Part shown: one piece after another, positions 1 to 64,000 of the stretch
Position numbering within the stretch: position 1 is the first letter of the stretch
How the letters are laid out: the number at the start of each line of letters is the position of its first letter
Source: an uncultured Chloroflexia bacterium
GTDB lineage: Bacteria; Chloroflexota; Dehalococcoidia; GIF9; UBA5629
Assembly (NCBI GenBank): GCA_963848815.1
Contig: CAWKFY010000017.1
Location: 13,852-77,851, forward strand
Length of the DNA stretch: 64,000 bases
Direction: 5' to 3'
Notes under the pieces: model-generated
Database searches by the model: none
Told to the model about the DNA's origin: nothing
What the model saw: only the letters and a program-made list of their open reading frames with translations
Translations under genes and position numbers: made by a program

Positions 1-288
1 GATATCAAGCTTCCTTAGATTGGCGCCGATGGCCCCCGGAAAATACCTGTCGGCCAGGGTCAGTTTCACCAGCAGGTATATGAAGCTATTGGGCAAGTAC
101 CGTAGTAAATTCATCAGCAGACGGAGCATGGCGACATCACGCGAGGGCAGAAATGCAATCATGCGATCAATGTGATCTACAAATCCGCATTCTGAAAACC
201 TCGGCAGCACTTCGTCGCCGGGTATAAAGACATCCCCCAAACGTTTAACTACCTGAAGCTGATCGGCCGAGAAATATTTCGAGGGCAT
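1..288 (-). CDS. Hypothetical protein, partial (runs off window edge); likely small partner of the GMC oxidoreductase (gluconate 2-dehydrogenase subunit 3-like)
   Basis: Hand translation from ATG at 288: MPSKYFSADQLQVVKRLGDVFIPGDEVLPRFSECGFVDHIDRM..., open to base 1. TAATG overlap with the GMC stop indicates translational coupling. Family assignment is inference. Confidence 0.55.
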   Translation of the reverse strand, partial: MPSKYFSADQLQVVKRLGDVFIPGDEVLPRFSECGFVDHIDRMIAFLPSRDVAMLRLLMNLLRYLPNSFIYLLVKLTLADRYFPGAIGANLRKLDI

Positions 289-1697
289 TACCTTACCTCC
301 TTCATTATCTGTTGGCTTGCCTTTATTGATAACGCAAGTATGGTGAGGACAGGATTCATGCCGGGCGCATTGGGAAAGGCACTGGTGTCAGAACAAAAAA
401 TATTCGGGAAACCGTGCAGGTGAAATTCCGGGTCCACACAGCTTTTCCCATGGTCTACCCCCATTACCAGGCCACCGAAATGATGGGGACAAATGCTGAA
501 ACGGGACGTGGCCACCCATTTAGCGCCTGCACTATAGAGAATACTGTAAGCCAGCTCCTGCGCTTCTTTCGTTCGCCGCTCCTCATCATCCGTAAACCCG
601 CAGTTGATTATCAGACTATCATGCCGGTCCAGACGTAGCGACCCGGGATGTTTGCCTCGAATGGAAGTTTCAACACATGAGAGGTTACGGAAGTTACGCA
701 TTATCTCCTGGTGTATTTTGCCGTATCTCGGGAAAAGCCAGGCCAGGCTGGCAGGCGGAGCGAACGTGTTCTCCAATTTAAATCCCTTCTTGCGAAGCTT
801 GACATCCTGCGAACCATAGACCTGGAAGGGCCCCTTATGCGCATTGATCTCGCGGTCGTACATGCCAAAGTTAAACCACTGCGTGTGCACATAAAAATGT
901 TCTCCCAGGTCCGGCAATTTAGGTTTAAAACCTGACTTCAATAAAAGTTTGGTATTCCCCAGTGGCGCTCCTGCAAGGACAAGCTTTCTGCCCCTGAAGC
1001 TCATCTTTTTACTTTTTTGATATTCGCCGTGTACAGCGACACCGTCATTTTCAACTTCGACCCGCTGGACCTCGAACTCGGGCAAAAGACGCAGACCCTG
1101 TTTGAGAGCGGATTTTAAGACCGTATTGGGCATGCTTTGCTTGCTATCCAGGGCACAACCACCCAGACACATCAGGCAGTCGTTACCCTCCTCCCAATGG
1201 CAGTTATGCTGGGCGCGCAGCTCGGGCTTGGCCTGATAACCGAACCTGGTATGGCCTTCCTCGAAAATTTTAGAGCATTCGTTTCGATATCTTTCATCAA
1301 CGGGCGCCACGTGCAGCAGAGGATCAGCCTTTTTATACCAGGGTTCCATCTCCTCAATAGTGAAATATTTTATGCCGGACTGCTCTCGCCAGGGACCAAA
1401 TGCGTACTCATCAAAACGATAGATAATGGCCTGATAAGCAAGCGTGCCGCCGCCAACTGCTTTCCCGCGCATAATGCCATTTTTACACGTGGTATCCAGC
1501 TCCAGGCCACCCGACCAGTATATCTGCGAGTTATAATCGATCTCTAACTGGGGAAAAGTATCCCGTGGAAAATATCTCCCAGCTTCCAGCATCAGGCATC
1601 GTATGCCCTCACGCGTCAGCTCATTGGCGATAGCCGATCCCGAAGGACCGGAGCCGATGATTATTACATCGTAAACAGCCTTATTAGCATCCTCCAT
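288..1697 (-). CDS. GMC family oxidoreductase (FAD-dependent)
   Basis: N-terminal DVIIIGSGPSG FAD motif, GKAVGGGT motif, Cys-rich CxxCxxGC segment, C-terminal HHFGG and NPVLT(I) motifs typical of GMC enzymes. Confidence 0.88.
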   Translation of the reverse strand: MEDANKAVYDVIIIGSGPSGSAIANELTREGIRCLMLEAGRYFPRDTFPQLEIDYNSQIYWSGGLELDTTCKNGIMRGKAVGGGTLAYQAIIYRFDEYAFGPWREQSGIKYFTIEEMEPWYKKADPLLHVAPVDERYRNECSKIFEEGHTRFGYQAKPELRAQHNCHWEEGNDCLMCLGGCALDSKQSMPNTVLKSALKQGLRLLPEFEVQRVEVENDGVAVHGEYQKSKKMSFRGRKLVLAGAPLGNTKLLLKSGFKPKLPDLGEHFYVHTQWFNFGMYDREINAHKGPFQVYGSQDVKLRKKGFKLENTFAPPASLAWLFPRYGKIHQEIMRNFRNLSCVETSIRGKHPGSLRLDRHDSLIINCGFTDDEERRTKEAQELAYSILYSAGAKWVATSRFSICPHHFGGLVMGVDHGKSCVDPEFHLHGFPNIFCSDTSAFPNAPGMNPVLTILALSIKASQQIMKEVR

Positions 1698-1738
1698 AAT
1701 TAACCTCCCTTACTCCCCATTATTAAAAAGAATAGGAA

Positions 1739-3073
1739 CTATATTTTCTGCATGGCGGGCACACCCGGTTTGCCTATAGGTTTTCTGAAAGGCTTGATCA
1801 TTAACTGAATAGCTTTAACGGCACTATAGTAGCCCATCGACAGAACGCTCGGAAGCGCCCAGGCGGCGCTCCTTATCCCCAGTTTGGGGAAGAGGAATAA
1901 TGCTTGATCCATACCCTTCGCCGGGCAGCCGTGAAAACGTATGATCTTGCCGGCCTCGAGTTTCCCTTCCACTCCGGCACAGGTGCCTATAAGGGCAACC
2001 TTTTCACCCGGATGTATAACATCGCCTTTATAGTACCCGATCACCAACCCCATACGGGGGAGGCCGGCGATTAAACCGGGCCAATAGAGTTCCGACGTTG
2101 CCAGCGACCCGGCCAATGCATTCTCACAGCCGGCCGTACATTCCCTACCGGTCTGAGGATTTACTCCTACGTAAAACTTAACCGGCGTCTTCACCTTGCG
2201 CACATCCCACTGCACTGAATAAGGCGTATCAATCTTTCGAACCCTTTCAGCAAGCTCATCCATGCCCACATCGCCGCCCACTTCTATATCCTTGAAATCA
2301 AGAGAGCCGTACCCGCGATCACGCGCTTCCGCCAGATGGACAACTTCATCAGGTTCGAAATTGAGAATTTTGGCCGCCACCATATCGGCCGCCAGAGGTT
2401 CGTTAGCTATGAGAATAGCTCCCAGATCATAGCTGTAAGAAGCAAACTCTTGCCCGTGTCCAATCTTTATTGCATCCGATACGATCAAGTTAGGGTAGCC
2501 AGCCTCCAGCAGATCGACCATCTTCTCGTTCAAGCGGTCGTCGTGATATAACATTCTCTCTTTATGTGTCAAGATGCCGATGTTGAGCTTAACGGCGTTG
2601 GTGATCTTGCACCCGTTATGGAATTTCATCTTGGGCATCCAAATCTTATAGTTGGCCTCATACAACGATTGGGCCGCAAGCATGGTCTTATGCCATTTGC
2701 CGCGGGACAACTTGATCCTGACCTGCCGTTCCTCGTTAAAATCCTTCAGCGGGACACGGATCCTCTTGGCCATCTGCAGGTACCCTCCGTAATGGAAGAA
2801 AAGCCTGGTGGGAATGGCCATACCGCCGGATTCACCTACCGTGATGTCCGCATCCGCGTTCCTCCCCCGTAAGACCTTAACCATAGCCTCAACTATGGCA
2901 GGGTTAGTGTGAGCCGCCTGCACAACATTGGTCGAGCATACAACATTCGGTTTAATGAGTATCTTGCCGGAAGGATTTTCGTTTAACTCCTCGATTCCTT
3001 CTCCAATGATCCGTGCCATAGTTTGCACATCATAAGCCGAACATCTTCGTAAAATGACTTTGCGTTTTGCCAC
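1739..3073 (-). CDS. DUF362 domain-containing protein (putative Fe-S protein)
   Basis: KILIKPN, ITVGESGG, PKMKFH, ITNAVK and D.VAADM-type motifs of DUF362; C-terminal CTAGC, GTCA and HGCP cysteines. Confidence 0.8.
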   Translation of the reverse strand: MAKRKVILRRCSAYDVQTMARIIGEGIEELNENPSGKILIKPNVVCSTNVVQAAHTNPAIVEAMVKVLRGRNADADITVGESGGMAIPTRLFFHYGGYLQMAKRIRVPLKDFNEERQVRIKLSRGKWHKTMLAAQSLYEANYKIWMPKMKFHNGCKITNAVKLNIGILTHKERMLYHDDRLNEKMVDLLEAGYPNLIVSDAIKIGHGQEFASYSYDLGAILIANEPLAADMVAAKILNFEPDEVVHLAEARDRGYGSLDFKDIEVGGDVGMDELAERVRKIDTPYSVQWDVRKVKTPVKFYVGVNPQTGRECTAGCENALAGSLATSELYWPGLIAGLPRMGLVIGYYKGDVIHPGEKVALIGTCAGVEGKLEAGKIIRFHGCPAKGMDQALFLFPKLGIRSAAWALPSVLSMGYYSAVKAIQLMIKPFRKPIGKPGVPAMQKI

Positions 3074-3116
3074 AGCATACCTCCAATCTTATTAGCTTTT
3101 ATCTAAATATCGACTA

Positions 3117-3995
3117 TTATTGCGCCAGGTGTATCATGGGCAACTTTTTATAATCATTACATGCCGTAACAATGGCTTTTTCCACAGGCACTCTTTCAAC
3201 GGCTGATGCTGCGACAAAACCCAGCGCATCAGTTTTTTCGTATATGACCCTGGCACTTTCCGGATCGTAAAAAGGGCCGCCGTGAATAAGGCAAATTACA
3301 TCCGGATTTGCCTCTTTCGAGGCCTTTATAACGTCCTGCGCCTTGCTGAGTAACTTATCGGTATCTTCCAGGGGAGCATAGCCCGTCATTCCACCCATAC
3401 TCGGGCCGGTGTGAATGCATATAACATCCGCCCCGGCTTTAACCATGTCGACGGCATCGGCAGGCGTGAATACGTAGCACATAGTGAATATGTCCCAGTC
3501 ATGCAGAATCTGCATCATTTCTACTTCTCTGCTCCATCCCCAGTGCTTAACCCCGTAGCCACCGGCCATAAATTCGGTAAATTTTCTTAAAGCCATACCG
3601 CCTTCGATCAGATTTTCGTAGATACCGACCGTCGGGAAGTTGATCACACCGCTGAATCCTTTATCGATGAAACGCCGTAATGACTTTTCCTGATTGAGAC
3701 AGAAAATGTCATTAGCCTCGATACCGGCTATGATAGGCGTGTTTTTTACGACGTTCAGCAGCTCATCCACCATTTCCAGGGTTATAGGATTGGATGTTCC
3801 CGATATCATAGTGGTCGGCAATCCCATCATTCTGGTTTTACCCGTGCTATATACTATTATCAGATCGGCTTTGCCGATCTCTGCACATTTGGCGATGATA
3901 CCCGCGCTGCATCCGGCTCCCAGGATGGGCCTTCTCTCATCAATTTCCTTTCTCAGCCTGCTTAAAATGTCTTTTCTTTTAAATTTTTCAGCCAT
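3117..3995 (-). CDS. Phosphoenolpyruvate hydrolase-like TIM-barrel protein
   Basis: PILGAGCSAGIIAKCAE..ADLIIVYSTG..RM.G, GVINFPTVG, CIHGGP and GFVAASAVER motifs match the TIM-barrel family that pairs with Tm-1-like proteins. Confidence 0.85.
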   Translation of the reverse strand: MAEKFKRKDILSRLRKEIDERRPILGAGCSAGIIAKCAEIGKADLIIVYSTGKTRMMGLPTTMISGTSNPITLEMVDELLNVVKNTPIIAGIEANDIFCLNQEKSLRRFIDKGFSGVINFPTVGIYENLIEGGMALRKFTEFMAGGYGVKHWGWSREVEMMQILHDWDIFTMCYVFTPADAVDMVKAGADVICIHTGPSMGGMTGYAPLEDTDKLLSKAQDVIKASKEANPDVICLIHGGPFYDPESARVIYEKTDALGFVAASAVERVPVEKAIVTACNDYKKLPMIHLAQ

Positions 3996-4001
3996 CTTTT
4001 C

Positions 4002-5264
4002 TTACCTCCCTGAAACAGCTATTTCATCAAAGGCTTTCGCCACTTCGTCGGCAAATTGCTCGTCGTTAATGTCACAGTCCACTTCCTTTATTTTTATCTT
4101 CTTATCTGCCGATCCTTTTAATGTTTCGATAAAGGCTCTATCAGCTTCGGGGTCATAGAGCGGTGCTCCTTTCTTACTGGCCTCGGAAAAGCCGCGCAGT
4201 GGAACTACTATTGTTACCGGCCCCATCGCGCTTTTGGCTTTTTCAGCTATGGCCCTGCCTACTTTTTGAAGCTCCTCTTTGCTCGTTCTTACAAGAACGA
4301 CGTTCGGTCCATGCATCGACCACGCCCTTCCTTTGAATTCATCGGGAACCCCGTCGATTGAGGTCAGGCCCGGGAATATATGCATATCGAGGCCTCCCGG
4401 AGCGATGACCAGCGGCATATCCCTTGTCAAAATACATTCCAGCCGCGACCTTTCGGTATTAATTGAGCCATAAAACCTGGCGACCAGCTCATCCGAATAG
4501 CACACTTTCGGAATGATTTCGAATGGAGTTATATCCAGTATTGCATCAATCGTGCCGTCCTTCGCCATCCTGTCTAGCTTTGCCGCCGTGGCATGAAATA
4601 CCAGTGAGTCATAGCCCCTGGTTGTCATTCGTGAAATTATCTTTTGAACGGCGGGGGTAGTAACGCCCAGGGCTGTTATTCCGGCAAGCCTCCTTTCCGC
4701 AACCTCAGGCAATTCATGCGCAATCATGCCTGCAACGGCGCCGGCGGCGTTAAACAGCGTTTTTACAACAATTTTATTGAGCCCCACCAGATCCACAGGA
4801 GACTGCATCACAGTAATATCCTCCTCACCGATGGGCGCCAGCATCATGAATGTGGTGATCAGGAGTTTGGGAAATCCTATGGGCAAGCTCTTCATTATTG
4901 AAACTGAGCTTGCACTGGCAGTCGTTCCACCCAGACATAAAATTGCATCCATGGCTCCGGAGGAATAGAGATCTTCTACAATTCTTTTGGCTCCGGCAGT
5001 CATCACGTCGGTCGCCGCTTTGCGATCGGCGCCTGCATTTGCTTCATCAACAAGCTGCTGCAGGCTTTTACCCCCCTTTATGGCGACTATCTGTCTGATA
5101 AAATTAGACTGGAGCGAGGGTTGGCCCATAACACCTGTGTCGATAGTGATAACACTATATCCCCACCCTTCGATGATCTCCTTAAGAAACTTTACTTCGT
5201 CTCCCCGTGTATCAAGAGTTGCTACTATTACGATTGATTTTGTTTTTTCTGCCCCTCTTTTCAT
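4002..5264 (-). CDS. Tm-1-like ATP-binding domain protein (UPF0261)
   Basis: VATLDTRGDE, DLVGLNK, GVTTP, H.PNV.LVRT and DINDEQFA motifs; GGAGGT RBS upstream; adjacent to its usual TIM-barrel partner. Confidence 0.87.
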   Translation of the reverse strand: MKRGAEKTKSIVIVATLDTRGDEVKFLKEIIEGWGYSVITIDTGVMGQPSLQSNFIRQIVAIKGGKSLQQLVDEANAGADRKAATDVMTAGAKRIVEDLYSSGAMDAILCLGGTTASASSVSIMKSLPIGFPKLLITTFMMLAPIGEEDITVMQSPVDLVGLNKIVVKTLFNAAGAVAGMIAHELPEVAERRLAGITALGVTTPAVQKIISRMTTRGYDSLVFHATAAKLDRMAKDGTIDAILDITPFEIIPKVCYSDELVARFYGSINTERSRLECILTRDMPLVIAPGGLDMHIFPGLTSIDGVPDEFKGRAWSMHGPNVVLVRTSKEELQKVGRAIAEKAKSAMGPVTIVVPLRGFSEASKKGAPLYDPEADRAFIETLKGSADKKIKIKEVDCDINDEQFADEVAKAFDEIAVSGR

Positions 5265-6093
5265 TCCCTATGACCTCCAACGTTTTATGCCTCATTAGTA
5301 CATCAGTCCCCTGCCTCTCTCCATCAGTGCCGATACTTGTCACTTCTTCCCCACCCTGCATTAGTTCCGCGATAAATTCCAGGATCTTTTTCCTTCGCAA
5401 CGTTGATATGAAGACATTTACTCTTTCTATGGCATTTTCACTTAGAATCGCCACAGCTTCCCTATCATAATCGTGTTTATACTGGATACTTATCTTACGT
5501 ACGAAATCTTTTACTTCTTCTTTGGCCAGAGTGCTGATAACATCGCTCTGCATACGGAACTGGTCCACCTTAAAACCCAGCTCGGCAGTAAGGCCTCCGC
5601 TTCGGATCCCTGCAAAGGCTTCTACAACCTTTATATCGCTATCCGTATACACCCTCCTGCCTTCCTTGTCCTTAATCGAGGCGACCATTTCGCATTCTTC
5701 CATCTCAAGGATTTCGTTTTTCGACAGTCCTGTTCTGCGGCTCAGTTCACTAAGCGTATGAGGGCGGTAAGTACGACGAAGTTCCTGCAGCCGCATAAAA
5801 TTAGTTATCGCCTCTTTGAGTATGACTAGCTCGCTGGCAGACAACTCGGCATTGGCCTGCGCTACAATCTCCCTGATTATCTTCAAGGGCAGAAAATATT
5901 TGGACTGCAGTTCCTTTATTTGCTTGATGCGTTTAATGTAGCTGTAGTCATAATAGGCCATATTTTTACTGGTTTTAATCGGTTTTGGCAGAAGGCCGTT
6001 ATTAATGTAATAACGTATAGTCTCCTTTTGCACGCCGGTTTTACGCACAATTTCACCTATCTTGATAAGCCCGCTGTCGATCTTAGAAACCAT
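5212..6093 (-). CDS. MerR family transcriptional regulator with two MerR-type HTH domains
   Basis: From ATG at 6093: LIKIGEIVRKTGVQKETIRYYINNGLLP (HTH 1) and TLSELSRRTGLSKNEI...GRRVY (HTH 2). The ORF-track start at 6432 is over-extended. The 3' end overlaps the Tm-1 start by about 50 nt. Confidence 0.8.
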   Translation of the reverse strand: MVSKIDSGLIKIGEIVRKTGVQKETIRYYINNGLLPKPIKTSKNMAYYDYSYIKRIKQIKELQSKYFLPLKIIREIVAQANAELSASELVILKEAITNFMRLQELRRTYRPHTLSELSRRTGLSKNEILEMEECEMVASIKDKEGRRVYTDSDIKVVEAFAGIRSGGLTAELGFKVDQFRMQSDVISTLAKEEVKDFVRKISIQYKHDYDREAVAILSENAIERVNVFISTLRRKKILEFIAELMQGGEEVTSIGTDGERQGTDVLMRHKTLEVIGNEKRGRKNKINRNSSNS

Positions 6094-6252
6094 GCAATAT
6101 CCTTCTTTGTATGTAGTGATTAGCAGTGCTACGCACTTTCCGTTTATATGATTACAAATGAAAGCCCAAATGTCAAGCGCCATCGTGTTTGTCATTAATC
6201 CTCGGTAGCCGTTACGTGTGCTCCTAATGTATAGGAGCAGGTCTATACTGCC

Positions 6253-6281
6253 TTGACAATGGATAAATAAGAATCTAAATT
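6253..6281 (+). promoter_or_regulatory. Sigma70-type promoter for the nitroreductase gene
   Basis: TTGACA (6253-6258), 17 bp spacer, TAAATT (6276-6281). Confidence 0.55.
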
Positions 6282-6324
6282 TAACGGAGCACCGGCCCGC
6301 AAAGAAAACGCAGGAGAAAGTTGA

Positions 6325-7125
6325 ATGAGCCCGCTTCCGCTTAGCTGGTATTCCGCCATCGTCACACGCTGCTCCCGTCGAAGCTACGATAAAAGCAAGG
6401 CGGTCGGTAAAGACATAAAAGAGAAACTCCACAAGGCCTGTGATGAATTCCGGCCGTACGCTTCAGCCCGGGTCGAGTTCGTGTCGGAGCCGCCTGATGA
6501 TATCTTCTATCACGCCCTGGGTTTCTACGGGAATATTAAGAACGCCCCGGCCTTCCTGGCCTTCGTCGCCGATATGTCGGATGATAACGCGCAGGAGAAA
6601 ATGGGCTACACCGGCGAAGGAATAGTCCTGGAAGCGACCTCCCTGGGACTGGGTACCTGCTGGGTGGCATTGACCTACCGCTCCAAGTCAGCCCTGTCTA
6701 TACTGAAATTGAGCGGCCGGGAAAAGCTGCTGGCCGTGAGCCCGGTGGGCTATACCACCGAAGCCTGGACATTCGGCGAGAACGTATTCTCAGCCTTCGG
6801 CGCCAACAGGCGGCGTAAGCCCCTGGAAAGTATGGTCAGTGGCCTTGAGCGCTCACACCGACCTGAGTGGACACAGAAAGCAGTGGAAGCTGCGCGTCTG
6901 GCCCCCTCGGCCACCAACCGGCAGCCCTGGTCCTTCCGCATCGAGCAGGACAGCATCACGGTTTCGATAGCCGCCAGCGGCCCGCAGTATAACGTGTCCA
7001 GGCGGCTGGACTGCGGCATAGCCATGCTTCATGTGGAACTCGGCGCCCTGAGTTGCGGCGCTACCGGCAAGTGGGAACTGCTCAAACAGCCCGATGTGGC
7101 ACGCTTCAAAGCAGACCGGACATGA
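6325..7125 (+). CDS. Nitroreductase family protein
   Basis: R.SRRSY at the N-terminus, LEATSLGLGTCWV, ARLAPSATNRQPW, RLDCGIAMLHVEL. Confidence 0.88.
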   Translation: MSPLPLSWYSAIVTRCSRRSYDKSKAVGKDIKEKLHKACDEFRPYASARVEFVSEPPDDIFYHALGFYGNIKNAPAFLAFVADMSDDNAQEKMGYTGEGIVLEATSLGLGTCWVALTYRSKSALSILKLSGREKLLAVSPVGYTTEAWTFGENVFSAFGANRRRKPLESMVSGLERSHRPEWTQKAVEAARLAPSATNRQPWSFRIEQDSITVSIAASGPQYNVSRRLDCGIAMLHVELGALSCGATGKWELLKQPDVARFKADRT

Positions 7126-7213
7126 GTAAGGATGTGTTCTCTTAATCGTCACCGCTTTTGGTAAAATATTCGCTTCGATATAGAGAGAAAAACTGAGATG
7201 AACGAGGACTTAA

Positions 7214-8209
7214 ATGGTTGAACAGGCAAGCACGGGACTAAGCATAATTCACTACGAACGCAGTAATTATAACTTCAACGGCCGGGCCACACTGGAAGAC
7301 TGCAGTGCGGCAGCCAAAAACGGCGGCGTCTTTTGGATAAACGTTGACTCCGTCACCGATCTAAGCCTGCTGCAATCTCTGGGCAATATCTTCGGTCTGC
7401 ACGACCTGACCATACAGGACATTGAGAATACGGGACACCGCGTAAAATACGAGGATTTTGCCAGCTATCTTCTGATCATGCTTAAGATGCTCGAATACGA
7501 TAAGAAAGCCAAGGCCATCGCCAGTGAACAGCTCAGCGTAATTTTCGGAGCAAATTATGTGATTACCTTCCAGGAGAGGCCGGGCGACTTTTTCGGGCCG
7601 CTGCGAGATGAAATAAGTATCGCCGATTCCATCGTCAGGAAAATGGGGCCCGATTTTCTGGCCTGCCGTATCATAGATACGGTGGTCGATAACTACTTCG
7701 GGACGGTGGAGCAGTTCGGTGAGGAGATCGAGGACAAAGAGGATGAGTTGGTCGCCAACCCCACACGCCAGACATTGAATTCCATCCAGGGCATTAAGAA
7801 AAACATGCTGCAGCTCAGGCAATATGTATGGCCGGTCAGGGAAATACTCAGCGAACTGAGTAAAAAGGACTCACCTCTCATAAAAGAAGAGACTGTCGCT
7901 TATTTCCGCGATGTCTATGATCGCATCTTTGAAGCCATGGATTTAATTGAAAATACACGCGATATGGTCAGCGGCCTGATAGACATTTACCTGTCCAGCA
8001 TGAGCAATAAGACCAACGAGGTCATGAAGGTGCTGACGGTGGTAGCCACCATATTCATTCCCCTGACCTTCATCGTGGGACTCTACGGGATGAATTTCAA
8101 ATACATGCCGGAGCTTAATAGCCCCCTGGGATATCCGGTTGTGCTGGCCTTCATGCTGGCCGTAGCAGGCGGCATGCTCATCTACTTCCGCAAGAAAAAA
8201 TGGATCTAG
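7214..8209 (+). CDS. corA: Magnesium/cobalt transporter CorA
   Basis: Signature GMNF (YGMNFKYMPEL) between two C-terminal TM helices; HRVKYEDF and ITFQERPGD motifs. Confidence 0.95.
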   Translation: MVEQASTGLSIIHYERSNYNFNGRATLEDCSAAAKNGGVFWINVDSVTDLSLLQSLGNIFGLHDLTIQDIENTGHRVKYEDFASYLLIMLKMLEYDKKAKAIASEQLSVIFGANYVITFQERPGDFFGPLRDEISIADSIVRKMGPDFLACRIIDTVVDNYFGTVEQFGEEIEDKEDELVANPTRQTLNSIQGIKKNMLQLRQYVWPVREILSELSKKDSPLIKEETVAYFRDVYDRIFEAMDLIENTRDMVSGLIDIYLSSMSNKTNEVMKVLTVVATIFIPLTFIVGLYGMNFKYMPELNSPLGYPVVLAFMLAVAGGMLIYFRKKKWI

Positions 8210-8212
8210 CCT

Positions 8213-9760
8213 CTACTCAATCATGGCCGGCTGCCCCGAGGCGCCGTTCCCTTTCCTAATGCGGCCGAACGGCAGGAACATGGCAGGTATAGTCCCCAGC
8301 AGCACGATGATGGCGCTCAGCATGTAGTTCATTTCATAGGCAGTTATATTGGCCCTGAGAACGACATACTGGTATAGAAAAGATATAGCTTCATCGTGCG
8401 CAATCTGTACGCTGTACCCCATTTGCAGAAGGGCTGACTGCACGTAGGCCAGCCAATTCATATCTGGAATCGAGTTAGGGGTTATGGTCTGTATGATGGA
8501 AGCCGTGTTTTGCTTGGTGAAATCATCCAGCATGGTGGCAAAGAAAGCGATGCCCAGGGATGCAAAGACGGTCCGGCATACATTTAGCAGAGAAGAAGCC
8601 TGTGCAGTCATCCTTTGCGGCACAGAGGAAAGGGCGTAGGTCATGATAGGCATCATGGCAAAACCTATACCCATGCCCCTGACAAAGAGAATCATACGAA
8701 GGGTATTATCGGGCATGGTCAGGTCCAGCCCTTGAAGGAAGAGGGTGGCAAAACCCGTCATAGCCAGCCCCACAACGGCGGGCACGCGCGGCCCGAACCG
8801 GTCATAAAGCTTGCCCGCTATAGGCATGGTAATCATAGAGCCGATAGCCTGCGGCAATATCATGAGGCCGCTCAGCAGGGCAGTAAATCCTCGCAGGTCC
8901 TGCAGAAAAAGGGGAAGCAGAAAAACCAGTGAAAAGAGCCCCACAGTTGTGACGAAAGTAAGCCCTATCCCCAGAGAATAGCCGGAGCTTTTAAACATGT
9001 GAAGGTCGAGCAGCGGCTTCTTCGAATAGAGCTCGGTGAGCGCCCAAGCCACCACGCCGATGATGCCTGCGGTCATGAGGCTTATGATGCGCCAATCGTT
9101 CCAGTGCCAGGTAGGCGCATACGAGAGAGCATAAAGTATGGCGCTGAACCCTATGGCCGCCAGCATGAACCCTTTATAGTCAAATGTTACTTCGGAGGTG
9201 GGGGTATCTTCGATCCAGGCCAGCCCCATGATAACCGCTAGCAGCACTATCGGCACATTGATGTAGAAACACATGCGCCAGCTCCAGGCATCCACCAGAT
9301 AGCCGCCCAGGGTAGGGCCGATGGCCGGCGCCAGCATCATAGGGATGCCGAAGAGCGCCATTGCCTCTCCCCTATCCTCTGGAGGAACAGTGGTGAAGAG
9401 AAATGTCATGGCCAGCGGGTTGAGAAGCCCTCCACACAGGCCCTGCAGTACACGGAACGTTATAAGCGACGTGGCATCCCACGACAGGCCACACAGGATG
9501 GAGCCCATCAGAAAGCCGCACTGAGCGAACAGATAGATGCGTTTTATGCCAAAGCGTTCGACCAAAAAAGCTGCAGCCGGCGTGCTGATGGCATTGGCCA
9601 TCAAGTAGGCGGAGATGATGAGCTGCGCACGGTCCGGCGTCTCATTGAAGACAGCTATGATATGCGGTAGCGCAGTATTCATGATGGTCTGATCTAAGAT
9701 CACCATGAATGTGCCGGCAATGGCGATGAGTAGTACCTTGGGCTCGCTGGTTCTCGGCAT
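8213..9760 (-). CDS. DHA2 (EmrB/QacA) family MFS efflux permease
   Basis: 14-TM pattern, LDQTIMNTAL, RFGIKR motif A, APAIGPTLGG motif C. Confidence 0.92.
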   Translation of the reverse strand: MPRTSEPKVLLIAIAGTFMVILDQTIMNTALPHIIAVFNETPDRAQLIISAYLMANAISTPAAAFLVERFGIKRIYLFAQCGFLMGSILCGLSWDATSLITFRVLQGLCGGLLNPLAMTFLFTTVPPEDRGEAMALFGIPMMLAPAIGPTLGGYLVDAWSWRMCFYINVPIVLLAVIMGLAWIEDTPTSEVTFDYKGFMLAAIGFSAILYALSYAPTWHWNDWRIISLMTAGIIGVVAWALTELYSKKPLLDLHMFKSSGYSLGIGLTFVTTVGLFSLVFLLPLFLQDLRGFTALLSGLMILPQAIGSMITMPIAGKLYDRFGPRVPAVVGLAMTGFATLFLQGLDLTMPDNTLRMILFVRGMGIGFAMMPIMTYALSSVPQRMTAQASSLLNVCRTVFASLGIAFFATMLDDFTKQNTASIIQTITPNSIPDMNWLAYVQSALLQMGYSVQIAHDEAISFLYQYVVLRANITAYEMNYMLSAIIVLLGTIPAMFLPFGRIRKGNGASGQPAMIE

Positions 9761-9773
9761 CGGGAGCCTTTTT

Positions 9774-10500
9774 CTACCTTACGGCTATCTTAACCTCAAC
9801 CGAAGTGCCAGGTACCAGGATATAGTGCCCCGGGATTGTCGATGGAAATCTTGACCGGTACGAGCTGGGTTACTTTAATGAAGTTGCCTGTAGTGTTATT
9901 GGCAGGCAGCAGCGAAAAGGTCGCAGCGCTGGCCGCCGCTATGCCCACTACATTGCCCTTGAGCTTCAGGCCGCCCAGGCTGTCGATAGATATTTCAACA
10001 TCCTGCCCCGGCTCAATCTTGTATAGGTCGGCTTCGGATAAGTTTGCTATCACCCAGGGCGATGAAACGTCGTACACAGTTACAATAGGACTGCCGGCTG
10101 AAACCCACTGGCCGGGGTAGGCCCATACATACGCCACGTACCCATTGACCGGGGACTCAATGGAGGCGCTGCCCAGCGGATTGTCTTTAACTCCCTGCTG
10201 GAGAGTGGGATTGTCATAGCGCGGCATACCTATGGTGGCGATCTCCTGGCCCTTTTCTACGTAGCTGCCGTAGTCTACATCCACGTTGATGAGCTGGCCT
10301 ACCGTAGAAGTTGCCTTGATATCCACACGCGCGCCCGATATCTGGGCATTATCCGTACTGACATATTTATAGCTCTGATATCCCAGATAAATTCCGGTGA
10401 TTATACCCCCCACGACTATCACGGATACTACTATAAATATCACCCGGCTGCGGGTGTTGGACCATATCGATTGCATCCTGTCATTAAGTTTATTCGCCAT
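9774..10500 (-). CDS. EmrA/HlyD-like adaptor with very short hairpin (YhbJ-like); one frameshift near 9830
   Basis: N-terminal TM helix, STDNAQI, lipoyl halves, TFSLLPANNTTGNFIKVTQLVPVKI. Removing one G from a GGGG run restores ...NPGHYILVPGTSVEVKIAVR* ending at 9774. Confidence 0.85.
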
Positions 10501-10553
10501 AGGTGTTGCCTCCGCCTGAATTTGGAATGGTCATTATAAACATACCCTTATCT

Positions 10554-12239
10554 CTATCTCGTAATCTGCAGGGACTTGGGCGGCGTATAGCTTCTCTCAA
10601 GCAGCACCTTTTCGCCTTCGCTCAGGCCTGATACTATCTCGGTCTGGGTCTTGCCCTGCAGGCCGATCTGCACCGGCCTCTGCTCGACGATGTTGGTCTT
10701 TTCGTCCTTCCAGACACTGACATAATAGCTCCCGGCCTGACCGCCGACGGCCGCATTGGGGACCAGCAGCACACCGGTATGCTTGTCGACCATGATGTCA
10801 GCCGTGCAAATCATGCCGCCAGCCAGGTAAACCGCGTCCTTGGGGTCCAATGATATCTCGACCTTGTAGCTACCCATCTTGGCATCCAGTGTCCCGAAGG
10901 GAGATATGAATGTCACCCGTCCATCGAAGACCTTGCCGGGAACGACATCTACATAGACCAGTGCCTTCTGGCCCCTGGCAACCTTGAGCACATCGACTTC
11001 GCTGACAACACCGGTCATCCTGACGGACGATATATCAGCCAGACGTGCCACATACGAATCGATGGGCAGGCCCTGCACCGAGTACCTCTGGGTTATCATA
11101 TCGCCGTCATGCAGGTTGACGTCCACCACCTGTCCGTCGAAGGGCGCCCGAAGCTCCGTTTTGAGCAGCGAGAGCTTGGCCCGTTCCAGGTTGATGATGG
11201 CGGTCTGCACTCCGATATTGTAATCACGCAGGGCCTTCAGATTAAGGCCCTGCCTGTAAGTGGATATATTCTCATCCAGAATTTTGTTGCTGAGCTCCAG
11301 GTCATGTCGCGCCTGGCTGAGTGTCTGCGCAAAGGCGACCGGGTCGACGTCCTTCTGCCCGGCCATGGCTTGCAGCTTGTCCATTGAGGCCAGTACCTCG
11401 TTGATCACGGTATAGACCGTGGGGGTATCCACGGTCGTGGCATCGGTCGGCAGATGCGTGATCCGCTTGACCACATCGTGGGTATCGGACATCTCGGTGA
11501 GCATATCCTGGATGGCGCTCACGGCATCATCGTATTTGCCGTCCCTCAGTTGCTGCTGGATGGAGCCGATTACATCCACCTCGGCAGACAAGCGCTGGAT
11601 GGCATTGGCGGCATCCTGGCTGTTATTGATCACATGCCCGACATCATCCATGAGGTCCGGCCTTACGCGGTTGAAGGCCGGGTCGCTGTAGATCTTCCCG
11701 GCCGCCTGAATATCATATTTGGCCAGCGAAACCTGTTCGGATGCTTCATCATATTGTCCGGTCTGGATCAGTATCTGGGCTTTCCCCATCTCATTGACGG
11801 CAAACTCGAACCTGTAAAGCGCCACGGCATCGCTGTAGAAAGAGGGGGCACGGCTGGTACTGCAGCCAACGGTCTGCACCACATTGTTGATGGCCGACTC
11901 CAGCCCGTACTGCGCTGTCTCAACATTCTGTATCTGGGCCGAGTCATCCAGCTTGGCAATCAGTGTGCCGGCCTTGACTATATCCCCCTGCTGCACATAG
12001 ACCTTTTTGATCTGCGCGCTGTAAGGCTGCGTTACATAGAACATGGACGTATCAAAATAGAGGTTGACGGCGTCGGGCATCTCGATAGCTCCGTCCGCAC
12101 TGACGGTAACTTCCAGATCTCCGCGCTGGGCGGCAGCCACCATCTGCTGCTGGGTTACCGGCCCGCTGCTGCAACCCCCTGCCAGGAGGGAAACCGCCAG
12201 AGCGATCGCTATAATCTTAATAAGCCATGTTTTACTCAT
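10554..12239 (-). CDS. Lipoprotein efflux adaptor (MFP) with unusually long helical insertion
   Basis: Lipobox LLAGGC, lipoyl motif VYVQQGDIVKAG..AKLD, LRAPFDGQV, beta-barrel and C-terminal GLSEGEKV. Roughly 250 aa lie between the lipoyl halves. Confidence 0.85.
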   Translation of the reverse strand: MSKTWLIKIIAIALAVSLLAGGCSSGPVTQQQMVAAAQRGDLEVTVSADGAIEMPDAVNLYFDTSMFYVTQPYSAQIKKVYVQQGDIVKAGTLIAKLDDSAQIQNVETAQYGLESAINNVVQTVGCSTSRAPSFYSDAVALYRFEFAVNEMGKAQILIQTGQYDEASEQVSLAKYDIQAAGKIYSDPAFNRVRPDLMDDVGHVINNSQDAANAIQRLSAEVDVIGSIQQQLRDGKYDDAVSAIQDMLTEMSDTHDVVKRITHLPTDATTVDTPTVYTVINEVLASMDKLQAMAGQKDVDPVAFAQTLSQARHDLELSNKILDENISTYRQGLNLKALRDYNIGVQTAIINLERAKLSLLKTELRAPFDGQVVDVNLHDGDMITQRYSVQGLPIDSYVARLADISSVRMTGVVSEVDVLKVARGQKALVYVDVVPGKVFDGRVTFISPFGTLDAKMGSYKVEISLDPKDAVYLAGGMICTADIMVDKHTGVLLVPNAAVGGQAGSYYVSVWKDEKTNIVEQRPVQIGLQGKTQTEIVSGLSEGEKVLLERSYTPPKSLQITR

Positions 12240-12301
12240 AATAGTGATACTCCCTGTATAAACTCGTGCCCGAAACAGTTGCTTTATATTTGATCCTACA
12301 A

Positions 12302-12766
12302 TTATGAACCATAGTTTACCTTGCTTACAATGTCGGTAAATGCTTCCAGAGCGCCGGAAAGCGTTAGTAGATCACTCATGTCCAGTGTTGACAGGCTTCT
12401 TTTAATCTCGTTTCGCATGATCTTTTTCCTGCCGGTAACAAAACGCCTGCCTTTCTCAGTAATAACTATTTTTTTAATCCTTTTATCAATACTATCAGGT
12501 TCACGTTGAGCATAACCCTTTTCGATCAGTTTATCCAGCAAAGAGGTCGTATTGGGCTTGGATATGCCCAGCCTGCGGCTTATCTCCGAGGTCTGCAAAG
12601 TGCCCAGTTTCATTATCATGGCCAGCGCATGGAACTGCATATTGCCCGGGTTAACTCCAGCTTTAGTATGAGCAACCTGAAATATTTTGCGATAGAAGAG
12701 CGGAAGAAATATAAACAGGCTGTCCACTATGCTATCGAGCTTAACGTCTTCCGGTGTCCTGGCCAT
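12302..12766 (-). CDS. MarR family transcriptional regulator
   Basis: Winged HTH: SEISRRLGISKPNTTSLLDKLIEKGYAQR..D..DKR...IVITEKG. Confidence 0.92.
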   Translation of the reverse strand: MARTPEDVKLDSIVDSLFIFLPLFYRKIFQVAHTKAGVNPGNMQFHALAMIMKLGTLQTSEISRRLGISKPNTTSLLDKLIEKGYAQREPDSIDKRIKKIVITEKGRRFVTGRKKIMRNEIKRSLSTLDMSDLLTLSGALEAFTDIVSKVNYGS

Positions 12767-12793
12767 CGATATAATATAAACTGCCGGATATTT

Positions 12794-12828
12794 GTTCTAT
12801 TTATATAACTTTTATCAGCATATGTCAA
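12794..12828 (-). promoter_or_regulatory. marR promoter with overlapping palindromic operator GTTcTAT-TT-ATATAAC
   Basis: Minus strand TTGACA (12823-12828), 17 bp spacer, TATAAA (12800-12805); 16-bp near-palindrome at 12794-12809. Confidence 0.6.
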
Positions 12829-12888
12829 AGTTTGCCTCGTGCGTGTCCCCTGTTGTTAGATTATGTGCTGCGGCGCAGATTATACCGG

Positions 12889-13359
12889 TTATAAGATTTC
12901 GTTCATCCGTGTCAACATTTTAATGTGATTTTCCATTGAATTACAGATTTCCTGCATTTCACCCGGATTTAATTTGGCAAATTTATTTATTACATATTCC
13001 TTGGTGATCTTCCTTCTCTTAGCTACGAGCCTTCTACCTTTTTCCGTCGCACTGATGATAATTGCCCGCCTGTCTTTATCATCGTGTAAACGCTGGGCAT
13101 AACCCTTTTCAATCAGTTTATCAACCAATGTAGTGACGTTCGGCCTCGATATGAAGAAGATTTTGCTGATTTCCGAAGGTTTCATCTCACCTGTCGTCAA
13201 TCCTTCCAATATACGGGTCTGCATGTCGGTCGAGCCAATTCTCGTTTTCATCATGGTACCTAAAAGCACTTTACGCGTGATAATCGGAAACAACATCATC
13301 ATATCGTCCATGATATTGCTCAGACGGCTGTTGAACTCTGATTCTAGCAATTCTTTCAC
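12889..13359 (-). CDS. MarR family transcriptional regulator (second copy)
   Basis: SEISKIFFISRPNVTTLVDKLIEKGYAQR..D..DRR...ISATEKG. Confidence 0.9.
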   Translation of the reverse strand: MKELLESEFNSRLSNIMDDMMMLFPIITRKVLLGTMMKTRIGSTDMQTRILEGLTTGEMKPSEISKIFFISRPNVTTLVDKLIEKGYAQRLHDDKDRRAIIISATEKGRRLVAKRRKITKEYVINKFAKLNPGEMQEICNSMENHIKMLTRMNEIL

Positions 13360-13485
13360 ACGCGCTGATTTCGATACAGGAATCGATCTTTGCGTTGTAT
13401 TTTGCCACTGCCTGCGATGAAACGCAACCTCATAAATACATCTAATCTTACTTATTACCTCCTCATTTAGTTATTAAATCATAAA

Positions 13486-15032
13486 TTATGCTACTGCAAA
13501 TGCGCCTGCCTTTTGAGTATCCGTACGCCCATGCGGAAGCAAAAAGGATGGCAGAATACTTATTAATGACAGCAAACCAATAATGAAAAAGTCCTTTTGA
13601 AATGCCGTGATGGTAGATCTGAGGATAAAATACTCATAAAGCGCAGCCAGCGCGGTCTGGTAGGCAACTTCGGCGGTTTGGCCGGCCTGCATCAGAGACG
13701 CCTGAATATAAGAAACCCAGCTAAGGATCGCAGATGAATTCATGGTAGCAGTTTGGATCATGACGGCATAACTTGTTTTCTGAAAATTATCCAGCAGTGT
13801 CGCAAAGATCGCTACAATCATCGAAATGGTTACCTGCTGAATTACGTTAATGGTAGATGATGCCTGGGCCGACATATTTTCGGGAACGGACGACAGGGCA
13901 CAGTTCATGGCGGGCATCATGGACAATCCTGCACCTAATCCACGCCAGAACATCATCCACTGGAATATGACGTCGGATGTGGTCGTATCCATATTTTGCA
14001 GCCAGAGGCCGGTGATACCCATAAGGGCCAGGCCCAGTATAACGGGAAGCCGGGGGCCAAATCTTTGATACATTGCACTGCACAAAACCATTGCGACGAT
14101 AGTCCCTATGGAACTTGAAACCAATAGCATGCCGGTTTGCATGGCATTCAAACCGCGTAAATTCTCCAGGAAAAGAGGAATCAGAAATATCACGGCATAA
14201 AAAGCCGCTATTACGCTTGAGAAAAGTACTGCTGAAAGAGTAAAGGTCCAGTTTTTAAAAATTCTCATATCGAGCAGTGGTTGGCTTTGTCTGAGTTCAA
14301 TCAGGATCCAGCTAACCAGGAATATAGTGCCAACGATCAATAGAGTGATGATACGCCAGTCGTTCCAGTGCCATGTAGAAACGTAGGAAAAAGCATATAA
14401 AATGGAGCCCAAGCCTATTGCCCCAAGGATAAAACCGAGCAAGTCAAAGGATTTTAAAGAGACCTGTGTATTACCAAGCCAGGCCTGGGCAACGAGTAAA
14501 GCAGCGGCGATGACAGGAATATTTACGTAAAAACATAAACGCCAGCTCCAGTAAGTCACAAGGTAACCGCCGATGATCGGGCCCAGGGCCGGTGCTATCA
14601 TCACGGGAATGCCAAAAATAGCCATGGCGGTGGCCCTTTTTGGGTGGGAATGAAAATAACGAGCATGGTCATGGCGCACGGCAACAGCAATCCACTGGCG
14701 AGGCCCTGAATAACGCGAAAGAGCACCAGTACATCACTATTCCAGGCTACGCCGCATAATATTGAGCCGATTAAAAAGCCGACCTGCCCAACCAAGAAAA
14801 CACGTTTCAAACCGAACCTTCCAATCAAGAAAGCGGCTGCCGGTGTGACTATGGCGGACGCCAGTGTATAGGCCGATATGATAAGCTGTGCGCGGTCCGA
14901 AGGTACGTTGAATTGCGCCATAATGTTGGGTAAGGCAATATTCATAATTGTCCCATCCAACGCCACCATGAATGAGCCTAAAACCGCCACCGCTATGATT
15001 TTGAGTTCTCTACTGGATAATGAACCATTCAT
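13486..15032 (-). CDS. DHA2 MFS efflux permease, split by a frameshift near 14650
   Basis: ORF 14601-15077 carries the N-terminal TMs and GRFGLKR; ORF 13486-14679 continues KRATAMAIFGIP..APALGPIIGG. Joined, they make a full paralogue of 8213-9760. Confidence 0.85.
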
Positions 15033-15146
15033 GTCAAAGTTTAACGAGTCGAATATATTTTTATTTCGTACCGGCAATAGGCTTTAAGTATCCAACGCAG
15101 TAAAACAATTGGTCCGGCAGCAATGCATGGTTCGACGCCAGCCCGT

Positions 15147-16316
15147 TTAAGATGATTTTGACCCAATTACGTTCTCCCCATGAGATATAAACGTATATGA
15201 TGGCACTATAACGTTTGAGCCCAGGATGGTAATCCTGAACTCGCGGTGGTTGCGCAGCTTATCTTTAATGCCGATACAGCAATATCCGCCGATCGACACA
15301 TTGTTTTCCACGAGACAGCCTTCCAACTGGCTGTATTCACCGATGTTTACTGAGGACATGACCACGGAGTTTTTGACTACGGCGTGTTCATTTACGACCA
15401 CGTCGGGAGAAAGCACCGAATTTATAACTGTCCCTTTGATAGTACAGCCCGGGCTGATGAGGCTGTGAATAATTCTTCGCTCGCCGGACCGATCGCAGCA
15501 ATAGAAACTGTCATCAGCGTGTCCCGCGTCAGGCAACCCCTTGTTTGCCCTTAGTTGTAATATCTTGTCGATCAGTTCAAGATTGGTACGGTAATACGAT
15601 TCCACGGTGCCGATATCACGCCAATATCCGTTGAACCTATAGGCAAATACCCTGTCCCTAGCTATCATCTCAGGGATGATAGAGTAAGCGAAGTCATGTG
15701 GAGAATAGCTGTTAAGAGCATCCTGGGCCAAAACCTTAAGCAGCTTGCTTTTATTAAAAATGTAAATGCCCATGCTGGCCAGGTTGCTTGACGATTTAAA
15801 AGGTTTTTCTCGGAAGCCCAGCACCCTATCCCCGGCATCCGTAGTAACAATGCCGTAGCGGTACACTTCTTTGAAAGGCACCCTGGCAACGGCTATGGAC
15901 AAATCGGCTTTAACTGAGCGGTGAAACTGGAAAAACTTGTTATAGTCCATCTTATATACATGGTCTGCAGCAAGTATCAGGATTCGTTCACATTTCTGCT
16001 TCCTGATAAAAGGTGCATTTTGCCATACAGCGTCCGCGGTGCCCGTATAGCCTCCATTTTTAGGAGGCAATAAAGTGGCCGGCCACCTGCTGCCGGCAAC
16101 TGTCCGGTCACCTAAATACCTGGCTATGCTGTCATCATGGTCACTGTTTATTATGGCGATTTCCTTAAGTCCTGAAGAAAGACAGTTTGTCAGGCAGAAA
16201 TCGATGATTCTTGAATTGCCCGCAATCGGCAGGGTCGGTTTTTGGTTTTCCCGGCACAAACGGCCCATTCGTTTAGCCTGTCCGCCGGCCAGAATTAACG
16301 CCAGCGCGTTATTCAT
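15147..16316 (-). CDS. glgC: Glucose-1-phosphate adenylyltransferase (GlgC/GlgD family)
   Basis: LILAGG, RIIDF.L.NC..SG, GTADAV.QN, DHVYKMDY, F.EKP, LASMGIYIF, GYWRDIGT and C-terminal beta-helix. Confidence 0.85.
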   Translation of the reverse strand: MNNALALILAGGQAKRMGRLCRENQKPTLPIAGNSRIIDFCLTNCLSSGLKEIAIINSDHDDSIARYLGDRTVAGSRWPATLLPPKNGGYTGTADAVWQNAPFIRKQKCERILILAADHVYKMDYNKFFQFHRSVKADLSIAVARVPFKEVYRYGIVTTDAGDRVLGFREKPFKSSSNLASMGIYIFNKSKLLKVLAQDALNSYSPHDFAYSIIPEMIARDRVFAYRFNGYWRDIGTVESYYRTNLELIDKILQLRANKGLPDAGHADDSFYCCDRSGERRIIHSLISPGCTIKGTVINSVLSPDVVVNEHAVVKNSVVMSSVNIGEYSQLEGCLVENNVSIGGYCCIGIKDKLRNHREFRITILGSNVIVPSYTFISHGENVIGSKSS

Positions 16317-16426
16317 AATCTCCTCGAAAGAGTGGATTACGGTCCTGCAAGGACCGGGCTGGACCCGCTGACAGACGTGTATACCCGAACCTGAAACTTA
16401 TGTTAAGGTACACACTCCGCCAGAGA

Positions 16427-16780
16427 TTATTTCTGAACGGTATTGCCTATCCCAATATTAACCAAAGCCTTGATAGAGAAAATCAGAGCTGCCGGCGACA
16501 TTAAAACGGCGAAGTATGACAAGATTGCGCCGATCATCTCACCTATATTGAGCATAGTGATACTTTTCAAAGCGGCCGGTAGCAGCAGCACCGCCAACGT
16601 TGCTACCACCGGCCTGATAAGCTCGTGTTCCCGGATATGGATGAGGCCGATTAGGGTACCCACCAATGCCAGGACCAAGACTACAAAACCGTTATCAGGA
16701 AATGCTACTCCGGCTACAATAGCAAGAACTGCTCCTATCAAGAACAGTATCAAGCCTATAATACGCCATGCATTTTTCAT
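16427..16780 (-). CDS. Small hydrophobic membrane protein (about 4 TM), unknown function
   Basis: 117 aa, strongly hydrophobic segments, collinear with neighbours. Confidence 0.65.
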   Translation of the reverse strand: MKNAWRIIGLILFLIGAVLAIVAGVAFPDNGFVVLVLALVGTLIGLIHIREHELIRPVVATLAVLLLPAALKSITMLNIGEMIGAILSYFAVLMSPAALIFSIKALVNIGIGNTVQK

Positions 16781-16846
16781 TGCTTATGCACCCGGCATAC
16801 TGACATGCAAAATAGCGGAATCGTTTTCCGATAACGCTGGAGCTGG

Positions 16847-17020
16847 TTAGCTCTCGGCGACCTGATGCTGCTTTATTTTTTTTCCGACTTCATCAAGTTT
16901 TTCCTTGATCATCTGCCTGGTTTCTTCGCCTGGCCTGGGCGCACTGAGTATGCCGATGGCGAGTCCGACTACTGCGCCGATGATCAAACCTGTAAAAAAT
17001 TTTTCTCCTTCGCTGCTCAT
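16847..17020 (-). CDS. YtxH domain-containing protein (57 aa; not in ORF track)
   Basis: Hand translation: MSSEGEKFFTGLIIGAVVGLAIGILSAPRPGEETRQMIKEKLDEVGKKIKQHQVAES*; AAGGAG RBS upstream. Confidence 0.85.
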   Translation of the reverse strand: MSSEGEKFFTGLIIGAVVGLAIGILSAPRPGEETRQMIKEKLDEVGKKIKQHQVAES

Positions 17021-17022
17021 TG

Positions 17023-17298
17023 TTACATCTCCTTTTTATTAAATAATTTATTGACGAACGAAATACCCTGATTTATACCGCGTAAAAACGTTCCGATCCG
17101 GCCCAGCGGAACGAGTACCTCTTCCTGTGCATGGTCGGCAATCTCTTTGACCTTCAATGCCGCCTGATTCATCGACGCCAGTAAAGTGCTTACACGCTTG
17201 TAGAAGAGGCTGCTGATGACGCACAGGTAAATTATGGCTATTGTTGCTACCAGACCCCAGATTATCAGTACCAGATCGCGAAAAGATGCTAGTTCCAA
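17023..17298 (-). CDS. Small membrane protein, DUF948-like (YtxG-type partner of YtxH)
   Basis: N-terminal TM helix followed by an amphipathic coiled coil, directly upstream of ytxH; AAGGAGG RBS. Confidence 0.65.
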   Translation of the reverse strand: MELASFRDLVLIIWGLVATIAIIYLCVISSLFYKRVSTLLASMNQAALKVKEIADHAQEEVLVPLGRIGTFLRGINQGISFVNKLFNKKEM

Positions 17299-17371
17299 TA
17301 AATGTCCTCCTTATAAAAAGTTATCTCCCGAAGATAGATTATGTAATTAAAACTGTTATACTTTACTTATT

Positions 17372-17407
17372 GTTATATTTATATAACTATCAGAGTCGTT
17401 TTGTCAA
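17372..17407 (-). promoter_or_regulatory. Promoter with perfect palindromic operator GTTATAT-TT-ATATAAC
   Basis: Minus strand TTGACA at 17402-17407; 7-bp inverted repeat at 17372-17387 covering the -10 region. Confidence 0.6.
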
Positions 17408-17559
17408 GTGGCGGAATATACTTGAAATTATCTCCGGCCTTCGGCAAATTTTGTAGCAATATAAATACTCGCCGGGGCGCAGATCATGTGGGCAATGCCG
17501 GGCTTGCGGATGCCTTTATCTTTGATGCGGATTTCCTGCCGGCTCGTGGAAGTTTTCTG

Positions 17560-17757
17560 CTACTTTTTTCCCGCCGTCTTACTCCCTTTATCCCCCATCG
17601 AGATTTTTACCGGTCCTTTCTCGCTTTCAGGACTCTTCTGCAAGTCCTCCCAAATAATCTCGGCCCTCAACCAGTGCTCCAGATGGTTCCCCTCGCCATA
17701 ACCCTCCTCCTCCCATATACGATAGGCAATTATCCTGATCTCCTGTTCCCGTTCCAT
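17560..17757 (-). CDS. DUF2934 domain-containing small protein
   Basis: MEREQEIRIIAYRIWEEEG..EGNHLEHWLRAE is the DUF2934 signature; GGAGGT RBS before ATG at 17757. Confidence 0.85.
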   Translation of the reverse strand: MEREQEIRIIAYRIWEEEGYGEGNHLEHWLRAEIIWEDLQKSPESEKGPVKISMGDKGSKTAGKK

Positions 17758-17892
17758 GGTAATACCTCCGGTGTTTTTCTTATATTGCTTTAATGGCGGC
17801 ATGACTGCATTGACCCATCACCGATATATTAAACTTCTTTTATTAAATAATTATTGGTAAAAGGCTTGGAATATTATTATATTTTTATAATT

Positions 17893-17928
17893 ATTATATT
17901 GTTATAACTATTATAGCTGATCTGTCAA
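17893..17928 (-). promoter_or_regulatory. Promoter with degenerate copy of the same operator (aTTATAT-TG-tTATAAC)
   Basis: TTGACA (17923-17928), 16 bp spacer, TATAAC (17901-17906). Confidence 0.45.
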
Positions 17929-17972
17929 GTGCTTGCCCTTGAACGTGTGATGCTGCTATACTATCCGACGTT

Positions 17973-19448
17973 GTGAACTACGAAACTATCATCGGGCTGG
18001 AGGTACATTCGCAGCTTCTGACGCGCAGCAAGATGTACTGCTCCTGCAGCGCCGATTATGCCAGCGACCCTCCCAATACCCACGTCTGCCAGGTGTGCAT
18101 GGGCCTCCCGGGTGTGCTTCCTACGATTAACGAGCAGGCTGTCTTGTTTACGGTCAGGACGGGCCTGGCCCTCAACTGCACCGTCCCCGGGCATGCCAAG
18201 TTCGACCGGAAAAACTACCCCTACCCGGACCTGATGAAGGGCTACCAGATATCGCAATATGACATGCCAATGTGCGTCGGAGGCTGGCTGGAAATCGATA
18301 TCGACGGCAGGAAGAAGAAGATCGGCATTACACGCGTGCACCTTGAGGAAGACGTGGCCAAGCTGACACACCGCACTTCGCCGGAAGGCGAAAGCTACAG
18401 CCTGGTAGATATAAACCGGGCCGGCATGCCGCTGATGGAGATCGTCAGCGAGCCGGATATGGCCTCACCCGAGGAAGCACGCCTTTACCTGGTGAAGCTG
18501 AGATCGATTTTGCAGTACCTCGGCGTGTCTACGGGCAACATGGAAGAGGGCAGTTTCCGCTGCGACGCCAATATCAGCATTCGACCTGAGGGCAGCAAAG
18601 AATACCTGGCCAAGGTCGAGGTTAAAAATATGAATAGCTTCCGCGCCGTTTACCGCGCACTGGAATACGAAGCCCAGAGGCAGCGGGAAGCCATGAAAAC
18701 CGGAGAAAAAATCGTCCAGGAGACGCGCGGCTGGGTCGACGATAAGGGCGTCACTGTGAGCCAGCGCAGCAAGGAATATGCGCATGATTACCGCTATTTC
18801 CCTGAGCCGGACCTTCCACCGCTCTCCTTCAGCAGACAGATGGTGGATAAAATCAGGGCCGGCCTGCCGGAACTGCCGGAACAGGTCTATGCAGACCTGA
18901 TAGCCAAATACGACCTATCTTCATATGATGCGGAGCTGATAACCCAGTCGAAGCATTATGTCGCTTATTTCAAGAACAGCGTGGCGTTAGGCACAGGCAC
19001 ATCCGCCAATATGAAACAGAGGGCCAAGATCATCAGCAACTGGATGCTGGGCGAGCTTACGCGGCTGCTCAACGCCCAGAATGTTAAACCCGAAGAAGCG
19101 CATGACAAGGTGCCGGAGGCCAACTTCGTCGAGATGCTGGACCTTATCGATAAGGGAACGTTAAGCGGTCCTCTTTCCAAAACAGTATTCGAAGAGATGT
19201 TCAACAGCGGAAAAAAAGCGAGCGCAATTGTAGCTGAGAAAGGCTTAAGGCAAATCAGCGACAGTGGAGAACTTGCTATAATTGTAGATAAAATTATCGC
19301 TGATAATGAGAAAGCGGTTGTCGACTACAAAGCGGGCAAGGAGGCGTCGCTGACCTTCCTCATAGGACAGGTCATGAAAGCCTCGAAAGGCAAGGCCAAC
19401 CCCGCGGTAGTCAGGCAACTGATCGTCGACAAACTCGGAGGAAATTAA
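17973..19448 (+). CDS. gatB: Asp-tRNA(Asn)/Glu-tRNA(Gln) amidotransferase subunit B
   Basis: IGLEVH, FDRKNY.YPDL.KGYQISQ, HLEED, NRAGMPLMEIVSEPD, RCDANIS, EVKNMNS, YRYFPEPDL. Confidence 0.97.
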   Translation: MNYETIIGLEVHSQLLTRSKMYCSCSADYASDPPNTHVCQVCMGLPGVLPTINEQAVLFTVRTGLALNCTVPGHAKFDRKNYPYPDLMKGYQISQYDMPMCVGGWLEIDIDGRKKKIGITRVHLEEDVAKLTHRTSPEGESYSLVDINRAGMPLMEIVSEPDMASPEEARLYLVKLRSILQYLGVSTGNMEEGSFRCDANISIRPEGSKEYLAKVEVKNMNSFRAVYRALEYEAQRQREAMKTGEKIVQETRGWVDDKGVTVSQRSKEYAHDYRYFPEPDLPPLSFSRQMVDKIRAGLPELPEQVYADLIAKYDLSSYDAELITQSKHYVAYFKNSVALGTGTSANMKQRAKIISNWMLGELTRLLNAQNVKPEEAHDKVPEANFVEMLDLIDKGTLSGPLSKTVFEEMFNSGKKASAIVAEKGLRQISDSGELAIIVDKIIADNEKAVVDYKAGKEASLTFLIGQVMKASKGKANPAVVRQLIVDKLGGN

Positions 19449-19449
19449 C

Positions 19450-19674
19450 ATGCCTATTTATCTTCTCATAGCACAGATAGTGATATCGCTGGCGCTGATC
19501 GCTGTGCTGACTTTACAGGTTAAGGGCGGCGGCCTGGGCGGCATTTTTGGCCAGGCCGACGGTGTATATAGGACCCGCCGCGGCGTAGAAAAAACACTGT
19601 TTCAGGTTACTATCGTATTGGCCGTAATATTCGTGGCGCTCTCTATCGTGATCGTCAGGGTCAGCGCTTCGTAA
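19450..19674 (+). CDS. secG: Preprotein translocase subunit SecG
   Basis: LQVKGGGLGGIFG...RRGVEKTLFQVT, two TM helices. Confidence 0.93.
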   Translation: MPIYLLIAQIVISLALIAVLTLQVKGGGLGGIFGQADGVYRTRRGVEKTLFQVTIVLAVIFVALSIVIVRVSAS

Positions 19675-19688
19675 CTCGGGGTATCAGG

Positions 19689-20534
19689 ATGTCAAGGGTT
19701 GTCACTTTGACGACCGACTTCGGTATCAGCGACGGTTATGTTGCCAGTATGAAAGGCGTCATACTCGGCATTAATCCGCAGGCCAAGATCGTCGATATTA
19801 CCCACGCCATAGCTCCCCAGTCCATTCGCGAGGCTTCTTTCATCCTGCATACCTCCTGGCGCTATTTTCCCGAGGGGACCATACATGTAATCGTGATCGA
19901 CCCGGGAGTGGGCAGCCACCGCCGGGCGGTCATCCTCAAAACGCCGACCGCAACTTTTGTTACACCGGATAACGGCACACTCAGTTATATTTTGCACGAG
20001 CTTTCCTCCGAAAAAGCGGCGCAAAGCATCCCCATGTCCGACCTGGTTGCCAAACAGGCGCTGCCCGAGGGATGTGAAGCGGTATCTATCACGAAGCAGG
20101 AATACTGGCGCCATCCGGTGAGCTCCACTTTTCACGGACGCGATATTTTCGCCCCTGTGGCGGCACATCTATCATTAGACCTGCCGGTGAGGGAATTCGG
20201 CGAGAGCATCGAAAGCCTCAACGCCTTCCATGTCCCTGTACCCTTTAAGGATGCCATGGGCCACATAATAGGCCAGATCATACATATCGACAGGTTCGGC
20301 AACCTCATTACCAACCTGAAGAGCCGCGATATACCGGCTGGCGGCGCTGCGGTAGAAATAAAAAATCAGAGGATAATCAACACCAGCAACTATTACGCGC
20401 AGGGTAAAGGATTGATGGCTATCGTCGGCAGCAGCGACTACCTTGAGCTTTCATTGAAGGACGGCAGCGCGGCCGCCTTCCTGGGCATAACTATCGGGGA
20501 TACCGTAAAAATTCTCAGCAGCCTGCCGCACTAA
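19689..20534 (+). CDS. DUF62 SAM hydrolase/SAM-dependent halogenase family protein (likely SAM hydroxide adenosyltransferase)
   Basis: TLTTDFG, DITHAI, VIDPGVGSHRR, PDNG, STFHGRDIFAP, HIDRFGN.ITN. Confidence 0.92.
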   Translation: MSRVVTLTTDFGISDGYVASMKGVILGINPQAKIVDITHAIAPQSIREASFILHTSWRYFPEGTIHVIVIDPGVGSHRRAVILKTPTATFVTPDNGTLSYILHELSSEKAAQSIPMSDLVAKQALPEGCEAVSITKQEYWRHPVSSTFHGRDIFAPVAAHLSLDLPVREFGESIESLNAFHVPVPFKDAMGHIIGQIIHIDRFGNLITNLKSRDIPAGGAAVEIKNQRIINTSNYYAQGKGLMAIVGSSDYLELSLKDGSAAAFLGITIGDTVKILSSLPH

Positions 20535-20537
20535 CAG

Positions 20538-20576
20538 CTACTTGGCTATCTTCCAGGTCGTGTCCTTGGGAGTGTC
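20538..20576 (-). repeat. Displaced, diverged copy of the cysS 3' end (13 codons)
   Basis: Reads GAC ACT CCC AAG GAC ACG ACC TGG AAG ATA GCC AAG TAG (DTPKDTTWKIAK*), versus cysS 26399-26437 GAC ACG CCC AAA GGG ACG ACC TGG AAG ATA TCG CAC TGA ([12 protein letters not shown]). 26/30 identical over the first 10 codons, including a 15-nt exact match, and the stop is at the same position. Confidence 0.82.
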
Positions 20577-20578
20577 AA

Positions 20579-21370
20579 TTATTCACCACGCCACTGCGGT
20601 TCTCTTTTCTCCAACCAGGCAACGGGGCCCTCCAATACATCAGGTGTCGTATAGTTAATAAGCATAGCCATCTCAGTCAACTCAAGATTAATATTCCTGA
20701 ACATATCCATTCCCCTCCACAACAAACGCTTGGCAAACTGCGTTGCCACAGGAGCCTGAGTAAATTGCCTGCAATATTCTTTCGCTGCAGATAAAAACTC
20801 ATCGTCGGGGAACACCTTACTCACATAGCCTATTTTTAAAGCTTCCTCAGCATCAATCATTTTACCCGACCATATTAGCTCTAGAGCTTTAGCAGTGCCC
20901 ACTATACGGGGTAAAAAATAACAACCGGCATCACCGGGAAGGAGACCCATTCGTACATAGGTCATGCCCACCCTGGCTTTGTCTGACATTATTCTCATAT
21001 CCGCCATACTTGCCATATCCATACCGGCGCCGGCAGCCGGGCCGTTTATTGCGGCGATGTAAGGTTTATCCAGACTTTCTATAGCACGTGGTATCCTGTG
21101 TACAGTCATACGAAAGTAGTTACGCATCGAATAAAGCGCCGGCACTTCTTTGCGGCTGGAAACAGCCTTGATATCCATTCCAGAACAAAACCCTTTACCT
21201 GCTCCAGTTACAATTACAACTCTGACTTTCGGATCGGTCTTTGCCAATTCAATTGCGTCAACCCACTCGTCGAGCATGGTATCATTGAACGCATTGAGAG
21301 TCTCAGGGCGATTAAGAGTGATGGTGGCGATATAATCCTCAACTGTATATATAATATCCTTGTATGACAT
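20579..21370 (-). CDS. Enoyl-CoA hydratase/isomerase family protein
   Basis: ITLNRPE..NAF, TGAGKGFCSGMD, KPYIAAINGPAAGAG, GLLPGDAG. Confidence 0.92.
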   Translation of the reverse strand: MSYKDIIYTVEDYIATITLNRPETLNAFNDTMLDEWVDAIELAKTDPKVRVVIVTGAGKGFCSGMDIKAVSSRKEVPALYSMRNYFRMTVHRIPRAIESLDKPYIAAINGPAAGAGMDMASMADMRIMSDKARVGMTYVRMGLLPGDAGCYFLPRIVGTAKALELIWSGKMIDAEEALKIGYVSKVFPDDEFLSAAKEYCRQFTQAPVATQFAKRLLWRGMDMFRNINLELTEMAMLINYTTPDVLEGPVAWLEKREPQWRGE

Positions 21371-21456
21371 AATTCTCTCCTTTTACTTTATCGATCCACG
21401 TTTATCACGAAATTACTCCGGACATCGGCCAAAAATTTTACTGTGAAGATACCGAG

Positions 21457-22320
21457 CTACGACAGCCCCAATAATCCGGCCGGATTCACTTTTACCATTA
21501 ATTCGACTTCGCTTTCCGTCATGCCGTACTTAAGCATGGTTGCAATGAACATCCGCATGCCCTCGGGGGGTGGCGGATTATCGTTTTGTCCGAAATCTGT
21601 GCTCATTATGCAATGCTCAGCACCGATCAGCTTCATAGCCTGTACCATTTGTGCCGGATCACGCCGTCCTCCACTGGATACAATTTCCAGAAAACAATGC
21701 TCAATTACAGCCCCTTCTTTGACCAGTTTAACCTGATCCTCTACTGTCAAGGACTTATCAAGCCCATGAGAACACATAGCATGAGTTATGACTATCTTCG
21801 TTAATCCTGCCTGTTTAGCCTCTGTAACCAGTGTGAAAATCTCAGCCGGAGCGAGATGGCCGGTAGCCAGGACCATATCATGCTTTTTAATGACAGGGAA
21901 TATCTGTCTTACGGTTGCCTTATTCTCCTCTTCGAGGATATTGAAACCTTTTTCTTTAAAATCAACACCTAACAGCCTGGTTAAGGCCAGCCTGGTATTT
22001 TGGGCAGAGAAGGTGGGCATCCAGATTACCCTTGCGCCCAGTTCTCCGGCCGCTTCCACAACCGGGACATTTATACCACCAGTTTCATACTCAAGACAGA
22101 GACTTCCATAGGTTGATATACCGGGAACCGCCTGATTAACAATGTAGGACATTGGAGCAGTTAGATAACTGTGGCTTTTAAACACAATGCCTCCCATGCC
22201 GTATTCCCTGGCCAACCTGGCCACCTGCAAAGCATCCATGCGTCGTTCAATGAGAACGTCCGGCCCGGCGTGAACATGAAAGTCAATAGATCCTTGCAAC
22301 AGTTGGTCTGCTCTACTCAT
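21457..22320 (-). CDS. DUF6282 family metal-dependent TIM-barrel protein (amidohydrolase-like)
   Basis: DFHVHAGPD, VFKSH, WMPTFSA, LATGHL, VITH, STDFGQ, NPAGLLG. Confidence 0.8.
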   Translation of the reverse strand: MSRADQLLQGSIDFHVHAGPDVLIERRMDALQVARLAREYGMGGIVFKSHSYLTAPMSYIVNQAVPGISTYGSLCLEYETGGINVPVVEAAGELGARVIWMPTFSAQNTRLALTRLLGVDFKEKGFNILEEENKATVRQIFPVIKKHDMVLATGHLAPAEIFTLVTEAKQAGLTKIVITHAMCSHGLDKSLTVEDQVKLVKEGAVIEHCFLEIVSSGGRRDPAQMVQAMKLIGAEHCIMSTDFGQNDNPPPPEGMRMFIATMLKYGMTESEVELMVKVNPAGLLGLS

Positions 22321-22364
22321 TTATCACGTCCTATCCTTGACGCTATAGGAACGCTCATATTTTC

Positions 22365-23969
22365 CTACCGCTGCAGCATATAACCGCTGGCTTCTCTATC
22401 CCACGCATTTCCAATACCTTCCTTCCTGAGGATCTCTTTCTGTATTTTATCCGTGCCCTTTGTTCTTGGAAATTCTTTGACAAACTCTACGAATCTCGGG
22501 ATCATAAATCGTGCCAGCTTGGTTTGCAGATAATCCAGCAACTCCTCAGGATTCATGCTCTGCCCATCATGTAATCGCACCATTATCTTGGTCTCTGTTA
22601 TCTTACCTAACTGCACACCGATCAGAGCCGTCTCAACAATCTTCGGATTCTGTATGCAGGCAGCTTCTACTACCTCCACAGGTATCCACTCCCCTTTAAC
22701 ATTTATACTATCGGCGAGACGTTGTTCGAATAGAAGATTCCCATCTTCATCAAACCTGCCGGCATCACCCGTGTGAAACCATCCATTATTGAAAGCCTGT
22801 TTGTTTTTATCCGGCATGTTGTAATAGCCGTCAAATATTACATGGGGTTCCTTGCCCCGGACGATTATCTCGCCCACCTCATTGACAGCTTTTTCTTTAT
22901 CGTTTTCATCCACAACCTTTATCTCTACATAGTCCACAGGTTTGCCACAGAACTTTATCAACATTTCACCTAGATGGTCCATCTTCCTGGGTATCGGCAG
23001 ATAATGCCTATGCATGACCACGAAACCCGGAAGCTCCGTCGACCCGTAACCACTTCCTCCTACAGGTATCTTGAAACGTTCCATAACGGTACGCACCGCC
23101 GCCACAGGTATCATTCTAACCCTGTGCTGAGTTTCCTCAGGTGTAACGGGTTGTGCCAGCTGATAGATTATCGGCGCTGAATGAAGCACGAGTAACGTGG
23201 CTCTATACTTTACCACCTGTTTCCAGAATTGCGACGCGCTGTATTTCTCGACGATGACCACACTGCCGTTGCCGGCCAGAGTATTCATAAGAAAGTAGGT
23301 CTGAGGATTGATATGAAATAAGGGCAGGGGGTCAAATGAAATGTCGGTGTAATTGGTCATAGACCATTCCCTTAAATATTCACCCGAGGTAAGATAGGCC
23401 TTATGACTCAACATCGCCCACTTCGGAGCACCTGTGGTCCCCGCTGTGTGTATAAAGCCCATCGGTTCCCCATTGTCGATTTCTATTAATGGAGGCGCCG
23501 AAGGGGAAGCATTGGAGAAGATCTGATCAAAACCGATTACCTGCTGTGAATCAATCCCCTCAGAATCAGGCATGCAAATCACATGTTTGATCTCAGGCAA
23601 GGATTTGCTGACCTGAGCATAATTTCCCCATCTGTCATTATTGATAATAACGAATTCTGCGTCAGCCTGGCTGAGCAGATATTGAAGGCTTTCTCCCTTA
23701 AAATCTACATTTACGAATAAGCTGATCGCTCCCAATTTCGCTAAACCAAACCAGCAATAAAGGAACTCGGGACAATTTGTCATAACTATGGCAACCTTCG
23801 TCCCTTTCCTCACACCGAGATCGTATAGAGCGTTAGCCACCTTGTTTGCACTGGCGTCGACCTGCCCGTAGGAATACATTTCGTCCCGAAACCAGATGCA
23901 GGGTAAGTCCTTACCCAAATCAACTTTTTCTTCAAACCATTGCCTGAAATTAATTTTTGGTATATTCAT
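22365..23969 (-). CDS. Acyl-CoA ligase (CaiC/crotonobetaine-CoA ligase-like AMP-binding protein)
   Basis: HTAGTTGAPK AMP-binding loop, PLFHIN, YGSTE, GWFHTGD, KGTDKIQK. Confidence 0.9.
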   Translation of the reverse strand: MNIPKINFRQWFEEKVDLGKDLPCIWFRDEMYSYGQVDASANKVANALYDLGVRKGTKVAIVMTNCPEFLYCWFGLAKLGAISLFVNVDFKGESLQYLLSQADAEFVIINNDRWGNYAQVSKSLPEIKHVICMPDSEGIDSQQVIGFDQIFSNASPSAPPLIEIDNGEPMGFIHTAGTTGAPKWAMLSHKAYLTSGEYLREWSMTNYTDISFDPLPLFHINPQTYFLMNTLAGNGSVVIVEKYSASQFWKQVVKYRATLLVLHSAPIIYQLAQPVTPEETQHRVRMIPVAAVRTVMERFKIPVGGSGYGSTELPGFVVMHRHYLPIPRKMDHLGEMLIKFCGKPVDYVEIKVVDENDKEKAVNEVGEIIVRGKEPHVIFDGYYNMPDKNKQAFNNGWFHTGDAGRFDEDGNLLFEQRLADSINVKGEWIPVEVVEAACIQNPKIVETALIGVQLGKITETKIMVRLHDGQSMNPEELLDYLQTKLARFMIPRFVEFVKEFPRTKGTDKIQKEILRKEGIGNAWDREASGYMLQR

Positions 23970-24066
23970 TTTAAATTCTCATAACGCTTGATATCTATTT
24001 TCTCTGAGAAATATCCTTCAGTATTCCTTCACATATGTCGGGTATTAAAGGAACCTTCCGTCAATG

Positions 24067-25188
24067 TTAAAATCCCTGTAACATCATTACCTGGCTAGCG
24101 ATATTGTTCAACATAATCTCCGAGGTTCCCCCGCCTACCTGCATAGCCTTAACCCCCAGCAAGAATCGTTCGTACATTGTGCCGCGATAGCATGCATGAC
24201 TGCCGACCAGTGAAAAACACTTGTTGGCAATTTTTTCGGCTGCTTCACCTGCAAGGTACTTTGCTACTGCTGTTTCCAAAATATGCTCAATACCATTGTC
24301 TTCCATCCAGGCGGCGCGGTCTCTGGCCAGCTTAGCAGCTTCCAGGTTGGCATATAACTCAGCAATCGTCCACTTGATGCCCTGAAAATCTGTCACATGG
24401 CGGCTGCCGACTACCCTTTCTTTGGCATATTTGACGGCACGGTCCAGGCATCCACGCCCTATACCGATGAATTGAGAGGCATTGCCTATTCTGCTCAAAT
24501 TGAAAGTTTGCAGGAAAATATCCAGTGCGCCACCTTCCCTGCCCAATATCTGGGTTTTGGGGATACGACAATCCAAATAAATGTCATACATTGGCGCCGT
24601 TCGGCCTGCCATGCCCTCGGCCTTAACAAATTTCACACCATCGCTGTCTTTATCAATAAGAAACTCGGTTAGCCCTGACTCGGTCTTCGTTAGCAGAATA
24701 AAAACGCCTGCTTCCTTTGCTAAGTTGATATGCTTCTTATGGCCTTTGATCACATAGTATTCACCATCTTTGACAGCTATGGTTTCCAAATTTTTGAAGC
24801 TCGACCCCGCATTGGGCTCGGAGATCGCCTGGGCGGAGGTAAATTCACCATTTGCCAGCCGTGGCAAATATCTTTTTTTCTGCTCCTCGGTACCGGCAAC
24901 AAGAATAGATTTCTCCGCCTGAACATTGGTTTGAGGCGATAGCAAACCTTCCTTGGTCAATTCCTCAATGATAATAGCGTATTCCATGGCGCCCTTTCCC
25001 ATGCCACCATATTCCAGCGGCACGATAGGGCCTGTCCAGCATTTCTGACCCATGCTTAAAAAAAGATCTTCCGGGAAAATACCTTCCTCTTCTTCGCATT
25101 CTCGTTGCGGCTTGGTAGACTCTGCTCTGGCAAATTCAGCAACTTCGTTTTTCAGCTCCAGTTGTTCTTTTGTGTATTCGAAATTCAT
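24067..25188 (-). CDS. Acyl-CoA dehydrogenase
   Basis: VPLEYGG.G, AISEPNAGS, IKGHK..I, SRIGNASQ.IG, DFQGIKW, GGTSEIM. Confidence 0.92.
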   Translation of the reverse strand: MNFEYTKEQLELKNEVAEFARAESTKPQRECEEEEGIFPEDLFLSMGQKCWTGPIVPLEYGGMGKGAMEYAIIIEELTKEGLLSPQTNVQAEKSILVAGTEEQKKRYLPRLANGEFTSAQAISEPNAGSSFKNLETIAVKDGEYYVIKGHKKHINLAKEAGVFILLTKTESGLTEFLIDKDSDGVKFVKAEGMAGRTAPMYDIYLDCRIPKTQILGREGGALDIFLQTFNLSRIGNASQFIGIGRGCLDRAVKYAKERVVGSRHVTDFQGIKWTIAELYANLEAAKLARDRAAWMEDNGIEHILETAVAKYLAGEAAEKIANKCFSLVGSHACYRGTMYERFLLGVKAMQVGGGTSEIMLNNIASQVMMLQGF

Positions 25189-25441
25189 GTATTTCCTCCA
25201 CTAATTTATTTCCATCTCGAACTTCGGATTATGCAGCCGATCTACCCTATCGTCAACATAACTCCCGCGTGTATTGAGAAGGTGAGGCTAGAAGGAATAG
25301 TTTTATGTATATTACCATTCAAAACATCTATGTCAATATTTTTTACATTTTTATTAACTATTTTTATTGTTTTGATTTTATAGTTATCAATATTGTCCAA
25401 TATATTTACAATATTTGGAATATATGATATCAATATTGACC

Positions 25442-26353
25442 ATGGGACAACTGGATGATATCGATAAAAAAATAATCGGCGTGCTAAGAACAAATGCTTA
25501 CATGAGCAGTATCGAGATGTCAAAACATATCGATATTTGCGCTTCAACCATCCGTCGCCGGGTAAATAAGCTCATAAAAAATGATGTCATACGTATACAG
25601 GCTGTTCAAATAAATCGCGTAAGAACATCTCTGACAGTTGGTATTCTGCTTAAAGTAGAAAACAGTGCAATCAGCCGGACGGCTGATCTATTAGCTGGCC
25701 AGAAGGAAGTAGGATTTATAACGTTGATCACGGGCTACTATAATATAGCCTGCCTTTGCTGGTTTGCATCTGTTCAATCATATTCCCGATTCCTAAACAC
25801 AATACTTTATCCCATGCAGGATGTGCTGGATACAGATACCTTAATTTGCACTAAATATGTTAAACACGCATCAATTAGACTCGATGATACGGTTGATTTA
25901 ACTGAACCGGCTAACAAAAAAGTCGACGATATCGATATGAAAATTATTGAAGAGCTCGAAAAAGATGCTCGTCAAAGCATGACAAGGCTGGCAAAGAACC
26001 TCAATATTAGCGCTCCTACTATCAAACGCAGAATAAAAGCACTATTAGACAATAACATTATCCGAATACTGGCTATACCCAACCTATGCACCGGAAAAAC
26101 AGTCGTGGTTTCCATAGCGCTGAAGGTCGAAAATAGCGCACTCAATAACATTGTAGACCGGCTATGCGATTTCGATGAAGTGCGGCAGGTTTTGTTGTTA
26201 TCAGGCACTTATGATATAAGTGTCTGGGCATGGTTTGAATCTATTGAAACCTTCTCGAAGTTCTTACAGAATGTTATTAATCCTCTGGAGGGAGTAGAAA
26301 AAAAGCTAGTTGCCATCCAAACTGAATTTAGGAAATGGACACACCAGCATTAA
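25442..26353 (+). CDS. Lrp/AsnC family regulator with tandem duplicated HTH-AsnC modules
   Basis: Two repeats: LDDIDKKII..L..NA...RRRVNKL and VDDIDMKIIEELEKDARQS...KRRIKAL, each followed by a ITGYYNI/LSGTYDI regulatory domain. Start placed at ATG 25442. Confidence 0.88.
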   Translation: MGQLDDIDKKIIGVLRTNAYMSSIEMSKHIDICASTIRRRVNKLIKNDVIRIQAVQINRVRTSLTVGILLKVENSAISRTADLLAGQKEVGFITLITGYYNIACLCWFASVQSYSRFLNTILYPMQDVLDTDTLICTKYVKHASIRLDDTVDLTEPANKKVDDIDMKIIEELEKDARQSMTRLAKNLNISAPTIKRRIKALLDNNIIRILAIPNLCTGKTVVVSIALKVENSALNNIVDRLCDFDEVRQVLLLSGTYDISVWAWFESIETFSKFLQNVINPLEGVEKKLVAIQTEFRKWTHQH

Positions 26354-26398
26354 CCATCGTATTCTGTTATGGCTATGTCCTGATATCAAAGGCTTCAA

Positions 26399-27761
26399 TC
26401 AGTGCGATATCTTCCAGGTCGTCCCTTTGGGCGTGTCCTCAATAGCTATCCCCATCTTGAGCAACTGGTCGCGCACCTCGTCGGCCTGCTTCCACTCTTT
26501 GGCTTTGCGGTACTGGTTGCGCTCGCTCTATCAGCTCCAGGATTTTCTCCTCTTGAGAGTGTTCAAGCTTTCTGGCCTCCTGCAGGGTAAAGCCGATCAC
26601 GCCGGCCAGCTCTTTAAGCATCTGCTGAGCGGGGCCGATGTCCATCCCCTTCTCGCTGCCGCGATTGATCTCACGCACCAGTTCGAACATGGCAGCCACG
26701 GCCTGCGGCGCGCTGAAATCATCGTCCATGGCCTCCATAAAACGCATCCTGTACGGCCCGGCGTCAAGTACTTCGCCGCCCGGCTTACCCTCCGCCTTGA
26801 TAGCCTGCTTCATTCTCTCGATGCCGGTTTCAGCAGCGTCGAGGGCTTCCTCACTATAGCGCAGCGGCATCCTGTAGTAGGAGCTTATGATAAAGAGCCT
26901 GATGGCGTCGGCGCTGTTGCGCTCCAGCGCCTGCTTGATGGTAACCAGGTTGCCCAGCGATTTGCTCATCTTGTCCGCGCCGAGCTGCAGAAAGCCGTTG
27001 TGCATCCAGATGCGCACGAAGGGCTCGACTCCGGTGAAACATTCCGACTGGGCCATTTCGTTCTCATGGTGCGGGAATACCAGGTCCTGTCCGCCGCCGT
27101 GAATATCCAGCGTTTTGCCCAGATGCTTGATGGACATGGCCGTGCATTCGATATGCCAGCCCGGACGGCCTTCGCCCCAGGGGCTGGGCCAGGCCGGCTC
27201 GCCCGGCTTGGCCGCTTTCCAGAGCGCAAAGTCCAGGGGGTCTTCTTTTTTCTCAGTCTCGGAAGTTTCGGTGACCCGCATGTCGTCCGCAGTCTGGTGC
27301 GTCAACTTTCCATAGCCGGGGAAGCTTTTTACCCGGAAATAAACGCTGCCGTCGTCCACCCGGTAAGCATGTCCCTTATCCACCAGGGTCTGGATGACCT
27401 GGATAATCATGGGTATTTCCTCGGTAGCCCGGGGATAAATCGTCGCCCTCTGGATATTAAGGGCGTCCATATCCGCGAAAAATTCGCCGATATATTTTTC
27501 CACCAGCTCTTTCCAGGGTATATGCCTCTCGTTTGAGCGGTTTATGATCTTATCGTCGATGTCGGTGAAATTCTGCACGTATTTGACCTGGTATCCCCGG
27601 TATTCCAGGTAGCGCCTGATGACGTCGAACGTTATATAGCTCAGCGCGTGGCCGAAATGACAGACATCATATACCGTAACCCCGCAAACATACATCTTAA
27701 CTTCGTTATCTTGGGGAGCAAACTCTTCCTTTTGGCCGGACAGGGTATTGAATATCTTCAT
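26399..27761 (-). CDS. cysS: Cysteine--tRNA ligase; frameshift near 26525
   Basis: [45 protein letters not shown]. The +1 frame continues [21 protein letters not shown]...[13 protein letters not shown]. Confidence 0.95.
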
Positions 27762-27786
27762 GAAACACCTCTAGTTTAGTATATGG

Positions 27787-28258
27787 TCACTCTTCCAGCA
27801 TGGCTGTGGCATAGGCCGCCATGCCTTCTCCCTTTCCTGTGAAGCCCAGGCCGTCGGTGGTGGTCGCCTTGACCATCACCTGGTCGTCGTCGATTCTGAG
27901 CGCTAAAGCTATATTGGCCCGCATCTCATCTATATAGGTAGCAATCTTGGGTGCCTGGGCAACAAGCACGCTGTCGACATTTTTTACTACATAGCCCTTC
28001 GGCCGCCACCAGACGTCTCACCTGCTCGAGCAAACCAATGCTGGAAGCGCCTTTAAAGCGCGGGTCGCCGCTGGGGAACTGATGGCCGATATCCTTCAGC
28101 CCGGCGGCGCCCAGCAGGGCATCCATGATGGCGTGCACCAGCACATCGGCATCGCTGTAGCCGTCCAGTCCCTGGTTGAAGGGGATCTCAACGCCTCCGA
28201 TAATCAGCGGCCTGCCGGGTACCAGCGCGTGCGCATCGTAGCCTATTCCCGTCCTCAT
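27787..28258 (-). CDS. ispF: 2-C-methyl-D-erythritol 2,4-cyclodiphosphate synthase; frameshift near 27995
   Basis: [28 protein letters not shown]; after a +1 shift in a GGG run: [18 protein letters not shown]...[17 protein letters not shown]. Confidence 0.93.
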
Positions 28259-28933
28259 GATTTCACCATTTTCTTTACGATCGTCTCCGCCAGCAATAAG
28301 TCTTCCGGCGTAGTAATTTTAATATTTTCATTGTCGCCCGGATATAATTTTACGCTGTATCCGGCCAACTCCACCATGCCTGCATCATCCGTTACCTTGC
28401 TTCTTAACGGATGCGTAGGCCTTTTTGAGGATATCCGTGCGGAATACCTGCGGCGTCTGTACCGCCCTCAAGCTGTCGCGTTCCAGTGTTTGCAGCACGG
28501 TGCCATTCTCATCAACCTGCTTGATGGTATCCTTGACCCGGACTGCTGCTGCAGCCGCCCCCGTAGTCCCGGCCGCCTGGATACCATCCCTTATCAGCCT
28601 CTCGGTTAAAAAAGGCCGGGCGCCATCCTGTACCAATACCCAGTCACTATCTTTAACCAGAGCCAGGCCTTTACAGACCGAGTCCTGCCGCAATTCTCCT
28701 CCCGCGCAAATGTCCAATACCTTGGACCACCGGCGCTCTTCAACCATTTTTTTTCCAGTCTCGATTTTGCCGGCCTGTAAAACCAATATTATATGTTCTA
28801 TCAGCTTGCTGCGCTGTAAGGCATCCACCGGCCAGGCGATGAGCGGTTTGTCTCCCAGCTTGAGGAACGATTTATCCCAGCCCATCCTCTGCCCAGCGCC
28901 GGCGCTTACCACGATCGCAGCTACTCTGGACAC
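28255..28933 (-). CDS. ispD: 2-C-methyl-D-erythritol 4-phosphate cytidylyltransferase; frameshift near 28400
   Basis: [31 protein letters not shown]; +1 frame continues VTDDAGMVE...[10 protein letters not shown]; ATGA overlap with ispF. Confidence 0.93.
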
Positions 28934-28935
28934 GT

Positions 28936-30336
28936 TTACTCCGGCTCCAGGTCCTTTTTGCGGGAGACTTTTTCCAGTCCCAGCCTGAGCGCGGCAGCTA
29001 CGTTATCCGCTTTGATTATCTCAATGCCGTTAATGCCGCTAATAGCCTTTTTGAATGTGCCCGGTATAATGCAGCGGGTGAAGCCCAGCCTGGCAGCTTC
29101 GGAAATGCGCCTTTCGATCTGAGTGACCGATCTCAGCTCGCCGCTCAAGCCTATCTCGCCGACCGCAGCAGTCCCCGGTATGGCCCTGGCATCACGAAAG
29201 CTGGAGGCTATAGCCAGTGCGATGCCCAGGTCTGCAGCCGGCTCCGAGATTTTAATTCCGCCCGTCACGTTTACGATCACATCCTGGTTATAGAGTCCCA
29301 CTCCGGCCCTCCTGGTCAGGACGGCGGAGATCATCAGCAGCCGGTTGAAATCTACGCCGTTGCATATACGCCGTGGAGGACCGTAAGCCGAAGGGCTGGT
29401 CAGCGCCTGGATCTCCACCAGCAGCGGCCTGCTCCCCTCCAGCGTGGGGACAACGGCTGCTCCGATAGTGCCGTTCATGTAGGATTCAAGGAAAAACTGC
29501 GAGGGGTTGGGCACTTCCACCAGGCCGGCTCCGCCCATCTCGAACACTCCTACCTCGTTGGTCGAGCCGAAACGGTTCTTGGCGCTCCTCAGGATGCGAT
29601 AACTATTGAATGCTTCTCCTTCCAGGTAAAGCACTACGTCCACGATATGCTCGAGGGCCTTGGGCCCGGCGATCGCGCCATCCTTGGTCACATGGCCCGA
29701 GATAAATACGGCCACGCCCGACTTTTTAGCCCATCTCAACAGTCGCAGGGTACATTCACGTATCTGGTTGATGCTGCCGGGAGCGCCGTTGATATCATCC
29801 ATATAGACCGTTTGAATCGAATCGACGATAACAAGCGTGGGTTCGGCGGCTTCGAGCCTGGCCATAACGTTATCCATGTTGGTTTCAGGGTAGATGAAGA
29901 GTCCCGTTCCATTAACATTCAGCCGGTCGCCGCGCATCTTGAGCTGCTGCGACGATTCCTCACCGGAGATATAAACGACCTGGCCGCCCCTGGAGGCCAC
30001 GGCATCTGAAACCTGGAGCAATAAAGTGGACTTGCCGATGCCCGGGTCACCGCTTATGAGGACTACCGACCCTGCAACCAGGCCGCCACCCAAGACGCGG
30101 TTCAATTCCTCAATGGAAAAAGCGATGCGGGCATAGCTGTCCCGCTGCACCTTGGCCAGCTCATGAAGGGGGCTGCCGGCGTCGGCGGCTTTTGCGCCGG
30201 TATGTTTGGTTACCGCCACGGTGCTTTCGACCAGGCAATTCCACTCCTGGCAGCCCGGACAGCGGCCTTCCCACTTGGGAGATTCCCGTCCGCATTTCTG
30301 GCAAATATAAACCGTCTTGACTTTAGATTTTTCCAA
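28936..30336 (-). CDS. radA: DNA repair protein RadA/Sms
   Basis: CQKCG...GRCPGCQEWN zinc finger, GDPGIGKST, KNRFG motif, Lon-like C-terminus. Confidence 0.97.
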   Translation of the reverse strand: MEKSKVKTVYICQKCGRESPKWEGRCPGCQEWNCLVESTVAVTKHTGAKAADAGSPLHELAKVQRDSYARIAFSIEELNRVLGGGLVAGSVVLISGDPGIGKSTLLLQVSDAVASRGGQVVYISGEESSQQLKMRGDRLNVNGTGLFIYPETNMDNVMARLEAAEPTLVIVDSIQTVYMDDINGAPGSINQIRECTLRLLRWAKKSGVAVFISGHVTKDGAIAGPKALEHIVDVVLYLEGEAFNSYRILRSAKNRFGSTNEVGVFEMGGAGLVEVPNPSQFFLESYMNGTIGAAVVPTLEGSRPLLVEIQALTSPSAYGPPRRICNGVDFNRLLMISAVLTRRAGVGLYNQDVIVNVTGGIKISEPAADLGIALAIASSFRDARAIPGTAAVGEIGLSGELRSVTQIERRISEAARLGFTRCIIPGTFKKAISGINGIEIIKADNVAAALRLGLEKVSRKKDLEPE

Positions 30337-30416
30337 TTTCTTCTTCTATGCTTAAAGACATTCAGCCAGCCAATAATAACAAAAATAGTCGCAATTTGCC
30401 CCGGCCGTGCATCAGT

Positions 30417-30466
30417 GTAAAAAATAAGGGGCAGGGCTGCAGTCTAAAAACTGGCCCCGCCCCCTT
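30417..30466 (-). terminator. Probable intrinsic terminator after clpC
   Basis: Imperfect GC-rich hairpin (AAGGGG..CGGGGC / GCCCTG..CCCCTT) followed by a T-tract on the minus strand. Confidence 0.55.
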
Positions 30467-30495
30467 CAACTCTTATGCGATTCCGGATTTTTACT

Positions 30496-33015
30496 TTACG
30501 GATTGCTGTCGCTGAGCAGCATATTGCCCTCGCCGGGCAACAACTTGCTTTCTCCGCTCAGCAGTGCGGCGGTTTCAAGCTTGTGAATGACTATCTGCGT
30601 GCCGTCATAATCGACCAGCACCTTGGAGCCGCTCTCATATTCACCGCGCAGCACGTTCTCGGAAAGCTTGTCTTCCACCTCTTGCTGGATGACGCGTCGC
30701 AGAGGACGGGCGCCGTATTCAGGATCGTAACCTTTCTCGCCTAGAAAATCCCTGGCGGCTTCAGAAATCTCCAGCGTAATCTTTTTCTCCGCCATGGAGG
30801 ATACAGCCTCGCGCAGCATAAGGTCGACGATCTGGCGGATATGCTCCTTGGTGAGGGCATGGAAGACCACGGAGGCATCTATGCGATTCAGGAACTCCGG
30901 CCTGAATTTATTCTTCATCTCACGCATCACGATATCTTTCATCTTCTCGTAAGCGCCCTGGCGGGTTTTGACTTCATCAGCGTTAACGTTGAAGCCCAAC
31001 CCCTTATTCTTCTTGATCTCATCGGCGCCGACGTTAGACGTCATGACCATGATGGTATTGCGGAAGTCGACCCTGCGGCCTTTGGCATCCGTAAGGTGAC
31101 CATCATCCATGATCTGGAGCAGGATGTCGAACACGTTCTTATGCGCTTTCTCAATCTCGTCCAGCAGTATTACACAGTAGGGGGTGCGCCTGACGGCTTC
31201 GGTAAGCTGGCCTCCCTCTTCATAGCCGATATATCCCGGAGGAGCGCCCACCAGCCTGGCGACATTATGCTGTTCCATAAATTCGGACATATCCAGCCTG
31301 ACCATGGCATCTTCACTCTTGAACATGAATTTGGCCAGGGCTTTCACCAGAGCGGTCTTGCCCACGCCGGTCGGACCCAGGAAAATGAAGCTGCCGATGG
31401 GACGGCGTGCGTCCTTAAGGCCCGCCCGGGCACGGCGTACGGCCCGGGCGATGGTAATGATGGCTTCATCCTGGCCCACAATATCTTCATGCACCGCCTT
31501 CTCCATTTTGAGCAGGCGTTCCTTTTCATCCGTGGTGAGGCTGTCCTTGGGTATGCCCGTCCACATGCTGACAACCTCGGCGATGTCCTCTTCGGTCACT
31601 ATCGGGGTTTCCTTCTTCTGAGTATCCTGCCATTCCTGCTCCATGCTCTTGACCTTGTTCTGGAGCTGGACTTCCCTGTCGCGAAGCTCGGCAGCCATCT
31701 CATATTGCTGTGAAGCGATGGCATTGTCCTTGTCGCGCCTCAGGTTTTCCAAAGCCTTCTGCGCTTCGGCGATGCTTATGGGGACAACACCTTTCTTGAT
31801 CCTGACACGGGAAGAGGCTTCATCCATAATATCAATGGCTTTATCAGGAAGGAACCTGTCGGATATGTACCGTGCAGCCATAGAGGCCGCAGTTTGGAAA
31901 GCGTCATCATTAATAATTAATTTGTGATAGTCTTCGTAATGGTGCCGGATGCCTTTCAGGATAGCAACGGTCTGCTCTACAGTCGGCTCGGTCACCATGA
32001 CGGGTTGGAAGCGCCTCTCCAGTCCGGCATCTTTCTCGATATATTTGCGGTACTCGTCCAGCGTGGTGGCGCCGATGAACTGGATTTCGCCCCTTGAAAG
32101 CGACGGCTTCAGGATGTTGGAAGCGTCAACAGCCCCCTCTGCTGCGCCTGCGCCCACTATGGTATGCAGCTCATCGATGAAAACGATGCAGTTGCCTGCG
32201 CTTTTTATCTCGTCGATAACTTTTTTCAGCCTCTCTTCAAACTCACCGCGATACTTGGTGCCGGCGACCAGCGATCCTATATCCAGGGTTACCAGCCGTT
32301 TATTCCTGAGAGGTTCGGGGATATCTCCCGTAACGATCTGCTGGGCCAGCTTGGCCACGATGGCCGACTTGCCTACACCCGGCTCGCCTATCAGAGCGGG
32401 ATTATTTTTAGTGCGCCGGCTGAGGATCTGGATGATGCGTTCGCACTCCTTTTCCCTGCCGACGATGTTGTCCAGCTTGCCATTACGCGCCAGCCCGGTA
32501 AGGTCAACGCCCAGTTGATCCAGGATGGGAGTCCTGGCACCTTCCTTGGTGACAGCCCTGGCCTGGCCGCTGCCGGTATTGAGCAGCTTGTTGACCTCGG
32601 TCATTACACGGTCGAGGGTCACGCCCAGGCTCTCCAGCACACCCGCCGCCGATCCCTCACGTTCCCGCAACAGGCCCAGCAGGAGATGCTCTGTGCCTAT
32701 ATAGCTATGGTTCAGCCGCCTGGCTTCATCCACTGCCAGCTCGATAACTTTCTTGGCCCTGGGAGTGAGTCCCACCTCACTGGTATTGGGACGGCCGCCG
32801 CGGCCTACTATAAACTCAACAGCTGACCTCACCTTGCTCACGGCTACGCCGAGATTGGCAAGGACCTGGCTGGCAACGCTATCTTCCTCCGCTATAAGAC
32901 CGAGTAAAATATGCTCGGTATCGATATAATTGTGACCGAAATGCTGCGCCTCTTCCTGCGCACGGGTAAGCGCCCGGCGAGCACGCTCAGAAAACTTTTC
33001 AAATCTACTTGCCAT
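30496..33015 (-). CDS. clpC: ATP-dependent Clp protease ATP-binding subunit ClpC
   Basis: Clp N-domain repeats, GEPGVGKS, UVR middle domain, GPTGVGKT, FRPEFLNR, GARPLRR. Confidence 0.96.
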   Translation of the reverse strand: MASRFEKFSERARRALTRAQEEAQHFGHNYIDTEHILLGLIAEEDSVASQVLANLGVAVSKVRSAVEFIVGRGGRPNTSEVGLTPRAKKVIELAVDEARRLNHSYIGTEHLLLGLLREREGSAAGVLESLGVTLDRVMTEVNKLLNTGSGQARAVTKEGARTPILDQLGVDLTGLARNGKLDNIVGREKECERIIQILSRRTKNNPALIGEPGVGKSAIVAKLAQQIVTGDIPEPLRNKRLVTLDIGSLVAGTKYRGEFEERLKKVIDEIKSAGNCIVFIDELHTIVGAGAAEGAVDASNILKPSLSRGEIQFIGATTLDEYRKYIEKDAGLERRFQPVMVTEPTVEQTVAILKGIRHHYEDYHKLIINDDAFQTAASMAARYISDRFLPDKAIDIMDEASSRVRIKKGVVPISIAEAQKALENLRRDKDNAIASQQYEMAAELRDREVQLQNKVKSMEQEWQDTQKKETPIVTEEDIAEVVSMWTGIPKDSLTTDEKERLLKMEKAVHEDIVGQDEAIITIARAVRRARAGLKDARRPIGSFIFLGPTGVGKTALVKALAKFMFKSEDAMVRLDMSEFMEQHNVARLVGAPPGYIGYEEGGQLTEAVRRTPYCVILLDEIEKAHKNVFDILLQIMDDGHLTDAKGRRVDFRNTIMVMTSNVGADEIKKNKGLGFNVNADEVKTRQGAYEKMKDIVMREMKNKFRPEFLNRIDASVVFHALTKEHIRQIVDLMLREAVSSMAEKKITLEISEAARDFLGEKGYDPEYGARPLRRVIQQEVEDKLSENVLRGEYESGSKVLVDYDGTQIVIHKLETAALLSGESKLLPGEGNMLLSDSNP

Positions 33016-33070
33016 AGTAACCTCGAAAAAGTGTAATCAGATTGGTCTGTAAATTCACTCTTTCATATGA

Positions 33071-33099
33071 ATTATATGTTTAACCATACTTGAAGTCAA
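33071..33099 (-). promoter_or_regulatory. Sigma70 promoter of the clpC-radA-ispDF-cysS block
   Basis: TTGACT (33094-33099), 17 bp spacer, TATAAT (33071-33076). Confidence 0.7.
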
Positions 33100-33164
33100 A
33101 GAGTGGCAGCTTCAAATAAGATCAAAGTCGATGATAGTGTCAGGAAAAAGAGGTATAAAAAAAG

Positions 33165-33285
33165 CCTCTGGCAGTGGCATATTTTCCCAAGGAATCCCTC
33201 CCTCAGTATCGTCTGCGCTGAAGCGTTTCACTTCCGTGTTCGGGATGGGAACGGGTGGTGCCGCCTCGCTCTAACCACCAGAGGA
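33165..33285 (-). rRNA. rrf: 5S ribosomal RNA (stand-alone)
   Basis: Minus strand TCCTCTGGTGGTTAGAGCGAGG...CCCGTTCCCATCCCGAACACGGAAGTGAAACG...GGGAAAATATGCCACTGCCAGAGG; conserved CCGAAC loop; ends pair as helix I. Confidence 0.97.
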
Positions 33286-33297
33286 CTAATGGAATAT

Positions 33298-33325
33298 AGT
33301 TTATAATAAGAGCATATGGTGTCAA
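33298..33325 (-). promoter_or_regulatory. Dedicated promoter for the 5S rRNA gene
   Basis: TTGACA (33320-33325), 16 bp spacer, TAAACT (33298-33303), ending 12 nt before the mature 5S 5' end. Confidence 0.7.
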
Positions 33326-33341
33326 ATAGCGTATGTGTAAT

Positions 33342-34885
33342 GTTACTGTGACTGATTTGTCGGTCTTGAGTTAGAGAGGCCTTGTAAAACATTATATCGC
33401 TATCCTGGTTAGAGATTTCAATATTTCAACCCAAGGACGGGCTGCATGTGGGCCAGATATCGCTGGCATTCCAACATTGAAATAACTCGTGTAATCATAT
33501 TTTATTGTACGATCGAGCACTCTCCTTATTTGTTTTTCCGGCATTTTTATAGATGTAGTTTCAGCGATGCGGAAGCACAGGCGATCCGCCAGAGTCCCTT
33601 CACGTATACTGATTCTCAGCCAGAGCATCCGGCGTATTCCCTGACGTGACCAACTCATGCCCTGATTCTTCATCCTTCGTACGATCAACTTGTCAATATT
33701 TCCCTCGATAGCCCCTGTTCTTCGTAAGGTAATTCCCTGTTGTCCCATGCTTTCCCGATAATCCTGCAATCCGGAGGCATTGGAACTGATATATTTGATC
33801 ACCTGCCTGATGTCTTTGGCCTTATCGTCTGGCGCCCGGTCTACCGCTTCTTTGAGCTGCTTAAGAGCGGCATCATGTTGGCCACAACTGCAATGATATT
33901 GAACCGACCGTAAGATAGCTCGATCATGCTTCAGTGCATGACAAAGAGCATGGTTGAGGTGATATCGGCATAGCTGATATTGGCCTCCGAAATAATCAAC
34001 ACCTTCTTTGATCCATGTTGCGCCGTCTCCACCGATGACGTATTGCGTCCCACCAAGATCGTATTTCTGGTGCAGTTTTAAGGCCATTCCTGTCCAGAAT
34101 CGATCAGTGCTTAATATGTCTGCATAAAGGGTCTTATTGACCGTGCTGTAACGGTCTTTGCCTACTTTCCGCCAGCTCTCATAGGCAATGCCCAGCTTTA
34201 CCTCAGCCCTACGTGCCGTTTCCCTTTGCAAGGGTAGCACAACGCCGTCCGCCTCGATAATCAGACAGCTCGCCTTCCTGCCTTCAGTCTGTTTCAACTC
34301 GCCAGTATCTTCAAACCAAGCCGCACTACGATCTGCATCATCTTGACTGTCGGCAATAGCCAATTGGACTAACCTGTGAATGGTTCTATAAGAAAGGCCG
34401 ATAGAAGTGGTTCTGTTTAGTACCTCAGCGCTTCTGCGGAAAGGCATCTCGGCCGCCAACCCGCATGCCAGCTCTTTCACAGCCAAGGTGGTGTGACGGT
34501 ATTTGCCCATACCCATCAATTCATCCAGCGGATATTGATATTTCCCGTCTCGCCCTCGATATTGTCTCCTGGTAACCATGATCGGTCCAAGCCTGGTCCG
34601 ATACCAGGTGCTTCGCTTATGAGCGACTACTAAATCAGCAGGCCTATGCTGTTGTATCAGCGAGTCGATCTGCTCAAGTACGTTTCCAAATGCCTTACGT
34701 GCGCATTCAACTGCTTTGTCGAATAAATCCTTCTCCATTGAGACTACGATCTGTTTGAGTTCCTCAGCGTTTTTGGTTAGACTGGTTTTCAAGAGAATCT
34801 CCTTTATAAATTTATTGGTGGTAGATTTATTTTGTGAGGTCTCTCTTGCTTTTTGCAACCTGACCGACAAAACTGTCACTGTATC
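33342..34885 (-). mobile_element. ISLre2-family insertion sequence (1544 bp)
   Basis: 24-bp imperfect terminal inverted repeats (33342-33365 GTTACTGTGACTGATTTGTCGGTC and 34862-34885; 20/24 match); 9-bp direct repeat ATGTGTAAT at 33333-33341 and 34886-34894. Confidence 0.9.
33392..34792 (-). CDS. ISLre2-family (UPF0236) DDE transposase
   Basis: IEADG, IGGDGATWI, LCRYHL, GAIEGNI..RRMK..GMSWS..G. Likely TTG start at 34792 behind an AAGGAG RBS. Confidence 0.88.
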   Translation of the reverse strand: MKTSLTKNAEELKQIVVSMEKDLFDKAVECARKAFGNVLEQIDSLIQQHRPADLVVAHKRSTWYRTRLGPIMVTRRQYRGRDGKYQYPLDELMGMGKYRHTTLAVKELACGLAAEMPFRRSAEVLNRTTSIGLSYRTIHRLVQLAIADSQDDADRSAAWFEDTGELKQTEGRKASCLIIEADGVVLPLQRETARRAEVKLGIAYESWRKVGKDRYSTVNKTLYADILSTDRFWTGMALKLHQKYDLGGTQYVIGGDGATWIKEGVDYFGGQYQLCRYHLNHALCHALKHDRAILRSVQYHCSCGQHDAALKQLKEAVDRAPDDKAKDIRQVIKYISSNASGLQDYRESMGQQGITLRRTGAIEGNIDKLIVRRMKNQGMSWSRQGIRRMLWLRISIREGTLADRLCFRIAETTSIKMPEKQIRRVLDRTIKYDYTSYFNVGMPAISGPHAARPWVEILKSLTRIAI

Positions 34886-34915
34886 ATGTGTAATAAAGCA
34901 GTAAATAATCGAGAG

Positions 34916-35959
34916 TTATATTTTCTTATATTTAGTAGGATCAGTCGGAGGAATATAATAAGTTGCCACGACAGGGCTTGGCCCCAATGTCTTTGATCTT
35001 AAAAATGCAGAGTGATTTGTGGGTGCGAGATGTACTTCGAAAGGAGGGTATATTCGCTTAAACCTACCAAGAATTCGATTTCTCAGGATATCCATTTTAG
35101 AAGCTGCCTCAGATGAGATAAAAAATACAGGACAATTTGGATCTTGGCAATTGCAAGGCCTTATCTCTCCCTGCCTTAGACAATCATCATATGTTATCCT
35201 TAAAAGATTGAGTTCCTTTACAATTTCAGATAAAGCTTTCTTAAATCTCTGTTTTTTTATTTGGTGTCTGCTCGGTATCCTTCGTATTTCTGTACCGTCC
35301 CTTAAACGATGAATACCTGTATTCAATGCCTCAATCGTATCGGTAATTGCTTTCTTAAACGCTGGAATTGAACTTTCACTTTGGAAAGGGGTGTAGAAAG
35401 CCGGTCTATCGAATAATTCTGCCATTAGAGCTAAAATCTCGACATCGTTTAATAATTTAAGCTGCTCAATAAATGAACTCAAATCAGATGGAGACTCTGG
35501 AAACTCTTCACCTTGCACAAATCGTTTGAGTAGAGATTCGGCTTCTGCTCGTAGCCGCTCTTCAAACTCTTGCCCAGACCATATACTACAACTACGAATA
35601 CCTTTTTTCGCAACGAAATTTCTTATTTTATCACGTAGTCGCGCTGAAATATTTCCTCCTAAAACAAGAATAAATTCATCTGGAACCCCAAACGGACCGG
35701 ATACAATAAGGTCCACATCTTGCACGACCTTAGAAATTGTTAACCTTTTCCTATTTGCACATTGAATACAGACTTTGTTGTACTTGCTATTACCAGATTC
35801 TCCCCAAATGTCACGTCCCAAATCTGTCCCAAGTTGTCCATACCAATCTAGGGAGCGCCATCTCCGGGTACGCAGCATATAAGCAAAAACAAGTCGTTCA
35901 AATTGTATACCACCAAAATCATCAAAATGCACTTTTTGAACCAGTATTGCGGGACTCAT
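34916..35959 (-). CDS. Orphan restriction endonuclease-like protein (Mrr/PD-(D/E)xK-like N-domain plus unknown C-domain)
   Basis: FERLVFAY...G.DLGRDI...CIQCANR...WSGQEFEERL resembles Mrr-type nuclease folds; AT-rich; no methyltransferase nearby. Confidence 0.6.
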   Translation of the reverse strand: MSPAILVQKVHFDDFGGIQFERLVFAYMLRTRRWRSLDWYGQLGTDLGRDIWGESGNSKYNKVCIQCANRKRLTISKVVQDVDLIVSGPFGVPDEFILVLGGNISARLRDKIRNFVAKKGIRSCSIWSGQEFEERLRAEAESLLKRFVQGEEFPESPSDLSSFIEQLKLLNDVEILALMAELFDRPAFYTPFQSESSIPAFKKAITDTIEALNTGIHRLRDGTEIRRIPSRHQIKKQRFKKALSEIVKELNLLRITYDDCLRQGEIRPCNCQDPNCPVFFISSEAASKMDILRNRILGRFKRIYPPFEVHLAPTNHSAFLRSKTLGPSPVVATYYIPPTDPTKYKKI

Positions 35960-36022
35960 TACAATTTACCCCTCTTTATCAGTATAAATATGTTCATTCA
36001 GCTCTAGGAGAATTGTCAAATA

Positions 36023-36214
36023 TCAAGAAAAGAATCTGGCTTGAGCGGGCTGGCCTTTCTTATAAGGGATGCCCAGGTGTTCATAGGCCAGGCGCGTGGC
36101 CGTGCGTCCCCGGGGGTCCTGTCGAGAAATCCAAGTTGCAGCAAATACGGGTCGTATATGCCTTCGATGGCGTCGGACTCCACTTCCAGCTTGCCCATAG
36201 CTTCGAGTGTAACC
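36023..36214 (-). pseudogene. ruvB: Displaced, diverged ruvB 3'-end fragment with a 108-nt in-frame internal deletion
   Basis: 36053-36100 is identical to 44518-44565 (48 bp) and 36181-36214 is identical to 44755-44788 (34 bp). The segment between has 9 substitutions and 1 indel. ruvB 44647-44754 is absent. Restored C-terminus KKGQPAQARFFS* versus [11 protein letters not shown]. Confidence 0.9.
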
Positions 36215-36218
36215 TCTC

Positions 36219-36888
36219 TCACCGCCACCAGCGTATGTTTTTCCTGGGGATTTCTTTAACGTCTGGCGGTGGTTCCAGGGCCTTTGTCACTTTATGCGCC
36301 ATATAACTGATGGGTTTTGTTAACGGATGCAGAGGTCCGAGCCTTTGTCCGAAACTCTGGGCTGTAAGGTCGGTGTAAAGGCTTAACGTCTGGGCTGCCG
36401 TCAAAAAATCCCAGCAGACGAAAATCTCTTCGGCAATCCCGAAAGGCATGCTTAGAGGTATAAAGCCCCGCGCGTACTCGACAGCCCATACCCCGTTGGT
36501 GAAATTCATGGCGCGCGCCTGGCCCGGACCGACGTAGATGCGGTCACCGGGTTTATAAATCGTCTTCTCGAACTGACCTTCCGCGTAGTACCAGGTCTCT
36601 CCATCAATAACAGTATCCCAGAATCCGGCGAAATGACGTCCGGAATGGCCTTCAGAGCCGATGGGAGTTCCCCAAATCATGATATATTCGGTCAGTGGAA
36701 GCATAGTAGAGCTTCATCTGGATCATCGCGCCTCCGGCGATGCTGTATATCCAGGGCTGCGAGAAATCGAGCACTTTCGGATAGTGGGTTGCAAGAGCAT
36801 TGGCGAAAGCATCGAACATCTGCGGCTTGGGCATACCCAGGCACTCCATAGCGCACTTGTGAACGATATCAGGATCAAATCTGGCCAT
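36219..36888 (-). CDS. ERG2/sigma-1 receptor family protein (C-8 sterol isomerase-like); frameshift near 36697
   Basis: Joining ORF 36652-36897 with ORF 36219-36704 gives W...IAGGAM.QM.LYYASLTEYIMIWGTPIGSEGHSGRH...WAVEYARGFIP.SMPFG, the ERG2/SIGMAR1 signatures including the conserved EY.RG glutamate. Confidence 0.88.
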
Positions 36889-36914
36889 TGGCATCAACCT
36901 CTTTCTCTGGTGAT

Positions 36915-37727
36915 TTATACAACGTCATCGAACGGGCCGAACATCTTTTCCATCGATCCGCTTACGATACGAATAGCGCGGGCGCGGGACACCATTTTCC
37001 CCATGAAAAAGTATCCCAGCCGGTTAGATCTCCCCGCGATGAGACTTGGTCGTTTCCCCAGCGCTTTCAACGCCTCGGTGACCGTCGGCTTTACGTCCAT
37101 CACTTTCACGAACCGCGCCGGCTTCGGCTCGTTGGCATCCCAGCCGGGTGTTTTCGTTGACCCCGCCATGAACCCGAGCACGTCGACCCCATACCGGCCC
37201 AGCTCGTACCAAAGGCTCTCGGCAATAATCAGATTGTAGGCTTTGGTCGCCGCATAGTTGGCGCAATAGGCGGTCCCGTACATCGCCGAAGCAGAAGAAA
37301 GAAAAATGATACCTCCCCGCCTCCGCTCGGCCATCTTTCTGCCGAAGTGATGGGCCAGGATGAGCCCCGCCCGCGTGTTGACGTGCAACTGCTTCACAAG
37401 CTGGTCAACGGAATGATTGAGAAAGGGACGGACTTTTGACAAACCCGCATTATTCACCAGCAGGCCAATCTCCAAAGAGTCGGTAACAGGAGTGATCTCT
37501 TTAAGTATGTCCTCCCGGCTAAGGTCGAGCGCTATTGTCCGGACTTCTACGCCGTAGTCTTTCTTTAGCGCGTCCGCCCTGGCTTTGAGCAAATCAGCGT
37601 TAGTGGCAACTAGAATCGTATTCAGGCCCCGTTCAGCACATTGGCGGGCGAATTCGGCGCCGAGCCCCCGTGAAGCGCCGGTGATCAATGCCCAGGGACC
37701 GTATTTTCTTAAGAAAGAAGATGGCAT
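36915..37727 (-). CDS. SDR family oxidoreductase (17beta-HSD/KAR-like subgroup)
   Basis: YGPWALITGASRGLG, LLVNNAG, SS, YAATKAY catalytic motif. Confidence 0.9.
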   Translation of the reverse strand: MPSSFLRKYGPWALITGASRGLGAEFARQCAERGLNTILVATNADLLKARADALKKDYGVEVRTIALDLSREDILKEITPVTDSLEIGLLVNNAGLSKVRPFLNHSVDQLVKQLHVNTRAGLILAHHFGRKMAERRRGGIIFLSSASAMYGTAYCANYAATKAYNLIIAESLWYELGRYGVDVLGFMAGSTKTPGWDANEPKPARFVKVMDVKPTVTEALKALGKRPSLIAGRSNRLGYFFMGKMVSRARAIRIVSGSMEKMFGPFDDVV

Positions 37728-37992
37728 TTTTACTCTTTAAAAGATTAATACCTGGGGCCTCATAGTATTTAATACTTTTTAGCATGCTTTGTAAACCTCG
37801 TTTCGCTGGGAGGTATAAAAATAGAGAAATGGTAGCGAAAATTATACTTTCATGAGATGCAAGAATTAAGCATATTTAAAACCTTTAGAAAAGTTCTTGC
37901 TTTTATTCGGCACGGTCTAAAACGCTGTATAATGGTCAGAAATCCAACCTTTTCTACTGCAAGCGCCAACAATTCATCGGAGGGTAAGTGGT

Positions 37993-38771
37993 ATGACAGT
38001 TAAAATATGTAGCGCCGCTGAAGCTATATCTGTGATAAAGGATGGCGACCACGTAGCTTCTTATATGTGGTCATATGCGGCACGCCCGGGTATTTATATC
38101 GTGCCCTGGCTGCAAGCACGCCACGAACCTGACCCTGTATATCGAGAATTTCTTGCCCGGTCCGCCGGGCACTGTGGAGATTGGCTTCCCTGATCCCACC
38201 ATGCTTCTTGCCCACGTGAAGAAGATCGTTACACCTTTTCTTGGCGGCCGTTTCATCGGCCGCATCGGGAATAGCGGCAGATTTCATGGGCGATCTTATC
38301 CACAGCGGGAAGCTTGAAACGGAGGTGACTACTCACGGCGTTTTCATGGAGCGTTTGCATGCAGGCGCTATGGGGCTGGGCGGTTTTTATAGCCCGATAG
38401 GTGTAGGGACCATCGTGGCAGCCGGCAAGGAGACAAGAGTTATCGACGGCAAGGAGTATATATTTGAAAAGTCGATCAGCCCTGATGTGGGACTGATCAA
38501 AGCTGCCAAGGCGGACAAACTTGGAAATCTGGTTTACCACGGTTCTGCCCGGGGAGCTAACCCGGTCATCGCAATGGCATCAAAGGTGAATATTGTTGAG
38601 GTTGACGAAATAGTTGAGCCGGGCGAATTGGACCCGGAGCTAATAGTTACCCCGGGAATATACGTGGACTACCTGGTAAAAATACCCGAGGACGATATCG
38701 CAGGCGCCAAGAACCTTAAAGAGCTCGTCAAATTCGGTGTAGCGCTGGTGAATACGAAAGGTGTGAAATGA
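37993..38771 (+). pseudogene. 3-oxoacid CoA-transferase subunit A, three frameshifts
   Basis: Pieces in successive frames: SAAEAISVIKDGD; GTPGYLYRAL; NLTLYIEN; HGVFMERLHAGAMGLGGFYSPIGVGT...KAAKADKLGNL...VTPGIYVD. Shifts near 38070, 38125 and 38270. Confidence 0.75.
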
Positions 38772-39436
38772 AAGAGAGACTGGATGAAATAGTGATGGCA
38801 ATGAGAGCAGCCCGGGAATTGAAGCCCGGAGATTACTGCAACCTCGGCCTCGGCATGCCGCAAATGTGCGCATCCAATGTTCCGGATGGCGTGTACATGT
38901 CCAGGCGGAGAATGGCGTTATCGGTTATGGCCCGCTTGTAACGACCGACAATGTTGATGAAGCTGACGTCGGTCTGATCGATGCCGGAGGAAAATTCTAT
39001 ACTCCTGCTCCCGGCATGTGCTTTTTTGACATGGTTACATCCTTTGCCATGATCCGAAGCGGCCGGCTTATATCAATACTGGGCGGGCTCCAGGTATCCG
39101 AAACTGGCGACCTGGCCATTCACAGCCCAGCGAGCAGACGAGTATCCGCAGATCGGGGGGAGCATGGATTTGGCGTGGGGCGCCAAAGAGGGTCATCGTA
39201 GCAATGACGCATACCAATAAAGATGGGAAACCCAAGCTGGTCAAAAACTTGACCTACCCGCTGACTGCGGCCAAATGCGTTAATTTCATAATTACCGACG
39301 TGGCAGTAATTGAAGTGACAGACCAGGTGGACTTGTCCTTAAGGAGTTTGCCCCCGGATGGACCGTTGATGAGATCAAATCCTTGACAGAGGCCCGTCTC
39401 TCTGTGGCAGCCGATGTTAAGGTGATGGAGCTATAA
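38768..39436 (+). pseudogene. 3-oxoacid CoA-transferase subunit B, four frameshifts
   Basis: MRAARELKPGDYCNLGLGMP; QAENG; LQVSETGDLA; PQIGGSMDLAWGA; VIVAMTH; IITDVAV; LKEFAPGWTVDEI. Shifts near 38895, 39136, 39186 and 39327. Confidence 0.75.
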
Positions 39437-39621
39437 CCACTTTATCGGGCATGTCCCCTCCGTTATGATCAACCCCACGCCACCCCTGGCACGCTGCTCG
39501 TAATGGGATATCATCAGATCGGTGACGTTGCCATAGGGGGCATAACGATACGGTTGCGGATTTTCCTGGAGCCAAGCTTTCCGGGCTCCAACAACCTTGT
39601 ATAATCAGCTTTATTCAGCAT
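39430..39621 (-). pseudogene. N-terminal remnant of an NADH:flavin oxidoreductase (old yellow enzyme family)
   Basis: MLNKADYTRLLEPGKLGSRKIRNRIVMPPM, then a shifted frame GNVTDLMISHYEQRARGGVGLIITEGT; truncated where it meets the CoA-transferase B stop. Confidence 0.8.
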
Positions 39622-39659
39622 CTCAATACTTCCGAAGGCTAATCTCCTGTTCATCTCAT

Positions 39660-40511
39660 CTATGGCAAGCCAGCACCTGGCACTTCGACCCTCAGGCACT
39701 CGACGCGGGATGCTGGCTTGGCCTTGGCTTCCTCCGGAACCGAGCTGTCAGCAGTAAGTATGAATAGCGTGCACCTGTCTGGTCCTCCAAGCATGCATGC
39801 GAACGCTTGCCGGTCCAAATCAATTGCATGAAGTACTTTGCCACCTTCAGTAATCCTTACGACCTGCTGTGTGCTGGGGCTGGCAATCCATACCGTGTTT
39901 TCCGCGTCAAGACATATACCATCCGGCATAGCAGGGGCTGTATTCGCCCAGACATGCCGTCCAGTCAACGAGCCGTCATTTTCTATATTAAATGCGGTCA
40001 GTCTGTTGCCCCAGGTTTCTGCAACGATAAGTGTACTGCCATCAGGTGTAATCACCGAGCCATTGGGGAAACGCATGTCCTCCGCTACGACCTTGGTCGT
40101 TCCATCTGGTTTAACCAGCACCAGGTTGGCTGGGTCAGGATTGAAGCTAACTACCCAGTCCGAGCCGAAGTTGCCGATGTAGGCATCGCCGTTGGAGTTG
40201 ACCACCATGTCATTGCAATGGTAGGTGGCTAAACTGCTCAAGTCTGCAACTTCCACCAGCCCCTGCGGATCCAGCCGCAGTAGACGACGGTCCAGCATTG
40301 ACACGATTAGCAAACGCCCGTCCGGCAGCCACCCCAATCCCGAGGGATGATTGGGAACCTTAGCAACATCCTCCACCTTCCCTTGCATATCAACTTTTAT
40401 CACCTTATTACCGTAAAAATCTGATAACCACAATTTGTTCTCATGCCAGCGCGGCACTTCCCCAAAATATAGACCGTCAATGAGGATCTCTGTTTTCGTC
40501 TGCATACCCAC
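39660..40511 (-). CDS. SMP-30/gluconolactonase/LRE family protein
   Basis: FGEVPRWH, PSGLGW, CNDMVV, FPNGSVITPDG, PDGICLDAE, ACMLGG. Confidence 0.92.
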   Translation of the reverse strand: MGMQTKTEILIDGLYFGEVPRWHENKLWLSDFYGNKVIKVDMQGKVEDVAKVPNHPSGLGWLPDGRLLIVSMLDRRLLRLDPQGLVEVADLSSLATYHCNDMVVNSNGDAYIGNFGSDWVVSFNPDPANLVLVKPDGTTKVVAEDMRFPNGSVITPDGSTLIVAETWGNRLTAFNIENDGSLTGRHVWANTAPAMPDGICLDAENTVWIASPSTQQVVRITEGGKVLHAIDLDRQAFACMLGGPDRCTLFILTADSSVPEEAKAKPASRVECLRVEVPGAGLP

Positions 40512-40899
40512 CTCCTTACGTCACTAGATGTGTTTGTTTTCAACTATAGTACATAATCCTTGAGCTATTAACAATCCACGGTAACATTTTCTCGGATGGC
40601 CCTCTGTGAATCAGTCGGGACGATTTGAACAAACACTATGACCAAATGGTGACTCCTTACCCCTCCAGCATTATTTCAGGTGGAGTTCGACTCTCCCTCA
40701 CTCACTGGAAGACGTCCCAGTACATGATTAAATCAAGTCTCACCTTCGGATTGCAAGTCTGACAACTCAAGTCCTCAAAGCATGCAAAGCATTGACAGCG
40801 CAGCGCTGTTATGAAAAAATACGGCAGCCAACGCTCAACGATTTATGATTTTGATGCCCTTGATTGACGTGTCGCCGATTTGTAGGAGGTTGCCAGAAC

Positions 40900-42927
40900 A
40901 TGAATACCAAGTCGTTTTCTAAGACTCTGATTTCCCTGGTGGTGTTGGCATCATTGCTATTGACGGCACTGGCTGTATTGCCCGGTAGTGCCATGGCAAA
41001 CCTGGCTGCAACCTCGTGGCCCATGTTTCAGCATGACCTGATGCACAGCGGCCGGAGCCAATATATTGGGCCACAGACAAATAACGTTAAGTGGTCTTAT
41101 CAGACCGGCAATATAGTAGGTTCCTCGCCGGCCATCGGCGCGGACGGAACTATATATGTGGGCAGCTATGATAATAATCTTTATGCCATCAATCCTAATG
41201 GCACCAGGAAATGGACATTTCCAACGGGTAATGCTATTTGGGGCGCTCCGGCAATAGGCAGCGACGGCACCATCTATGTGGGCAGCGATGATGACTATAT
41301 TTATGCCATTACGGATAACGTGACTGCGGGTATCCAAAAGTGGCGATTTGGAACGCTCGACCATATTGAGTCCTGCCCGGCTATAGGCGGAGATGGCACC
41401 CTGTATGTCGGCAGTGATGATGGCTATCTTTATGCTATTACGGATAACGGGGCTGCGGGTATTCAGAAGTGGCGATTTGGACCACTGTATAATTCGATTT
41501 CCTCTTCGCCGGCCATCGGCAGCAACGGCACAATATATGTTGGCTCCTGGAACAACTATATTTATGCCATTACGGATAGCGGGACTGCGGGCAATCAGAA
41601 ATGGCGATTCCAAACTGGCGGAGACGTCGTATCTTCGCCGGCCATCGCCAGCGACGGCACCATATACGAGGGGAGCAATGACGCCTATATTTATGCCATT
41701 ACGGATAACGGGACTGCGGGTAATCAGAAATGGCAATTCCAAACGGGCGGCGACGTTCTGTCTTCGCCGGCCATCGGCAGCGACGGCACCATCTATGCAG
41801 GTAGCCTTGACGATTACCTTTATGCCATTAATCCCAACGGTACTCAGAAGTGGTCATACAGGACGGGAGGATTGATTGTGTCTTCGCCGGCCATCGGCAA
41901 CGACGGTACGGTATACGTTCACTCGGAGGACGGCAATCTTTATGCCGTCAGCCCTAATGGCACTCTTATGTGGTCTTATATGACCGGTCAACCCGCCAGA
42001 GGTCCCATGAATTTCGATTCTTCGGCGGCAATCGGCAGCGACGGCACGTTATATATCGGTGCATTTAACGGAAAGGTCTATGCCTTCAAGAGTGCTGCCG
42101 TCGGATCCGCAACAGCCTCTGTCAACACAAGCCTGGGTATTGTTAACTTTAGTACCAGCGCAGGATCAATCTCGGGCCTTGCCAATACGCCTTCGTCAAG
42201 CATGCCGTGTTCAAGCGGAGGATATATCTTCCCCTATGGCATGTTCTCTTATAACATAACCAACCTGGCCCCGGGTGCCACTGCTACCATTACAATTACC
42301 ATTCCTAAGCCATGCCCATGGGCTCAAAGGTATTTAAATGTCAGAACGGCAGCCTGACCGACTTCAGCCAATATGCACAGCAACCAGACCCCAACACCTT
42401 CATACTAACCCTTAAGGACGGCGGACAGGGCGATGCCGACGGCCAGGCTAACGGCACCATCGTCGACCCCTGCGGCCCAGCCTTCCTATTCAGCAATCCG
42501 CCGCAGTCATCCTCGGCGCAGGTTACAATGTTGGCCACAGAATCCAGCAGCCATAGCAAATATCACGGTGCAAAGCGCTTCGCTATCCAATGCAAAAGTC
42601 GCACCCGGCGAACCCGTTACCGTTACAGCAAATATAGCCAATAAAGGTACGGCCAATGGCTCCGCTCAGGTCAAGCTCTATATCAACGGACAGGAAGAGG
42701 CCCATCAGGGCATCACGCTATCCAGCGGCAGCCGGGCACCCATAAAATTCACCGTCAGCCGCAATGAGTCCGGCACCTATTCCGTCTATGTGGGCAGCAT
42801 ACCTGCCGGCACCTTCGAGGTCGACCAGTTCACCGATCCCAACCTTATCCTCTATATCAGCGGCGCATTGATACTCCTGGCACTGGTCGGCGGAGTCATT
42901 TTCATAGCGATGAGAAGGCACCAATAG
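40900..42927 (+). CDS. Surface protein: signal peptide, 8-blade PQQ-like beta-propeller, choice-of-anchor U-like domain, CARDB-like domain and C-terminal TM anchor; frameshifts near 42310 and 42530
   Basis: AGGAGG RBS, WPMFQHD..HSG, eight SSPAIGxDG-type blades; LTLKDGGQGDADGQANGTIVDP in the next frame; then TVTANIANKG... and a hydrophobic tail ending RRHQ*. Confidence 0.82.
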
Positions 42928-42950
42928 CAGTAAAGTTAGTTTAACCAACG

Positions 42951-42981
42951 GCCGCAGCTATAAATGCTGCGGCTTTGTTTT
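42951..42981 (+). terminator. Intrinsic terminator
   Basis: GCCGCAGC-tataaat-GCTGCGGC followed by TTTGTTTT. Confidence 0.8.
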
Positions 42982-43110
42982 GGACACCCATTGGAATAAT
43001 TGATGGGTTTTGTTTAGATATGATATCCTAACAATTAGTTAACATTGTCAATCTGCACAGCAGTATTGCGAGGAAGCAAGGGATATTAAACCTGTATATA
43101 AGGGAGGAAA

Positions 43111-44307
43111 ATGAAAAAACTGTTGTTGGTAATGATCTCAATCTTGATCTTAACGTGCGGATGCATATATATTCCATCAAACCCTACTACAACTACTACT
43201 ACCGCCACACCCGAACAAACGCCGGTGGTAAGTTCGTTCAGCGCCAGCCCGCCGTCCATTGCGTCCGGCGGCAGCTCCACGCTTAGCTGGAGTGTCACGG
43301 GAGCAACAAGCGTCAGCCTGGACAATGGGATAGGAAACGTGGCTGTCAACGGCACGAGGGCGGTAGCGCCTATAGCAAGTACGATATATACTTTAACGGC
43401 TTCCAATTCATCTGGCAGCACTAATGCCACAACGCAGGTACTGGTATCCGGCACAAGCACACCTACGACACCCGCTACTCCATCTGCAACAGAGGCACCC
43501 ACGATCAATTCATTCAGCGCATCTCCCAGCAGCATCTCAGCAGGCGGCTCATCAACTTTGAGCTGGAGCGTAGCCAATGCAACTTCAGTAAACATCCAGC
43601 CAGGGATTGGCAATGTAGCTGCCAACGGGTCCATGGCGATATCGCCGGGAAGCTCAACCGTATATGCGCTTACAGCTACCAACTCAGGCGGCAGTAGTCA
43701 AGCAAGCACCCAAGTGATTGTAGCCTCCAGCACCCCCATAACTCCCGTCACACCCCTATCTCCAGGGATACACCTACTACCAGGGATAGCAGGCCTACTC
43801 ACAACAACTGTATATGATTTTGTAGCCAAAGCGCCAAATGCTTCCTGGGCGAGCGGCGGTGGAAGCCTGACCTTTCCGGGCGGTGACACAGACAATAGTG
43901 GATTTGCACTCTGGCGCAACAACGTCACCTTGGAGGATGACACCGTCTATACGCAGGTACTGGAAACACATCCGCAGTGGATAACCGGCGGCTGGATCGA
44001 GGGGGCTTACACAGAACTTGCCAGCTCGTACACCGTACAATCCAGCGATCATTTCTATTCAAAAGTCGGATTCATTAAAGGCGCCGCTGCCGGGAATGTA
44101 AGATTCAGGGTAATGATACGCACTGATACCGGCAACACCTGGATTGCAGATGTCCCCAAGTTATATAACGGTTCGCTGTCAACAATTGACATTCCTCTTT
44201 CAGCTTATGCGGGGCACAAGGCAGACTTCATTTTGAGAGTTGAAGCCAATAACACCAGCGCCACGCAGGATTGGGCCACCTGGATAGGCACCTCGATTAC
44301 ACGATAG
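43111..44307 (+). CDS. Putative lipoprotein with two Ig/PKD-like repeats and a C-terminal beta-sandwich domain
   Basis: Signal ending LTCGC; two repeats of P.I/V.SFSASP.SI..GGSSTLSWSV..ATSV....GIGNVA.NG...V.P..ST.Y.LTA.NS.G; Thr/Pro linkers; GGAGG RBS. Confidence 0.8.
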   Translation: MKKLLLVMISILILTCGCIYIPSNPTTTTTTATPEQTPVVSSFSASPPSIASGGSSTLSWSVTGATSVSLDNGIGNVAVNGTRAVAPIASTIYTLTASNSSGSTNATTQVLVSGTSTPTTPATPSATEAPTINSFSASPSSISAGGSSTLSWSVANATSVNIQPGIGNVAANGSMAISPGSSTVYALTATNSGGSSQASTQVIVASSTPITPVTPLSPGIHLLPGIAGLLTTTVYDFVAKAPNASWASGGGSLTFPGGDTDNSGFALWRNNVTLEDDTVYTQVLETHPQWITGGWIEGAYTELASSYTVQSSDHFYSKVGFIKGAAAGNVRFRVMIRTDTGNTWIADVPKLYNGSLSTIDIPLSAYAGHKADFILRVEANNTSATQDWATWIGTSITR

Positions 44308-44490
44308 CATCAGAACAAATATTACCCGGGATATCCAAAAAGATGACACTCCGCCTGCGCTAACTGAAATACTACGCAGCGCCTCATTTTCCTTTAGCTG
44401 TTTACTGAGGCTGCCGGCTACTTGTCTACGTGGGCCGTGCTTTAATAATGATACGTTGTCAAGCAATACAACTTATTGTGCGAGATAAAC

Positions 44491-45528
44491 TTAGAAGAGG
44501 CTGCCCTGCGGGGTTGTGCCTTTCTTATAAGGGATGCCCAGGTGTTCATAGGCCAGGCGCGTGGCGGTGCGTCCCCTGGGGGTCCTGTCGAGAAACCCCA
44601 GTTGCAGCAGATACGGCTCGTAGACGCCTTCGATGGTATCGGACTCTTCGCTGATGGACGCCGCTATGGTATCCAGTCCGACCGGGCCGCCTTCGAACTT
44701 TTCAATGATCGTCCTGAGGACCTTGCGGTCTATCTCATCCAGCCCCAGCTTGTCCACTTCCAGCTTGCCCATAGCTTCGAGTGTAACCCTGCTATCCACC
44801 ACCCCGTTGGCCTTGACCTGGGCATAGTCACGGATGCGTTTCAAGAGGCGGTTGGCCACGCGGGGCGTTCCCCTGGCCCGGCAGGCGATCAGCTCGATGC
44901 TTTCCTGATCGATCTTTAATTTAAGTATGGCGGCGGAACGCTTGATGATGGCGCCGATGGATTCAACATCATAAAAATCGAGCCGGTGGACAGAGCCGAA
45001 GCGGTCCCTCAGGGGAGAGCTCATGGCGGCATAACGCGTGGTGGCGCCGATCAGAGTGAAGCGGGGTAAATTTAATCGCAGGCTCCTGGCGCCGGGGCCT
45101 TTGCCCAGGATGATATCCAGGGCATAGTCTTCCATGGCCGGGTAAAGTATCTCTTCTACGATCCTGCTCAGGCGGTGGACCTCGTCGATAAAGAGCACGT
45201 CGCCTTTTTGCAGGTTGGTCAGTATGGCTGCCAGGTCGCCCGGCCGCTCGATGGCAGGGCCGGAGCTGACCTTGATATTCACTCCCATCTCGCCGGCGAT
45301 GATGAAGGCCAGCGTCGTTTTACCCAGGCCGGGAGGCCCGTAAAGCAGGATATGGTCTATGGCCTCGCCGCGCTTCTGGGCAGCCTTAATGCCGATCTCA
45401 AGGTTATCCTTGACCTTCTGCTGGCCGATAAAATCGGCCAGCCGCCTGGGCCTCAGATTGGCATCCAGGGAACTATCCTCCGGGCTAAGCTTGCCCGAGA
45501 CTATTCTGGATGATTCCTCTTCCTGCAT
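44491..45528 (-). CDS. ruvB: Holliday junction branch migration helicase RuvB
   Basis: [56 protein letters not shown]. Confidence 0.98.
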
Positions 45529-45600
45529 TTCAGCTATAGCAAATAGGACTTAGTAGCATTATATCACAGGGCTTTAAACACGGATGAAGCAGTCAGCTCC

Positions 45601-45634
45601 CAAAATAAAGAGTCCCCGCTTAAAGCGGGGACTC
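45601..45634 (-). terminator. Intrinsic terminator after rpoC
   Basis: 11-bp perfect stem GAGTCCCCGCT-TAA-AGCGGGGACTC (45610-45634) followed by TTTATTTT on the minus strand. Confidence 0.85.
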
Positions 45635-45662
45635 CGTCACTATCTATTAACCGTTAAGGGAA

Positions 45663-48600
45663 CTACTCTTGCTCGCCAGTCGTATCGGGAGCATCCTCCA
45701 CGGCTACCGGGCTTTCGATAACCTCAAGCATGTTCTCGACCGGCTCAGGGAAGACGATAGGGCCGTCGTCCAGCAATAAGTTGGACGGCTTGCCCAGCCT
45801 CTGAGTAAGCGTAATGGTAGAAGGTATAAGCTTGCCGATGATCACGTTCTCTTTGAGACCGTGCAGCCTGTCCGTCTTGCCCCAGATGGCCGCTTCGGCC
45901 AGCACCCTGGTGGTCTCCTGGAAGGAAGCCGCCGCCAGCCAGCTATCCGTATTGAGCGAAGCGCGGGTGATGCCGAGCAGCACCGGACGCGCCACCGCCT
46001 GGTCGCCGCCTTCGGCTTCCATCTTGGCATTGATGTTCTCAAAGTCGAGCCTGTCGACCAGGTCGCCGATCAGCAGGTCCGTATCACCGGAGAACTCCAC
46101 CCTGACACGCCTGAGCATCTGCCTGACGATGGTCTCGATATGCTTGTCATTGATATTCACGCCCTGTGAGCGGTACACCTTCTGTACCTCGTCGATCAGA
46201 TAGCGCTGAACGTCATTGCGTCCGTTGATGTGCAGGATATCCTGCGGGTCCTTTACGCCTTCAACCAGCTTATCGCCGGCCCTGACGTAGTCCCCCTGCC
46301 TGACCAGCACATGGCTGGTAACCGGCACTTCGTATTTGCGCTCGTCCTTATCTTCGTAGGTTATTATTACCTTGCCTTCTTCCACCCTGGCCATACCGTC
46401 GACACGAGCGACCAGCGGGTGGCTTTCCACATCATCGCCTTTAGCCACGGCCTTGCCCGGCTGGGCCAGCACATCGCCGCGCCTTACCGGGATATTATTC
46501 TCCGTGACAACTTTATATCCGGGTGGAATCTCGTGCTCTATAGGATAAGCTTCGACATGGGTAATGGTTATCTCACGCCGTCTGCAGACTGCCGTCCTCG
46601 ACCACCTCGTTCATATTCACAGTCCCGTCGATCTCAGTCAGAACAGCTTTGCCCTTGGGTACCCTGGCTTCGAAAAGCTCTTCGACACGAGGTAGACCCG
46701 TGGTGATATCGGCGCCTACCACACCGCCGGTGTGGAAGGTGCGCAACGTGAGCTGCGTGCCCGGTTCGCCGATGCTCTGGGCGGCAATGATGCCGACAGC
46801 GGTACCGATCTTGACCATCTCGGTCGATGACAGGTCACGCCCGTAGCAATGACGGCAGACACCGCGCTTGGAATTGCAGATCAACGGAGACCTGACGTTT
46901 ACAGATTTAAGCCCGGCCTGCAGTATAAGCTTCAGCTTTTCTTCGTCGATCGTCTCGTTGCGGGCGACGATGATCTCACCGGTTTGAGGATCGACTATAT
47001 CTTTGGCTGCCAGGCGGCCCTTCATACGTTCGTCGAAAGCCGGCAGTAAACCTTTTTCTTTCTCGTTTATTATGGCAGAGAATTCAAGGCCGTCACCCGT
47101 ATAGCCGCAATCCTCTTCCAAAACGATCAAGTCCTGGGCAACGTCGATCAATCGCCTGGTCAGGTAGCCTGCATCGGACGTCCTCAAGGCCGTATCTGCC
47201 AGACCTTTGCGTGCGCCGTGGGTCGACATGAAATATTCCATGACCGAGAGGCCTTCGCGGAAACTGGCTTTGATGGGGAACGGGATGATACGTCCCGAAG
47301 GATCCGTCATCAGGCCGCGCATACCGGCCATTTGCCTGATCTGGGAAATATTACCTTTGGCGCCTGAAAAGGCCATCATGTAAACGCCGCCGTACCTGTC
47401 CAGCGATCTCTTTATCTCGTTTTCAATGTCGTTGGTCGCCTTGGTCCAAACGTCGATGGCCTGCGTTTCGTACTCTTCGTCAGTGATCAAACCTCTGTTG
47501 AACTGGTTCTGCAGTATGGCGATATCCTCGTCGCCCTTGGCGATAAGCTTGGGCTTGCTCTTGGGCACTTCGATATCCCTGGCCGAGATGGTGGTGCCTG
47601 ATTTGGTGGTATATTCGAAGCCGACGCGTTTTAACTCGTCGAGCATGGTTACGGTCTGTTCACGTCCGCACCAGCGGAAACATTCGGATACCAGCCTGCG
47701 CAGGTCGCCCTTGCTGGTGGCAAAGTTGCAAAAGCCGCCGTAAGGTTCGTGCTGGCGCAAATCGCGCGGCACGATCCTATTGAAGATTATGCGGCCGACG
47801 CTGGTATTGATGATCCGGCTCTCCGGGCCTGCCATACGTATTTCCTCTTCCTGTTCTACAGCTTCAACCGGTTTCGCTTCTTCCACGTTTTGAGGAGCTT
47901 CTATAGTTTCAACAGCTTCTACAGCTTCCGTAGCCTCTGCTGCCTCGGTGACTTCTTCGACCACGGGCTGCTCTTCTTTTACTTCAGTGCCCTTTATGCG
48001 CACCCTGATCTCTTCATGTAACGAGGGGTACATGCTGTCGCCAGTGATATTAAACATATCATAGGCAAGGATAGCCTCGGCAGGGCTGCCGAACATTTTG
48101 GGTGTCCCTTCCGTAATCGGCTTCATATTGGTCAGATAATAACAGCCCAGCACCATATCCAGGGTGGGCGTCATGACCGGCTCGCCGGAGCTCGGCAACA
48201 GCATGTTATGCACGCTGAGCATCTGCTCCCGCGCTTCACGCACGGCCGACCTGGAAAGCGGAACATGGACAGCCATCTGGTCGCCGTCAAAGTCGGCATT
48301 GAAGGCTGAGCAGACCAAAGGGTGTAGCTGAATGGCGCTGCCTTCGATAAGTATGGGTTCAAAGGCCTGTATACTGAGCCTGTGAAGGGTCGGAGCGCGG
48401 TTCAGCATAACGGGGCGCTCTTTGATCACTTCAGCCAGGATGTCCCAGACCTCAGCCCTGGCGCGTTCCACCTGCCGGCGGGCGCTCTTAATATTGTGGG
48501 CAAAGCCCTGCTCTATCAATCTGCGCATCACAAAGGGCTTGAAAAGCTCAAGGGCCATATGCTTGGGCAAACCGCACTGATGCAGCTTCAGTTCAGGGCC

Positions 48601-49827
48601 GACGACGATAACCGAACGTCCGCTGTAGTCCACGCGCTTGCCCAGCAGGTTCTGACGGAAACGTCCCTGCTTGCCGCGCAGCATGTCGGATAATGACTTA
48701 AGCTTGTGTGTGCTGGCAGCGCTGGGCAGCCTGCCCCTCCTGCCATTATCAATCAGGGCGTCAACGGCTTCCTGAAGCATCCTTTTCTCATTGCGAACAA
48801 TGATCTCGGGCGCTCCCAGCTCCATCAATTTCTTTAGGCGGTTATTGCGATTGATGACCCTGCGATACAGGTCATTGAGGTCGCTGGTCGCAAATCTTCC
48901 ACCGTCGAGCTGAACGATGGGTCGCAGCTCCGGCGGCAGCACCGGCAGAACGGTGAACACCATCCATTCCGGCTTATTGCCGCTGCGCCAGAACGCTTCT
49001 ACGATACGCAGCCGTTTGCTTAGTTTCTTATGTTTCTGGCCTTCGCTGGACCTGATATCCTTTACCAGCTTCTGCCTCAATTCTTCCAGGTTCATGGCCT
49101 TAAGGATATTCAGCACGGCCTCCGCACCCATCCCTACCTCAAACGCATCGCCGTACTTTTCCTTATAGTGCTGGTACTCGCTCTCGCTCAGTACCTGCAG
49201 CGGCAACTTGGCAATCTCCGAAAAGTCGACCTTGCCGTCGCTCTCAAGATCAGCTAGTTTCTCCTCTATTTCACGTTTTTTATCGGCAGTCTTTTCCGAT
49301 TCGTTTTCGCCGTTCTGGGCATTGGTCTCGACCTCGCCCAGCGCTTTCAACAGATCCTGTTTCTTAATGGTCTGATATTCTTCCAGCCTTTGCTTGCAGG
49401 CTTCGGCATTGACGGAAACTATCACGTATTGTGCAAAATAAAGGACACGCTCAAGGTTGCGCGGGGAAATATCGAGCAACAAGGCCAGCCGGCTCGGCAC
49501 ACCCTTGGCGAACCAGATATGCGCCACGGGCGCCGCCAGGGTAATGTGTCCCATTCGTTCACGGCGTACCTTGGAATGCTCCACCGTGACGCCGCACCTT
49601 TCGCAGGTCACGCCGCGATAGCGGACTTTCTTGTACTTGCCGCAATAGCACTCGTAGTTTTTTACGGGGCCGAATATTCTCTCGCAGAATAGCCCATCCT
49701 TCTCCGGCTTAAGGGTCCTGTAGTTTATGGTCTCCGGCTCGGTGACCTCACCGTAGGACCATTCCTCGATCTGGGTGGGCGATGCCAGGGAGATGCGGAT
49801 TGCATTAAAATCGTTTATTTCAAACAC
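45663..49827 (-). CDS. rpoC: DNA-directed RNA polymerase subunit beta'; frameshift near 46585
   Basis: NADFDGD catalytic motif, zinc fingers, [22 protein letters not shown]; the +1 frame continues RREITITH... into ORF 45663-46472 ([19 protein letters not shown]). Confidence 0.97.
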
Positions 49828-49836
49828 TTTTTACCC

Positions 49837-53562
<3,726 letters not shown>

Positions 53563-53698
53563 ATCTTCTCCTGTCGCGCAAATTCCAGACCGGCTGCGAA
53601 CTGAATTGACAAATTAATTAAATTGCTGACACACGCGGATTATTATGCGGGAACTAATATTACTGTCATAGGTTGGATTGACATGATCGCAAATTTGT

Positions 53699-53727
53699 AG
53701 TATATCAATAATTCTAACTTTTGTCAA
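53699..53727 (-). promoter_or_regulatory. Sigma70 promoter candidate for rpoBC
   Basis: TTGACA (53722-53727), 17 bp spacer, TATACT (53699-53704). Overlaps a divergent TTGACA-17-TATATC (53678-53706) facing lysA. Confidence 0.65.
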
Positions 53728-53862
53728 ATAGTTATTCACTGCTATTTATATCAATTGATAGACTGGATTTCAATCACACAGACCGGTTTTAATATAACAG
53801 CCGCAGTATCGGATAGTGTATAATACCGTCAGCATATATATAAATGATAGCAGAATTTTCCT

Positions 53863-55188
53863 ATGACAGTAAATAGGCTTGAACTATTTCCCCTAACAGT
53901 CCGTGTAAACAAGAGCGATCACCTAACGATAGGAGGCTGCGATTGCACCAGCCTGTTGTTAAAATATGGCTCCCCTTTATATGTTTTTGACGAGGCCACC
54001 ATAAGAAGCATCTGCAGGGAATTTAAAGAGGAGTTTGGATCACGCTATAAGAACTGCGTGGTCGCCTATGCTTCGAAAGCTTTCACCAGCAGGCCGCTGG
54101 CCAAAATATTGAACGAAGAAGGATTGGGCCTTGATACGGTATCAGGGGGGGAGATAAGCGTTGCCCAGTCTGTTGACTTTCCGCCGGATAAGGTATTCTT
54201 CCACGGAAATAACAAAAGCGAAAACGAGCTTAAAATGGCCCTGGACTGGGATTTGGGCCGCATAGTAGTCGACAATTCTTACGAGCTTGACCTGCTCAAC
54301 CGGCTGGCCGCAGAAAAAAATGTAAAGGCGAATATACTGTTTCGCCTGAATCCCAGCGTCGACCCTCACACGCACCGCCATACGACCACCGGCATCCTGG
54401 ACAGCAAGTTCGGCTTCCCCATCGGCACCGGCCAGGCTGAGCAAGCGGTCAAGTCGGCCATGGCGCTGAAAAACATCTCCTTAAAGGGACTTCATTTTCA
54501 CCTCGGGTCTCCTATCGACGACACCGACCCTTACAGACGGGGAATGGAAATTGTGCTCAAGTTCGCTGCCGACATGAAGGCACGCTATTCATTCACCATG
54601 CATGACTTCAGCCCGGGCGGCGGATTCGCCGTCAGGTATACCAGTTCGTCGGAGATACCTCCGGTCTCCGCCTACGCCGAGACCATCATAGGCCAGCTCG
54701 ATTTCTGGACTTCCCGGCTGGGTCTGGCCAGGCCCAGGCTGATAATCGAACCGGGACGCAGCATCATAGCCAGGGCCGGTGTGGCTCTATATACTGTGGG
54801 CTCCATCAAGGAGATCCCCGGGGTACGAACATATGTCTGCGTAGATGGGGGCATGGGTGATAATATCAGGCCGGCTTTATACGAATCCAAATATGAGGCA
54901 ATCCTGGCTAATAAGGTCTCCAGCCGTCCGTCTGACAAGGTTACCATTGCCGGGCGGTATTGTGAGTCCGGGGATATACTGATAAGAGACATAGAGATGC
55001 CTCGGATAACCTCCGGCGATGTGATAGCCATCCCGGTATGCGGCGCATACTGTATTCCTATGGCCAGCAACTATAATATGGTCCCACATCCGGCCATCGC
55101 CATGGTCAAGGATGGCAAATCCAGGATCATCCGCAAGAGGCAGAAGTATTCCGACCTCATGAAGTACGACGTCATGGGTAAAATATAA
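53863..55188 (+). CDS. lysA: Diaminopimelate decarboxylase
   Basis: YASKAF PLP lysine, FHGNNKS, SKFG, HFHLGS, GGGF, EPGRSI, CESGD. Confidence 0.95.
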   Translation: MTVNRLELFPLTVRVNKSDHLTIGGCDCTSLLLKYGSPLYVFDEATIRSICREFKEEFGSRYKNCVVAYASKAFTSRPLAKILNEEGLGLDTVSGGEISVAQSVDFPPDKVFFHGNNKSENELKMALDWDLGRIVVDNSYELDLLNRLAAEKNVKANILFRLNPSVDPHTHRHTTTGILDSKFGFPIGTGQAEQAVKSAMALKNISLKGLHFHLGSPIDDTDPYRRGMEIVLKFAADMKARYSFTMHDFSPGGGFAVRYTSSSEIPPVSAYAETIIGQLDFWTSRLGLARPRLIIEPGRSIIARAGVALYTVGSIKEIPGVRTYVCVDGGMGDNIRPALYESKYEAILANKVSSRPSDKVTIAGRYCESGDILIRDIEMPRITSGDVIAIPVCGAYCIPMASNYNMVPHPAIAMVKDGKSRIIRKRQKYSDLMKYDVMGKI

Positions 55189-56226
55189 ATGTGGCAAACC
55201 ACCGGTCAAGACCGGATCATTAAAATATTCAAAGATTCCCTGGCGCTCCGTTCACTGGCACATGCCTACCTACTCGTTGGCCCTGCTCATGTAGGCAAGA
55301 TGACCATAGCTCTGGATCTGGCCCGGGCCCTGAATTGCAGCAGCGACAAAGCTCCCTGCGGTTCCTGCCGCGTCTGCGAGCGCATCGGGCAGAGCAAATA
55401 CCCGGATGTAGTTATCATAGATAAAAACTCCGGCCGCGATCCGAGGGATAGAAAAAAGGCGACTGAAATCAGTATAGATACGATAAGGGAACTGATGCAG
55501 CGCTGCGCAAACCTGCCCCCTTATGAAGGCAAATACAAGGTATTCATAATAGACGACGCCGATTCACTGTCGGAAGAGGCCGCCAACTGCCTGCTCAAAA
55601 CCCTGGAGGAGCCGCCCGCATACATCCTTATTATATTGCTGACGACCGAAGAGCATAAGCTGCTGCCCACCGTTCTCTCAAGGTGTCAAAGGTTCGAACT
55701 TAAACCGGTATCCGTAAAAGATATTGAGGAAAGGCTGGCTGAAAGAGAAGGCGTGCCTGCCGAAAAGGTCAAGCTATTGGCCAGGCTGTCCGGAGGCTGT
55801 TTAGGCTGGGCTTTGAACGCCCTGGACGATGAAAGATATCTTGTTGAGCGCAAAGCCAGGCTATCCGAATTCATTTCTCTCATTGGCCAAAACTGGGATG
55901 AGCGTCTTGCGTATGTGCAGCAGTTGCCTTCGGACAGGAACAGCGCGGAGGAAATCATCAAACTGTGGATATTATGGTGCCGAGATGTAATGCTGGTAAA
56001 ATATAACTGTGATGCATCGGTCATCAATATAGATTGTGCCCACGACCTTAAAGCCTGGGCCAATATTATGACCGTGCCTGAAATAAAAGAATTTATTGAC
56101 GGTTTGAATCAGGCTATTATCAATCTAAATCACAATGCAAACTTGCATCTATTGTTTGAAGTGATAATGCTGGACATGCCGAGAAAGGAGAAGCGGAGCG
56201 AATACGCAATCAATTCCGCCCGCTAA
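55189..56226 (+). CDS. holB: DNA polymerase III subunit delta'
   Basis: HAYLLVGP..VGK, C..C..C zinc cluster, IIDDAD, AANCLLKTLEEPP, LPTVLSRC. Confidence 0.92.
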   Translation: MWQTTGQDRIIKIFKDSLALRSLAHAYLLVGPAHVGKMTIALDLARALNCSSDKAPCGSCRVCERIGQSKYPDVVIIDKNSGRDPRDRKKATEISIDTIRELMQRCANLPPYEGKYKVFIIDDADSLSEEAANCLLKTLEEPPAYILIILLTTEEHKLLPTVLSRCQRFELKPVSVKDIEERLAEREGVPAEKVKLLARLSGGCLGWALNALDDERYLVERKARLSEFISLIGQNWDERLAYVQQLPSDRNSAEEIIKLWILWCRDVMLVKYNCDASVINIDCAHDLKAWANIMTVPEIKEFIDGLNQAIINLNHNANLHLLFEVIMLDMPRKEKRSEYAINSAR

Positions 56227-56232
56227 TAAATA

Positions 56233-57045
56233 ATGGCAATTATAGTCGGAGTGCGCTTCACCCAGGCGGGTAAAATATACAATTTTGATACAGCCGGCTT
56301 GAGTCTGAACCTGAATGACCTGGTAGTGGTTGAAACCAACCGGGGCCAGGAGCTGGGAAAGGTCGTGATAGCTGCCAAAGAAATTGCGACCGAGGAGAAC
56401 GCCGAACCCTATAAGCCCATCATCCGCATGGCCACGCCGGAAGACGTTTCACAGGCGGAGCATCAGAGAGGAAGGGCGCGCAAAGCACTTTCCAAAAGCA
56501 AGGAAATGATAGAAAGCCTGAACCTCCCGATGAAGCCCATCTATGCCCAATATAATCTCGACGGCAGCCATCTCATCGTGTTCTTTTACTCTGAGAAGAG
56601 GATCGATTTCCGCGAGCTGGTACGCAAGCTGAGCCACGAGCTGAGGACGCACGTGGAACTCAGGCAGGTAGGCGCACGTGACGAGGCCAAGTTGATCGGA
56701 GGGGTGGGCAAGTGCGGCTGCCAGCTATGCTGTGTATCATTCCTGAATGAATTCGTGCCCGTTTCCATTAAGATGGCCAAGGAGCAGGATATCGCCCTCA
56801 ATCCCATGAAAACTTCGGGGCTGTGCGGACGGCTGCTTTGCTGCCTGGGTTATGAATACGATCAATATCGCGACATGAAATGCAAATTGCCGGATATAGG
56901 CCAGGAAATCCAGACCAAGATGGGAAAGGCCAAGATAGTGGGAAGGAACGTGATTAAATCAACGTTTGTGGCCGAGCTGGAAACCGGCGTGACTATTGAA
57001 GTCCCCATTAGCGAAGCTGTCGTGATAAATCCGTCCCGGACTTAA
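56233..57045 (+). CDS. ricT: PSP1 domain protein RicT/YaaT
   Basis: FY.SEKRIDFRELV..L...RTHVELRQVGARDEAK..GGVGKCG..LCC, SGLCGRLLCCL.YE. Confidence 0.9.
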   Translation: MAIIVGVRFTQAGKIYNFDTAGLSLNLNDLVVVETNRGQELGKVVIAAKEIATEENAEPYKPIIRMATPEDVSQAEHQRGRARKALSKSKEMIESLNLPMKPIYAQYNLDGSHLIVFFYSEKRIDFRELVRKLSHELRTHVELRQVGARDEAKLIGGVGKCGCQLCCVSFLNEFVPVSIKMAKEQDIALNPMKTSGLCGRLLCCLGYEYDQYRDMKCKLPDIGQEIQTKMGKAKIVGRNVIKSTFVAELETGVTIEVPISEAVVINPSRT

Positions 57046-57059
57046 GAGGCTGCTTAACC

Positions 57060-57581
57060 CTACCTCGCATGCGGCAGGTATTTCTGCCACTCCTCCCGTG
57101 CCCTCAGGAATTGATAAGGTATATAGAAACCCGTATTTCCCGGCGCACGTGGCTGTCTCAGTAAAGGCATGCCGGCCTCCGCAGGGGTCCTTCCGGCTTT
57201 GCGCCTGTTACAGGGAATGCAAGCAGCCACAATATTTTCCCAGGTGTGCTCACCTTTGCGCCTCCTGGGAATAACATGGTCCAGGGTTAGCTCCTTGCCT
57301 TCCTTGCCGCAATACTGGCAGGTATATTTATCTCTGTTGAATATCTCCAGCTTGGTCATCTTGCGGGGATGGGCGTGTTTGCGAATGAGATAAATCAGCC
57401 GGATAACCGAAGGTATCTCGTAGTTACCGGAACTGGCGGCAATATAACCGCGACCATTCTCCACTACTTCCGCCTTGCCTATAAGCACAAGCACCACCGC
57501 CCTGCGAACTTTGCAAATATTCAGAGGCAGGTAGTTCTCATTTAAAACTAATACGGGTTGATTAACGATTGTCTCGTTCAC
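57060..57581 (-). CDS. HNH endonuclease
   Basis: VLVLNENY.P, RD.YTCQYCG, LTLDHVIPR, WENIVAAC..CNRRK. Start placed at GTG 57581. Confidence 0.9.
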   Translation of the reverse strand: MNETIVNQPVLVLNENYLPLNICKVRRAVVLVLIGKAEVVENGRGYIAASSGNYEIPSVIRLIYLIRKHAHPRKMTKLEIFNRDKYTCQYCGKEGKELTLDHVIPRRRKGEHTWENIVAACIPCNRRKAGRTPAEAGMPLLRQPRAPGNTGFYIPYQFLRAREEWQKYLPHAR

Positions 57582-57646
57582 TTTAGTGCTAGAAGGTATT
57601 TTAACAGGAAATAAAGGCAGCCTCAAAAAAGACGAGACACTAACAC

Positions 57647-59056
57647 TTAGCCTTTTGTCTTCGGCCGAGGCCGCGTTGCCCTTGTCTCTTTTTTATCACG
57701 ATAGTCAGGTGCCGTGATATTAAGATTCATGCAAATCCCGACGTCAGCCAAGCGAGAACCGACGCTGCCGTCCATCTCATCAAGTGAGAGACACGTAGTT
57801 ATAACAGTTGCCAATCGGGCGTTGTAGCGATAGTTGATCAACTGGTAAAGCTTCTCCTGGGCCCAGGGCGTGGCCGAATGTTCGCCGAAATCGTCCAAGA
57901 TCAGAATAGGAATCTTTTTAATTTTTTCAAAAAGTGCATCGTATGAAACGCGGCTTTCGGGACTAAAAGAAGACCTGAGATGGTCGAGGAGGTCCGAAAC
58001 AACAATAAAAAGTACCTGCTTTCCCGATTCGCGAAGCTGGTTGGCTATGGCTGCTGCCAGATGCGTCTTGCCGCAGCCGTTGAGACCCTGTATGATCAGC
58101 CAACCCTGCGGGGACCCGGCAAAATTGCGAGCGATGCCGTAGACTTCTTCCAGGTTACGCAAGACTTCCTCCGGCAGTCTGAGCCGTTTACAGTTGAAGT
58201 TTTCGAACCTCATGCCTTTCAGGAGCTCGAGGTCCAGGCTGTCAAGGCTCTGCAGGCTGGAGGACTCCTTCTTCAATATCAGCACTTTGCTGACCTCCGG
58301 GTCGTTGATATGCCCGGCGTAATCATTGTCGAACTCTTCGACAGCCATGCTGGTGGTAATCAGGGTAGGCAGCCTGCTGTTGAAGCGATGCTCCAATAAC
58401 TGGTCGAGCTTACCCTTGGACCAAGCTGTCGTACCCGAATAGCTTAAGTTATCGAGGATGAGCAGTTGACTGTCCTTGATCTGCTCGAAAAGCTCATCGT
58501 ACTCAATCTCACTGTTGGGATTAAAGGCCGACCTCAGGTGATCGAGCAGCTCCGAAACGGTTATATAGAAGGCCGGATAACCCTGCTCTATACGGTGATT
58601 AGCTACCGCACAGGCCATATGGGTTTTGCCGCTGCCGACCGGCCCGACCAGAACGATCCAGCCCTGCGGGTTTTCGGCAAACTTATGTATCTCATCCAGT
58701 GCAAGCTGAAAAAGCTTTTGGGAGACGGGTGAATTACTGCGGCCGGCGGGCAGCAGGTTATCGAATGACAGATTGGAAAGGCCCCCCAGGTTGCTCATGG
58801 ACTGTAGTCGCGACGCCCGCTTTTTGGCGGATTCCTGCCGCGCACAGACGCAGGTTATCAAACGGCTGTAGTCAGGCTCGCCGGAAGGCGTCAGGGGATG
58901 GATAAACCTGGTTCCATGGCACCTTGGGCACTCAGGCTGCATTCCGCTATCTGCTGCTGGCGGCTCGGCATTACCGTTGGACCACGTGTCCGTATTTTCC
59001 CTTGATATATTTATCAGGGTCTCTTTCTTTCCGAGAATCTCCGAGATGTTTTCCAT
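57647..59056 (-). CDS. Tandem IstB/DnaC-like AAA+ ATPase with N-terminal Zn motif (putative helicase loader)
   Basis: CPRCHG..CVC, then two Walker A motifs (GPVGSGKT, GLNGCGKT), each followed by a Walker B (LLILDN, ILILDD) and T.ITT. Confidence 0.85.
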   Translation of the reverse strand: MENISEILGKKETLINISRENTDTWSNGNAEPPAADSGMQPECPRCHGTRFIHPLTPSGEPDYSRLITCVCARQESAKKRASRLQSMSNLGGLSNLSFDNLLPAGRSNSPVSQKLFQLALDEIHKFAENPQGWIVLVGPVGSGKTHMACAVANHRIEQGYPAFYITVSELLDHLRSAFNPNSEIEYDELFEQIKDSQLLILDNLSYSGTTAWSKGKLDQLLEHRFNSRLPTLITTSMAVEEFDNDYAGHINDPEVSKVLILKKESSSLQSLDSLDLELLKGMRFENFNCKRLRLPEEVLRNLEEVYGIARNFAGSPQGWLIIQGLNGCGKTHLAAAIANQLRESGKQVLFIVVSDLLDHLRSSFSPESRVSYDALFEKIKKIPILILDDFGEHSATPWAQEKLYQLINYRYNARLATVITTCLSLDEMDGSVGSRLADVGICMNLNITAPDYRDKKETRATRPRPKTKG

Positions 59057-59693
59057 CTTTTTTCCCTTCTCTTTCCCAGCGCTTTAAAATGCTGTGAATG
59101 TATTTCCAGTTTCGTACGTTAGCCCTGATTGCTTCCTTGAAAGCTTCCTGTATCCAGTCCGCCGGGTATTTATGTTCTGCTTCCTGTAGTTCTTCTGCAA
59201 TGATGGGCGTGAGCATCCCGATATTTTGCTCGTAGAGATTATATATATCGGAGGGCAGTTCACGTACGGATTCCTCGATTTTTCTTATGGCGACGTTGGG
59301 GATCTTCAATGCCCCGCTCATAATACTGGCTATGGTCTCCTTCTCGGCCTGATTGTTGAGGAAATAGGCGTCATCGTGCCGGCCGCCCGTCTCTATCGGG
59401 ATATGAAGCAGAATACCCTGCTTAACCGCCAGGTCCAGGGCATTTCTCAGCAGGTCGCCCGATTTGCCCGGTAAAGATTCCAACCCTTTCATCAGTACAG
59501 GGTCATTGATTAATTCCTGATAACTGACAAACCTGGGATAGCCCTTTCTTCTGCTCAGCAGAAACAGTGTCTGCATGACTGTCTTGGCTTCGGCCAGGCT
59601 TTCGATGCCGGGCAATACCTCAGTGAAGAAAATGTTGGGCAGCGGCGTAACCTCCGCCCTCGCCGGAAAACCCTTGAAATTGGTTTCGCTCAT
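58971..59693 (-). CDS. DnaD/phage replisome organiser-like domain protein
   Basis: From ATG at 59693 (MSETNF); C-terminal IYNLYEQNIG.LTP.IAEEL...WI.EAFKEA...N...W.YI.SIL.RW is a DnaD-type domain. Confidence 0.82.
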   Translation of the reverse strand: MSETNFKGFPARAEVTPLPNIFFTEVLPGIESLAEAKTVMQTLFLLSRRKGYPRFVSYQELINDPVLMKGLESLPGKSGDLLRNALDLAVKQGILLHIPIETGGRHDDAYFLNNQAEKETIASIMSGALKIPNVAIRKIEESVRELPSDIYNLYEQNIGMLTPIIAEELQEAEHKYPADWIQEAFKEAIRANVRNWKYIHSILKRWEREGKKDGKHLGDSRKERDPDKYIKGKYGHVVQR

Positions 59694-59715
59694 AGTCTTA
59701 TCACCCTGGTAACGA

Positions 59716-61107
59716 TCAGGTGACGGCGCCGACTTCAACGATCATGTTATCGAATTTCGTGGTTTCCTGTATGAACCTCAAGGGGACTTCGCCTGTGGGG
59801 CCGTTGCGGTTTTTGGCAATGATAATATGCGCAATCCCTTTAGGATATGGTTCCTGGTCGCCGTATTCCCGCTGCCAGTCCGCCTCCGTGGGATAAATCT
59901 TGTCCCAGCGGTGTATGAACATAACGACATCCGCGTCCTGCTCGATGCTGCCGCTGTCCCTCAGGTCGGATAGCTGGGGTTTTACCTGCTGCTTTAACCT
60001 CTTACCCTCCTGGCGGTGCTCGATATTGCGGCTCAACTGAGATAAGGCCAGCACCGGAGCGTCGATCTCCCTGGCCAGTGCTTTGAGGGACTGCGTGATC
60101 TCGGTAATCTCCTGCACACGGTTGTCATTGCGGGAATCGCCGCGGACCAGTTGTATATAGTCCAGTATCACCATATCTATATTACGCTTGAGATGAAGCC
60201 GTTTGGCCTTGCTGCGGATTTCGCTGATACGCATGTTGGGCGTGTCGTCTATATATATAGATGTATCCGCCAGCCTGGGAATAATATCGCGGTGCAGTAG
60301 TTTCTCTTCCAGGTCTGAAAATCTGCCCTTGCGGAAATGTTGCGATTCGATATTCGACTCGCTGGAGAGCATCCTCTGTATGATCTCACGACGGGACATC
60401 TCCAGGCTGAAGACAGCGATACAGGCTTTCTGATTGATGGCAGCATTGCGTGCTATATTCAAAGCCAGGCTCGTCTTGCCGATGCTGGTCCTGGCCGCAA
60501 GGATGACCAGCTCCGAACGTTGCAGCCCGCCCAGTGCATTGTCTATGGCATTGAACCCGGTCCTCAAGCTCTGCATATCCTTTTCGTAGGCGGTCTTGCC
60601 CGCCTCTTCGAAATAGGTGTTTAAGGCATCTTGAATGGGCACGAATTCGCCCCGGCCCTGTTTGTTTCTCAACCTGAAAATGATATCCTCGCAGCGGGTC
60701 AGGGCCAGGTCGACGTCCGGATCAGCTTTGTAGCCTATGGACTCAATCTGACCGGCCGCGCTTATCAGGCGGCGCATGGTGGAGAGCCTGAATACGATCT
60801 GAGCATAATGCCGAACGTGCAGCGAGGTCGGAACGATGGAAACCAGGTGGCTCAGGTAAGAAGCTCCCCCAATCTCATCCAGCTTGCCGTGACGCACCAA
60901 TTCCTGCGCTACCGTTATCTGGTTAATGCCTTCGTCGCGCAGAAACAGATTATGGCAGGCGTTATAAACAAGCTGGTTCTGTTCGCTGAAAAAATCCTCG
61001 GTACCAACGATGGTATCGATCTCCGTTATCGCTTCATTATCTATGAGAAGCGATCCCAGGACTGCTTCTTCAGCATCCAGATCATAAGGAGGAAGGGTCT
61101 CTTTCAT
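59716..61107 (-). CDS. dnaB: Replicative DNA helicase
   Basis: LPP.DLDAE.AVLG, AARTSIGKT, FSLEM, LDYIQL, LSQLSR, DLRDSGSIEQDAD, KNRNGPTG. Confidence 0.97.
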   Translation of the reverse strand: MKETLPPYDLDAEEAVLGSLLIDNEAITEIDTIVGTEDFFSEQNQLVYNACHNLFLRDEGINQITVAQELVRHGKLDEIGGASYLSHLVSIVPTSLHVRHYAQIVFRLSTMRRLISAAGQIESIGYKADPDVDLALTRCEDIIFRLRNKQGRGEFVPIQDALNTYFEEAGKTAYEKDMQSLRTGFNAIDNALGGLQRSELVILAARTSIGKTSLALNIARNAAINQKACIAVFSLEMSRREIIQRMLSSESNIESQHFRKGRFSDLEEKLLHRDIIPRLADTSIYIDDTPNMRISEIRSKAKRLHLKRNIDMVILDYIQLVRGDSRNDNRVQEITEITQSLKALAREIDAPVLALSQLSRNIEHRQEGKRLKQQVKPQLSDLRDSGSIEQDADVVMFIHRWDKIYPTEADWQREYGDQEPYPKGIAHIIIAKNRNGPTGEVPLRFIQETTKFDNMIVEVGAVT

Positions 61108-61118
61108 TTATCTCCGGG

Positions 61119-61566
61119 TTACTCCTCTTCAATTATAACCTTTATAACAGCAACGGCATCTTTGGAGAAAACAACCTCGACTTCGTGAGTTCCCACTTTA
61201 TGTAATGTAGTCTTAAGGGCTACCTTTTTCCGGTCGACTTCGACATTTATGAGCTTGGACAATTTTTCGGCAATATCGGCGCTGGTGATAGACCCGTGCA
61301 GGGTGCCCTTGGCGCTGGCCTTACCCTTGAAATGCAGCTCCTGGCCGTTGAGCTGCCCGGCGATGGTTACGTACTCGTCATGCTGGCGCACGCGTTTTTC
61401 TATCGCGTTCTTCAGCTATCTTTTGCGCCGCCTTTACGGAACCGGGCGTGGCCGCCATGGCAAGGCCTCTGGGCAGAAGGAAATTCCTGGCATACCCATC
61501 GGATACCTCTTTAATATCGCCTTTTTTCTCCTTGGCCGAGACATCCTCAATAAATACGACTTTCAT
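61119..61566 (-). CDS. rplI: 50S ribosomal protein L9; frameshift in an A5 run near 61398
   Basis: MKVVFIEDV...[14 protein letters not shown]; continues [10 protein letters not shown]...LHGSIT..DI...IKVIIEEE*. Confidence 0.93.
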
Positions 61567-61795
61567 GATTTGAAATCAAACTCCTTAATTTATATATTGT
61601 TTCTTTCAGTAAATATTATATCCAAATCGCCTTTGGGGGATTCGGTTGTTGTCGATACTATTTAAATTAGGTGGTGCGCAAGCCAATGGCCTTTTGCGAC
61701 TCTTGTGGCGGGTTACCGGTTGTACAGATCGTCTGGCATCAGGTGGGTCATAATGAATTTAAACTTCCAAACCTGCCTGCGTCCCATCGGCCAAC

Positions 61796-61825
61796 AGTTT
61801 AAATCGTTTTTGTGCTTATAGTCAA
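61796..61825 (-). promoter_or_regulatory. Candidate promoter for the rplI-dnaB operon
   Basis: TTGACT (61820-61825), 18 bp spacer, TAAACT (61796-61801); about 230 nt upstream of rplI. Confidence 0.4.
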
Positions 61826-61916
61826 GAACAGGCACAGGGTCACATACGCAGAAGTTCACACACGTTTATGCTACGACTTTATAGCTAAATTGAGAGCGCA
61901 AATCACGTTCATTTGC

Positions 61917-61945
61917 TTGACATTAAACGTATCTCAACATATAAT
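61917..61945 (+). promoter_or_regulatory. Consensus sigma70 promoter for yceD-rpmF-fabD-nusB
   Basis: TTGACA (61917-61922), 17 bp spacer, TATAAT (61940-61945). Confidence 0.85.
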
Positions 61946-61974
61946 GAGCCAAATTAATATCCGTACCTACTATT

Positions 61975-62484
61975 ATGCAAATTAACGTTGCACAGCTTCT
62001 TAAAGAGCCGGTAGGAGCAAAGCGCAACTATAAAGTTGATGAACCAGCCGGCGAAAATAATGATACCCCCGTGATTGGTGATATCGATCTCACTCGCACC
62101 AGCCGCGGTATACTGATGACCGGCAAATTGACCGCACAAATCAAAGGGTTCTGCTCAAGGTGTTTGTGCCCTGCGGGTGCTACTGTTAAATTTAAAATGG
62201 AGGATGAGTTTTTCCCTGTAACTGATATCAATTCCGGCTCTCATATAAATGTGCCGCCGGATGAATTTACGATCGACGCCAACCACATCCTCGATCTGGA
62301 TGAAGCTATCAGACAGTATATCATTATGGCAACCCCAACCAAACTGCTCTGTAAGCCTGATTGCCCCGGCATATGCCCGGTTTGCGGGCAGGAATTCGCC
62401 AGGGGAGATTGTAAGCATCGAAATAAACCTTTTGACCATCGTTGGGACAAGTTAGTACAGATAGAAAAGGAGAGCAAAGTCTAA
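61975..62484 (+). CDS. yceD: DUF177/YceD family protein
   Basis: CSRCL and LLCKPDCPGICPVCG Cys motifs, HRWDKL tail, directly upstream of rpmF. Confidence 0.92.
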   Translation: MQINVAQLLKEPVGAKRNYKVDEPAGENNDTPVIGDIDLTRTSRGILMTGKLTAQIKGFCSRCLCPAGATVKFKMEDEFFPVTDINSGSHINVPPDEFTIDANHILDLDEAIRQYIIMATPTKLLCKPDCPGICPVCGQEFARGDCKHRNKPFDHRWDKLVQIEKESKV

Positions 62485-62684
62485 TGGCACCACTTCCAAA
62501 GAAAAAGTATCCTAAAGCACGCCAGGGCAAGAGGCGCAGCCACCTGGCAAAAAGCCCTGCGGCAATGATCGAATGCTCACGCTGCCATAGCCTGAAATTA
62601 TCTCACCAGGTATGTCCGACATGCGGAACATACGACGGCAGGGAAGTCATCGAAATTAAAAGCCGAACGAAGAAGAAGAAATAA
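62484..62684 (+). CDS. rpmF: 50S ribosomal protein L32
   Basis: MAPLPKKKYPKARQGKRRSH...CSRC...HQVCPTCG.Y.GR; TAATG overlap with yceD. Confidence 0.95.
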   Translation: MAPLPKKKYPKARQGKRRSHLAKSPAAMIECSRCHSLKLSHQVCPTCGTYDGREVIEIKSRTKKKK

Positions 62685-62731
62685 TTCCGCTTAATTAATA
62701 TGCTGATCAGGCATTTCAAGGAGGGAAGTAA

Positions 62732-63682
62732 ATGGTCGAGGAAGTAAAAGTTGCCTATGTGTTTCCGGGACAGGAATCCAGACAGGTCGGCATGGGACTA
62801 GACCTTTACGTCCACTATAATGCAGCCAGAGAAGTTTTTGAAGAAGTAGATAAAGCTCTCGGTTTTCCTCTGTCGCGCCTCTGCTTTGAGGGGCCGGAGG
62901 AAGACCTGGCTCAAACCATCAACGCACAATCTGCCGTACTGGCCGTAGACATCGCATGCCTAAGGGCGGCGGAGAATATCACCGATTTTACTTTGCCCGC
63001 AGCGACCATGGTCGCCGGCCACGGGGCCGGTGAATACGCGGCACTGGTGGCATCCGGCATCATGAAGCTCGGTGATGCTGTACGCCTCATTCGTGAACGC
63101 GGCAGGCTGATGAACGAGGCCGGCCGCCGCAGGCCGGGCGGCATGCTCACCATCATGGATGTCGAGAGGGATACGATTGAGGGCATCTGCCTGACCACCG
63201 GCGTCGAGATCGCCAATATCAATTCTCCCGACAACATCGTGGTCGCCGGCGAAGAACAAAAGCTGGCCAAAGCCAGAAGGCTGGCACAGGTCAAGGGCGC
63301 TCGTCGCATGGTGCCTGTAAAGGCCAGCGGAGCTTTCCATACTTCGTTAATGGAGCCTGCTTTGGAAGGCATGATAAATGCAGTCTCACAATTCAAATTC
63401 GAAGCGCCCCAGATACCGGTGGTGGCCAATGTGACAGCTCAACCGATGACCGTTGTCGAAGCGATCAAGGAAGAGTTGATCAGCCAGATCGCCCACTCCG
63501 TCAAATGGCAGCAATCAATAGAAGCCATGCTGGCCAGGGGTATCACCACATTTTTCGAAGTCGGGCCGGGTGACGTCTTGACCAAATATATTAAGAATAT
63601 AAGTCCGGGAGCTCTTACCTTTAACATAAGCAATGCCCAGAGTACCAGCGAAATTATTAAATGGCGAAAGGGTGGCAGATAG
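62732..63682 (+). CDS. fabD: Malonyl CoA-acyl carrier protein transacylase-like protein
   Basis: FPGQES, QTINAQ, ANINSP, SGAFHT.LM, GPG.VL. The catalytic GHSLGE motif reads GHGAGE, so the nucleophilic Ser is absent. Confidence 0.8.
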   Translation: MVEEVKVAYVFPGQESRQVGMGLDLYVHYNAAREVFEEVDKALGFPLSRLCFEGPEEDLAQTINAQSAVLAVDIACLRAAENITDFTLPAATMVAGHGAGEYAALVASGIMKLGDAVRLIRERGRLMNEAGRRRPGGMLTIMDVERDTIEGICLTTGVEIANINSPDNIVVAGEEQKLAKARRLAQVKGARRMVPVKASGAFHTSLMEPALEGMINAVSQFKFEAPQIPVVANVTAQPMTVVEAIKEELISQIAHSVKWQQSIEAMLARGITTFFEVGPGDVLTKYIKNISPGALTFNISNAQSTSEIIKWRKGGR

Positions 63683-63728
63683 CCTGAGGCTCGATTCCTG
63701 AGCTATCTTCAGATATTCCGGTAATCGT

Positions 63729-64000
63729 ATGTTCAGGGGTCTTCGGCATCGCGCAAGGATAATCGCTCTGCAGGCACTCTTTGAGTTGGAATTCGCCGCC
63801 AATAGCCCCGATAACATATTGCAGCGTACCATCGAAGAACAGGATATGAAAGGGGAGGCAGCTGAATTTTCCTCCCAGCTTTTACACGGTGTAATCGATA
63901 ATAAACAGTTGCTGGACAGCACTATAGCCCACTTTGCACCAACATTTCCTGTGGACCAGTTGGCGCCCATGGACCGCAATATCCTGCGCCTGGCGCTCTT
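63729..64000 (+). CDS. nusB: Transcription antitermination factor NusB, partial (runs off window)
   Basis: Hand translation: MFRGLRHRARIIALQALFELEF...IAHFAPTFPVDQLAPMDRNILRLAL. Confidence 0.9.
   Translation, partial: MFRGLRHRARIIALQALFELEFAANSPDNILQRTIEEQDMKGEAAEFSSQLLHGVIDNKQLLDSTIAHFAPTFPVDQLAPMDRNILRLAL

Follow-up and report, generated by a model that had tools for sequence, protein, structure and literature searches.

In the window, by which we mean the whole 64,000-nucleotide stretch analysed here, taken from an uncultured Dehalococcoidia bacterium, two essential housekeeping genes, cysS (cysteinyl-tRNA synthetase) and ruvB, are each followed by a block of cargo genes and then by a diverged copy of their own 3' end, hereafter called a stub (Table 1). 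A first-pass annotation of this DNA had pointed out this arrangement, and measurement of the stubs bears it out at both genes.

Table 1. Features of the cysS and ruvB loci, in window positions.
Feature	Positions	Strand	Remarks
SAM hydroxide adenosyltransferase (DUF62) gene	19689..20534	+	convergent with cysS; native cysS neighbour in relatives
Displaced cysS 3' end (stub)	20538..20576	-	ends ..DTPKDTTWKIAK-stop
cysS cassette	20577..26398	mixed	5.8 kb, GC 0.38-0.47; genes by Pfam
Enoyl-CoA hydratase (ECH), cysS cassette	20579-21370	-	Pfam
DUF6282, cysS cassette	21457-22320	-	Pfam
AMP-dependent ligase, cysS cassette	22365-23969	-	Pfam
Acyl-CoA dehydrogenase, cysS cassette	24067-25188	-	Pfam
Tandem Lrp/AsnC regulator, cysS cassette	25415-26353	+	Pfam
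Gene-proximal cysS repeat	26399..26437	-	genus-like left arm, identical core, new tail
cysS	26399..27761	-	ORF and translation; true stop read from sequence; intact but for the assembly frameshift
5S rRNA gene	33166..33282	-	native DNA resumes at its promoter region (to about 33335)
IS element	33340..34887	-	26-nt inverted repeats; UPF0236-family transposase 33392-34879
347-aa nuclease-like (Mrr-type, faint) defence-type gene	34916..35959	-	GC 0.39
Displaced ruvB 3' stub	36022..36232	-	tail ..QPAQARFFS-stop, unlike intact gene
ruvB cargo	36233..44452	mixed	about 8.2 kb, GC about 0.51, mosaic; Pfam
ERG2-like, ruvB cargo	36219-36704	-	Pfam
SDR, ruvB cargo	36915-37727	-	Pfam
CoA-transferase A/B (frameshifted), ruvB cargo	37993-39386	+	85% to G002:C9
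SMP-30/gluconolactonase-like, ruvB cargo	39660-40511	-	Pfam
PQQ/beta-propeller protein, ruvB cargo	40864-42357	+	Pfam
CARDB protein, ruvB cargo	42433-42927	+	Pfam
398-aa secreted repeat protein, ruvB cargo	43111-44307	+	88% to G018:C237
ruvB downstream stretch	44453..44490	-	native-type DNA, common to relative G002
ruvB	44491..45528	-	intact; genus-like throughout, tail ..TTPQGSLF-stop included

Two insertions at housekeeping-gene 3' ends

The cysS gene is 83-87% identical in nucleotides to same-genus cysS. The listed open reading frame ends prematurely at 26439 because of a 1-nt assembly frameshift near 26520, and the true stop is the TGA at 26399-26401 on the minus strand. The final 39 nt of the gene are repeated at the stub, with an ungapped core of 26 matches in 30 and the register kept to a TAG stop. 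As a control for chance, the last 150 nt of about 75 other cysS loci were compared with the 10 kb downstream of each; no stub was found at any of them, and the best chance match did not exceed 22 of 30, lower than that in the window. The two copies have in common a 15-nt identical core, ACGACCTGGAAGATA (26408-26422). Beyond it the working gene ends in 9 nt that are new, TCGCACTGA (..ISH-stop), whereas the stub tail, GCCAAGTAG, encodes the genus-typical IAK-stop; this tail and the DNA that follows agree with what relatives have at the end of cysS and 3' of it. In the left arm it is the intact gene that is genus-like, and the stub has K-D in place of the conserved K-G of the genus.

The same operon, again without an integrase, occupies this site in two further lineages (L059/L167 and L060). 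The cassette is 81-91% identical to these counterparts and the flanks only 69-78%; against the lineage with the 69% flank the cassette reaches 86-91%, a disparity that requires transfer. The right end of the cassette, 2 nt past the ECH stop (20579-20581), is common to our genome (G000) and that lineage. These comparisons show that the cassette moved between genera into the same site, and they suggest that it travels as a defined unit.

At ruvB the arrangement is less simple. The final 313 nt of the gene recur at about 36022-36232 with 86-88% identity, the stub lacking 108 nt in frame and a further single nt. Read from its 5' edge, it has 36 identical nt (36179-36214 = 44753-44788) and then the 108-nt gap; 62 diverged nt follow, next about 93 nt with hardly a difference, and finally the different tail. 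The 38-45 nt 3' of intact ruvB look native and resemble G002; since 44453..44490 is native-type, the proximal junction of the cargo must lie beyond, at 44420-44452, outside the gene. Pieces of the cargo match separate places in the relatives' genomes, and SDR and ERG2 form a two-gene module present in other contexts, elsewhere behind dnaN with a 26-nt repeat at its flanks. The distal junction falls within the coding end of the ERG2-like gene and shortens it: its orthologues extend 4-5 codons further (..NIRWFGKKG-stop and ..NIRWFSGKS-stop, against ..NIRWWR-stop in the window), so that the stop is made by the junction itself. The whole insertion measures 11.2 kb (33312-44495), with the nuclease-like gene and the IS between stub and native DNA. 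The former has no Pfam match, and its homologues, a few of them with PF04471, lie within defence islands; the latter has a likely 5-bp target duplication (TACAC) and looks like a later, unrelated event. We infer that the insertion arose by an illegitimate join that truncated ERG2.

The first-pass annotation had given both blocks one architecture, in which the resident gene end is pushed out and the stop of the last cargo gene lies a few nucleotides from the stub. Both blocks are indeed bounded by a stub, and the description fits cysS in its genus-typical stub, new working tail and 2-nt spacing from ECH. It fits ruvB less clearly, since there the intact gene looks native to its end, the stub does not adjoin native DNA, the cargo is mosaic and the nearby stop is a product of the junction.

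Both sites are empty in G001, G003 and G005, which belong to the same genus (about 84% nucleotide identity), and in G019; in G013, where only cysS was examined, that site is empty too. In the empty arrangement cysS adjoins the DUF62 gene and ruvB the 5S rRNA gene; in G001, G003 and G005, 57 nt separate the latter from the ruvB stop. The cysS cassette is absent from all of G001-G005 as well as from G019 and G013. In our reading the two blocks are genuine, horizontally acquired insertions at the 3' ends of housekeeping genes.

Recurrence behind other genes and search for recombinases

A genome-wide scan of G000 found stubs behind cysS, ruvB, guaA, an acyl-CoA dehydrogenase gene (ACAD), tyrA, a gltD-like candidate and mutS, the last with three stacked stubs (66-100 nt, 85-88% identity) and four different tails. 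The relatives show the pattern too: in G002 mutS is trailed by two stubs and ACAD by one of 131 nt that goes with 21 kb of cargo, and the complete, single-contig genome G004 has a single mutS stub. Insertion scars of this type are known; here they recur behind at least six genes, three deep at mutS, with no recombinase gene nearby. Since further cases and empty sites both exist, the first-pass annotation stands on two of the points at which it had laid itself open to refutation.

Its proposal that the lineage repeatedly gains cargo with a new gene end, the old end being pushed downstream, agrees with the three mutS stubs and with the polarity at cysS, ACAD and tyrA, where the genus-typical native end, with native DNA after it, is found in the distal stub and the newcomer tail on the working gene. 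The ACAD stub stops with TGA, as in the genus, and the working gene with TAA, the residues being QRR-stop in both; at tyrA, it is the stub whose R codon and AAATAA ending resemble those of the genus. An empty site in relatives was also found for ACAD. Identical cores are short (cysS, 15 nt; ACAD, 19 nt; ruvB, 36 nt), and the length and left edge of the repeat vary even at one gene (30 against at least 131 nt at ACAD; 53-190 nt at mutS). Ordinary metabolic or surface genes make up the cargo, and some blocks hold just one gene, of 1.5-1.8 kb. The cargo is modular: an ALDH gene (91% identical) stands at one position relative to ACAD-ligase in G000 and at another in G002. Between them, stubs and genes show 29 synonymous and 25 non-synonymous changes; about half are thus synonymous, against roughly a quarter expected under random change by our own estimate, which argues that the copies diverged as working alleles. 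Neither the cysS nor the ruvB end is a common target; extra ruvB C-terminal matches turned up in just 4 Dehalococcoidia genomes out of 401, one of them G000.

The first-pass annotation had also stated that the blocks encode no integrase, recombinase or transposase. A profile search found no tyrosine or serine recombinase on the contig, but the UPF0236-family IS lies inside the ruvB insertion. Furthermore, there was no PF00589 or PF00239 match at any stub locus in G000-G005, no recombinase gene in at least nine stub-bounded blocks of G000 or in those of G002 and G004, no integrase-bearing element at the approximately 75 other cysS loci, and no serine recombinase anywhere in G002, G003 and G004, three of the five congeners. 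Large serine recombinase islands do occur in the genus, beside smpB/ssrA and in a comM-like gene of G001; in the relatives examined these were the only places with serine recombinases, none being at stub loci.

How the blocks may have been inserted

We put at about even the chance that both blocks arose, without an integrase gene of their own, by recombinase-less, homology-anchored gene-end displacement. Incoming DNA would consist of a copy of the target gene's conserved end joined to cargo, and this short homology would let host recombination functions join it to the resident gene. Either a circle formed by looping out between the two repeat copies would enter by a single, Campbell-type crossover, or homology would anchor the DNA on one side and an illegitimate join would close the other (homology-facilitated illegitimate recombination, HFIR). 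The incoming end would complete the gene, and the resident end, now beyond the cargo, would decay. The recombination chemistry is our reading of several features: empty sites, native stubs with new working-gene tails, many loci without a recombinase, variable repeats at one gene, the cut ERG2, modular cargo, the rarity of cysS and ruvB ends as targets and the synonymous share of stub differences. The cysS cassette end common to genera suits site-specific or circle-mediated recombination, and the ruvB distal junction inside a cargo gene suits illegitimate joining. Neither a donor nor a circular form was seen, and cores of 15 and 19 nt are short for RecA-type recombination, whereas site-specific recombination would give them.

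The main rival, which we consider rather less likely, is that these are decayed or satellite site-specific islands akin to cis-mobilizable elements (CIMEs), an established concept (PMC5704250). Their attP would have carried a mimic of the gene end, and they would have integrated through a tyrosine or large serine recombinase whose gene has since been lost or which works in trans, encoded elsewhere in the genome or on a helper element. Direct repeats of the target's 3' end flanking the cargo, a substitute end that keeps the gene intact, the short identical cores and the serine recombinase islands of the genus all accord with it. So does the cysS cassette, with its conserved end, its presence at one site in different genera with no flanking DNA carried along, and its K-D stub arm beside a genus-like intact arm, as fits reciprocal crossover inside the repeat. 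A trans-acting recombinase in G000 could be missed because the genome is only 75% complete, and the ERG2 truncation could date from a subsequent deletion in which an integrase was lost as well; the stub, too, has lost 108 nt. Against such islands speak the recombinase searches, negative in every block and at the other cysS loci, the near absence of ruvB stubs in 401 genomes, the differing repeat lengths and edges at one gene, the single-gene blocks and the cargo gene cut by the ruvB junction.

Two further explanations have less weight. An origin of the stubs by local duplication, decay and gene conversion, or of the cargo by ancestry and loss in relatives, in either case with no insertion of foreign DNA bearing a gene end, seems improbable. 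In its favour, the ruvB stub is closest to G000's own ruvB (92% over 128 nt, with G000-specific states in common), the ruvB cargo has genome-like GC and includes genus-native genes, and the ruvB-5S spacer varies across the genus. The cysS cassette, however, is foreign in GC, is missing from five same-genus genomes and two other genera, and has no homologue above 51% identity among 400 genomes of the class, yet closely matches the lineage with the 69% flank; moreover, decay of a duplicate does not give synonymous enrichment, and the working cysS, ACAD and tyrA carry non-genus tails. We consider it very improbable that the contig is a chimera of strains or species joined through short common sequence, with stubs from a second population. 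G000 is a metagenome-assembled genome in 46 contigs; single-base frameshifts, that of the ruvB stub included, may be assembly errors, because rpoB, rpoC and cysS are frameshifted in it; and a search for the ruvB junction k-mer and exact junction proteins found neither elsewhere. The 36 identical nt at the start of the ruvB stub could also suggest a mis-join, but a simple graph mis-join does not yield this stub, because neither flank of the 36-mer in it joins up with the intact-gene path. Both cysS junction types recur in independent assemblies, L060 spanning cysS to cassette and L059 and L167 (two projects, 99.9% mutually identical) spanning cassette to DUF62, and the architecture is also present in G002 and the complete G004.

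Relation to known systems

Phage 21 and e14 integrate into icd of E. coli and carry an integrase gene of their own beside the att site. As here, they supply a diverged, largely synonymous substitute 3' end, leaving the gene functional and the native end on the far side; unlike them, the present blocks contain no integrase. In the same bacterial class, Dehalococcoides reportedly carries ssrA-specific islands with large serine recombinases and many derivatives without one, which weighs against gene-end displacement. They resemble our blocks in stacking at a conserved gene's 3' end with direct repeats of that end, but the loci studied here have no serine recombinase and three of five congeners have none at all.

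CIMEs are decayed integrative elements at protein-gene 3' ends, described at streptococcal ICE/IME sites (PMC5704250). Like our blocks, they lack integration and transfer genes and accrete in tandem at the gene-proximal site; unlike them, cysS, ruvB, mutS and ACAD have no related integrase-bearing element that we found, repeat length varies at one gene, some blocks hold a single metabolic gene and one junction lies within a cargo gene. C-terminal displacement arrays are known from rhs and from the T6SS effector-immunity modules of Vibrio cholerae, with HFIR as the proposed mechanism (PMC5361080, citing Jackson et al. 2009). As here, successive modules bring a new gene end and older ends become downstream orphans, with no integrase; one homologous anchor and an illegitimate join were put forward to explain this. 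Those targets are toxin genes under diversifying selection that acquire new toxin domains, whereas here the targets are single-copy housekeeping genes (cysS, ruvB, mutS, guaA and tyrA), the new end encodes the same function, and the cargo is made up of metabolic, surface and defence genes.

Inserts behind cysS and ruvB

The first-pass annotation had described cysS and ruvB as each followed by a block of cargo and then by a diverged orphan copy of the gene's own 3' end, here called a stub. At cysS this repeat is present: the last 39 nt are found again 5.86 kb downstream, in register through to a stop codon and with 26/30 matches in the core. When the last 150 nt of cysS were compared with the 10 kb downstream at about 75 other cysS loci, the best chance match was at most 22/30 and no locus had a stub, which rules out cysS as a widespread attachment site. 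The empty sites that had been envisaged in relatives also exist. Genomes of the same genus are about 84% identical in DNA to G000, the MAG that contains the window, and three of them (G001, G003 and G005) are empty at both sites, with cysS abutting DUF62 and ruvB 57 nt from the 5S rRNA gene. Against these relatives the inserted stretches are 20577-26408 (cysS) and 33312-44495 (ruvB).

Location of cargo blocks, gene-end copies and neighbouring genes
Feature	Location	Strand	Remarks
ruvB	44491-45528	minus	preceded by rpoC
ruvB cargo block	between ruvB and ruvB stub		8.2 kb
ruvB stub	about 36022-36232	minus	
Nuclease-like gene	34916-35959	minus	
IS	33340-34887	minus	
5S rRNA gene	33166-33282	minus	
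cysS	26399-27761	minus	preceded by clpC, radA, ispD
cysS cassette	between cysS and its stub		5.8 kb
cysS stub	20538-20576	minus	
DUF62 gene	19689-20534		convergent with cysS; gatB next
guaA stub	G000		68 + 35 nt, internal deletion
ACAD stub	contig C27		30 nt; cargo is one aldehyde dehydrogenase (ALDH) gene
tyrA stub	contig C33		about 45 nt; 4 kb cargo
gltD-like gene	contig C25		candidate 3'-end copy
mutS	C13:1546-14300 (L076)		three stubs, 66-100 nt, 85-88%

In relatives cysS ends in ..TWKIAK* followed by a conserved spacer, and the identical tail and spacer are found on the G000 stub. The working gene is genus-like as far as a 15-nt core (ACGACCTGGAAGATA) and then ends in ..ISH*, so that the native end has been displaced and the working gene carries the end of the newcomer. 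The left arm of the stub encodes K-D, and all relatives have K/R-G; both copies of the end may be chimeras, such as a reciprocal crossover within the core would leave, which at 4 changes in 15 nt is only suggestive.

By Pfam, the cysS cassette encodes an enoyl-CoA hydratase (ECH), a DUF6282 protein, an AMP-dependent ligase, an acyl-CoA dehydrogenase (ACAD) and a tandem Lrp/AsnC regulator, and its GC content is 0.38-0.47 against 0.51-0.57 in the flanks. A comparison with 400 genomes of the class gave 51% identity for the closest DUF6282 match and no match in the same family, and exact look-up of the ECH protein finds no other record. The cassette recurs in other lineages. Locus L060 has the order cysS, Lrp, SGL, MFS, ACAD, ligase, DUF6282, ECH, locus L059 the order MFS, ACAD, ligase, DUF6282, ECH, a 115-nt spacer and convergent DUF62, and neither contig holds a recombinase. 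Their cassette genes are 81-91% identical to those of G000, and their flanks stand at other-genus distance (78% for cysS in L060, 69% for DUF62 in L059); congeners with 83-88% flanks lack the cassette. Homology to L059 breaks off precisely at window position 20576, 2 nt past the ECH stop. The left junction is common to L060, and the right end is exactly common to L059 and to L167, a third assembly from another project; a degenerate pattern for this end matched only a second assembly of the L059 organism. The cassette has therefore passed between genera and entered the same site, presumably as a unit whose end is defined. It took no DNA of the flanks along and encodes no integrase.

Elsewhere in the window, two AT-rich 62-nt direct repeats (17349-17410 and 17870-17931; 74% identical, 521 nt apart) lie upstream of gatB. 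Both terminate in ..GTCAAGTG, and they may be duplicated promoter or operator sequences.

The ruvB block and the ruvB-5S spacer

The proposed repeat of the ruvB end is present as well. Of the last 313 nt, about 200 reappear 8.47 kb downstream and are 86-88% identical there. The stub starts at its 5' edge with 36 nt identical to the gene, and it lacks 108 nt in frame and, at another point, a single nucleotide. The intact gene appears to be native: it is genus-like through the last codon (..TTPQGSLF* versus ..ATPQGSLF* in G004 and ..STPQGSLF* in G002), and the 38-45 nt downstream are common to G000 and G002. Compared with five relatives by sliding identity, the gene gives no sign of a recombination break. 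Since cargo homology to contig C237 of genome G018 ends at 44419, the proximal junction lies outside ruvB, at 44420-44452. The stub tail (..QPAQARFFS*) is matched by that of no relative; the stub and the intact gene have G000-specific states in common over about 93 nt, and the preceding 62 nt of the stub differ mostly by synonymous or conservative changes. Past the stub lie a low-GC nuclease-like gene and an IS, not native DNA. The view that the two blocks have one architecture stands in so far as a stub bounds the cargo at both; at ruvB, however, the working end looks native and the stub is not beside native DNA. The nuclease-like gene was rejected as a marker of a donor 'ruvB-nuclease' order, as its homologues lie in unrelated defence islands and none behind ruvB.

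The ruvB cargo is a mosaic, with CoA-transferase genes 85% identical to contig C9 of G002, a 398-aa gene 88% identical to G018:C237 and a beta-propeller gene that has many paralogues; no second host of this cargo was found. Its SDR and ERG2 genes form a two-gene module with other neighbours elsewhere. The window ERG2 is short by its last 4-5 codons exactly at the stub start, with a TGGT(GG) overlap (..NIRWWR* versus ..NIRWFGKKG* and ..NIRWFSGKS* in orthologues). The junction resembles an illegitimate join; a later deletion would give the same picture. Exact look-up of the junction-bearing ERG2 product finds no other record, and metagenome contigs do not contain the 35-mer across the stub junction. 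With a 90-residue query from the ruvB C-terminus, only 4/401 Dehalococcoidia genomes, G000 included, give extra matches, so that ruvB is not a common target.

The pair of SDR and ERG2/sigma-1-receptor-like genes (window 36219-37727) is portable, with 82-87% nucleotide identity across contigs. In locus L085 (3738-6700) of a Dehalococcoidales MAG (GCA_054635415.1) it follows dnaN directly and is flanked on both sides by a terminator hairpin in 26-nt direct repeat, and the neighbours differ again in locus L084 and, from the gene table alone, in a JGI contig.

Within the genus, the DNA separating ruvB from the 5S rRNA gene is a hot spot. Up to the 5S promoter, this spacer is occupied in three congeners, each time by another single gene of defence type: the nuclease-like gene in G000 (33312-36000), a TIR-like gene with a small GIY-YIG-like gene in G004 (L032 2539-4493) and a DUF2971-like gene in G002 (L035 328-1824), the G004 and G002 genes being named by eye and not by Pfam. 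In G001, G003 and G005 it is empty. The G002 and G004 inserts have no ruvB stub and are separate single-gene insertions rather than stub-bounded blocks. The sole RNA gene present is the 5S rRNA gene, and there is no tRNA; an RNA gene or tRNA as the true target was rejected. The claim that the blocks lack a transposase needs correction for the ruvB insert, which contains one IS, and stands for the cargo proper, outside which this IS lies with its own repeats and duplication. The element encodes a UPF0236-family transposase (495 aa), has 26-nt imperfect inverted repeats and lies just upstream of the 5S rRNA promoter; TACAC is its probable target duplication. Transposon- or IS-mediated insertion of the cargo was rejected, as this sole IS does not account for the block.

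Recurrence at other genes

When the whole G000 genome was scanned for gene 3' ends present as orphan copies, the further cases that had been anticipated came to light, namely guaA, an ACAD gene, tyrA, mutS and, as a candidate, a gltD-like gene. At ACAD, G005 and G001 are empty, with the ALDH gene absent. The G000 stub and the 15-19 nt beyond it are the native end, with a TGA stop, and the working gene has a TAA stop, with the same QRR* residues, after a 19-nt identical core. In G002 the ACAD stub is at least 131 nt long and the cargo measures 21 kb. The two genomes share an ALDH gene (91% identical) whose module edges fit closely around the ORF. Its place in G000 is downstream of ACAD (C27:2215-3657) and in G002 upstream of the ligase gene (L066 6958-8400); from these opposite sides of the ACAD-ligase pair it follows that a single gene was placed at two points of one operon. 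At tyrA it is the stub that agrees with the genus, and the working gene departs from it over its last ~42 nt; a clean empty site is not demonstrable there because downstream synteny is not conserved in relatives.

The mutS stubs of G000 lie 6.5, 8.7 and 10.2 kb downstream of the gene, and the four tails read KKKAEEERGP*, KKRVENGAGP.., KKKAENETG* and KKKAGDGG*. They divide three cargo blocks, which are followed by a restriction-modification (C5-methyltransferase) locus. Two mutS stubs are present in G002 and one in G004, a complete genome; G001 and G005 have none within the 7-8 kb fetched downstream. The gene-proximal mutS cargo of G004 matches the third block (block C) of G000 at 89-90%, so that new blocks enter next to the gene.

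Further gene-end copies were noticed, behind genes named by eye: a 166-nt copy (88%) 760 nt behind an M16-peptidase-like gene (C17:2467-3849, outside the window), 189-nt and 125-nt copies behind a hydrogenase-large-subunit-like gene (C20:124210-125433) and a 330-nt copy (91%) behind a NUDIX-like gene (C30:49867-50349).

Mechanism and relation to known systems

The statement that the blocks encode no integrase or recombinase was confirmed, with zero PF00589 or PF00239 matches on contig C17 and none in Pfam scans of the cargo proteins. Neither family occurs at the stub loci of G000-G005, serine recombinases are absent genome-wide from G002-G004, and no recombinase or conjugation gene was found downstream of cysS in about 37 Dehalococcoidia loci, a limited sample. 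G001 has large serine recombinases of 541-547 aa (L081 7846-10254 and L082 7671-10320), which adjoin smpB/ssrA (ssrA presumed) and a comM-like gene at its truncated end. Such places are classical for islands and are not stub loci, and the relatives' serine recombinases were rejected as cis partners.

We give about even odds to gene-end displacement by host recombination, anchored by homology and without a dedicated recombinase in the block; the recombination chemistry of the displacement is something we infer. New cassettes would arise by illegitimate joining, as at ruvB, and established ones would spread by loop-out and re-entry through the repeat, as at cysS. The first-pass interpretation, that this lineage gains cargo by taking in a donor's gene end and pushing out the resident one, agrees with the displaced native end and new end at cysS, ACAD and tyrA and with the recurrence, and fits the ruvB block less well in detail. 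The homology-anchored route is favoured because the loci are many and have no recombinase at any of them, because repeat lengths and edges vary at one gene, because the cargo is gene-sized and modular, and because one junction lies inside a cargo gene and cysS and ruvB are rarely targeted elsewhere. A possible but less probable reading is that of site-specific islands, either decayed or mobilised in trans. Integrase-type scars had initially carried the larger share of the weight, which was lowered by the genome-wide scan and the variable repeat lengths; in their favour, the cysS cassette has a defined end and crossed genera without flank DNA, the cores are short (15 and 19 nt), and the visibly foreign part of the working cysS, ACAD and tyrA is limited to the repeat. 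This confinement also argues against a classical long-anchor form of homology-facilitated illegitimate recombination (HFIR) and speaks for one reciprocal crossover in which a circle recombines with the gene end.

Ancestral cargo or a local duplication is unlikely. Over all stubs, 116 codons are identical, 29 differ synonymously and 25 non-synonymously; about half of the changed codons are synonymous, versus roughly a quarter that we estimate for random change, so that the copies diverged as working alleles. The other-genus genome G019 is empty at both the cysS and the ruvB site, and G013, also of another genus, at cysS, the only one of the two fetched. An assembly artefact is very improbable, and L167 is 99.9% identical to L059 across the cassette-DUF62 junction. 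The MAG (2.25 Mb in 46 contigs, 75% complete; window at C17:13852-77851) probably carries indel errors. In it rpoB is split into three ORFs (52894-53562, 50387-52723 and 49837-50508) and rpoC into two (46573-49827 and 45663-46472), and cysS has a frameshift near 26520. Single-base frameshifts are therefore not to be taken as biology, and what look like pseudogenes, among them the short ERG2 N-terminus and the CoA-transferase genes (37993-39386), may stem from such errors as well.

A broader and more doubtful proposal is that Dehalococcoidia, possibly along with other lineages that have few classical mobile elements, may host recombinase-free 'landing-pad cassettes', which would be a general way to gain genes across genera independently of integrases. 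A gene block with a captured, conserved housekeeping 3' end would loop out between the copies, reach another cell and enter any genome with that gene via host recombination; entry would make the gene whole again, with the old end persisting as a stub, and repeated entry would build dated, layered arrays such as the three mutS stubs. If the recombinase-less reading is true, these streamlined uncultured bacteria could acquire genes by means of nothing more than a copied conserved gene end, and would depend on neither integrases nor transposases nor conjugative elements. The reading would account for metabolic operons, such as the acyl-CoA cassette behind cysS, reaching the identical place in other genera, and island-finding software keyed to integrases would overlook a whole class of acquisitions. 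The mutS stack is a readable order of successive acquisitions. If an unlinked recombinase acts instead, the loci listed here would be its targets and the cassettes its satellites, and the non-Xer tyrosine recombinases of G000 (C20:55983 and C24:50493) are candidates; under either reading the cases are concrete enough for testing.

Both blocks resemble integrase-encoding islands and prophages in their direct repeats of the target, which are attL/attR-like, but differ from them in that neither encodes a tyrosine or serine recombinase. Occurrence in different hosts, with ends and target unchanged, is seen for the cysS cassette and not for ruvB. Phage 21 and e14 in icd are integrase-bearing elements that substitute gene ends and displace the native ones. 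Cis-mobilizable elements (CIMEs) are integrase-less islands between att repeats (PMC5704250), a description that fits both blocks. However, no ICE or IME using the same att site was found, ruvB stubs occurring in at most 4/401 genomes and cysS stubs at none of about 75 loci, a limited sampling. Stacked displaced 3' ends without an integrase are known from rhs and T6SS effector loci, for which HFIR was proposed (PMC5361080). The likeness to such C-terminal displacement is that the resident end is kept distally (cysS, ACAD, tyrA) and that a successive array is formed (mutS). The ruvB distal junction cuts ERG2 (a later deletion would look alike). For the cysS cassette, whose end does not differ between two hosts, a random join is less likely. 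What differs here is that one small genome and its genus show this architecture at many loci, with single-copy housekeeping genes as targets and with ordinary cargo.

Follow-up and report, generated by a model that had tools for sequence, protein, structure and literature searches.

A displaced 3' end of cysS as the probable scar of a horizontally acquired catabolic cassette in an uncultured Dehalococcoidia lineage

Introduction

How does the end of an aminoacyl-tRNA synthetase gene come to lie, untranslated, 5.8 kb from the gene itself? In the window analysed here, a 64-kb stretch of DNA from an uncultured Dehalococcoidia bacterium, the 44-nt gap between the stop codons of a DUF62 gene and an enoyl-CoA hydratase (ECH) gene is almost filled by 13 codons that resemble the end of cysS. 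An initial annotation took them for the original cysS end, left behind when a 'beta-oxidation cassette' entered between cysS and DUF62 and brought the current cysS end with it. Our analysis makes it highly probable that the 39-nt stretch is the former cysS 3' terminus, the scar of the insertion of a horizontally acquired cassette into the last codons of the gene.

In Dehalococcoides, low-G+C islands are found at the 3' end of a single-copy essential gene, ssrA, which specifies tmRNA (McMurdie et al., 2011, PMC3146451). The gene is kept intact, a 20-bp direct repeat of its 3' end marks the far boundary, the islands are patchy among strains and the repeats can stack (PMC3146451). The integration module of the ssrA islands includes the serine recombinase DsiB. 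A search of the accessible literature on cysS as an integration site gave nothing relevant.

Results

The fragment occupies 20538..20576 on the minus strand and is now non-coding. Its minus-strand letters (20576..20538) are GACACTCCCAAGGACACGACCTGGAAGATAGCCAAGTAG, which translate as DTPKDTTWKIAK followed by a TAG stop (20540-20538); CTG comes next, followed by TTA, which is the DUF62 stop (20534-20532) read on the opposite strand. The ECH stop (TAA, 20581-20579) lies 2 nt upstream of the fragment. A repeat search pairs 20547-20576 with 26408-26437 as a 30-nt direct repeat with 26/30 identity (87%) and a spacing of 5861 nt. The 13-codon match to the distant cysS end, as first noticed, is thus borne out as a repeat with an exact 15-nt core, ACGACCTGGAAGATA, whose minus-strand copies lie at 20547..20561 on the far side (the inferred crossover region) and at 26408..26422 on the cysS side. 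The differences between the copies, four substitutions and a 3-nt gap, are confined to the 21 nt upstream of the core; the core itself has none. Both copies have the Thr codon ACG, whereas all five congeners have ACC.

The last 9 nt of the fragment, its stop and the 3-nt spacer (20535-20537) match congener cysS tails, the part GACACTCCCAA is identical to congener L004, and the fragment is contiguous with host-type GCCAAGTAG-CTG-TTA. Its upstream 15-21 nt code for DTPKD, with Asp replacing a Gly that is kept in every cysS tail read here. For annotation the fragment is a non-gene without present function; folding z-scores of 0.60 and -0.44 gave no indication of RNA structure within it, and the sole terminator-like hairpin (20528-20516, minus strand) sits in the coding end of DUF62, outside the fragment. 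The ECH 3' end (GGTGAATAG) also resembles the cysS tail; because the ending W(R/T/S/K)GE-stop is native to the hydratase family, this likeness is set aside as coincidence or microhomology.

The DUF62 gene (SAM hydroxide adenosyltransferase; 19689..20534, plus strand) is the ancestral convergent neighbour of cysS. The order gatB-secG-DUF62 directly faces cysS in all five same-genus genomes (G001-G005), in 15 of the 17 genomes of the sister genus g31 that were searched and in several other genera, as the ancestral arrangement proposed in the initial annotation predicts for cassette-free relatives. It had likewise been expected that cassette-free tails would match the fragment and not the present end. 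All five congener cysS genes end in Ala-Lys with TAG (WKIAK in four, WKMAK in one), at 3 nt from the DUF62 stop, the same distance as in the fragment; the Ser-His ending with TGA occurs in none of the five. The identification of the fragment as the original cysS end therefore stands for its terminal part, stop and 3-nt spacing, while the upstream 15-21 nt may not be pristine, being either cassette-borne or decayed. When the two flanks, cysS side and far side, are fused at the 15-nt core, the resulting empty site (cysS...TGGAAGATAGCCAAGTAG-CTG-TTA...DUF62) aligns to the five congeners without a gap at the joint and with the usual 0.8-0.9 identity across it; the only gap in the joined-flank stretch shown is a 1-nt frameshift insertion. 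Among the genomes of genus g1 and g31 in which cysS was found, 20 of 22 have a clean, scar-free cysS/DUF62 junction.

The insert itself (20579..26407, 5.83 kb) is a low-G+C cassette of five genes. On the minus strand lie ECH (20579-21370; PF00378), DUF6282 (21457-22320), an AMP-binding CoA ligase (22365-23969; PF00501/PF13193) and an acyl-CoA dehydrogenase (24067-25188; PF02771/PF02770/PF00441), and on the plus strand a tandem Lrp/AsnC regulator (25415-26353). 'Beta-oxidation cassette' is apt for the ligase, acyl-CoA dehydrogenase and hydratase but overstated, as 3-hydroxyacyl-CoA dehydrogenase and thiolase are absent from the five genes. The cassette genes have 39-48% G+C against 54-56% in the flanking genes, and 0.40-0.51 against 0.65-0.72 at third codon positions, with a like contrast in another host, L031. 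A seven-gene form additionally has an MFS transporter gene and an SGL/arylesterase-like gene; about 80 nt of the 3' end of the former remain in the window (25204..25285, minus strand), which shows the five-gene cassette to be a deletion derivative of the seven-gene form. None of the five genes encodes a recombinase, and the gaps between them (at most 226 nt) leave no room for another gene. A search for tyrosine integrases (PF00589) had no match on contig C17 of G000 or C49 of G059.

The cassette is patchily distributed, being carried by 2 of 77 genomes of the family (1 of 6 in g1, 1 of 17 in g31). At the same site it is present, in the seven-gene form, in a few sister-genus genomes. It lies between cysS and DUF62 in L031, L053, L056 and L061, where cysS ends in xSR or AAR with TGA and homologous DNA follows; L062 has the same ECH-to-DUF62 junction on the far side. 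The far sides of L031, L053 and L062 keep (ATA)GCCAGGTAG, which corresponds to a host-type IAR end, and the remnants on the far side carry the tail ending typical of each host genus (AK in g1, AR in g31). The direct repeat of the target 3' end at the far boundary is present in the window, and the g31 copies keep 8-12 nt of it or decayed remnants; for L031 and L053, where just 8-12 nt are left, one has to suppose additional deletions. The window remnant best matches the distal part of the L056 spacer, though marginally (score 22 vs 20). At fourfold-degenerate sites the window cassette is 0.54-0.69 identical to the g31 copies and host genes are 0.36-0.49 identical, that is, synonymous divergence between the genera is lower for the cassette than for host genes. 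The closest sampled cassette is only about 0.6-0.7 identical at these sites, and so none of the copies identifies the donor. Two other kinds of candidate were rejected as guides to the junction: ECH homologues of about 80% identity (P0004, P0008) occur singly in unrelated surroundings, and L054 has a 60% homologous ACAD-ligase-hydrolase set that is sited elsewhere.

The present cysS (26399..27761, minus strand) is native up to the core. Its tail lies at 26437..26399 and closes with TGA (26401-26399), within a cassette-borne surrogate terminus, TCG CAC TGA (Ser-His-stop; 26399..26407, minus strand), that is homologous to TCG CGT TGA in L031, L056 and L061 and to GCA CGT TGA in L053. This terminus and the next 45 nt are homologous to post-cysS DNA wherever the cassette occurs (L031, L053, L056, L061). 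The arrival of the current cysS end with the cassette is thereby upheld for the last two to three codons and the stop only, the rest of the 3' region looking native. Among cassette-bearing hosts, sliding identity does not rise over the final 600 nt of cysS, and together with the native 3' region this led us to reject a long homologous-recombination donor tract. The conserved tail into which cysS had been said to read is present, but the assembled open reading frame (27761..26439, 440 aa) runs in another frame and ends in DGDSY at 26439, because one surplus base near 26523 (GAGCGaGCGCAAC) displaces it. This 1-nt frameshift is probably an assembly error, in which case the true letters within 26500-26540 would read GAGCGGCGCAAC; apart from it CysS is full length, with the insert within its last codons. 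Single-base details should be read with some caution, since this assembly tends to contain indel errors.

Discussion

The proposed course starts from an ancestor in which cysS and DUF62 would have been convergent, with stops 3 nt apart. A horizontally acquired cassette of 5.83 kb would then have entered the last codons of cysS and provided a short replacement end, Ser-His-stop with the regulator's 3' flank behind it, so that CysS stays full length; the old terminus, Ala-Lys-TAG, would have been stranded by DUF62 at the far end of the insert. We infer that the joint arose by recombination of the resident cysS tail with an incoming cysS-tail-like sequence, with the crossover inside the 15-nt core. 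Either one crossover through a circular intermediate or two crossovers with a donor that was already two-tailed could have done this, and an excised circle would be expected to have the joint ECH stop - ATTGACAC...AAGATA - TCGCACTGATTGAAG. With such a crossover the upstream half of the fragment (ATTGA-CACTCCCAAGGAC) would be cassette-derived and the core plus GCCAAGTAG resident; finding ATTGACACTCCCAAGGAC after the ECH stop in another host's close copy would mean that the upstream half was cassette-borne. Because the cassette lacks a recombinase, host recombination or a recombinase acting in trans has to be assumed, and with no linked recombinase gene a site-specific mechanism is one without an identified enzyme.

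We give an appreciable, though below even, chance to a different course of the same insertion, which keeps the wording of the initial annotation. The whole 39-45-nt fragment would be the lineage's own tail, the target having been duplicated and the copy having decayed by a 3-nt deletion and four substitutions. One incoming end would have recombined at the extreme 3' end of cysS and the ECH stop would have been joined illegitimately about 45 nt upstream, through homology-facilitated illegitimate recombination or a staggered break with fill-in. The contiguity of the fragment with its host-type end and the identity of GACACTCCCAA to L004 favour this course, as does the right junction, which is not the same in the window as in the g31 copies, in keeping with independent joints. 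The 13% divergence of the copies also suits a moderately old neutral remnant, fourfold-site identity to congeners being 0.52-0.57. The shared ACG fits self-duplication but, being part of the core, is also compatible with a crossover there. Duplication of the lineage's own tail is opposed by the position of all five differences upstream of the core, by a left joint that needs a crossover in the last few nucleotides of cysS with no longer donor tract detectable, and by L056-type copies, whose long, decayed tail remnants seem to persist with the cassette. The clustering is weakly significant (about 0.07 by our own estimate, (21/36)^5), and is accounted for almost as well by decay of the lineage's duplicated tail as by the crossover.

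It is very improbable that the family's ancestor already had the cassette at this site, with many later losses, and that the fragment is an old internal duplication and not an insertion scar. Occupation of the same site in two genera would accord with such a history; against it, nearly all g1 and g31 junctions are clean, cassette composition is foreign in both hosts, its synonymous divergence falls below that of the hosts, and the remnants follow each genus' own tail type. Chance likeness to the cysS tail, conceivable for a stretch of only 39 nt, is hardly credible, since the core 15-mer occurs at only these two places in the 64 kb (0.00 expected from shuffles, even with one mismatch allowed), the score of 53 for the 44-nt spacer against a congener's cysS is reached by 0 of 5000 shuffles (maximum 36), and stop type, 3-nt spacing and position all equal those of relatives.

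Insertion into the last codons of cysS resembles the ssrA islands of the same bacterial class in its low-G+C insert at the 3' end of a conserved gene, its far-boundary repeat and its patchy spread. It differs from these islands, which target an RNA gene, in using the coding end of an aminoacyl-tRNA synthetase gene, in lacking a recombinase, in its imperfect repeat (26/30) and in the change of the last two residues. Of the features of a site-specific island, 3'-end insertion with the gene intact, foreign composition and patchy single-site spread in different lineages are all present, and an element-encoded integrase or recombinase is absent.

Lambdoid phage 21 and the element e14 are said to insert in the 3' coding end of Escherichia coli icd and to bring a substitute 3' end, the protein reportedly staying functional while the original icd 3' end is left cryptic at the far end of the insert. 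Substitution of a housekeeping-gene end, with the original end left at the far side, is common to both cases. Phage 21 and e14, however, are reportedly prophages with their own integrase that substitute about 165 nt, whereas here a five-gene metabolic cassette without mobility genes substitutes only two to three codons. In homology-facilitated illegitimate recombination, reportedly described in transformable bacteria by de Vries and Wackernagel, one homologous flank anchors the incoming DNA and the other end joins at microhomology. The process needs no mobility genes and usually deletes recipient DNA, whereas here 30-45 nt would have been duplicated. The term occurs in PMC6382021.

The fragment is a clear but ordinary island or insertion scar and no new kind of system. 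It allows a base-level reconstruction of the gain of a catabolic cassette in an uncultured Dehalococcoidia lineage, with the insertion point fixed and the essential gene preserved at full length through a terminus taken from the cassette. That two genera carry this cassette at one and the same site, with no mobility gene in it, offers a small case study of integrase-less islands, of use in dating and tracing horizontal transfer in the group and in annotation, where the fragment should not be called a gene. As a wider reading, we consider it unlikely that the last codons of cysS form a dedicated attachment site in this Dehalococcoidia family, used by recombinase-less metabolic islets moved in trans. 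The site-specific recombinase would then be encoded elsewhere, much as ssrA islands use DsiB, and each visit would swap the C-terminal residues of CysS and leave stacked old tails. The L056-type spacer would be an example, as its 93 nt may hold two successive decayed tails.

The original end of cysS

Comparison with related genomes shows that the cassette, a five-gene insert between the DUF62 gene and cysS, interrupted cysS within its last codons, provided the two codons and the stop with which cysS now ends, and left the former cysS terminus stranded beside DUF62. The interpretation in the initial annotation is supported, with refinements, and the locus is an insertion scar, well documented but of an ordinary kind.

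The former terminus is a 39-nt fragment at 20576..20538 (- strand), GACACTCCCAAGGACACGACCTGGAAGATAGCCAAGTAG, encoding DTPKDTTWKIAK*. It occupies the gap from the stop of the enoyl-CoA hydratase (ECH) gene (TAA, 20581-20579) to that of DUF62 (20534-20532), with 2 nt to spare on the ECH-stop side and 3 nt (CTG) on the DUF62-stop side. Its claimed match to the conserved cysS tail (26437..26399) held up: a repeat search paired 20547-20576 with 26408-26437 as a 30-nt direct repeat (87% identity, spacing 5861 nt), and the 15-nt core shared by both copies, ACGACCTGGAAGATA, has just two sites in the window, both in the repeat copies, with 0.00 expected. The 44-nt spacer aligned to congener cysS with a score of 53, a value reached by 0 of 5000 shuffles (best, 36). 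No fold or terminator signal was found within the fragment itself. The end of the DUF62 coding sequence contains a terminator-like hairpin (20516-20528, - strand; CGGCAGGCTGCTG, then a T-run) shortly after the old cysS stop, which would at present follow the ECH operon, not cysS; no terminator-like signal was found downstream of the new cysS stop.

The ancestral convergence of cysS and DUF62, with stops 3 nt apart, is borne out by cassette-free relatives. In all five congeners (G001-G005, other genomes of the same genus) gatB-secG-DUF62 faces cysS, and the convergent pair recurs in other genera of the family, including 15 of the 17 genomes searched in the sister genus g31. Congener CysS ends in AK* with TAG in 5/5 cases (WKIAK* in four, WKMAK* in one), 3 nt before the DUF62 stop; end, stop type and spacing are those of the fragment. 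When the cysS side and the far side of the window are joined at the core, the alignment with the five congeners is gap-free at the joint, with the usual identity of 0.8-0.9, and the single gap in the stretch shown is a 1-nt frameshift insertion. In another genus of the family (L069, G018:C131, 7961-9125), cysS ends WKVVK* TAG, and 30 nt beyond it lies a convergent acyl-CoA dehydrogenase (ACAD) gene with only 27% identity to that of the window. This is a different insert on that side of cysS; the contig stops before any DUF62 gene could appear.

Content and distribution of the cassette

Pfam assigns gatB (17973-19448), secG (19450-19674) and DUF62/SAM hydroxide adenosyltransferase (19689-20534), all on the + strand; then, on the - strand, ECH (20579-21370), DUF6282 (21457-22320), an AMP-binding CoA ligase (22365-23969) and ACAD (24067-25188); and finally a tandem Lrp/AsnC regulator (25415-26353, +) and cysS (to 27761, -). 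The label 'beta-oxidation cassette' is only partly apt because neither a 3-hydroxyacyl-CoA dehydrogenase nor a thiolase is among the five genes. Nor did Pfam place a recombinase among them, and no tyrosine integrase was found on the cassette-bearing contig of this host or the L031 host. G+C is 39-48% in the five genes versus 54-56% in flanking genes, and 0.40-0.51 versus 0.65-0.72 at third codon positions.

Among the species-representative genomes scanned, only L031 (G059, a Dehalococcoidia MAG of genus g31) gave a close copy; L053, L056-L060, L061 and L062 came from metagenome and cluster look-ups. Wherever a contig includes a flank, the cassette adjoins cysS at one end and DUF62 at the other (both flanks in L031, L053 and L056). 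Seven genes are present in the g31 copies; the extras are an SGL/arylesterase-like gene and an MFS transporter. In the window, the Lrp-ACAD spacer fuses the Lrp-SGL spacer to the final ~80 nt of the MFS gene, followed by the ACAD leader; the MFS stretch and the deletion joint (about 25285-25300) lie at 25204-25300. The five-gene cassette is thus a deletion derivative of the seven-gene form, having lost ~2.6 kb spanning both extra genes.

Fourfold-degenerate-site identity between the window cassette and the g31 copies is 0.54-0.69, versus 0.36-0.49 for host genes of the two genera and 0.52-0.57 for window and congener cysS. The cassette was acquired by horizontal transfer; an ancestral cassette with repeated loss is made very unlikely by these identities, by its presence in 2/77 family genomes and by the likewise foreign composition in L031.

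Junctions and insertion mechanism

In cysS orientation, the left junction reads TGGAAG ATA TCG CAC TGA TTGAAGCC... in the window, TGGAAG CTG TCG CGT TGA TT... in L031, L056 and L061, and TGGAAA GCA GCA CGT TGA TTTAAGC... in L053. The DNA downstream of the stop is homologous in all copies compared, so a short surrogate cysS-type terminus (x-S/A-R/H-stop) travels with the cassette; it was found in none of the cassette-free genomes (congeners, g31). The proposal that the present cysS end came with the cassette stands for the last two codons and the stop, but not for a longer donor tract, none being visible in cysS.

The right junction reads GGTGAATA ATTGACACTCCCAAGGACACGACCTGGAAGATA GCCAAGTAG CTG TTA in the window, GGTGAATA GCCAGGT(A/T)G T TCA in L031 and L062, and GGTGAATA GCCAGAAGTGGA TCA in L053. 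The far-side remnants GCCAAGTAG (AK*) and GCCAGGTAG (AR*) each match the tail type of their own host genus. The L056-type spacer between the ECH and DUF62 stops (90 nt tested) gives a gapped, decayed-tail alignment equalled by 7/1000 shuffles, and towards its distal end it looks like another tail, of the ...WKVSR type. At 9958-10050 of L056, and also in L057-L061, this spacer has the look of one or two strongly decayed cysS tails, TTGGGTACGTGGCAATA... and ...CACGATCAGTGAAGTATCACG, one after the other. This suggests, short of proof, that old cysS tails persist and may stack through repeated events.

Insertion would have involved recombination of the resident cysS tail with a similar sequence carried by the incoming DNA, probably crossing over inside the core. 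The main rival, nearly as good and in line with the initial annotation, is that the lineage's own 45-nt tail was duplicated and then decayed; a codon that is ACC in the congeners is ACG in both copies, and the clustering of copy differences upstream of the core has only about p = 0.07 by our own estimate. Against duplication, the 4 substitutions and the 3-nt gap that separate the copies are all upstream of the core; one of these substitutions replaces, in the fragment, a Gly kept in every cysS tail examined.

Within the class, the nearest parallel so far described is the ssrA genomic island of Dehalococcoides. This low-G+C element sits at the 3' end of an essential gene present in single copy, is moved by the serine recombinase DsiB and has a 20-bp direct repeat marking its far boundary (PMC3146451). 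The cysS cassette has the same architecture, but lacks a recombinase and targets a protein-coding end. Among the papers searched, none reports cysS as an insertion site. The substitute 3' end of cysS resembles those of phage 21 and e14 in E. coli icd.

Frameshifts and assembly quality

The assembled cysS ORF (27761..26439) ends ...DGDSY*, with the conserved tail in another frame, because an extra base at about 26523 shifts the frame. This 1-nt insertion relative to 5/5 congeners (26521-26524, - strand; GAGCGaGCGCAAC) breaks the frame ~40 codons before the end, downstream of which it is still perfectly conserved, and is probably an assembly error. Judged against the complete congener genome G004, ispF (~27990), a 1290-aa gene (~46583) and, twice, a 1240-aa gene (~52955 and ~50455) are also broken; all are intact in G004 and at least ispF is essential. 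These four further breaks, together with a completeness score of 74.7% at normal genome size, point to an indel-prone assembly as the likely cause.

Follow-up and report, generated by a model that had tools for sequence, protein, structure and literature searches.

The 5S rRNA gene described here is very probably the single functional 5S gene of this Dehalococcoidia bacterium, forming a small transcription unit of its own that has split off from the rRNA operon. The gene lies in a stretch of 64 kb, analyzed as a whole and hereafter called the window, where it matched Rfam family RF00001 with 93.3 bits (gathering score, 38) over model positions 1-120; the gene is thus full-length and not truncated. 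No further Rfam family beyond 5S was detected in the 64-kb window, from which 23S and 16S rRNA genes are thus absent, and ARAGORN found no tRNA gene in it. The 5S gene is therefore the sole rRNA gene of the window, in agreement with the initial annotation, which had described a self-contained 5S unit with no 23S or 16S neighbor and which proved accurate in its description of the sequence apart from small counting differences. The surrounding features are listed in Table 1. The 5S sequence is near-identical across the genus, and clpC is its conserved downstream neighbor across Dehalococcoidia. On the upstream side lies an insertion sequence (IS); when it is removed in silico, the open reading frame (ORF) at 34916-35959 becomes the nearest upstream gene on the same strand.

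Table 1 Features of the 5S rRNA locus in window coordinates, with related sites elsewhere in the assembly (G000) in contig coordinates
Feature	Position	Strand	Remarks
ispD, ispF, cysS	downstream of radA	-	minus-strand gene order
radA	28936-30336	-	downstream of clpC
clpC	30496-33015	-	Pfam Clp_N, AAA, AAA_2, ClpB_D2-small; downstream of 5S
Predicted clpC promoter, TTGACT-17-TATAAT	33071-33099	-	11/12 consensus positions; family-wide conservation; downstream of 5S
AGAGG/CCTCT pairing	33149-33169	-	5 bp, 11-nt loop; proposed earlier
T7 tract	33157-33163	-	starts two bases after the 5S 3' end; directly after helix I
5S rRNA gene	33166-33282	-	RF00001; helix I extendable to 33164-33284 in the fold
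Predicted transcription start	33289-33292	-	from promoter geometry only; about 7-8 nt after the -10 hexamer
Putative -10 hexamer, TAAACT	33298-33303	-	pattern scan; 16-nt spacer to the -35 hexamer
Putative -35 hexamer, TTGACA	33320-33325	-	pattern scan; invariant in 14 family genomes
9-bp target duplication ATGTGTAAT, promoter-proximal	33333-33341	.	7 nt from the -35 hexamer
IS, 1544 bp	33342-34885	-	UPF0236 / ISLre2-type; 16 nt upstream of the -35 hexamer
UPF0236-type transposase ORF	33392-34879	-	upstream of 5S
9-bp target duplication ATGTGTAAT, distal	34886-34894	.	same 9-mer on the far side of the IS
347-aa ORF	34916-35959	-	without Pfam match
ERG2-like gene	36219-36704	-	minus-strand gene order
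Short-chain dehydrogenase	36915-37727	-	minus-strand gene order
Other IS copies	G000 C19:75145-76689, C19:144497-146044, C20:46589-48133, C20:1-1543		IS-sequence identity at least 99%
23S rRNA gene	G000 C31:42998-45944		complete
23S unit	G000 C31:42800-46200		L003 6820-10180

The initial annotation had proposed that the 16S, 23S and any other rrf copies be located in the genome. In the assembly, which comprises 46 contigs and is 75% complete, one 5S copy and one 23S gene were present, and no 16S gene was found. The 23S gene is complete and lies in the interior of a 77-kb contig. It is preceded by two tandem promoter-like sites (TTGACA-16-TATACT and TTGATT-17-TATACT) and followed, after 50 nt, by a tRNA-Met(CAT) gene with an encoded CCA end and then by a 16-bp hairpin terminator. 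This tRNA has the features of an initiator, with a C1xU72 mismatch and three G-C pairs (GGG/CCC) in the anticodon stem. Neither 5S nor 16S was found near the 23S gene in the 17 kb examined, including no 16S within 7 kb upstream. The same order of genes recurs in relatives: in 10 of 11 members of the order the 23S gene is followed by tRNA-Met(CAT) within 30-70 nt, and no 5S occurs in the 2-2.5 kb after this pair in these genomes.

The distances involved are best seen in two congeners, the genus having been sampled from a fen and from soil in Denmark. In the closed genome of one of them (G004, 2460 kb), the 16S, 23S and 5S genes are located at 7.9, 212 and 2303 kb, respectively, so that the rRNA genes are 165-370 kb apart, with approximately 370 kb between 5S and 23S; in the other (G005), they occupy a single contig at 2, 110 and 287 kb (105-282 kb apart). 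The 16S gene is separate from both 23S and 5S in these two genomes and in G007, and it stands alone in the three relatives examined. Both 5S and 23S were found in 17 genomes of the order; in 16 of them the two genes are separated by more than 280 kb or fall on different contigs, and the remaining genome (G030) is ambiguous, with its 5S gene at a contig end. Thus, where the initial annotation had left a choice between a fully unlinked and an extra 5S gene, the first description stood, as the 23S gene is on another contig, and the second was not borne out, as this 5S gene is the only one in the assembly.

A pattern scan of the sequence preceding the 5S gene identified the hexamers TTGACA and TAAACT separated by 16 nt, at the very place where the initial annotation had put a promoter. 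Together they agree with the sigma-70-type consensus at 10 of 12 positions, TAAACT itself accounting for 4 of 6. The -10 hexamer ends 15 nt before the 5' end of the 5S gene as delimited by Rfam, or 13 nt before it when helix I is extended by two C-G pairs, and the 12 nt given previously was thus approximately right. In an alignment of the upstream regions from 14 genomes in 10 genera of the family, TTGACA was the sole invariant block and its flanks were of low average identity; a -10 box (TAAACT, TATATT, TATACT, TATAGT or TAAAGT) followed at 16-18 nt. The congeners have the same TAAACT at a spacing of 17 nt, and other families of the order have a -10 box of the TATACT type combined with TTGACA or with weaker -35 boxes. 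Downstream of the 5S gene, the same type of scan found a better consensus match in the predicted clpC promoter than in the 5S promoter.

Promoter-like sites were also counted by scanning the 110 nt before the 5S gene of each clpC-linked locus for which 400 nt or more of upstream sequence was available. Such sites occurred in 25 of the 32 clpC-linked 5S genes, vs none of the 32 control windows placed 290-400 nt upstream and 10.6% of shuffled sequences, and they were found in the linked 23S-5S spacers of only 2 out of 20 species. The difference between the unlinked genes and the linked spacers indicates that promoter-like sites accompany the unlinked state. Taken together, the invariance of TTGACA in 14 genomes and this enrichment back the earlier proposal that the 5S gene has its own promoter, which is strongly supported on sequence grounds.

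The spacer between the two hexamers (33304-33319) is itself divergent. Its first 9-10 nt are unlike those of all five congeners (CCATATGCT here vs GAGCGTAAAT), and it is one base shorter, with 16 nt vs 17 nt. The -35 hexamer and the stretch CTATTTGACA are kept despite the divergent adjacent spacer, and everything downstream of CTATTTGACA is identical to the congeners. The divergent spacer may represent a small replacement or an assembly error.

The IS carries a transposase ORF with a match to PF06782 (7e-51), and UPF0236 transposases are what we take to characterize the ISLre2 family. Four further copies in the assembly, with 99.0-99.7% identity, define the ends of the element; both flanks are available for four of the five copies, and each of the three flanked copies outside the window has its own 9-bp duplication. 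The UPF0236-type transposase, the defined ends, the 9-bp duplication and the multiple copies together place the element in the ISLre2 type. Since 16 nt of original sequence lie between the end of the IS and TTGACA, the IS did not supply the promoter. A hybrid promoter with its -35 hexamer taken from the IS end was likewise rejected, since the IS stops at 33342 and congeners free of the IS have the same hexamer. At two of the four flanked IS sites (that in the window and C20:46589), the sequence GGTGTCAAA, the reverse of a -35 box, lies 13-22 nt outside the same IS end, which could be a target preference or chance.

The region beyond the IS varies among close relatives. In three congeners, ruvB ends approximately 80 nt upstream of the promoter-5S-clpC segment and is itself preceded by rpoC. 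Between ruvB and the 5S promoter, the closed genome G004 carries one gene with a TIR domain and one with DUF7508 (L022 78-1090), and the genome studied here has the 347-aa ORF, the ERG2-like gene and the dehydrogenase (window 34916-37727); three other congeners have no accessory genes at this place.

Several other explanations for the isolated 5S gene have to be considered. Five near-identical copies of the IS exist, which can mislead assemblers, and the genome is a metagenome-assembled genome (MAG) in 46 contigs; the IS might thus have induced a chimeric join, with the 23S gene lying upstream of 5S in the true genome. The sequences flanking the IS make this extremely improbable. A perfect 9-bp duplication borders the element (a chance match has a probability of about 4e-6), and matching duplications of this kind point to simple transposition into a continuous site, as a chimeric join between repeats would not yield them. 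In addition, five congeners without an IS at this site have the same promoter-5S-clpC segment with no 23S upstream, the 5S gene of the closed congener is far removed from its 23S gene, and the 23S gene of the assembly is complete, lies in the interior of its contig and has a tRNA-fMet gene and a terminator downstream. Misassembly at the IS, which the initial annotation had named as the observation that could overturn its reading, is excluded by the target duplications, the IS-free congeners and the closed congener genome. It is also very unlikely that the gene is an extra orphan copy besides a canonical 23S-5S pair. A second copy could be missing from a MAG of this completeness; however, the assembly yields one 5S match, no 5S lies downstream of its 23S gene, and no second 5S gene was seen in any of the relatives, a set that includes the closed genome and several of 97-99% completeness. 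Among 40 relatives, 34 have one full-length 5S gene above the Rfam cut-off, one has a gene split by a gap (G002) and five have none. The low-scoring 5S of G002 (L153, G002:C13:1865-2034) proved to be a normal gene broken by an N scaffold gap together with a short duplication, that is, an assembly artefact.

An alternative hypothesis concerns transcription rather than location: most of the 5S RNA might be cut from a longer read-through transcript that comes from the transposase or ruvB side or runs into clpC, with the promoter-like motif playing a minor role. In its favor, the transposase gene and, in congeners, ruvB run in the same direction as the 5S gene and end 50-110 nt upstream of it; moreover, distant relatives have the -35 box of clpC a few bases after 5S and no T-run, so that in those organisms processing can generate the 5S ends. 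However, across 13 genera TTGACA does not vary, nor does its distance from the -10 box, while its surroundings diverge, promoter-like sites are enriched before unlinked 5S genes and not in linked spacers, and a stable RNA needed at ribosome level is unlikely to rely on the promoter of a repair gene or a transposase. We therefore consider this hypothesis unlikely as the main source of 5S RNA. As the IS transposase points the same way as the 5S gene, some contribution of read-through from the IS could occur in this strain. The explanation that we prefer is a single 5S gene transcribed as its own unit. The IS is a recent, strain-specific simple insertion that disturbed neither the core promoter nor the first 16 nt ahead of its -35 hexamer.

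With transcription starting at the predicted position, the 5' leader in this genus would measure approximately 6-9 nt. At the other end of the gene, the T7 tract noted in the initial annotation is present, and the minimum free energy structure of the predicted transcript has helix I closing right in front of the resulting U7 run. We infer that the tract is likely the 5S termination signal. A terminator scan called no canonical terminator (hairpin plus T-run) after the 5S gene; the U7 run does directly follow helix I, but this stem closes the multi-branched 5S structure with its three-way junction, which is an unusual geometry for a terminator. Five genera of the family, namely this one and those represented by G020, G023, G024 and G019, have a T-run of 6-8 after the 5S gene, and in the remaining five the run is short or missing.

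The initial annotation had also pointed to a second hairpin, AGAGG/CCTCT, with a T-tract. The pairing does exist in the sequence, but its standing as a functional element was not upheld, as the hairpin is weak and unconserved. Its folding energy is -4.5 kcal/mol (z = -0.9), with 40 of 200 shuffled sequences folding equally well, and five congeners have CCCTT in place of CCTCT. Moreover, its AGAGG is the same AGAGG that closes helix I of 5S, so that the two structures are mutually exclusive. A role as terminator was thus rejected for a hairpin that is weak, not conserved and in competition with helix I. The 3' tail of the 5S transcript would consist of the U-run at most.

A near-mature 5S RNA needing little processing, as the initial annotation had suggested, is plausible in this genus from the arrangement of these elements. 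Between the -10 box and 5S there are 12-18 nt in this genus, as in several relatives, but 28-38 nt in genera elsewhere in the family; a near-mature leader is thus not a conserved property. RNase M5 (TIGR00334) was absent from 21 genomes of the order, with Bacillus subtilis and Lactococcus lactis as positive controls. Maturation by RNase M5 was accordingly rejected, and the 5S RNA of these organisms would mature by another route.

Two further arrangements were observed at the ends of 5S genes elsewhere. In one family of the order (f4; L016, L017, L027-L029 and L031), a 6-bp pairing of leader and trailer, GAGAGC...GCTCTC, lengthens helix I and has the appearance of either a processing stem or a mature 5S of greater length. 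In four distant relatives (L049, L052, L055 and L061), the -35 box of clpC, TTGACC, begins inside the four T's that follow the 5S gene (GAGGCTTTTGACC...TATAAT), and clpC starts just 47-66 nt after 5S. As this leaves no room for a terminator between the two genes, 5S transcription may enter clpC in these organisms.

The extent of the separation was assessed at two levels. With clpC as a handle, 80 related loci were collected from public genomes, and the 5S gene was found just upstream of clpC in 37 of them; all 37 are from Dehalococcoidia or Chloroflexota MAGs, except for one record labelled Deltaproteobacteria. Such a survey of the clpC-rrf neighborhood in relatives had been suggested in the initial annotation. 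A class-wide survey covered 92 Dehalococcoidia species genomes having both a 5S gene and a 23S 3' end, the latter located by BLAST with the last 502 nt of 23S. [quoted passage not shown] Thus, 23S and 5S are apart in 52 of the 92 species (20 on the same contig and 32 on different contigs). In 13 of the 32 genomes with different contigs, at least 3.8 kb of other sequence lies upstream of 5S; contig ends make a few of the 32 ambiguous. Linked and far-apart states were never mixed within one family. Spacers of 82-106 nt between 23S and 5S occur in one family, whose closed genomes are small (1.4-1.9 Mb); this fits the 23S-5S pair that the initial annotation had given for Dehalococcoides.

The linked and intermediate genomes suggest where the operon was broken. 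An initiator-type tRNA-Met gene lies inside 10 of the 20 linked 23S-5S spacers examined (L130-L138 and L143), and this uncommon layout, with a tRNA between 23S and 5S, looks ancestral for the class. One relative (L054) shows the order 23S, a 97-nt spacer, 5S and clpC. In four of the six intermediate genomes the extra DNA is located between tRNA-fMet and 5S. Apart from a single HNH endonuclease, this DNA encodes ordinary genes, most of which lie on the opposite strand; the intermediate cases showed no integrase, which leaves the integration of an island at tRNA-fMet unsupported as the cause of the split. The linked spacers with tRNA-fMet, together with the gaps between tRNA-fMet and 5S, indicate that the operon broke at the tRNA-fMet/5S junction. 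These gene orders are most simply read as an ancestral series 23S-tRNA-fMet-5S-clpC in which the break fell after the tRNA gene and before 5S.

We propose that this break took place in an ancestor of the order. The 5S gene would have been kept beside clpC, now carrying a promoter, while the 23S-tRNA-fMet pair, still joined, would now be found elsewhere as a unit of its own and the 16S gene would likewise stand alone. In the present genome, the sigma-70-type promoter TTGACA-16-TAAACT would place the start of transcription just a few nucleotides ahead of the mature 5S 5' end, the RNA would probably end at the U7 run right after the closing helix I, and trimming would then be limited to short 5' and 3' tails. 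For a broader combined statement we see an even chance: that more than half of Dehalococcoidia species may have three single-copy rRNA units (16S; 23S-tRNA-fMet; 5S) derived from a break at the tRNA-fMet/5S junction, with living intermediates (gaps of 0.8-5 kb with opposite-strand genes), a 5S promoter only where the gene is unlinked, a 5S RNA born almost mature in this genus (leader of about 6-9 nt, end at the U-run) and no RNase M5 in the lineage.

Separation of the 16S or the 5S gene from the other rRNA genes has been reported in several bacteria, and complete separation of all three was reported for Leptospira interrogans (2019, PMC6582327). As in L. interrogans, the 16S, 23S and 5S genes are at separate chromosomal sites, here shown in congeners, and each needs a promoter. 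Unlike L. interrogans, which belongs to a different phylum, the lineage studied here keeps the initiator tRNA 3' of 23S and clpC beside 5S, with one copy of each rRNA gene. In some CPR bacteria 23S and 5S are also unlinked, a separation called 'very unusual in bacteria' (Lui et al. 2021, PMC8172020). The likeness to the CPR genomes is that 23S and 5S are parted by distance or by intervening genes; however, those genomes are tiny and their owners probably symbionts, whereas the present organisms form a Dehalococcoidia lineage with genomes of approximately 2.2-2.5 Mb, the separation is order-wide, and neighboring rRNA genes in the closed congener are hundreds of kilobases apart (165-370 kb).

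In Helicobacter pylori, Thermus, Rickettsia and Mycoplasma suis, the 16S gene is apart from a 23S-5S pair (PMC6582327, PMC3091866). These species resemble the present lineage in having a split rRNA operon whose parts have independent promoters, but they keep 5S with 23S, which this lineage does not. The family of small closed Dehalococcoidia genomes with 82-106-nt spacers shares the layout of a separate 16S gene and a 23S-5S pair. Unlinked 16S and 23S genes are well documented in Dehalococcoidia and GIF9 (Brewer et al., bioRxiv 10.1101/705046; ISME J 2020). The cases of Brewer et al. concern the same class and, as here, a phylogenetically coherent trait of free-living slow growers with single-copy rRNA genes; however, only the 16S-23S distance was measured there and the term '5S rRNA' is absent from the text (10.1101/705046), so that the split between 5S and 23S is what is added here. 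Our literature search found no published account of 5S unlinking in Dehalococcoidia, an absence that is not proof.

Taken together, the separation of 5S is genuine and shared by the whole lineage, but as a layout of rRNA genes it belongs to a known kind and represents no new mechanism. What our analyses add is modest, namely the class-wide picture, the break at the tRNA-fMet/5S junction and the occurrence of promoters only where the link is broken. In practical terms, a contig with 5S and without 23S is not a sign of misassembly in these lineages, which bears on the rules used for genome annotation and MAG quality, and amplicon methods based on the rRNA operon will fail on these organisms.

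Textbooks explain the equal amounts of the three rRNAs by co-transcription of their genes. That a large clade of free-living organisms has single-copy rRNA genes, each transcribed separately, would imply that co-transcription is dispensable. The series from linked through interrupted to fully separated genes offers a way to study how a stable-RNA gene acquires a promoter after the breakage of its operon and, if our reading is true, the clade would be a natural system for studying how the amounts of 5S, 23S and 16S are balanced without co-transcription.

Follow-up and report, generated by a model that had tools for sequence, protein, structure and literature searches.

The window, the whole 64,000-nt stretch of DNA analysed here, lies within an 82.7-kb contig (C17) of a 75%-complete MAG (G000) and carries the 3' end of ruvB twice: once in an intact gene and once in a fragment (the stub, 36023-36214, minus strand) that aligns to the 3' end of the intact copy, which lies 8.2 kb upstream of it (Table 1). 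In five relatives (G001, G003 and G005 of the same genus, g1, to which G002 and G004 also belong, and G018 and G049 of the neighbouring genus g14), about 40-57 nt separate the ruvB stop from a 5S rRNA promoter, after which come a stand-alone 5S gene and clpC; that ruvB abuts the 5S promoter in all five indicates that the site was originally empty. At the same spot G002 has a DUF2971 gene, and G004 has a TIR_2 gene together with a DUF7508 gene. The gap of G000 holds 11.2 kb, arranged from ruvB as a spacer with a relic promoter, an 8.2-kb island, the stub, ORF347, an insertion sequence (IS) and the working 5S promoter; the island is missing at the equivalent site of the relatives. Because the flanks are the same, the cargo is absent or varied among the relatives and the insertions in G000 are nested, the ruvB-5S gap is regarded as a cargo hotspot. 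As to the character of this cargo, G004 holds TIR_2, G002 holds DUF2971 and ORF347 of G000 is restriction-endonuclease-like, while the 8.2-kb island is metabolic or surface-related.

Table 1. Features of the ruvB-5S gap, listed from ruvB towards the 5S rRNA gene in window coordinates.
Feature	Position	Strand	Description
Intact ruvB	44491-45528	-	345 aa; protein 95-96% identical to same-genus RuvB; genus-type tail
ruvB part absent from the stub	44647-44754	-	Exactly 108 nt, 36 codons
Native spacer and relic 5S promoter, TTGACAACGTATCATTATTAAAGC	44439-44490	-	Homologous to the sequence after ruvB in G002 and to the g14-type 5S promoter
Cargo island, 8.2 kb	36248-44438		ERG2-like gene, SDR, broken CoA-transferase pair, lactonase, PQQ beta-propeller gene, 398-aa repeat protein
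Upstream extension of the stub	36215-36247	-	Weak ruvB homology over about 33 nt; 16/32 match; P about 0.009 (shuffling)
42-nt identical tract (8 + 34 nt)	36173-36214	-	Bears G000-private GTTACA; holds the deletion junction between 36180 and 36181
Diverged patch	36130-36172	-	8 substitutions in 43 nt (81% identity)
Near-identical tract	36101-36129	-	Single synonymous change at 36101; 1 nt lost between 36111 and 36112; has TTTCTC and a Thr codon, both private to G000
48-nt block	36053-36100	-	Identical to ruvB 44518-44565; bears a G000-private Pro codon (CCT)
Stub tail	36023-36052	-	9 diverged codons and a TGA stop (QPAQARFFS, stop); 13/24 match to the intact tail
-35 box copy of the 5S promoter, TATTTGACAAT	36012-36022	-	Directly 3' of the stub stop
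ORF347	34916-35959	-	Restriction-endonuclease-like; low GC (about 38%); 63 nt downstream of the stub; weak PADLOC PDC-M58A match
ISLre2-family IS	33333-34894		IS 33342-34885, 1544 bp; NCBIfam match; 9-bp target duplication ATGTGTAAT
5S rRNA gene and working promoter	33166-33329	-	Gene 33166-33282, promoter 33298-33329; Rfam RF00001, 93 bits; far edge of the hotspot

The intact gene is of its genus right up to its end. The tail of its product, KKG.TPQGSL[FW], is the type found in all relatives of genus g1 and in some neighbouring genera, and past the stop of the gene 38 nt show homology to the spacer of G002 and lead into a decayed -35/-10 pair. The presence of a genus-type tail, a native spacer and a relic promoter at the intact gene means that the island starts after ruvB and not inside it, at an edge about 38-52 nt past the ruvB stop, near 44439-44452, and the start at 44517 within ruvB that the initial annotation had assumed has to be abandoned. 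Judged from these sequence comparisons, the resident ruvB is shown to be native through to its end. In G002 itself, the start of contig C13 (L040, bases 1-328) falls within ruvB, at a point of the 34-nt block that corresponds to window 44780, and the first 250 ruvB codons are missing from this 98%-complete assembly, which may indicate a repeat or variant at the same position.

The stub, for which the intact ruvB of the same genome served as reference, spans about codons 236-345 of ruvB minus 36 codons, and together with its upstream extension forms a 228-nt mosaic repeat of the gene in direct orientation. Its segments were aligned by hand; a MAFFT alignment mis-placed the 34-nt block. From the letters alone the initial annotation had recognised two blocks identical to ruvB, of 48 and 34 nt, separated by nine substitutions, and on realignment the coordinates of both blocks hold (the 34-nt block, 36181-36214, matches 44755-44788 with no mismatch), as does the number of substitutions. 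Its statement that 36 codons were removed at a 2-nt microhomology is likewise borne out by the 108 nt absent from the stub and the GA/TC microhomology at the junction. The divergent tail that it described is real, but that tail is not readable in one frame, a 1-nt deletion having been missed: between 36111 and 36112 CCCCCAGGGG has become CCCCCGGGG, and the actual continuous reading frame of the stub runs through RTPGDARPRAW to a different end. Since this deletion breaks the frame, the stub is not one open ruvB frame and cannot encode the quoted tail, which appears as KKGQPAQARFFS followed by a stop when the ruvB frame is restored; the deletion could be an assembly error. In type this tail is nearer to the GQ..QA tails of other genera than to the intact tail. 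On its 3' side, the 9-10 nt of the adjoining -35 copy are the same as those that precede the 5S gene in G000 and its relatives. On the other side, the upstream extension is probably the site of a novel joint, and a short AT.CCCAGG similarity was noticed by eye near 36247, where this joint would lie.

Identity between the stub and the intact gene changes from one segment to the next: 16/32 in the extension, 42/42 in the 34+8 block, 35/43 in the patch, 76/77 plus a 1-nt deletion in the next tract and 13/24 in the tail. Over the same five segments the intact ruvB is 78-95% identical to its own genus (86-95% in the patch region), and the values for G018, from another genus, are 66, 86, 77, 69 and 58%. 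The extension, patch and tail of the stub therefore look like an allele at roughly genus-level distance; the eight states of the patch are private to the stub except for one synonymous GAC, which is common to G002. The similarity of the two near-identical tracts goes far beyond what such an allele would give; they also bear states private to G000, and thus require recombination or gene conversion between the copies, or a mosaic formed in one event. Relatives show 5-7 differences from the 48-nt block over 47 positions. Two perfect runs of this length have a probability of about 0.0095 if the differences were spread uniformly, and the contrast is far stronger against the outer parts with about 50% identity. 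The mosaic pattern calls for recombination, and natural transformation can yield mosaic, discontinuous patches of donor DNA in a single event (PMC13344027). Substitutions private to G000 along ruvB (5 in the 78-nt tract, against 4.3% overall) gave no readable direction of conversion.

The nature of the nine substitutions between the two blocks bears on where they arose. Averaged over mutational paths, six are synonymous and three are replacements; the replacements T>A, V>I and E>D of the initial annotation stand, and its count of five synonymous changes does not. Synonymous changes are in modest excess (P 0.012-0.032 under random mutation, varying with the transition bias), which supports the idea that much of the divergence of the stub arose in a working gene. 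All three replacements fall on residues identical in all 20 relatives read, and these changes at invariant residues, together with two deletions, show that part of the divergence is later decay. The earlier proposal that the stub diverged as a functional ruvB of another lineage is thus retained in part, in that a different allele, the synonymous excess and a tail of another genus's type all agree with it, and has to be qualified where decay is concerned. Its alternative, that the stub is the displaced resident allele, fits poorly: it is the intact gene that has the genus-type tail, the G002-like spacer and the relic promoter, and the tail of the stub is not genus-like.

The cargo around the stub was assigned, as far as the island genes are concerned, by Pfam, NCBIfam and PHROGs scans. 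At the stub end of the island the ERG2-like ORF (window 36219-36340) extends about 40 codons past its Dehalococcoidia homologues and ends at a TGA inside the ruvB-derived extension, which its end (stop 36219-36221) overlaps out of frame; the overrun may stem either from a frameshift or from a lost native stop. The C-terminus of this ORF was considered as a marker of a truncating joint and dropped, since a frameshift could explain the 40-aa extension. On the other side of the stub, ORF347 shows 43-47% identity to genes on proteobacterial plasmids, from Ralstonia, Bradyrhizobium and Achromobacter, and one of these genes is annotated as a restriction endonuclease; it gave no match to Pfam or NCBIfam, and no homologue was found among 77 genomes of the family or in phages. 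The IS, of which three further copies (99-100% identity) lie on contigs C19 and C20 of G000, is separated by a few bases from the working 5S -35 box, on its upstream side. This box (TTGACA with its context) occurs three times in the gap, in the relic promoter (44439-44462), beside the stub (36012-22) and in the working promoter (33298-33329), and each insertion seems to have landed at the 5S promoter and regenerated it. Promoter and terminator scans around both ruvB copies returned nothing above the shuffled background.

Searches for the machinery and the source of the insertion were largely negative. Six-frame searches with PF00589 and PF00239 found no tyrosine or serine recombinase, intact or remnant, on the whole of contig C17, and the Pfam, NCBIfam and PHROGs scans found none among the island ORFs. 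In contrast, tRNA-flanked islands on contigs C20, C24 and C38 of the same genome have integrase genes beside tRNA-Val, tRNA-Gly and tRNA-Pro, respectively. Tandem islands of the classical kind, bounded by partial tRNA copies, were seen at tRNA-Val (56693-56768) and tRNA-Met (117682-117756) on C20, tRNA-Gly (61393-61467) on C24 and tRNA-Pro (31555-31631) on C38; tRNA-Met has up to five or more partial copies, with no tyrosine integrase gene found near them. Exact-protein look-ups of RuvB and of the ERG2-like protein returned no record, and a donor search of metagenome and genome collections with the core of the 48-nt block and the back-translated stub tail gave only a chance match in Janthinobacterium. 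The clpC/5S flank has no divergence step that would mark a homologous crossover, so any crossover there must fall within the promoter or the 5S gene. Each copy of the ruvB end carries adjoining intergenic and promoter sequence and so looks like chromosomal DNA, not like the attP of an element.

We propose, at roughly even odds of being right, that a related lineage of Dehalococcoidia supplied a second ruvB allele and that the stub is its non-functional 3' end, trapped by homologous-plus-illegitimate recombination at the hotspot, partly homogenised and now decaying. Chromosomal DNA of a relative would have recombined in at the hotspot, with one end joined by homology and the other illegitimately. 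It would have brought in the donor ruvB end with the beginning of the donor 5S promoter and, most likely, the neighbouring ORF347. The illegitimate one of the two joints would have formed at about 36247, beside cargo already in place, so that the donor ruvB end was trapped and the resident end was not replaced. Two tracts of the stub may then have been made identical to the resident gene by gene conversion, unless they are mosaic patches of the same event. The stub, being unselected, would subsequently have lost 108 nt and 1 nt and gained the three replacements at conserved residues; that the IS inserted beside it later is shown. No dedicated recombinase is called for in the proposed history, and the -35 box of a 5S promoter after the stub stop is what would be expected of a piece of chromosome and not of an element attP. 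The stub may go with ORF347 on its other side and not with the 8.2-kb island.

Several points count against this proposal, among them that the searches found neither a donor lineage nor an ORF347 homologue in the family, that the clpC/5S flank has no divergence step and that gene conversion left no readable direction. Canonical homology-facilitated illegitimate recombination also usually deletes recipient DNA and leaves no duplicate (PMC3240628), which is a further argument against; with an anchor on the 5S side, the second copy of ruvB can have come from the donor. A mirror-image history, in which the later arrival is the island, bringing a fresh ruvB end that displaced an end imported earlier, takes the same number of steps.

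The main rival, a single crossover, we consider possible but unlikely. In this Campbell-type scheme a circle made of a ruvB 3' segment and the 8.2-kb island, perhaps an excised or re-circularised chromosomal fragment of a relative, integrated by one RecA-dependent crossover within the 48-nt tract or a 78-nt near-identical one, leaving the homology segment as direct repeats on either side of the island. Both copies would then be hybrids, the upstream part of the stub coming from the circle and its tail with ORF347 from the old chromosome, and the repeats could excise the island again. Where the 48-nt block ends, identity falls sharply, from 100% to about 50%, which is what such a crossover would give, and the deletion and the frameshift both lie upstream of that block, in the part that would be free to lose function. 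In E. coli conjugation, moreover, most products of this kind are single crossovers of re-circularised fragments that duplicate 109-950 bp of homology (PMC3240628). However, the scheme divides the sequences awkwardly, because the old chromosome would need the tail foreign to the genus whereas the circle would supply the genus-type tail, the G002-like spacer and the relic promoter. The intact copy is genus-like throughout and the stub is unlike the genus on both sides, a poor fit to reciprocal hybrids, and the identity of the 34-nt block would not come from one crossover, though conservation could account for it.

An origin within the genome, by duplication of its own ruvB 3' end when the cargo inserted and subsequent decay with occasional gene conversion, is very unlikely. 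The states private to G000 in the identical tracts agree with it, and the three replacements at conserved residues together with two or more deletions are pseudogene-like. Uniform decay, however, cannot produce outer parts of about 50% identity beside tracts of 99-100%, and neither the synonymous excess nor a tail that is still a plausible RuvB tail of another type agrees with such an origin.

Integration by an integrase, with the ruvB 3' end as attB and the two copies as attL and attR of an island whose integrase is lost or acts in trans, is more improbable still. It is recommended by the direct repeats that flank an island at the 3' end of a gene, by the empty site in the relatives, by the same repeat geometry at several integrase-bearing tRNA islands of G000 and by the precedent of the Dehalococcoides ssrA islands. 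Against it stand the lack of a recombinase or its remnant on the contig, the repeat, which is no short exact core but a mosaic of 228 nt, and the native spacer with the relic promoter (about 38-52 nt) between the intact gene and the cargo, which places the repeat away from the island edge. Second matches to the C-terminal domain of RuvB are also rare (4 of 401 genomes of the class), so the ruvB tail does not commonly serve as a docking site. An artefact of assembly or polishing, that is, a chimeric join with the ruvB of a second strain or a consensus pulled by mis-mapped reads, has a similarly slight chance despite the incompleteness of the MAG, in view of a 108-nt deletion that a working second-strain ruvB would not have, the lack of any common sequence between ruvB and the end of the island from which a graph mis-join could arise, diverged stub flanks that would anchor reads properly, and the assembly of all four copies of the 1.5-kb IS (99-100% identical) inside contigs, which suggests long reads.

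The proposed capture of a second allele has relatives among known systems, none of which it matches in full. Homology-facilitated illegitimate recombination (HFIR) was first described in Acinetobacter and S. pneumoniae. As in insertion-duplication and HFIR (PMC3240628), foreign DNA lies beside a homologous anchor, a partial direct copy of the anchor sits by the insert and no dedicated recombinase is needed. Unlike those cases, the ruvB duplicate is natural and old, belongs to a different allele, is mosaic with the resident gene and is nested in at least three successive insertions. Cargo and defence hotspots flanked by core genes have been described in the pangenomes of E. coli and Pseudomonas, and the ruvB-5S gap resembles them in its fixed flanks (ruvB, and 5S rRNA with clpC) and in being empty or holding different single defence-like genes in relatives; it differs in that a stub of the flanking gene is left inside, that the site lies between a stop codon and an rRNA promoter and that the -35 box itself is duplicated. 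The phages e14 and 21 integrate at icd, and ssrA genomic islands of Dehalococcoides were reportedly described by McMurdie and colleagues in 2011. In both, as at the present locus, a conserved gene has an island at its 3' end and a direct repeat of this gene end bounds the island; the ssrA host also belongs to the same class. Whereas both rely on an integrase and a defined short core, the ruvB site has no recombinase, its repeat is long and mosaic, and its gene end and spacer are native. At rhs and CDI loci, C-terminal displacement of the kind said to have been reported by Jackson and colleagues in 2009 leaves the old gene end downstream as an orphan after a new end and cargo have recombined in, much as here. 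Unlike those polymorphic toxins, whose new tips are selected, ruvB is a housekeeping gene, and we know of no benefit from an exchange of its tail.

The stub is thus a real recombination scar of a known kind and not a new mobile element, and taken alone it is ordinary. Its interest lies in the indication that an uncultured Dehalococcoidia lineage recombines with its relatives and so swaps cargo at one fixed site, the gap that separates ruvB from a stand-alone 5S gene, and that such exchange can leave allelic gene stubs that are then gene-converted with an essential repair gene. RecA-mediated excision of the island between the identical blocks, raised in the initial annotation, is plausible in principle. 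Perfect repeats of 48 and 42 nt can confuse assembly, binning and variant calling, and in principle allow loss of the island.

Further pieces of RuvB came to light elsewhere in the class. Two contig ends of G234 (C83:1-285, L072, and C182:1-165, L074) carry overlapping pieces of the RuvB C-terminal domain, and a lone RuvB-like stretch of 40 aa lies apart from ruvB on contig C255 of G180 (26353-26472, L075); all of these may be additional ruvB stubs. A weak RuvB-like match at the end of contig G018:C224 was set aside: the protein is RuvB-C-like, high-GC and unrelated.

The stub also adds to displaced gene tails without recombinases seen in G000, at mutS and at a hydrogenase-like gene. A general scheme can be imagined in which conserved gene tails serve as portable homology arms for recombinase-free capture in Dehalococcoidia, and units of tail and cargo, excised by RecA between direct repeats, pass from one relative to another, re-insert at the same tail and so build arrays; we hold it to be decidedly unlikely, and the same applies to counting three mutS tails, the hydrogenase-like gene tail and the ruvB stub as its instances in G000. 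If it were true, the ruvB stub would be one working docking site and not an accident. On contig C13 of G000, mutS (1546-4137, plus strand) is followed downstream by extra copies of its tail at 10584-10631, 12747-12787 and 14201-14275. They comprise the last 14-25 codons at 85-88% nucleotide identity, with their own stops, and in two cases a co-oriented cargo gene ends 17-35 nt before the copy. No recombinase of the tyrosine or serine type was found on that contig beside the displaced mutS tails. On contig C20, the 3' end of a 407-aa ORF with about 75 nt beyond it (125303-125508) is repeated 7.2 kb on at 132565-132771 (and at 131878-132002) with 90% identity, and the C-terminus of this ORF, DPCVSCSTHMLEVKFK, resembles by eye that of a NiFe-hydrogenase large subunit.

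Follow-up and report, generated by a model that had tools for sequence, protein, structure and literature searches.

An ERG2/sigma-1-family gene paired with an SDR gene on a transferred island of a Dehalococcoidia genome

The sigma-1 receptor is a drug target, and to our knowledge fungal ERG2 is the sole one of its relatives that has been characterised as an enzyme. A gene resembling both was noticed next to an SDR gene in a 64,000-nt stretch of DNA from an uncultured Dehalococcoidia bacterium (hereafter the window), where its reading frame is broken. This locus raises the question of whether the gene is a real and working member of the family, how it reached this genome, and on what it could act in a bacterium whose genome shows no sterol synthesis.

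An anchor-less family member with a broken frame

The ERG2-like gene is a true member of the ERG2/sigma-1 family without an N-terminal anchor. Its two frames are carried by the ORFs 36652‒36897 and 36219‒36704, and both fragments score above the gathering cut-off of PF04622 ERG2_Sigma1R (21 bits) on contiguous profile positions (Table 1), confirming the family assignment of the initial annotation. The SDR matches PF00106 adh_short with 113.2 bits in the profile search, and the PF04622 and PF00106 matches of the gene pair are far beyond chance. The motifs AGGAM, GTPIGSEGHSGRH and WAVEYARG reported for the ERG2-like protein were found in the translations, but the reading "ASLTEY" hinges on the choice of the base removed, and 12 orthologues show S-M-T/S-E-Y or S-T-S-E-Y there.

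Table 1 Coordinates of the features around the SDR‒ERG2 pair in the window
Feature	Position	Strand	Remarks
Island between clpC and ruvB	33312‒44490		About 11.2 kb of inserted DNA; carries the SDR‒ERG2 pair
Incomplete duplicate of the ruvB 3' end	36030‒36229	minus	108-nt internal deletion; abuts the end of the ERG2-like gene
ERG2/sigma-1-receptor-family gene (PF04622)	36219‒36888	minus	Starts at ATG 36888; split over two frames
ERG2-like C-terminal part and stop, second frame	36219‒36693	minus	PF04622 positions 92‒199, 119.5 bits, E = 1.7e-34
Extra base shifting the frame	36694‒36696	minus	Sole window-private inserted column in the DNA alignment; placement no finer than these 3 bases
ERG2-like N-terminal part, first frame	36697‒36888	minus	PF04622 positions 23‒91, 26.4 bits; collinear with orthologues
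Intergenic spacer	36889‒36914	minus	26 nt; AAGAGG ribosome-binding site at 36903‒36898, 9 nt ahead of ATG 36888, read from sequence
SDR gene	36915‒37727	minus	ORF of 270 aa, classical SDR; upstream partner of the ERG2-like gene

The protein shares ~30% identity with the sigma-1 receptor across 135‒165 residues (E = 5e-31). Residue 13 aligns with residue 45 of the sigma-1 chain, and the start corresponds to sigma-1 residue ~33‒40. The lack of an N-terminal transmembrane helix, which had also been proposed, was upheld: the 19-residue Kyte-Doolittle maximum is 1.23, and only 0.43 for segments starting in the first 25 residues. Likewise, 54 of 118 cluster representatives are anchor-less. The equivalents of sigma-1 E102, Y103, D126, and E172 are all present in the window's translation, the last three in the C-terminal part of the gene. 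These are the most conserved positions of the family; among the 118 representatives, E102 is retained in 118, Y103 in 114, E172 in 102 (with Asp in seven more), and D126 in 79. In the orthologue P0001, D126 and E172 correspond to D91 and E137. Four pocket residues differ from the receptor (W89 to A, Y120 to H, H154 to V, and W164 to F).

The evidence on the fold comes from an AlphaFold model of the intact, 89%-identical orthologue P0001 (pLDDT 88.3, pTM 0.85). The model shows a cupin-like β-barrel capped by C-terminal helices, the sigma-1 fold, and superposes on the human and Xenopus sigma-1 receptors with a TM score of 0.78 and an rmsd of 1.4‒1.9 Å, among them the complexes with progesterone and DHEA-sulfate (8W4B and 8WUE). 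Every one of the top 42 Foldseek matches of this model is a sigma-1 receptor (TM 0.73‒0.78). NCBIfam holds no model for ERG2-like or SRD5A-like proteins.

Alignment of the window DNA with 12 Dehalococcoidia orthologues agreed with the earlier view that a single extra base breaks the frame, and no further indel or stop was found in the gene in this alignment. A programmed frameshift was rejected, the extra base being present in none of the 12 orthologues. Private 1‒2-nt insertions also occur in rpoC (46581) and rpoB (50459 and 52962) of the same assembly, and in the 21.6 kb shared with three congeners the window carries 22 private frame-breaking indels, 3‒10 times the 2‒7 found in the congeners. 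Since rpoB and rpoC of this assembly carry such insertions, the frameshift is most likely an assembly error, in which case the organism probably makes an intact ERG2-like protein of 222 aa. If the frameshift were real, the gene would be a freshly inactivated pseudogene that does nothing here, on a recently acquired and decaying island. The island does contain CoA-transferase genes broken into five ORFs, an IS element, and a broken ruvB copy. However, the insertions in the essential rpoB and rpoC are of the same type and cannot be real, the ERG2-like gene shows no decay beyond the one base, with private changes at two residues that are invariant elsewhere (intact orthologues have 0‒6 such changes), and the SDR is intact. 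Together with the excess of private indels, these observations make a pseudogene unlikely.

A two-gene cassette acquired by horizontal transfer

In the SDR translation, TGASRGLG, NNAG, SSAS, and YAATK are all readable, as in classical NAD(P)-dependent SDRs (Rossmann TGxxxGxG, NNAG, and the Ser and YxxxK of the catalytic site), and the closest solved structure is 5FYD/5GT9 (E = 1.5e-26). The initial label "HSD-like" is weakly borne out: 7betaHSDH (NF050024) is the second-best NCBIfam model, with 111.5 bits against an equivalog cut-off of 300, which is a resemblance and not an assignment, and the score with the mycolate-reductase model of NCBIfam is also under its cut-off. The SDR ends with TAA at 36917‒36915, leaving the 26-nt gap to the co-oriented ERG2-like gene that had been described, and a spacing of 22‒45 nt is found in the 12 orthologous Dehalococcoidia loci as well. 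A promoter and terminator scan of 35900‒38100 gave sites no more numerous than in shuffled sequence.

The pair is not peculiar to this genome. Among 558 homologues, the best is intact and 89% identical, and hundreds of intact orthologues of 222‒227 aa are 70‒89% identical; "ERG2 family protein" and "C-8 sterol isomerase" are names that some of them already bear. The idea that the frameshift hides the gene from ordinary annotation therefore fails. The gene neighbourhood was surveyed in 80 loci from four phyla with Pfam-confirmed families only, because naive ORF calling in high-GC loci yielded many shadow ORFs. At 46 of these loci, the ERG2-like gene has a classical SDR gene no more than 300 bp away, and at 56 some SDR-superfamily oxidoreductase gene is that close; no oxidoreductase adjoins the gene in 20 of the 74 loci with full flanks. 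All 12 Dehalococcoidia loci have an SDR orthologue (73‒88% identical) directly upstream, and the identities of the SDR and the ERG2-like protein co-vary (rho = 0.76, n = 46). The cassette is present in Dehalococcoidia, Actinomycetota, Myxococcota, and Spirochaetota, and the ERG2-like proteins of the four phyla retain 58‒89% identity to P0001. The two-gene unit suggested initially is thus a genuine, widespread but unstudied bacterial cassette; the only literature found on this bacterial clade is a 2009 note on ERG2 homologues of Plesiocystis and mycobacteria. A link to a glycyl-radical enzyme, which is near the gene in two loci (L003 and L007), was rejected as not conserved in the survey.

The SDR‒ERG2 pair reached this genome by horizontal transfer, on the clpC‒ruvB island. 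In three congeners (G001, G004, and G005), the sequence following clpC (up to 33311 in the window) continues into ruvB, rpoC, and rpoB (from 44491 in the window), with at most ~2 kb between them. PF04622 is absent from all 60 relatives examined, and across the class 18 of 401 genomes have it. The partial ruvB copy within the island forms direct repeats with 44495‒44803 at 86‒88% identity, and its protein match covers RuvB residues 248‒317. The window itself conveys the more modest message that the gene is real and transferred, and that its frameshift should not be taken as biology.

Besides the pair, the island carries genes for a CoA-transferase, SMP-30, a β-propeller, CARDB, two unknowns, and a transposase. 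A functional link to these genes was rejected, none of them being present at any other ERG2 locus. The initial annotation had missed both the acquired island and the association with SRD5A-type and 3β-HSD-like genes, which is the stronger functional clue.

Partner genes and a possible function on steroid-like lipids

At 19 of the 80 loci, all from other phyla, an SRD5A-like gene (PF02544) is found no more than 2 kb from the ERG2-like gene, with a 3β-HSD/epimerase-like gene alongside; in Myxococcota and Actinomycetota, an SRD5A-type 5α-reductase and a 3β-HSD-like dehydrogenase join the cassette. A strong SRD5A-like gene occurs in 25 of 30 carrier genomes, and two termite-gut Actinomycetota carriers have no SRD5A-like gene. 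The carriers include the cultured Rugosimonospora africana NBRC 104875 and R. acidiphila JCM 18304. The window's genome has an adjacent SRD5A-like and 3β-HSD-like pair on another contig (C10), away from the ERG2‒SDR pair. This second pair belongs to the core genes of the host's genus and is widespread in the family, including relatives without an ERG2-like gene (20/41). Since it lies elsewhere and is common in such relatives, the co-occurrence of both pairs in this genome may be coincidental. The host SRD5A-like protein scores 267.6 bits against PbSRD5A (PDB 7C83, full length), 157 against human SRD5A2, and 57 against the enoyl-CoA-reductase branch, and it is a likely pathway partner of the cassette. 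PbSRD5A reduces progesterone in vitro (PMC7815742).

Neither a squalene/oxidosqualene cyclase (PF13243) nor a squalene epoxidase (PF08491) was found in the window's genome, which is ~75% complete by marker count; the absence first stated for the window extends to the available genome sequence. A full-length cyclase is present in only 8 of the 30 carrier genomes and in none of the five Dehalococcoidia carriers. The description of the host as a probable anaerobe agrees with the lack of haem-copper oxidase in all six genomes of the genus, but it needs qualification, since all six encode a cytochrome bd oxidase.

The best overall explanation, which we hold with somewhat better than even confidence, is a transferred SDR‒ERG2 cassette with an artefactual frameshift, in which an isomerase and oxidoreductases would act, without O2, on scavenged sterols or steroids. 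The cassette probably modifies steroid-like lipids, and we infer that the ERG2-like protein is an anchor-less, membrane-peripheral double-bond isomerase working with oxidoreductases on such scavenged lipids. A hydrophobic polycyclic lipid would be bound in the cupin-like barrel, where the acidic pair equivalent to sigma-1 D126 and E172, together with the Glu-Tyr motif, would move a C=C double bond via protonation and deprotonation, while the SDR would interconvert a nearby hydroxyl and ketone. With the SRD5A-type 5α-reductase and the 3β-HSD-like dehydrogenase of the genome, these proteins could form a set that remodels rings A and B of sterols or steroids without O2. The triterpenoid rings would not be made by the organism itself. 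Residue conservation is no proof of catalysis, since these acidic residues are also present in the sigma-1 receptor, which is not an isomerase.

In a more specific form of this proposal, to which we give a rather low probability, the SDR, the ERG2-like protein, the 3β-HSD-like dehydrogenase, and the SRD5A-type reductase would hydrogenate Δ5-sterols, such as cholesterol and plant sterols, to 5α-stanols in anaerobic sediment and peat bacteria, and would be the enzymes long sought for this conversion. The 3β-hydroxyl would be oxidised, the double bond would be shifted from Δ5 to Δ4 by the ERG2/sigma-1 fold acting as a ketosteroid isomerase, Δ4 would be reduced to 5α, and the 3-ketone would be reduced again.

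Alternatively, the ERG2-like protein may not be an enzyme and may instead bind or escort a ligand, holding a hydrophobic compound that the SDR uses or makes, or sensing it. Its solved relatives are all sigma-1 receptors, which bind steroids and amines without isomerase activity, and the four pocket replacements set it apart from them. On the other hand, AGGAM and the wider pocket are probably nearer to fungal ERG2 than to the receptor. Tight operon coupling with redox enzymes, seen here in four phyla, is what pathway enzymes typically show, and the high identity to P0001 across these phyla suggests a demanding active site. We thus regard a purely ligand-binding role as improbable. We are still more sceptical of a non-steroid isoprenoid of the cell as the substrate, such as a polyprenol-type carrier lipid. 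In eukaryotes, the SDR DHRSX works on polyprenal together with SRD5A3, a reductase of the SRD5A family, in saturating polyprenol to dolichol (PMC11250103), and this precedent speaks for such a substrate. An endogenous, non-cyclic isoprenoid would also be economical in view of the cyclase-less state of most carrier genomes, and the core status of the SRD5A/3β-HSD-like pair in the genus would fit. However, the host SRD5A-like protein is much nearer to PbSRD5A and SRD5A2 than to the enoyl-CoA-reductase branch by the above scores, and the known ligands of the ERG2/sigma-1 pocket are polycyclic. Moreover, the polyprenal route needs no isomerase, and the patchy, island-borne distribution is ill-suited to a housekeeping lipid.

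The name "C-8 sterol isomerase" that some sources give to the orthologues would imply a canonical enzyme of de novo bacterial sterol synthesis, and sterol-producing bacteria do have ERG2 homologues (PMC2817430; PMC10202945). This interpretation is largely refuted, with a residual probability close to nil, by the lack of cyclase and squalene epoxidase in the genome, by the rarity of full-length cyclases among the carriers, and by the missing haem-copper oxidase of the genus. An isomerase acting with oxidoreductases on scavenged steroid-like lipids remains the reading that we prefer.

Relation to known systems

The ERG2-like protein and the sigma-1 receptor (SIGMAR1; PDB 5HK1, 6DJZ, 7W2B, and 8W4B) share the Pfam family, the cupin-like barrel with C-terminal helices, and Y103/D126/E172. 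Unlike the receptor, the bacterial protein lacks the transmembrane anchor, has W89, Y120, H154, and W164 replaced, is operon-coupled to an SDR, and carries an extra conserved C-terminal tail, PEVxxIPxxNIRWF. With fungal ERG2, the C-8 sterol isomerase, it has in common the Pfam family and probably also the acidic residues, an AGGAM-type motif, and a presumed acid/base migration of a double bond on a tetracyclic lipid. It differs from fungal ERG2 in having no membrane anchor and in belonging to a host genome without a sterol-synthesis pathway.

The ERG2 homologues of Plesiocystis and mycobacteria were interpreted as transfers from eukaryotes, and in Plesiocystis the gene occurs together with genes of sterol synthesis (PMC2817430). 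In contrast, the clade described here is SDR-coupled, spans four phyla at 58‒89% identity to P0001, and resides mostly in cyclase-less genomes. The isoalloLCA cluster of Bacteroidetes encodes a 5α-reductase, a 5β-reductase, and a 3β-HSDH (bioRxiv 10.1101/2021.01.08.425963). It resembles the present system in the anaerobic remodelling of steroid ring A and in having adjacent genes for an SRD5A1-type reductase and a hydroxysteroid dehydrogenase, but it lacks an ERG2-like gene, and its substrates are bile acids in the gut.

This bacterial clade, which is large, highly conserved, and anchor-less, is tied to steroid-type oxidoreductases, mostly in genomes unable to make sterols, and its proteins would be soluble and tractable models for the sigma-1 fold. 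If hydrogenation to stanols were true, the stanol/stenol redox proxy, a classic of geochemistry, would gain a genetic marker and thereby a link to genes, and the bacterial ERG2-like proteins would become the first enzymatically understood sigma-1 relatives outside sterol synthesis. The cassette also suggests that steroids or terpenoids are transformed by an unrecognised route in peat, soil, sediment, and the termite gut. The record names of the relatives (fen_, SPRUCE, and termite-gut MAGs) presumably reflect peat, soil, and termite-gut sources.

The ERG2-like gene, its SDR partner and the frameshift

The two reading frames of the ERG2-like gene both match the ERG2_Sigma1R profile (PF04622), in agreement with the identity proposed in the initial annotation. 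The gene starts 26 nt after the stop codon of a co-oriented gene for a classical short-chain dehydrogenase/reductase (SDR). The SDR translation contains TGASRGLG, NNAG, and YAATK motifs, and the ERG2-like translation carries AGGAM, GTPIGSEGHSGRH, and WAVEYARG motifs. Removal of one extra base gives a protein of 222 residues, the same length as P0001, its closest intact orthologue (89% identical). The protein lacks an N-terminal membrane anchor. Alignment places its residue 13 opposite residue 45 of the sigma-1 receptor chain, and its hydropathy, averaged over 19 residues, peaks at 1.23. The spacing, the motifs, the single extra base, and the missing transmembrane helix had all been reported from the DNA alone. 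These observations are confirmed, and the accompanying interpretation, a module modifying scavenged sterols, terpenoids, or amines anaerobically, is partly supported.

The similarity to human sigma-1 extends to the fold. The 42 best PDB matches of the P0001 structure model (pLDDT 88.3, pTM 0.85) are human or Xenopus sigma-1 receptors (TM 0.73-0.78, rmsd 1.4-1.9 Å), including progesterone and DHEA-sulfate complexes, and the sequence match to these receptors has an E-value of 5e-31. The equivalents of sigma-1 Tyr103, Asp126, and Glu172 are retained in the ERG2-like protein, whereas Trp89, Tyr120, His154, and Trp164 are replaced by Ala, His, Val, and Phe. Across 118 cluster representatives, the Glu102 equivalent is invariant, and those of Tyr103, Glu172, and Asp126 are retained in 114, 102 (with Asp in 7 more), and 79, respectively. 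The tight ERG2-like clade also shares a conserved C-terminal tail, PEVxxIPxxNIRWF, beyond the Pfam domain.

Alignment of the gene to 12 Dehalococcoidia orthologues at the DNA level placed the extra base at 36694-36696; it is private to the window, and no further indel or stop was found in the gene. Two private changes affect sites that do not vary among the 12 orthologues, compared with 0-6 in intact genes; the gene shows no decay beyond the one extra base. Since none of the 12 orthologues has this base, a programmed frameshift is ruled out. The rpoC and rpoB genes are also split in two: comparison with three congeners shows 1, 1, and 2 nt inserted at ~46581, ~50459, and ~52962, respectively, in the window only. 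Since the essential rpoB and rpoC cannot truly be broken, the assembly must be error-prone. Over 21.6 kb of shared sequence, private indels that break the frame number 22 in the window (most of them 1-nt insertions) and 2, 7, and 7 in the congeners; the assembly consists of 46 contigs with 74.7% marker completeness. We consider that the frameshift is probably not biological and that the ERG2-like copy is probably intact in the organism; a real frameshift, making the gene a very recent pseudogene, is unlikely. Further window-private insertions of the rpoBC kind are found at 26523, 27780, 27994, 28403, and 28935.

Features of the window, of contig C10 from the same genome, and of two other genomes
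Feature	Position	Strand	Basis or remark
Composite island	33312-44490		~11.2 kb between clpC and ruvB; syntenic comparison, three congeners
UPF0236-family transposase gene	33392-34879		26-nt inverted repeats (85% complementary) around it; element 33340-34887
Island gene, 347 aa			no assigned function
Partial second ruvB 3' copy	36030-36229		repeats 44495-44803, 86-88% identical, 108-nt internal deletion
ERG2-SDR pair	36219-37727	-	inside island
ERG2-like gene, second frame (ORF)	36219-36704	-	PF04622 positions 92-199, 119.5 bits, E 1.7e-34
ERG2-like gene, first frame from ATG	36888 (start)	-	PF04622 positions 23-91, 26.4 bits
AAGAGG between SDR and ERG2-like gene	36903-36898	-
SDR stop TAA	36917-36915	-	read from sequence
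Classical SDR, 270 aa	36915-37727	-	PF00106, 113.2 bits
Class I CoA-transferase subunits A and B	37993-39386		broken into five ORFs
PQQ-like/ACSF4-type beta-propeller gene	40864-42357		eight ~129-nt internal DNA repeats, 41122-42089
Other island genes: SMP-30-like; CARDB; 398 aa			398-aa product of no assigned function
rpoC, split in two	46573-49827, 45663-46472		Pfam domain order
rpoB, split in two	50387-52723, 49837-50508		Pfam domain order
Adjacent 3beta-HSD/epimerase-like and SRD5A-like genes	C10:82901-84647 (locus L102, 7901-9647)		very end of contig
Shorter ERG2_Sigma1R subfamily, examples	G145:C28:25934-26485; G251:C12:71201-71752

An acquired island between clpC and ruvB

In the three congeners, clpC is followed by ruvB-rpoC-rpoB directly or within ~2 kb. 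PF04622 was matched in none of 60 sampled relatives (genus, family, order); within the class, 18 of 401 genomes have it, representing 7 of 222 genera. Since the family is sparse in relatives and the site is empty in the congeners, the ERG2-SDR pair is horizontally acquired. At the protein level, the pair's best DNA-level orthologues show 83-87% identity; the donor was most probably another Dehalococcoidia lineage. The host itself belongs to Dehalococcoidia, its RuvB being 95-97% identical to proteins with that name.

The UPF0236 element looks like an intact IS element. The partial ruvB copy directly adjoins the ERG2-like gene on its downstream side and may have been left behind by an element that inserted at the 3' end of ruvB. 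Within 1.4 kb, the reading frame of the CoA-transferase genes is broken three or more times, more densely than in rpoBC, which could be assembly error or real island decay. None of the other island genes recurs beside another ERG2-like gene in the loci surveyed. Two further stretches, 12849-17890 (5.0 kb) and 20577-26407 (5.8 kb, with AMP-binding, acyl-CoA dehydrogenase, and AsnC-type regulator genes), are missing at the syntenic positions of the three congeners.

Family and gene neighbourhood

A search of 5.8 billion proteins returned 558 homologues of the ERG2-like protein, of which the best 120 share 69-89% identity with it and almost all measure 211-252 aa. Names among them include 'ERG2 family protein', 'C-8 sterol isomerase', and 'ERG2 and Sigma1 receptor like protein', in MAGs labelled Dehalococcoidales, Micrococcales, and Propionibacteriaceae. 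The gene had been thought hidden from ordinary annotation; since its homologues are named and widely found, it is not, and just the window's copy is broken. An exhaustive HMMER scan gave 640 family clusters at 50% identity, and the N-terminal extension is missing in 54 of 118 long cluster representatives. Species-representative genomes hold 119 close relatives, and the best 80 belong to Dehalococcoidia (12), Actinomycetota (26), Myxococcota or 'delta' (30), and Spirochaetota (12), as grouped by record titles. Two cultured Rugosimonospora species are among the carriers, and record names (fen_, SPRUCE, MFD, termite-gut MAGs) presumably indicate peat, soil, and termite-gut sources. A second, shorter ERG2_Sigma1R subfamily (~190-aa ORF), at times with two copies per genome, was observed in another Dehalococcoidia family; it has higher Pfam scores (~200 bits, up to profile position 210).

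The synteny with an SDR is recurrent. In 46 of the 80 loci, the ERG2-like gene has a homologue of the window's SDR no more than 300 bp away; this homologue is upstream and co-oriented in all 12 Dehalococcoidia loci (gaps of 22-45 nt), and convergent and downstream in more distant members. The two genes travel together: their identities to the window copies co-vary (Spearman 0.76, n = 46). When extended SDRs (epimerase/3beta-HSD type, PF01370/PF01073) are counted, an oxidoreductase is within 300 bp in 56 of 80 loci, and in 54 of the 74 with full flanks. Within 2 kb, 19 loci (14 from Myxococcota and 5 from Actinomycetota) encode a member of the 3-oxo-5alpha-steroid 4-dehydrogenase family (PF02544, 170 bits). 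Beyond these partners, the 80-locus survey revealed no conserved neighbour. Glycyl-radical enzymes are encoded within 1-2 kb of the ERG2-like gene in L003 (9689-13087, with an activase) and L007 (8770-11235); these are two unrelated loci, and a general link was rejected.

Bacterial ERG2 mentions in the literature searched are homologues in Plesiocystis and mycobacteria, interpreted as eukaryote-to-bacteria transfers (PMC2817430), and a C-8 isomerisation homologue inside bacterial sterol clusters (PMC10202945); the SDR-coupled clade was not found there. This bacterial branch is an uncharacterised part of a known family, anchor-less, SDR-coupled, linked to genes of the 3beta-HSD and steroid 5alpha-reductase (SRD5A) types, and mostly in cyclase-free genomes. 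The window's copy is an ordinary, horizontally acquired member, and the branch is worth experimental study.

Metabolic context and possible function

The initial annotation noted no oxidosqualene cyclase or squalene epoxidase in the window; in the host genome (74.7% marker-complete), no squalene-hopene/oxidosqualene cyclase domain or squalene epoxidase was matched. A full-length cyclase is present in only 8 of 30 carrier genomes and in none of the five Dehalococcoidia carriers. A role of the ERG2-like gene in canonical sterol synthesis is essentially excluded. The initial description of a probable anaerobe is consistent with the lack of haem-copper oxidase in six genomes of the host's genus, but cytochrome bd is present in all six; the genus is anaerobic or microaerotolerant, not a proven strict anaerobe.

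On C10, the 3beta-HSD/epimerase-like protein (327 aa) shares 39% identity with its ERG2-adjacent counterpart in locus L056, and the SRD5A-like protein (253 aa) shares 51% with its ERG2-linked counterpart in Rugosimonospora. The SRD5A-like protein of C10 gives a full-length match to bacterial PbSRD5A (PDB 7C83) at 267.6 bits, with 157 bits for human SRD5A2 and only 57 bits for an enoyl-CoA reductase. PbSRD5A converts progesterone to 5alpha-dihydroprogesterone in vitro (PMC7815742). Among 30 genomes from four phyla that carry the ERG2-like gene, 25 have a strong SRD5A-like gene, frameshifted in one case. The SRD5A-like gene is core in the host's genus (6/6) and frequent in the family; overall, 20 of 41 relatives have it. 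The adjacent pair is likewise core to the genus. Since this pair is on C10, the four-gene set is split over two loci here; it forms a single cluster in Myxococcota and Actinomycetota.

The ERG2-SDR pair most likely acts on a polycyclic lipid, which would be scavenged, since the organism probably cannot make such rings. The ERG2/sigma-1 barrel would bind the lipid at the membrane surface via its C-terminal helices, and its buried acidic pair would shift a double bond through a protonation-deprotonation mechanism like the one put forward for ERG2, with the SDR interconverting a hydroxyl and a ketone next to that bond. Together with the 3beta-HSD-like and SRD5A-like proteins, the pair could suffice to convert a 3beta-hydroxy-delta5 sterol to a 5alpha-stanol by oxidation, a delta5 to delta4 shift, reduction, and a second reduction. 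A precedent is the isoalloLCA cluster of Bacteroidetes, in which an SRD5A-type enzyme and a 3beta-HSDH together remodel ring A anaerobically (bioRxiv 10.1101/2021.01.08.425963). Alternatively, the ERG2-like protein may be a non-catalytic binding protein like the sigma-1 receptor, or the substrate of the cassette may be a polyprenol-type lipid, as in the analogous case of DHRSX/SRD5A3 (PMC11250103).

In one Dehalococcoidia MAG (G061, contig C1, locus L011), an SRD5A-like gene (C1:226399-226848) is located ~10.5 kb from the SDR-ERG2 pair (~C1:214390-215901).
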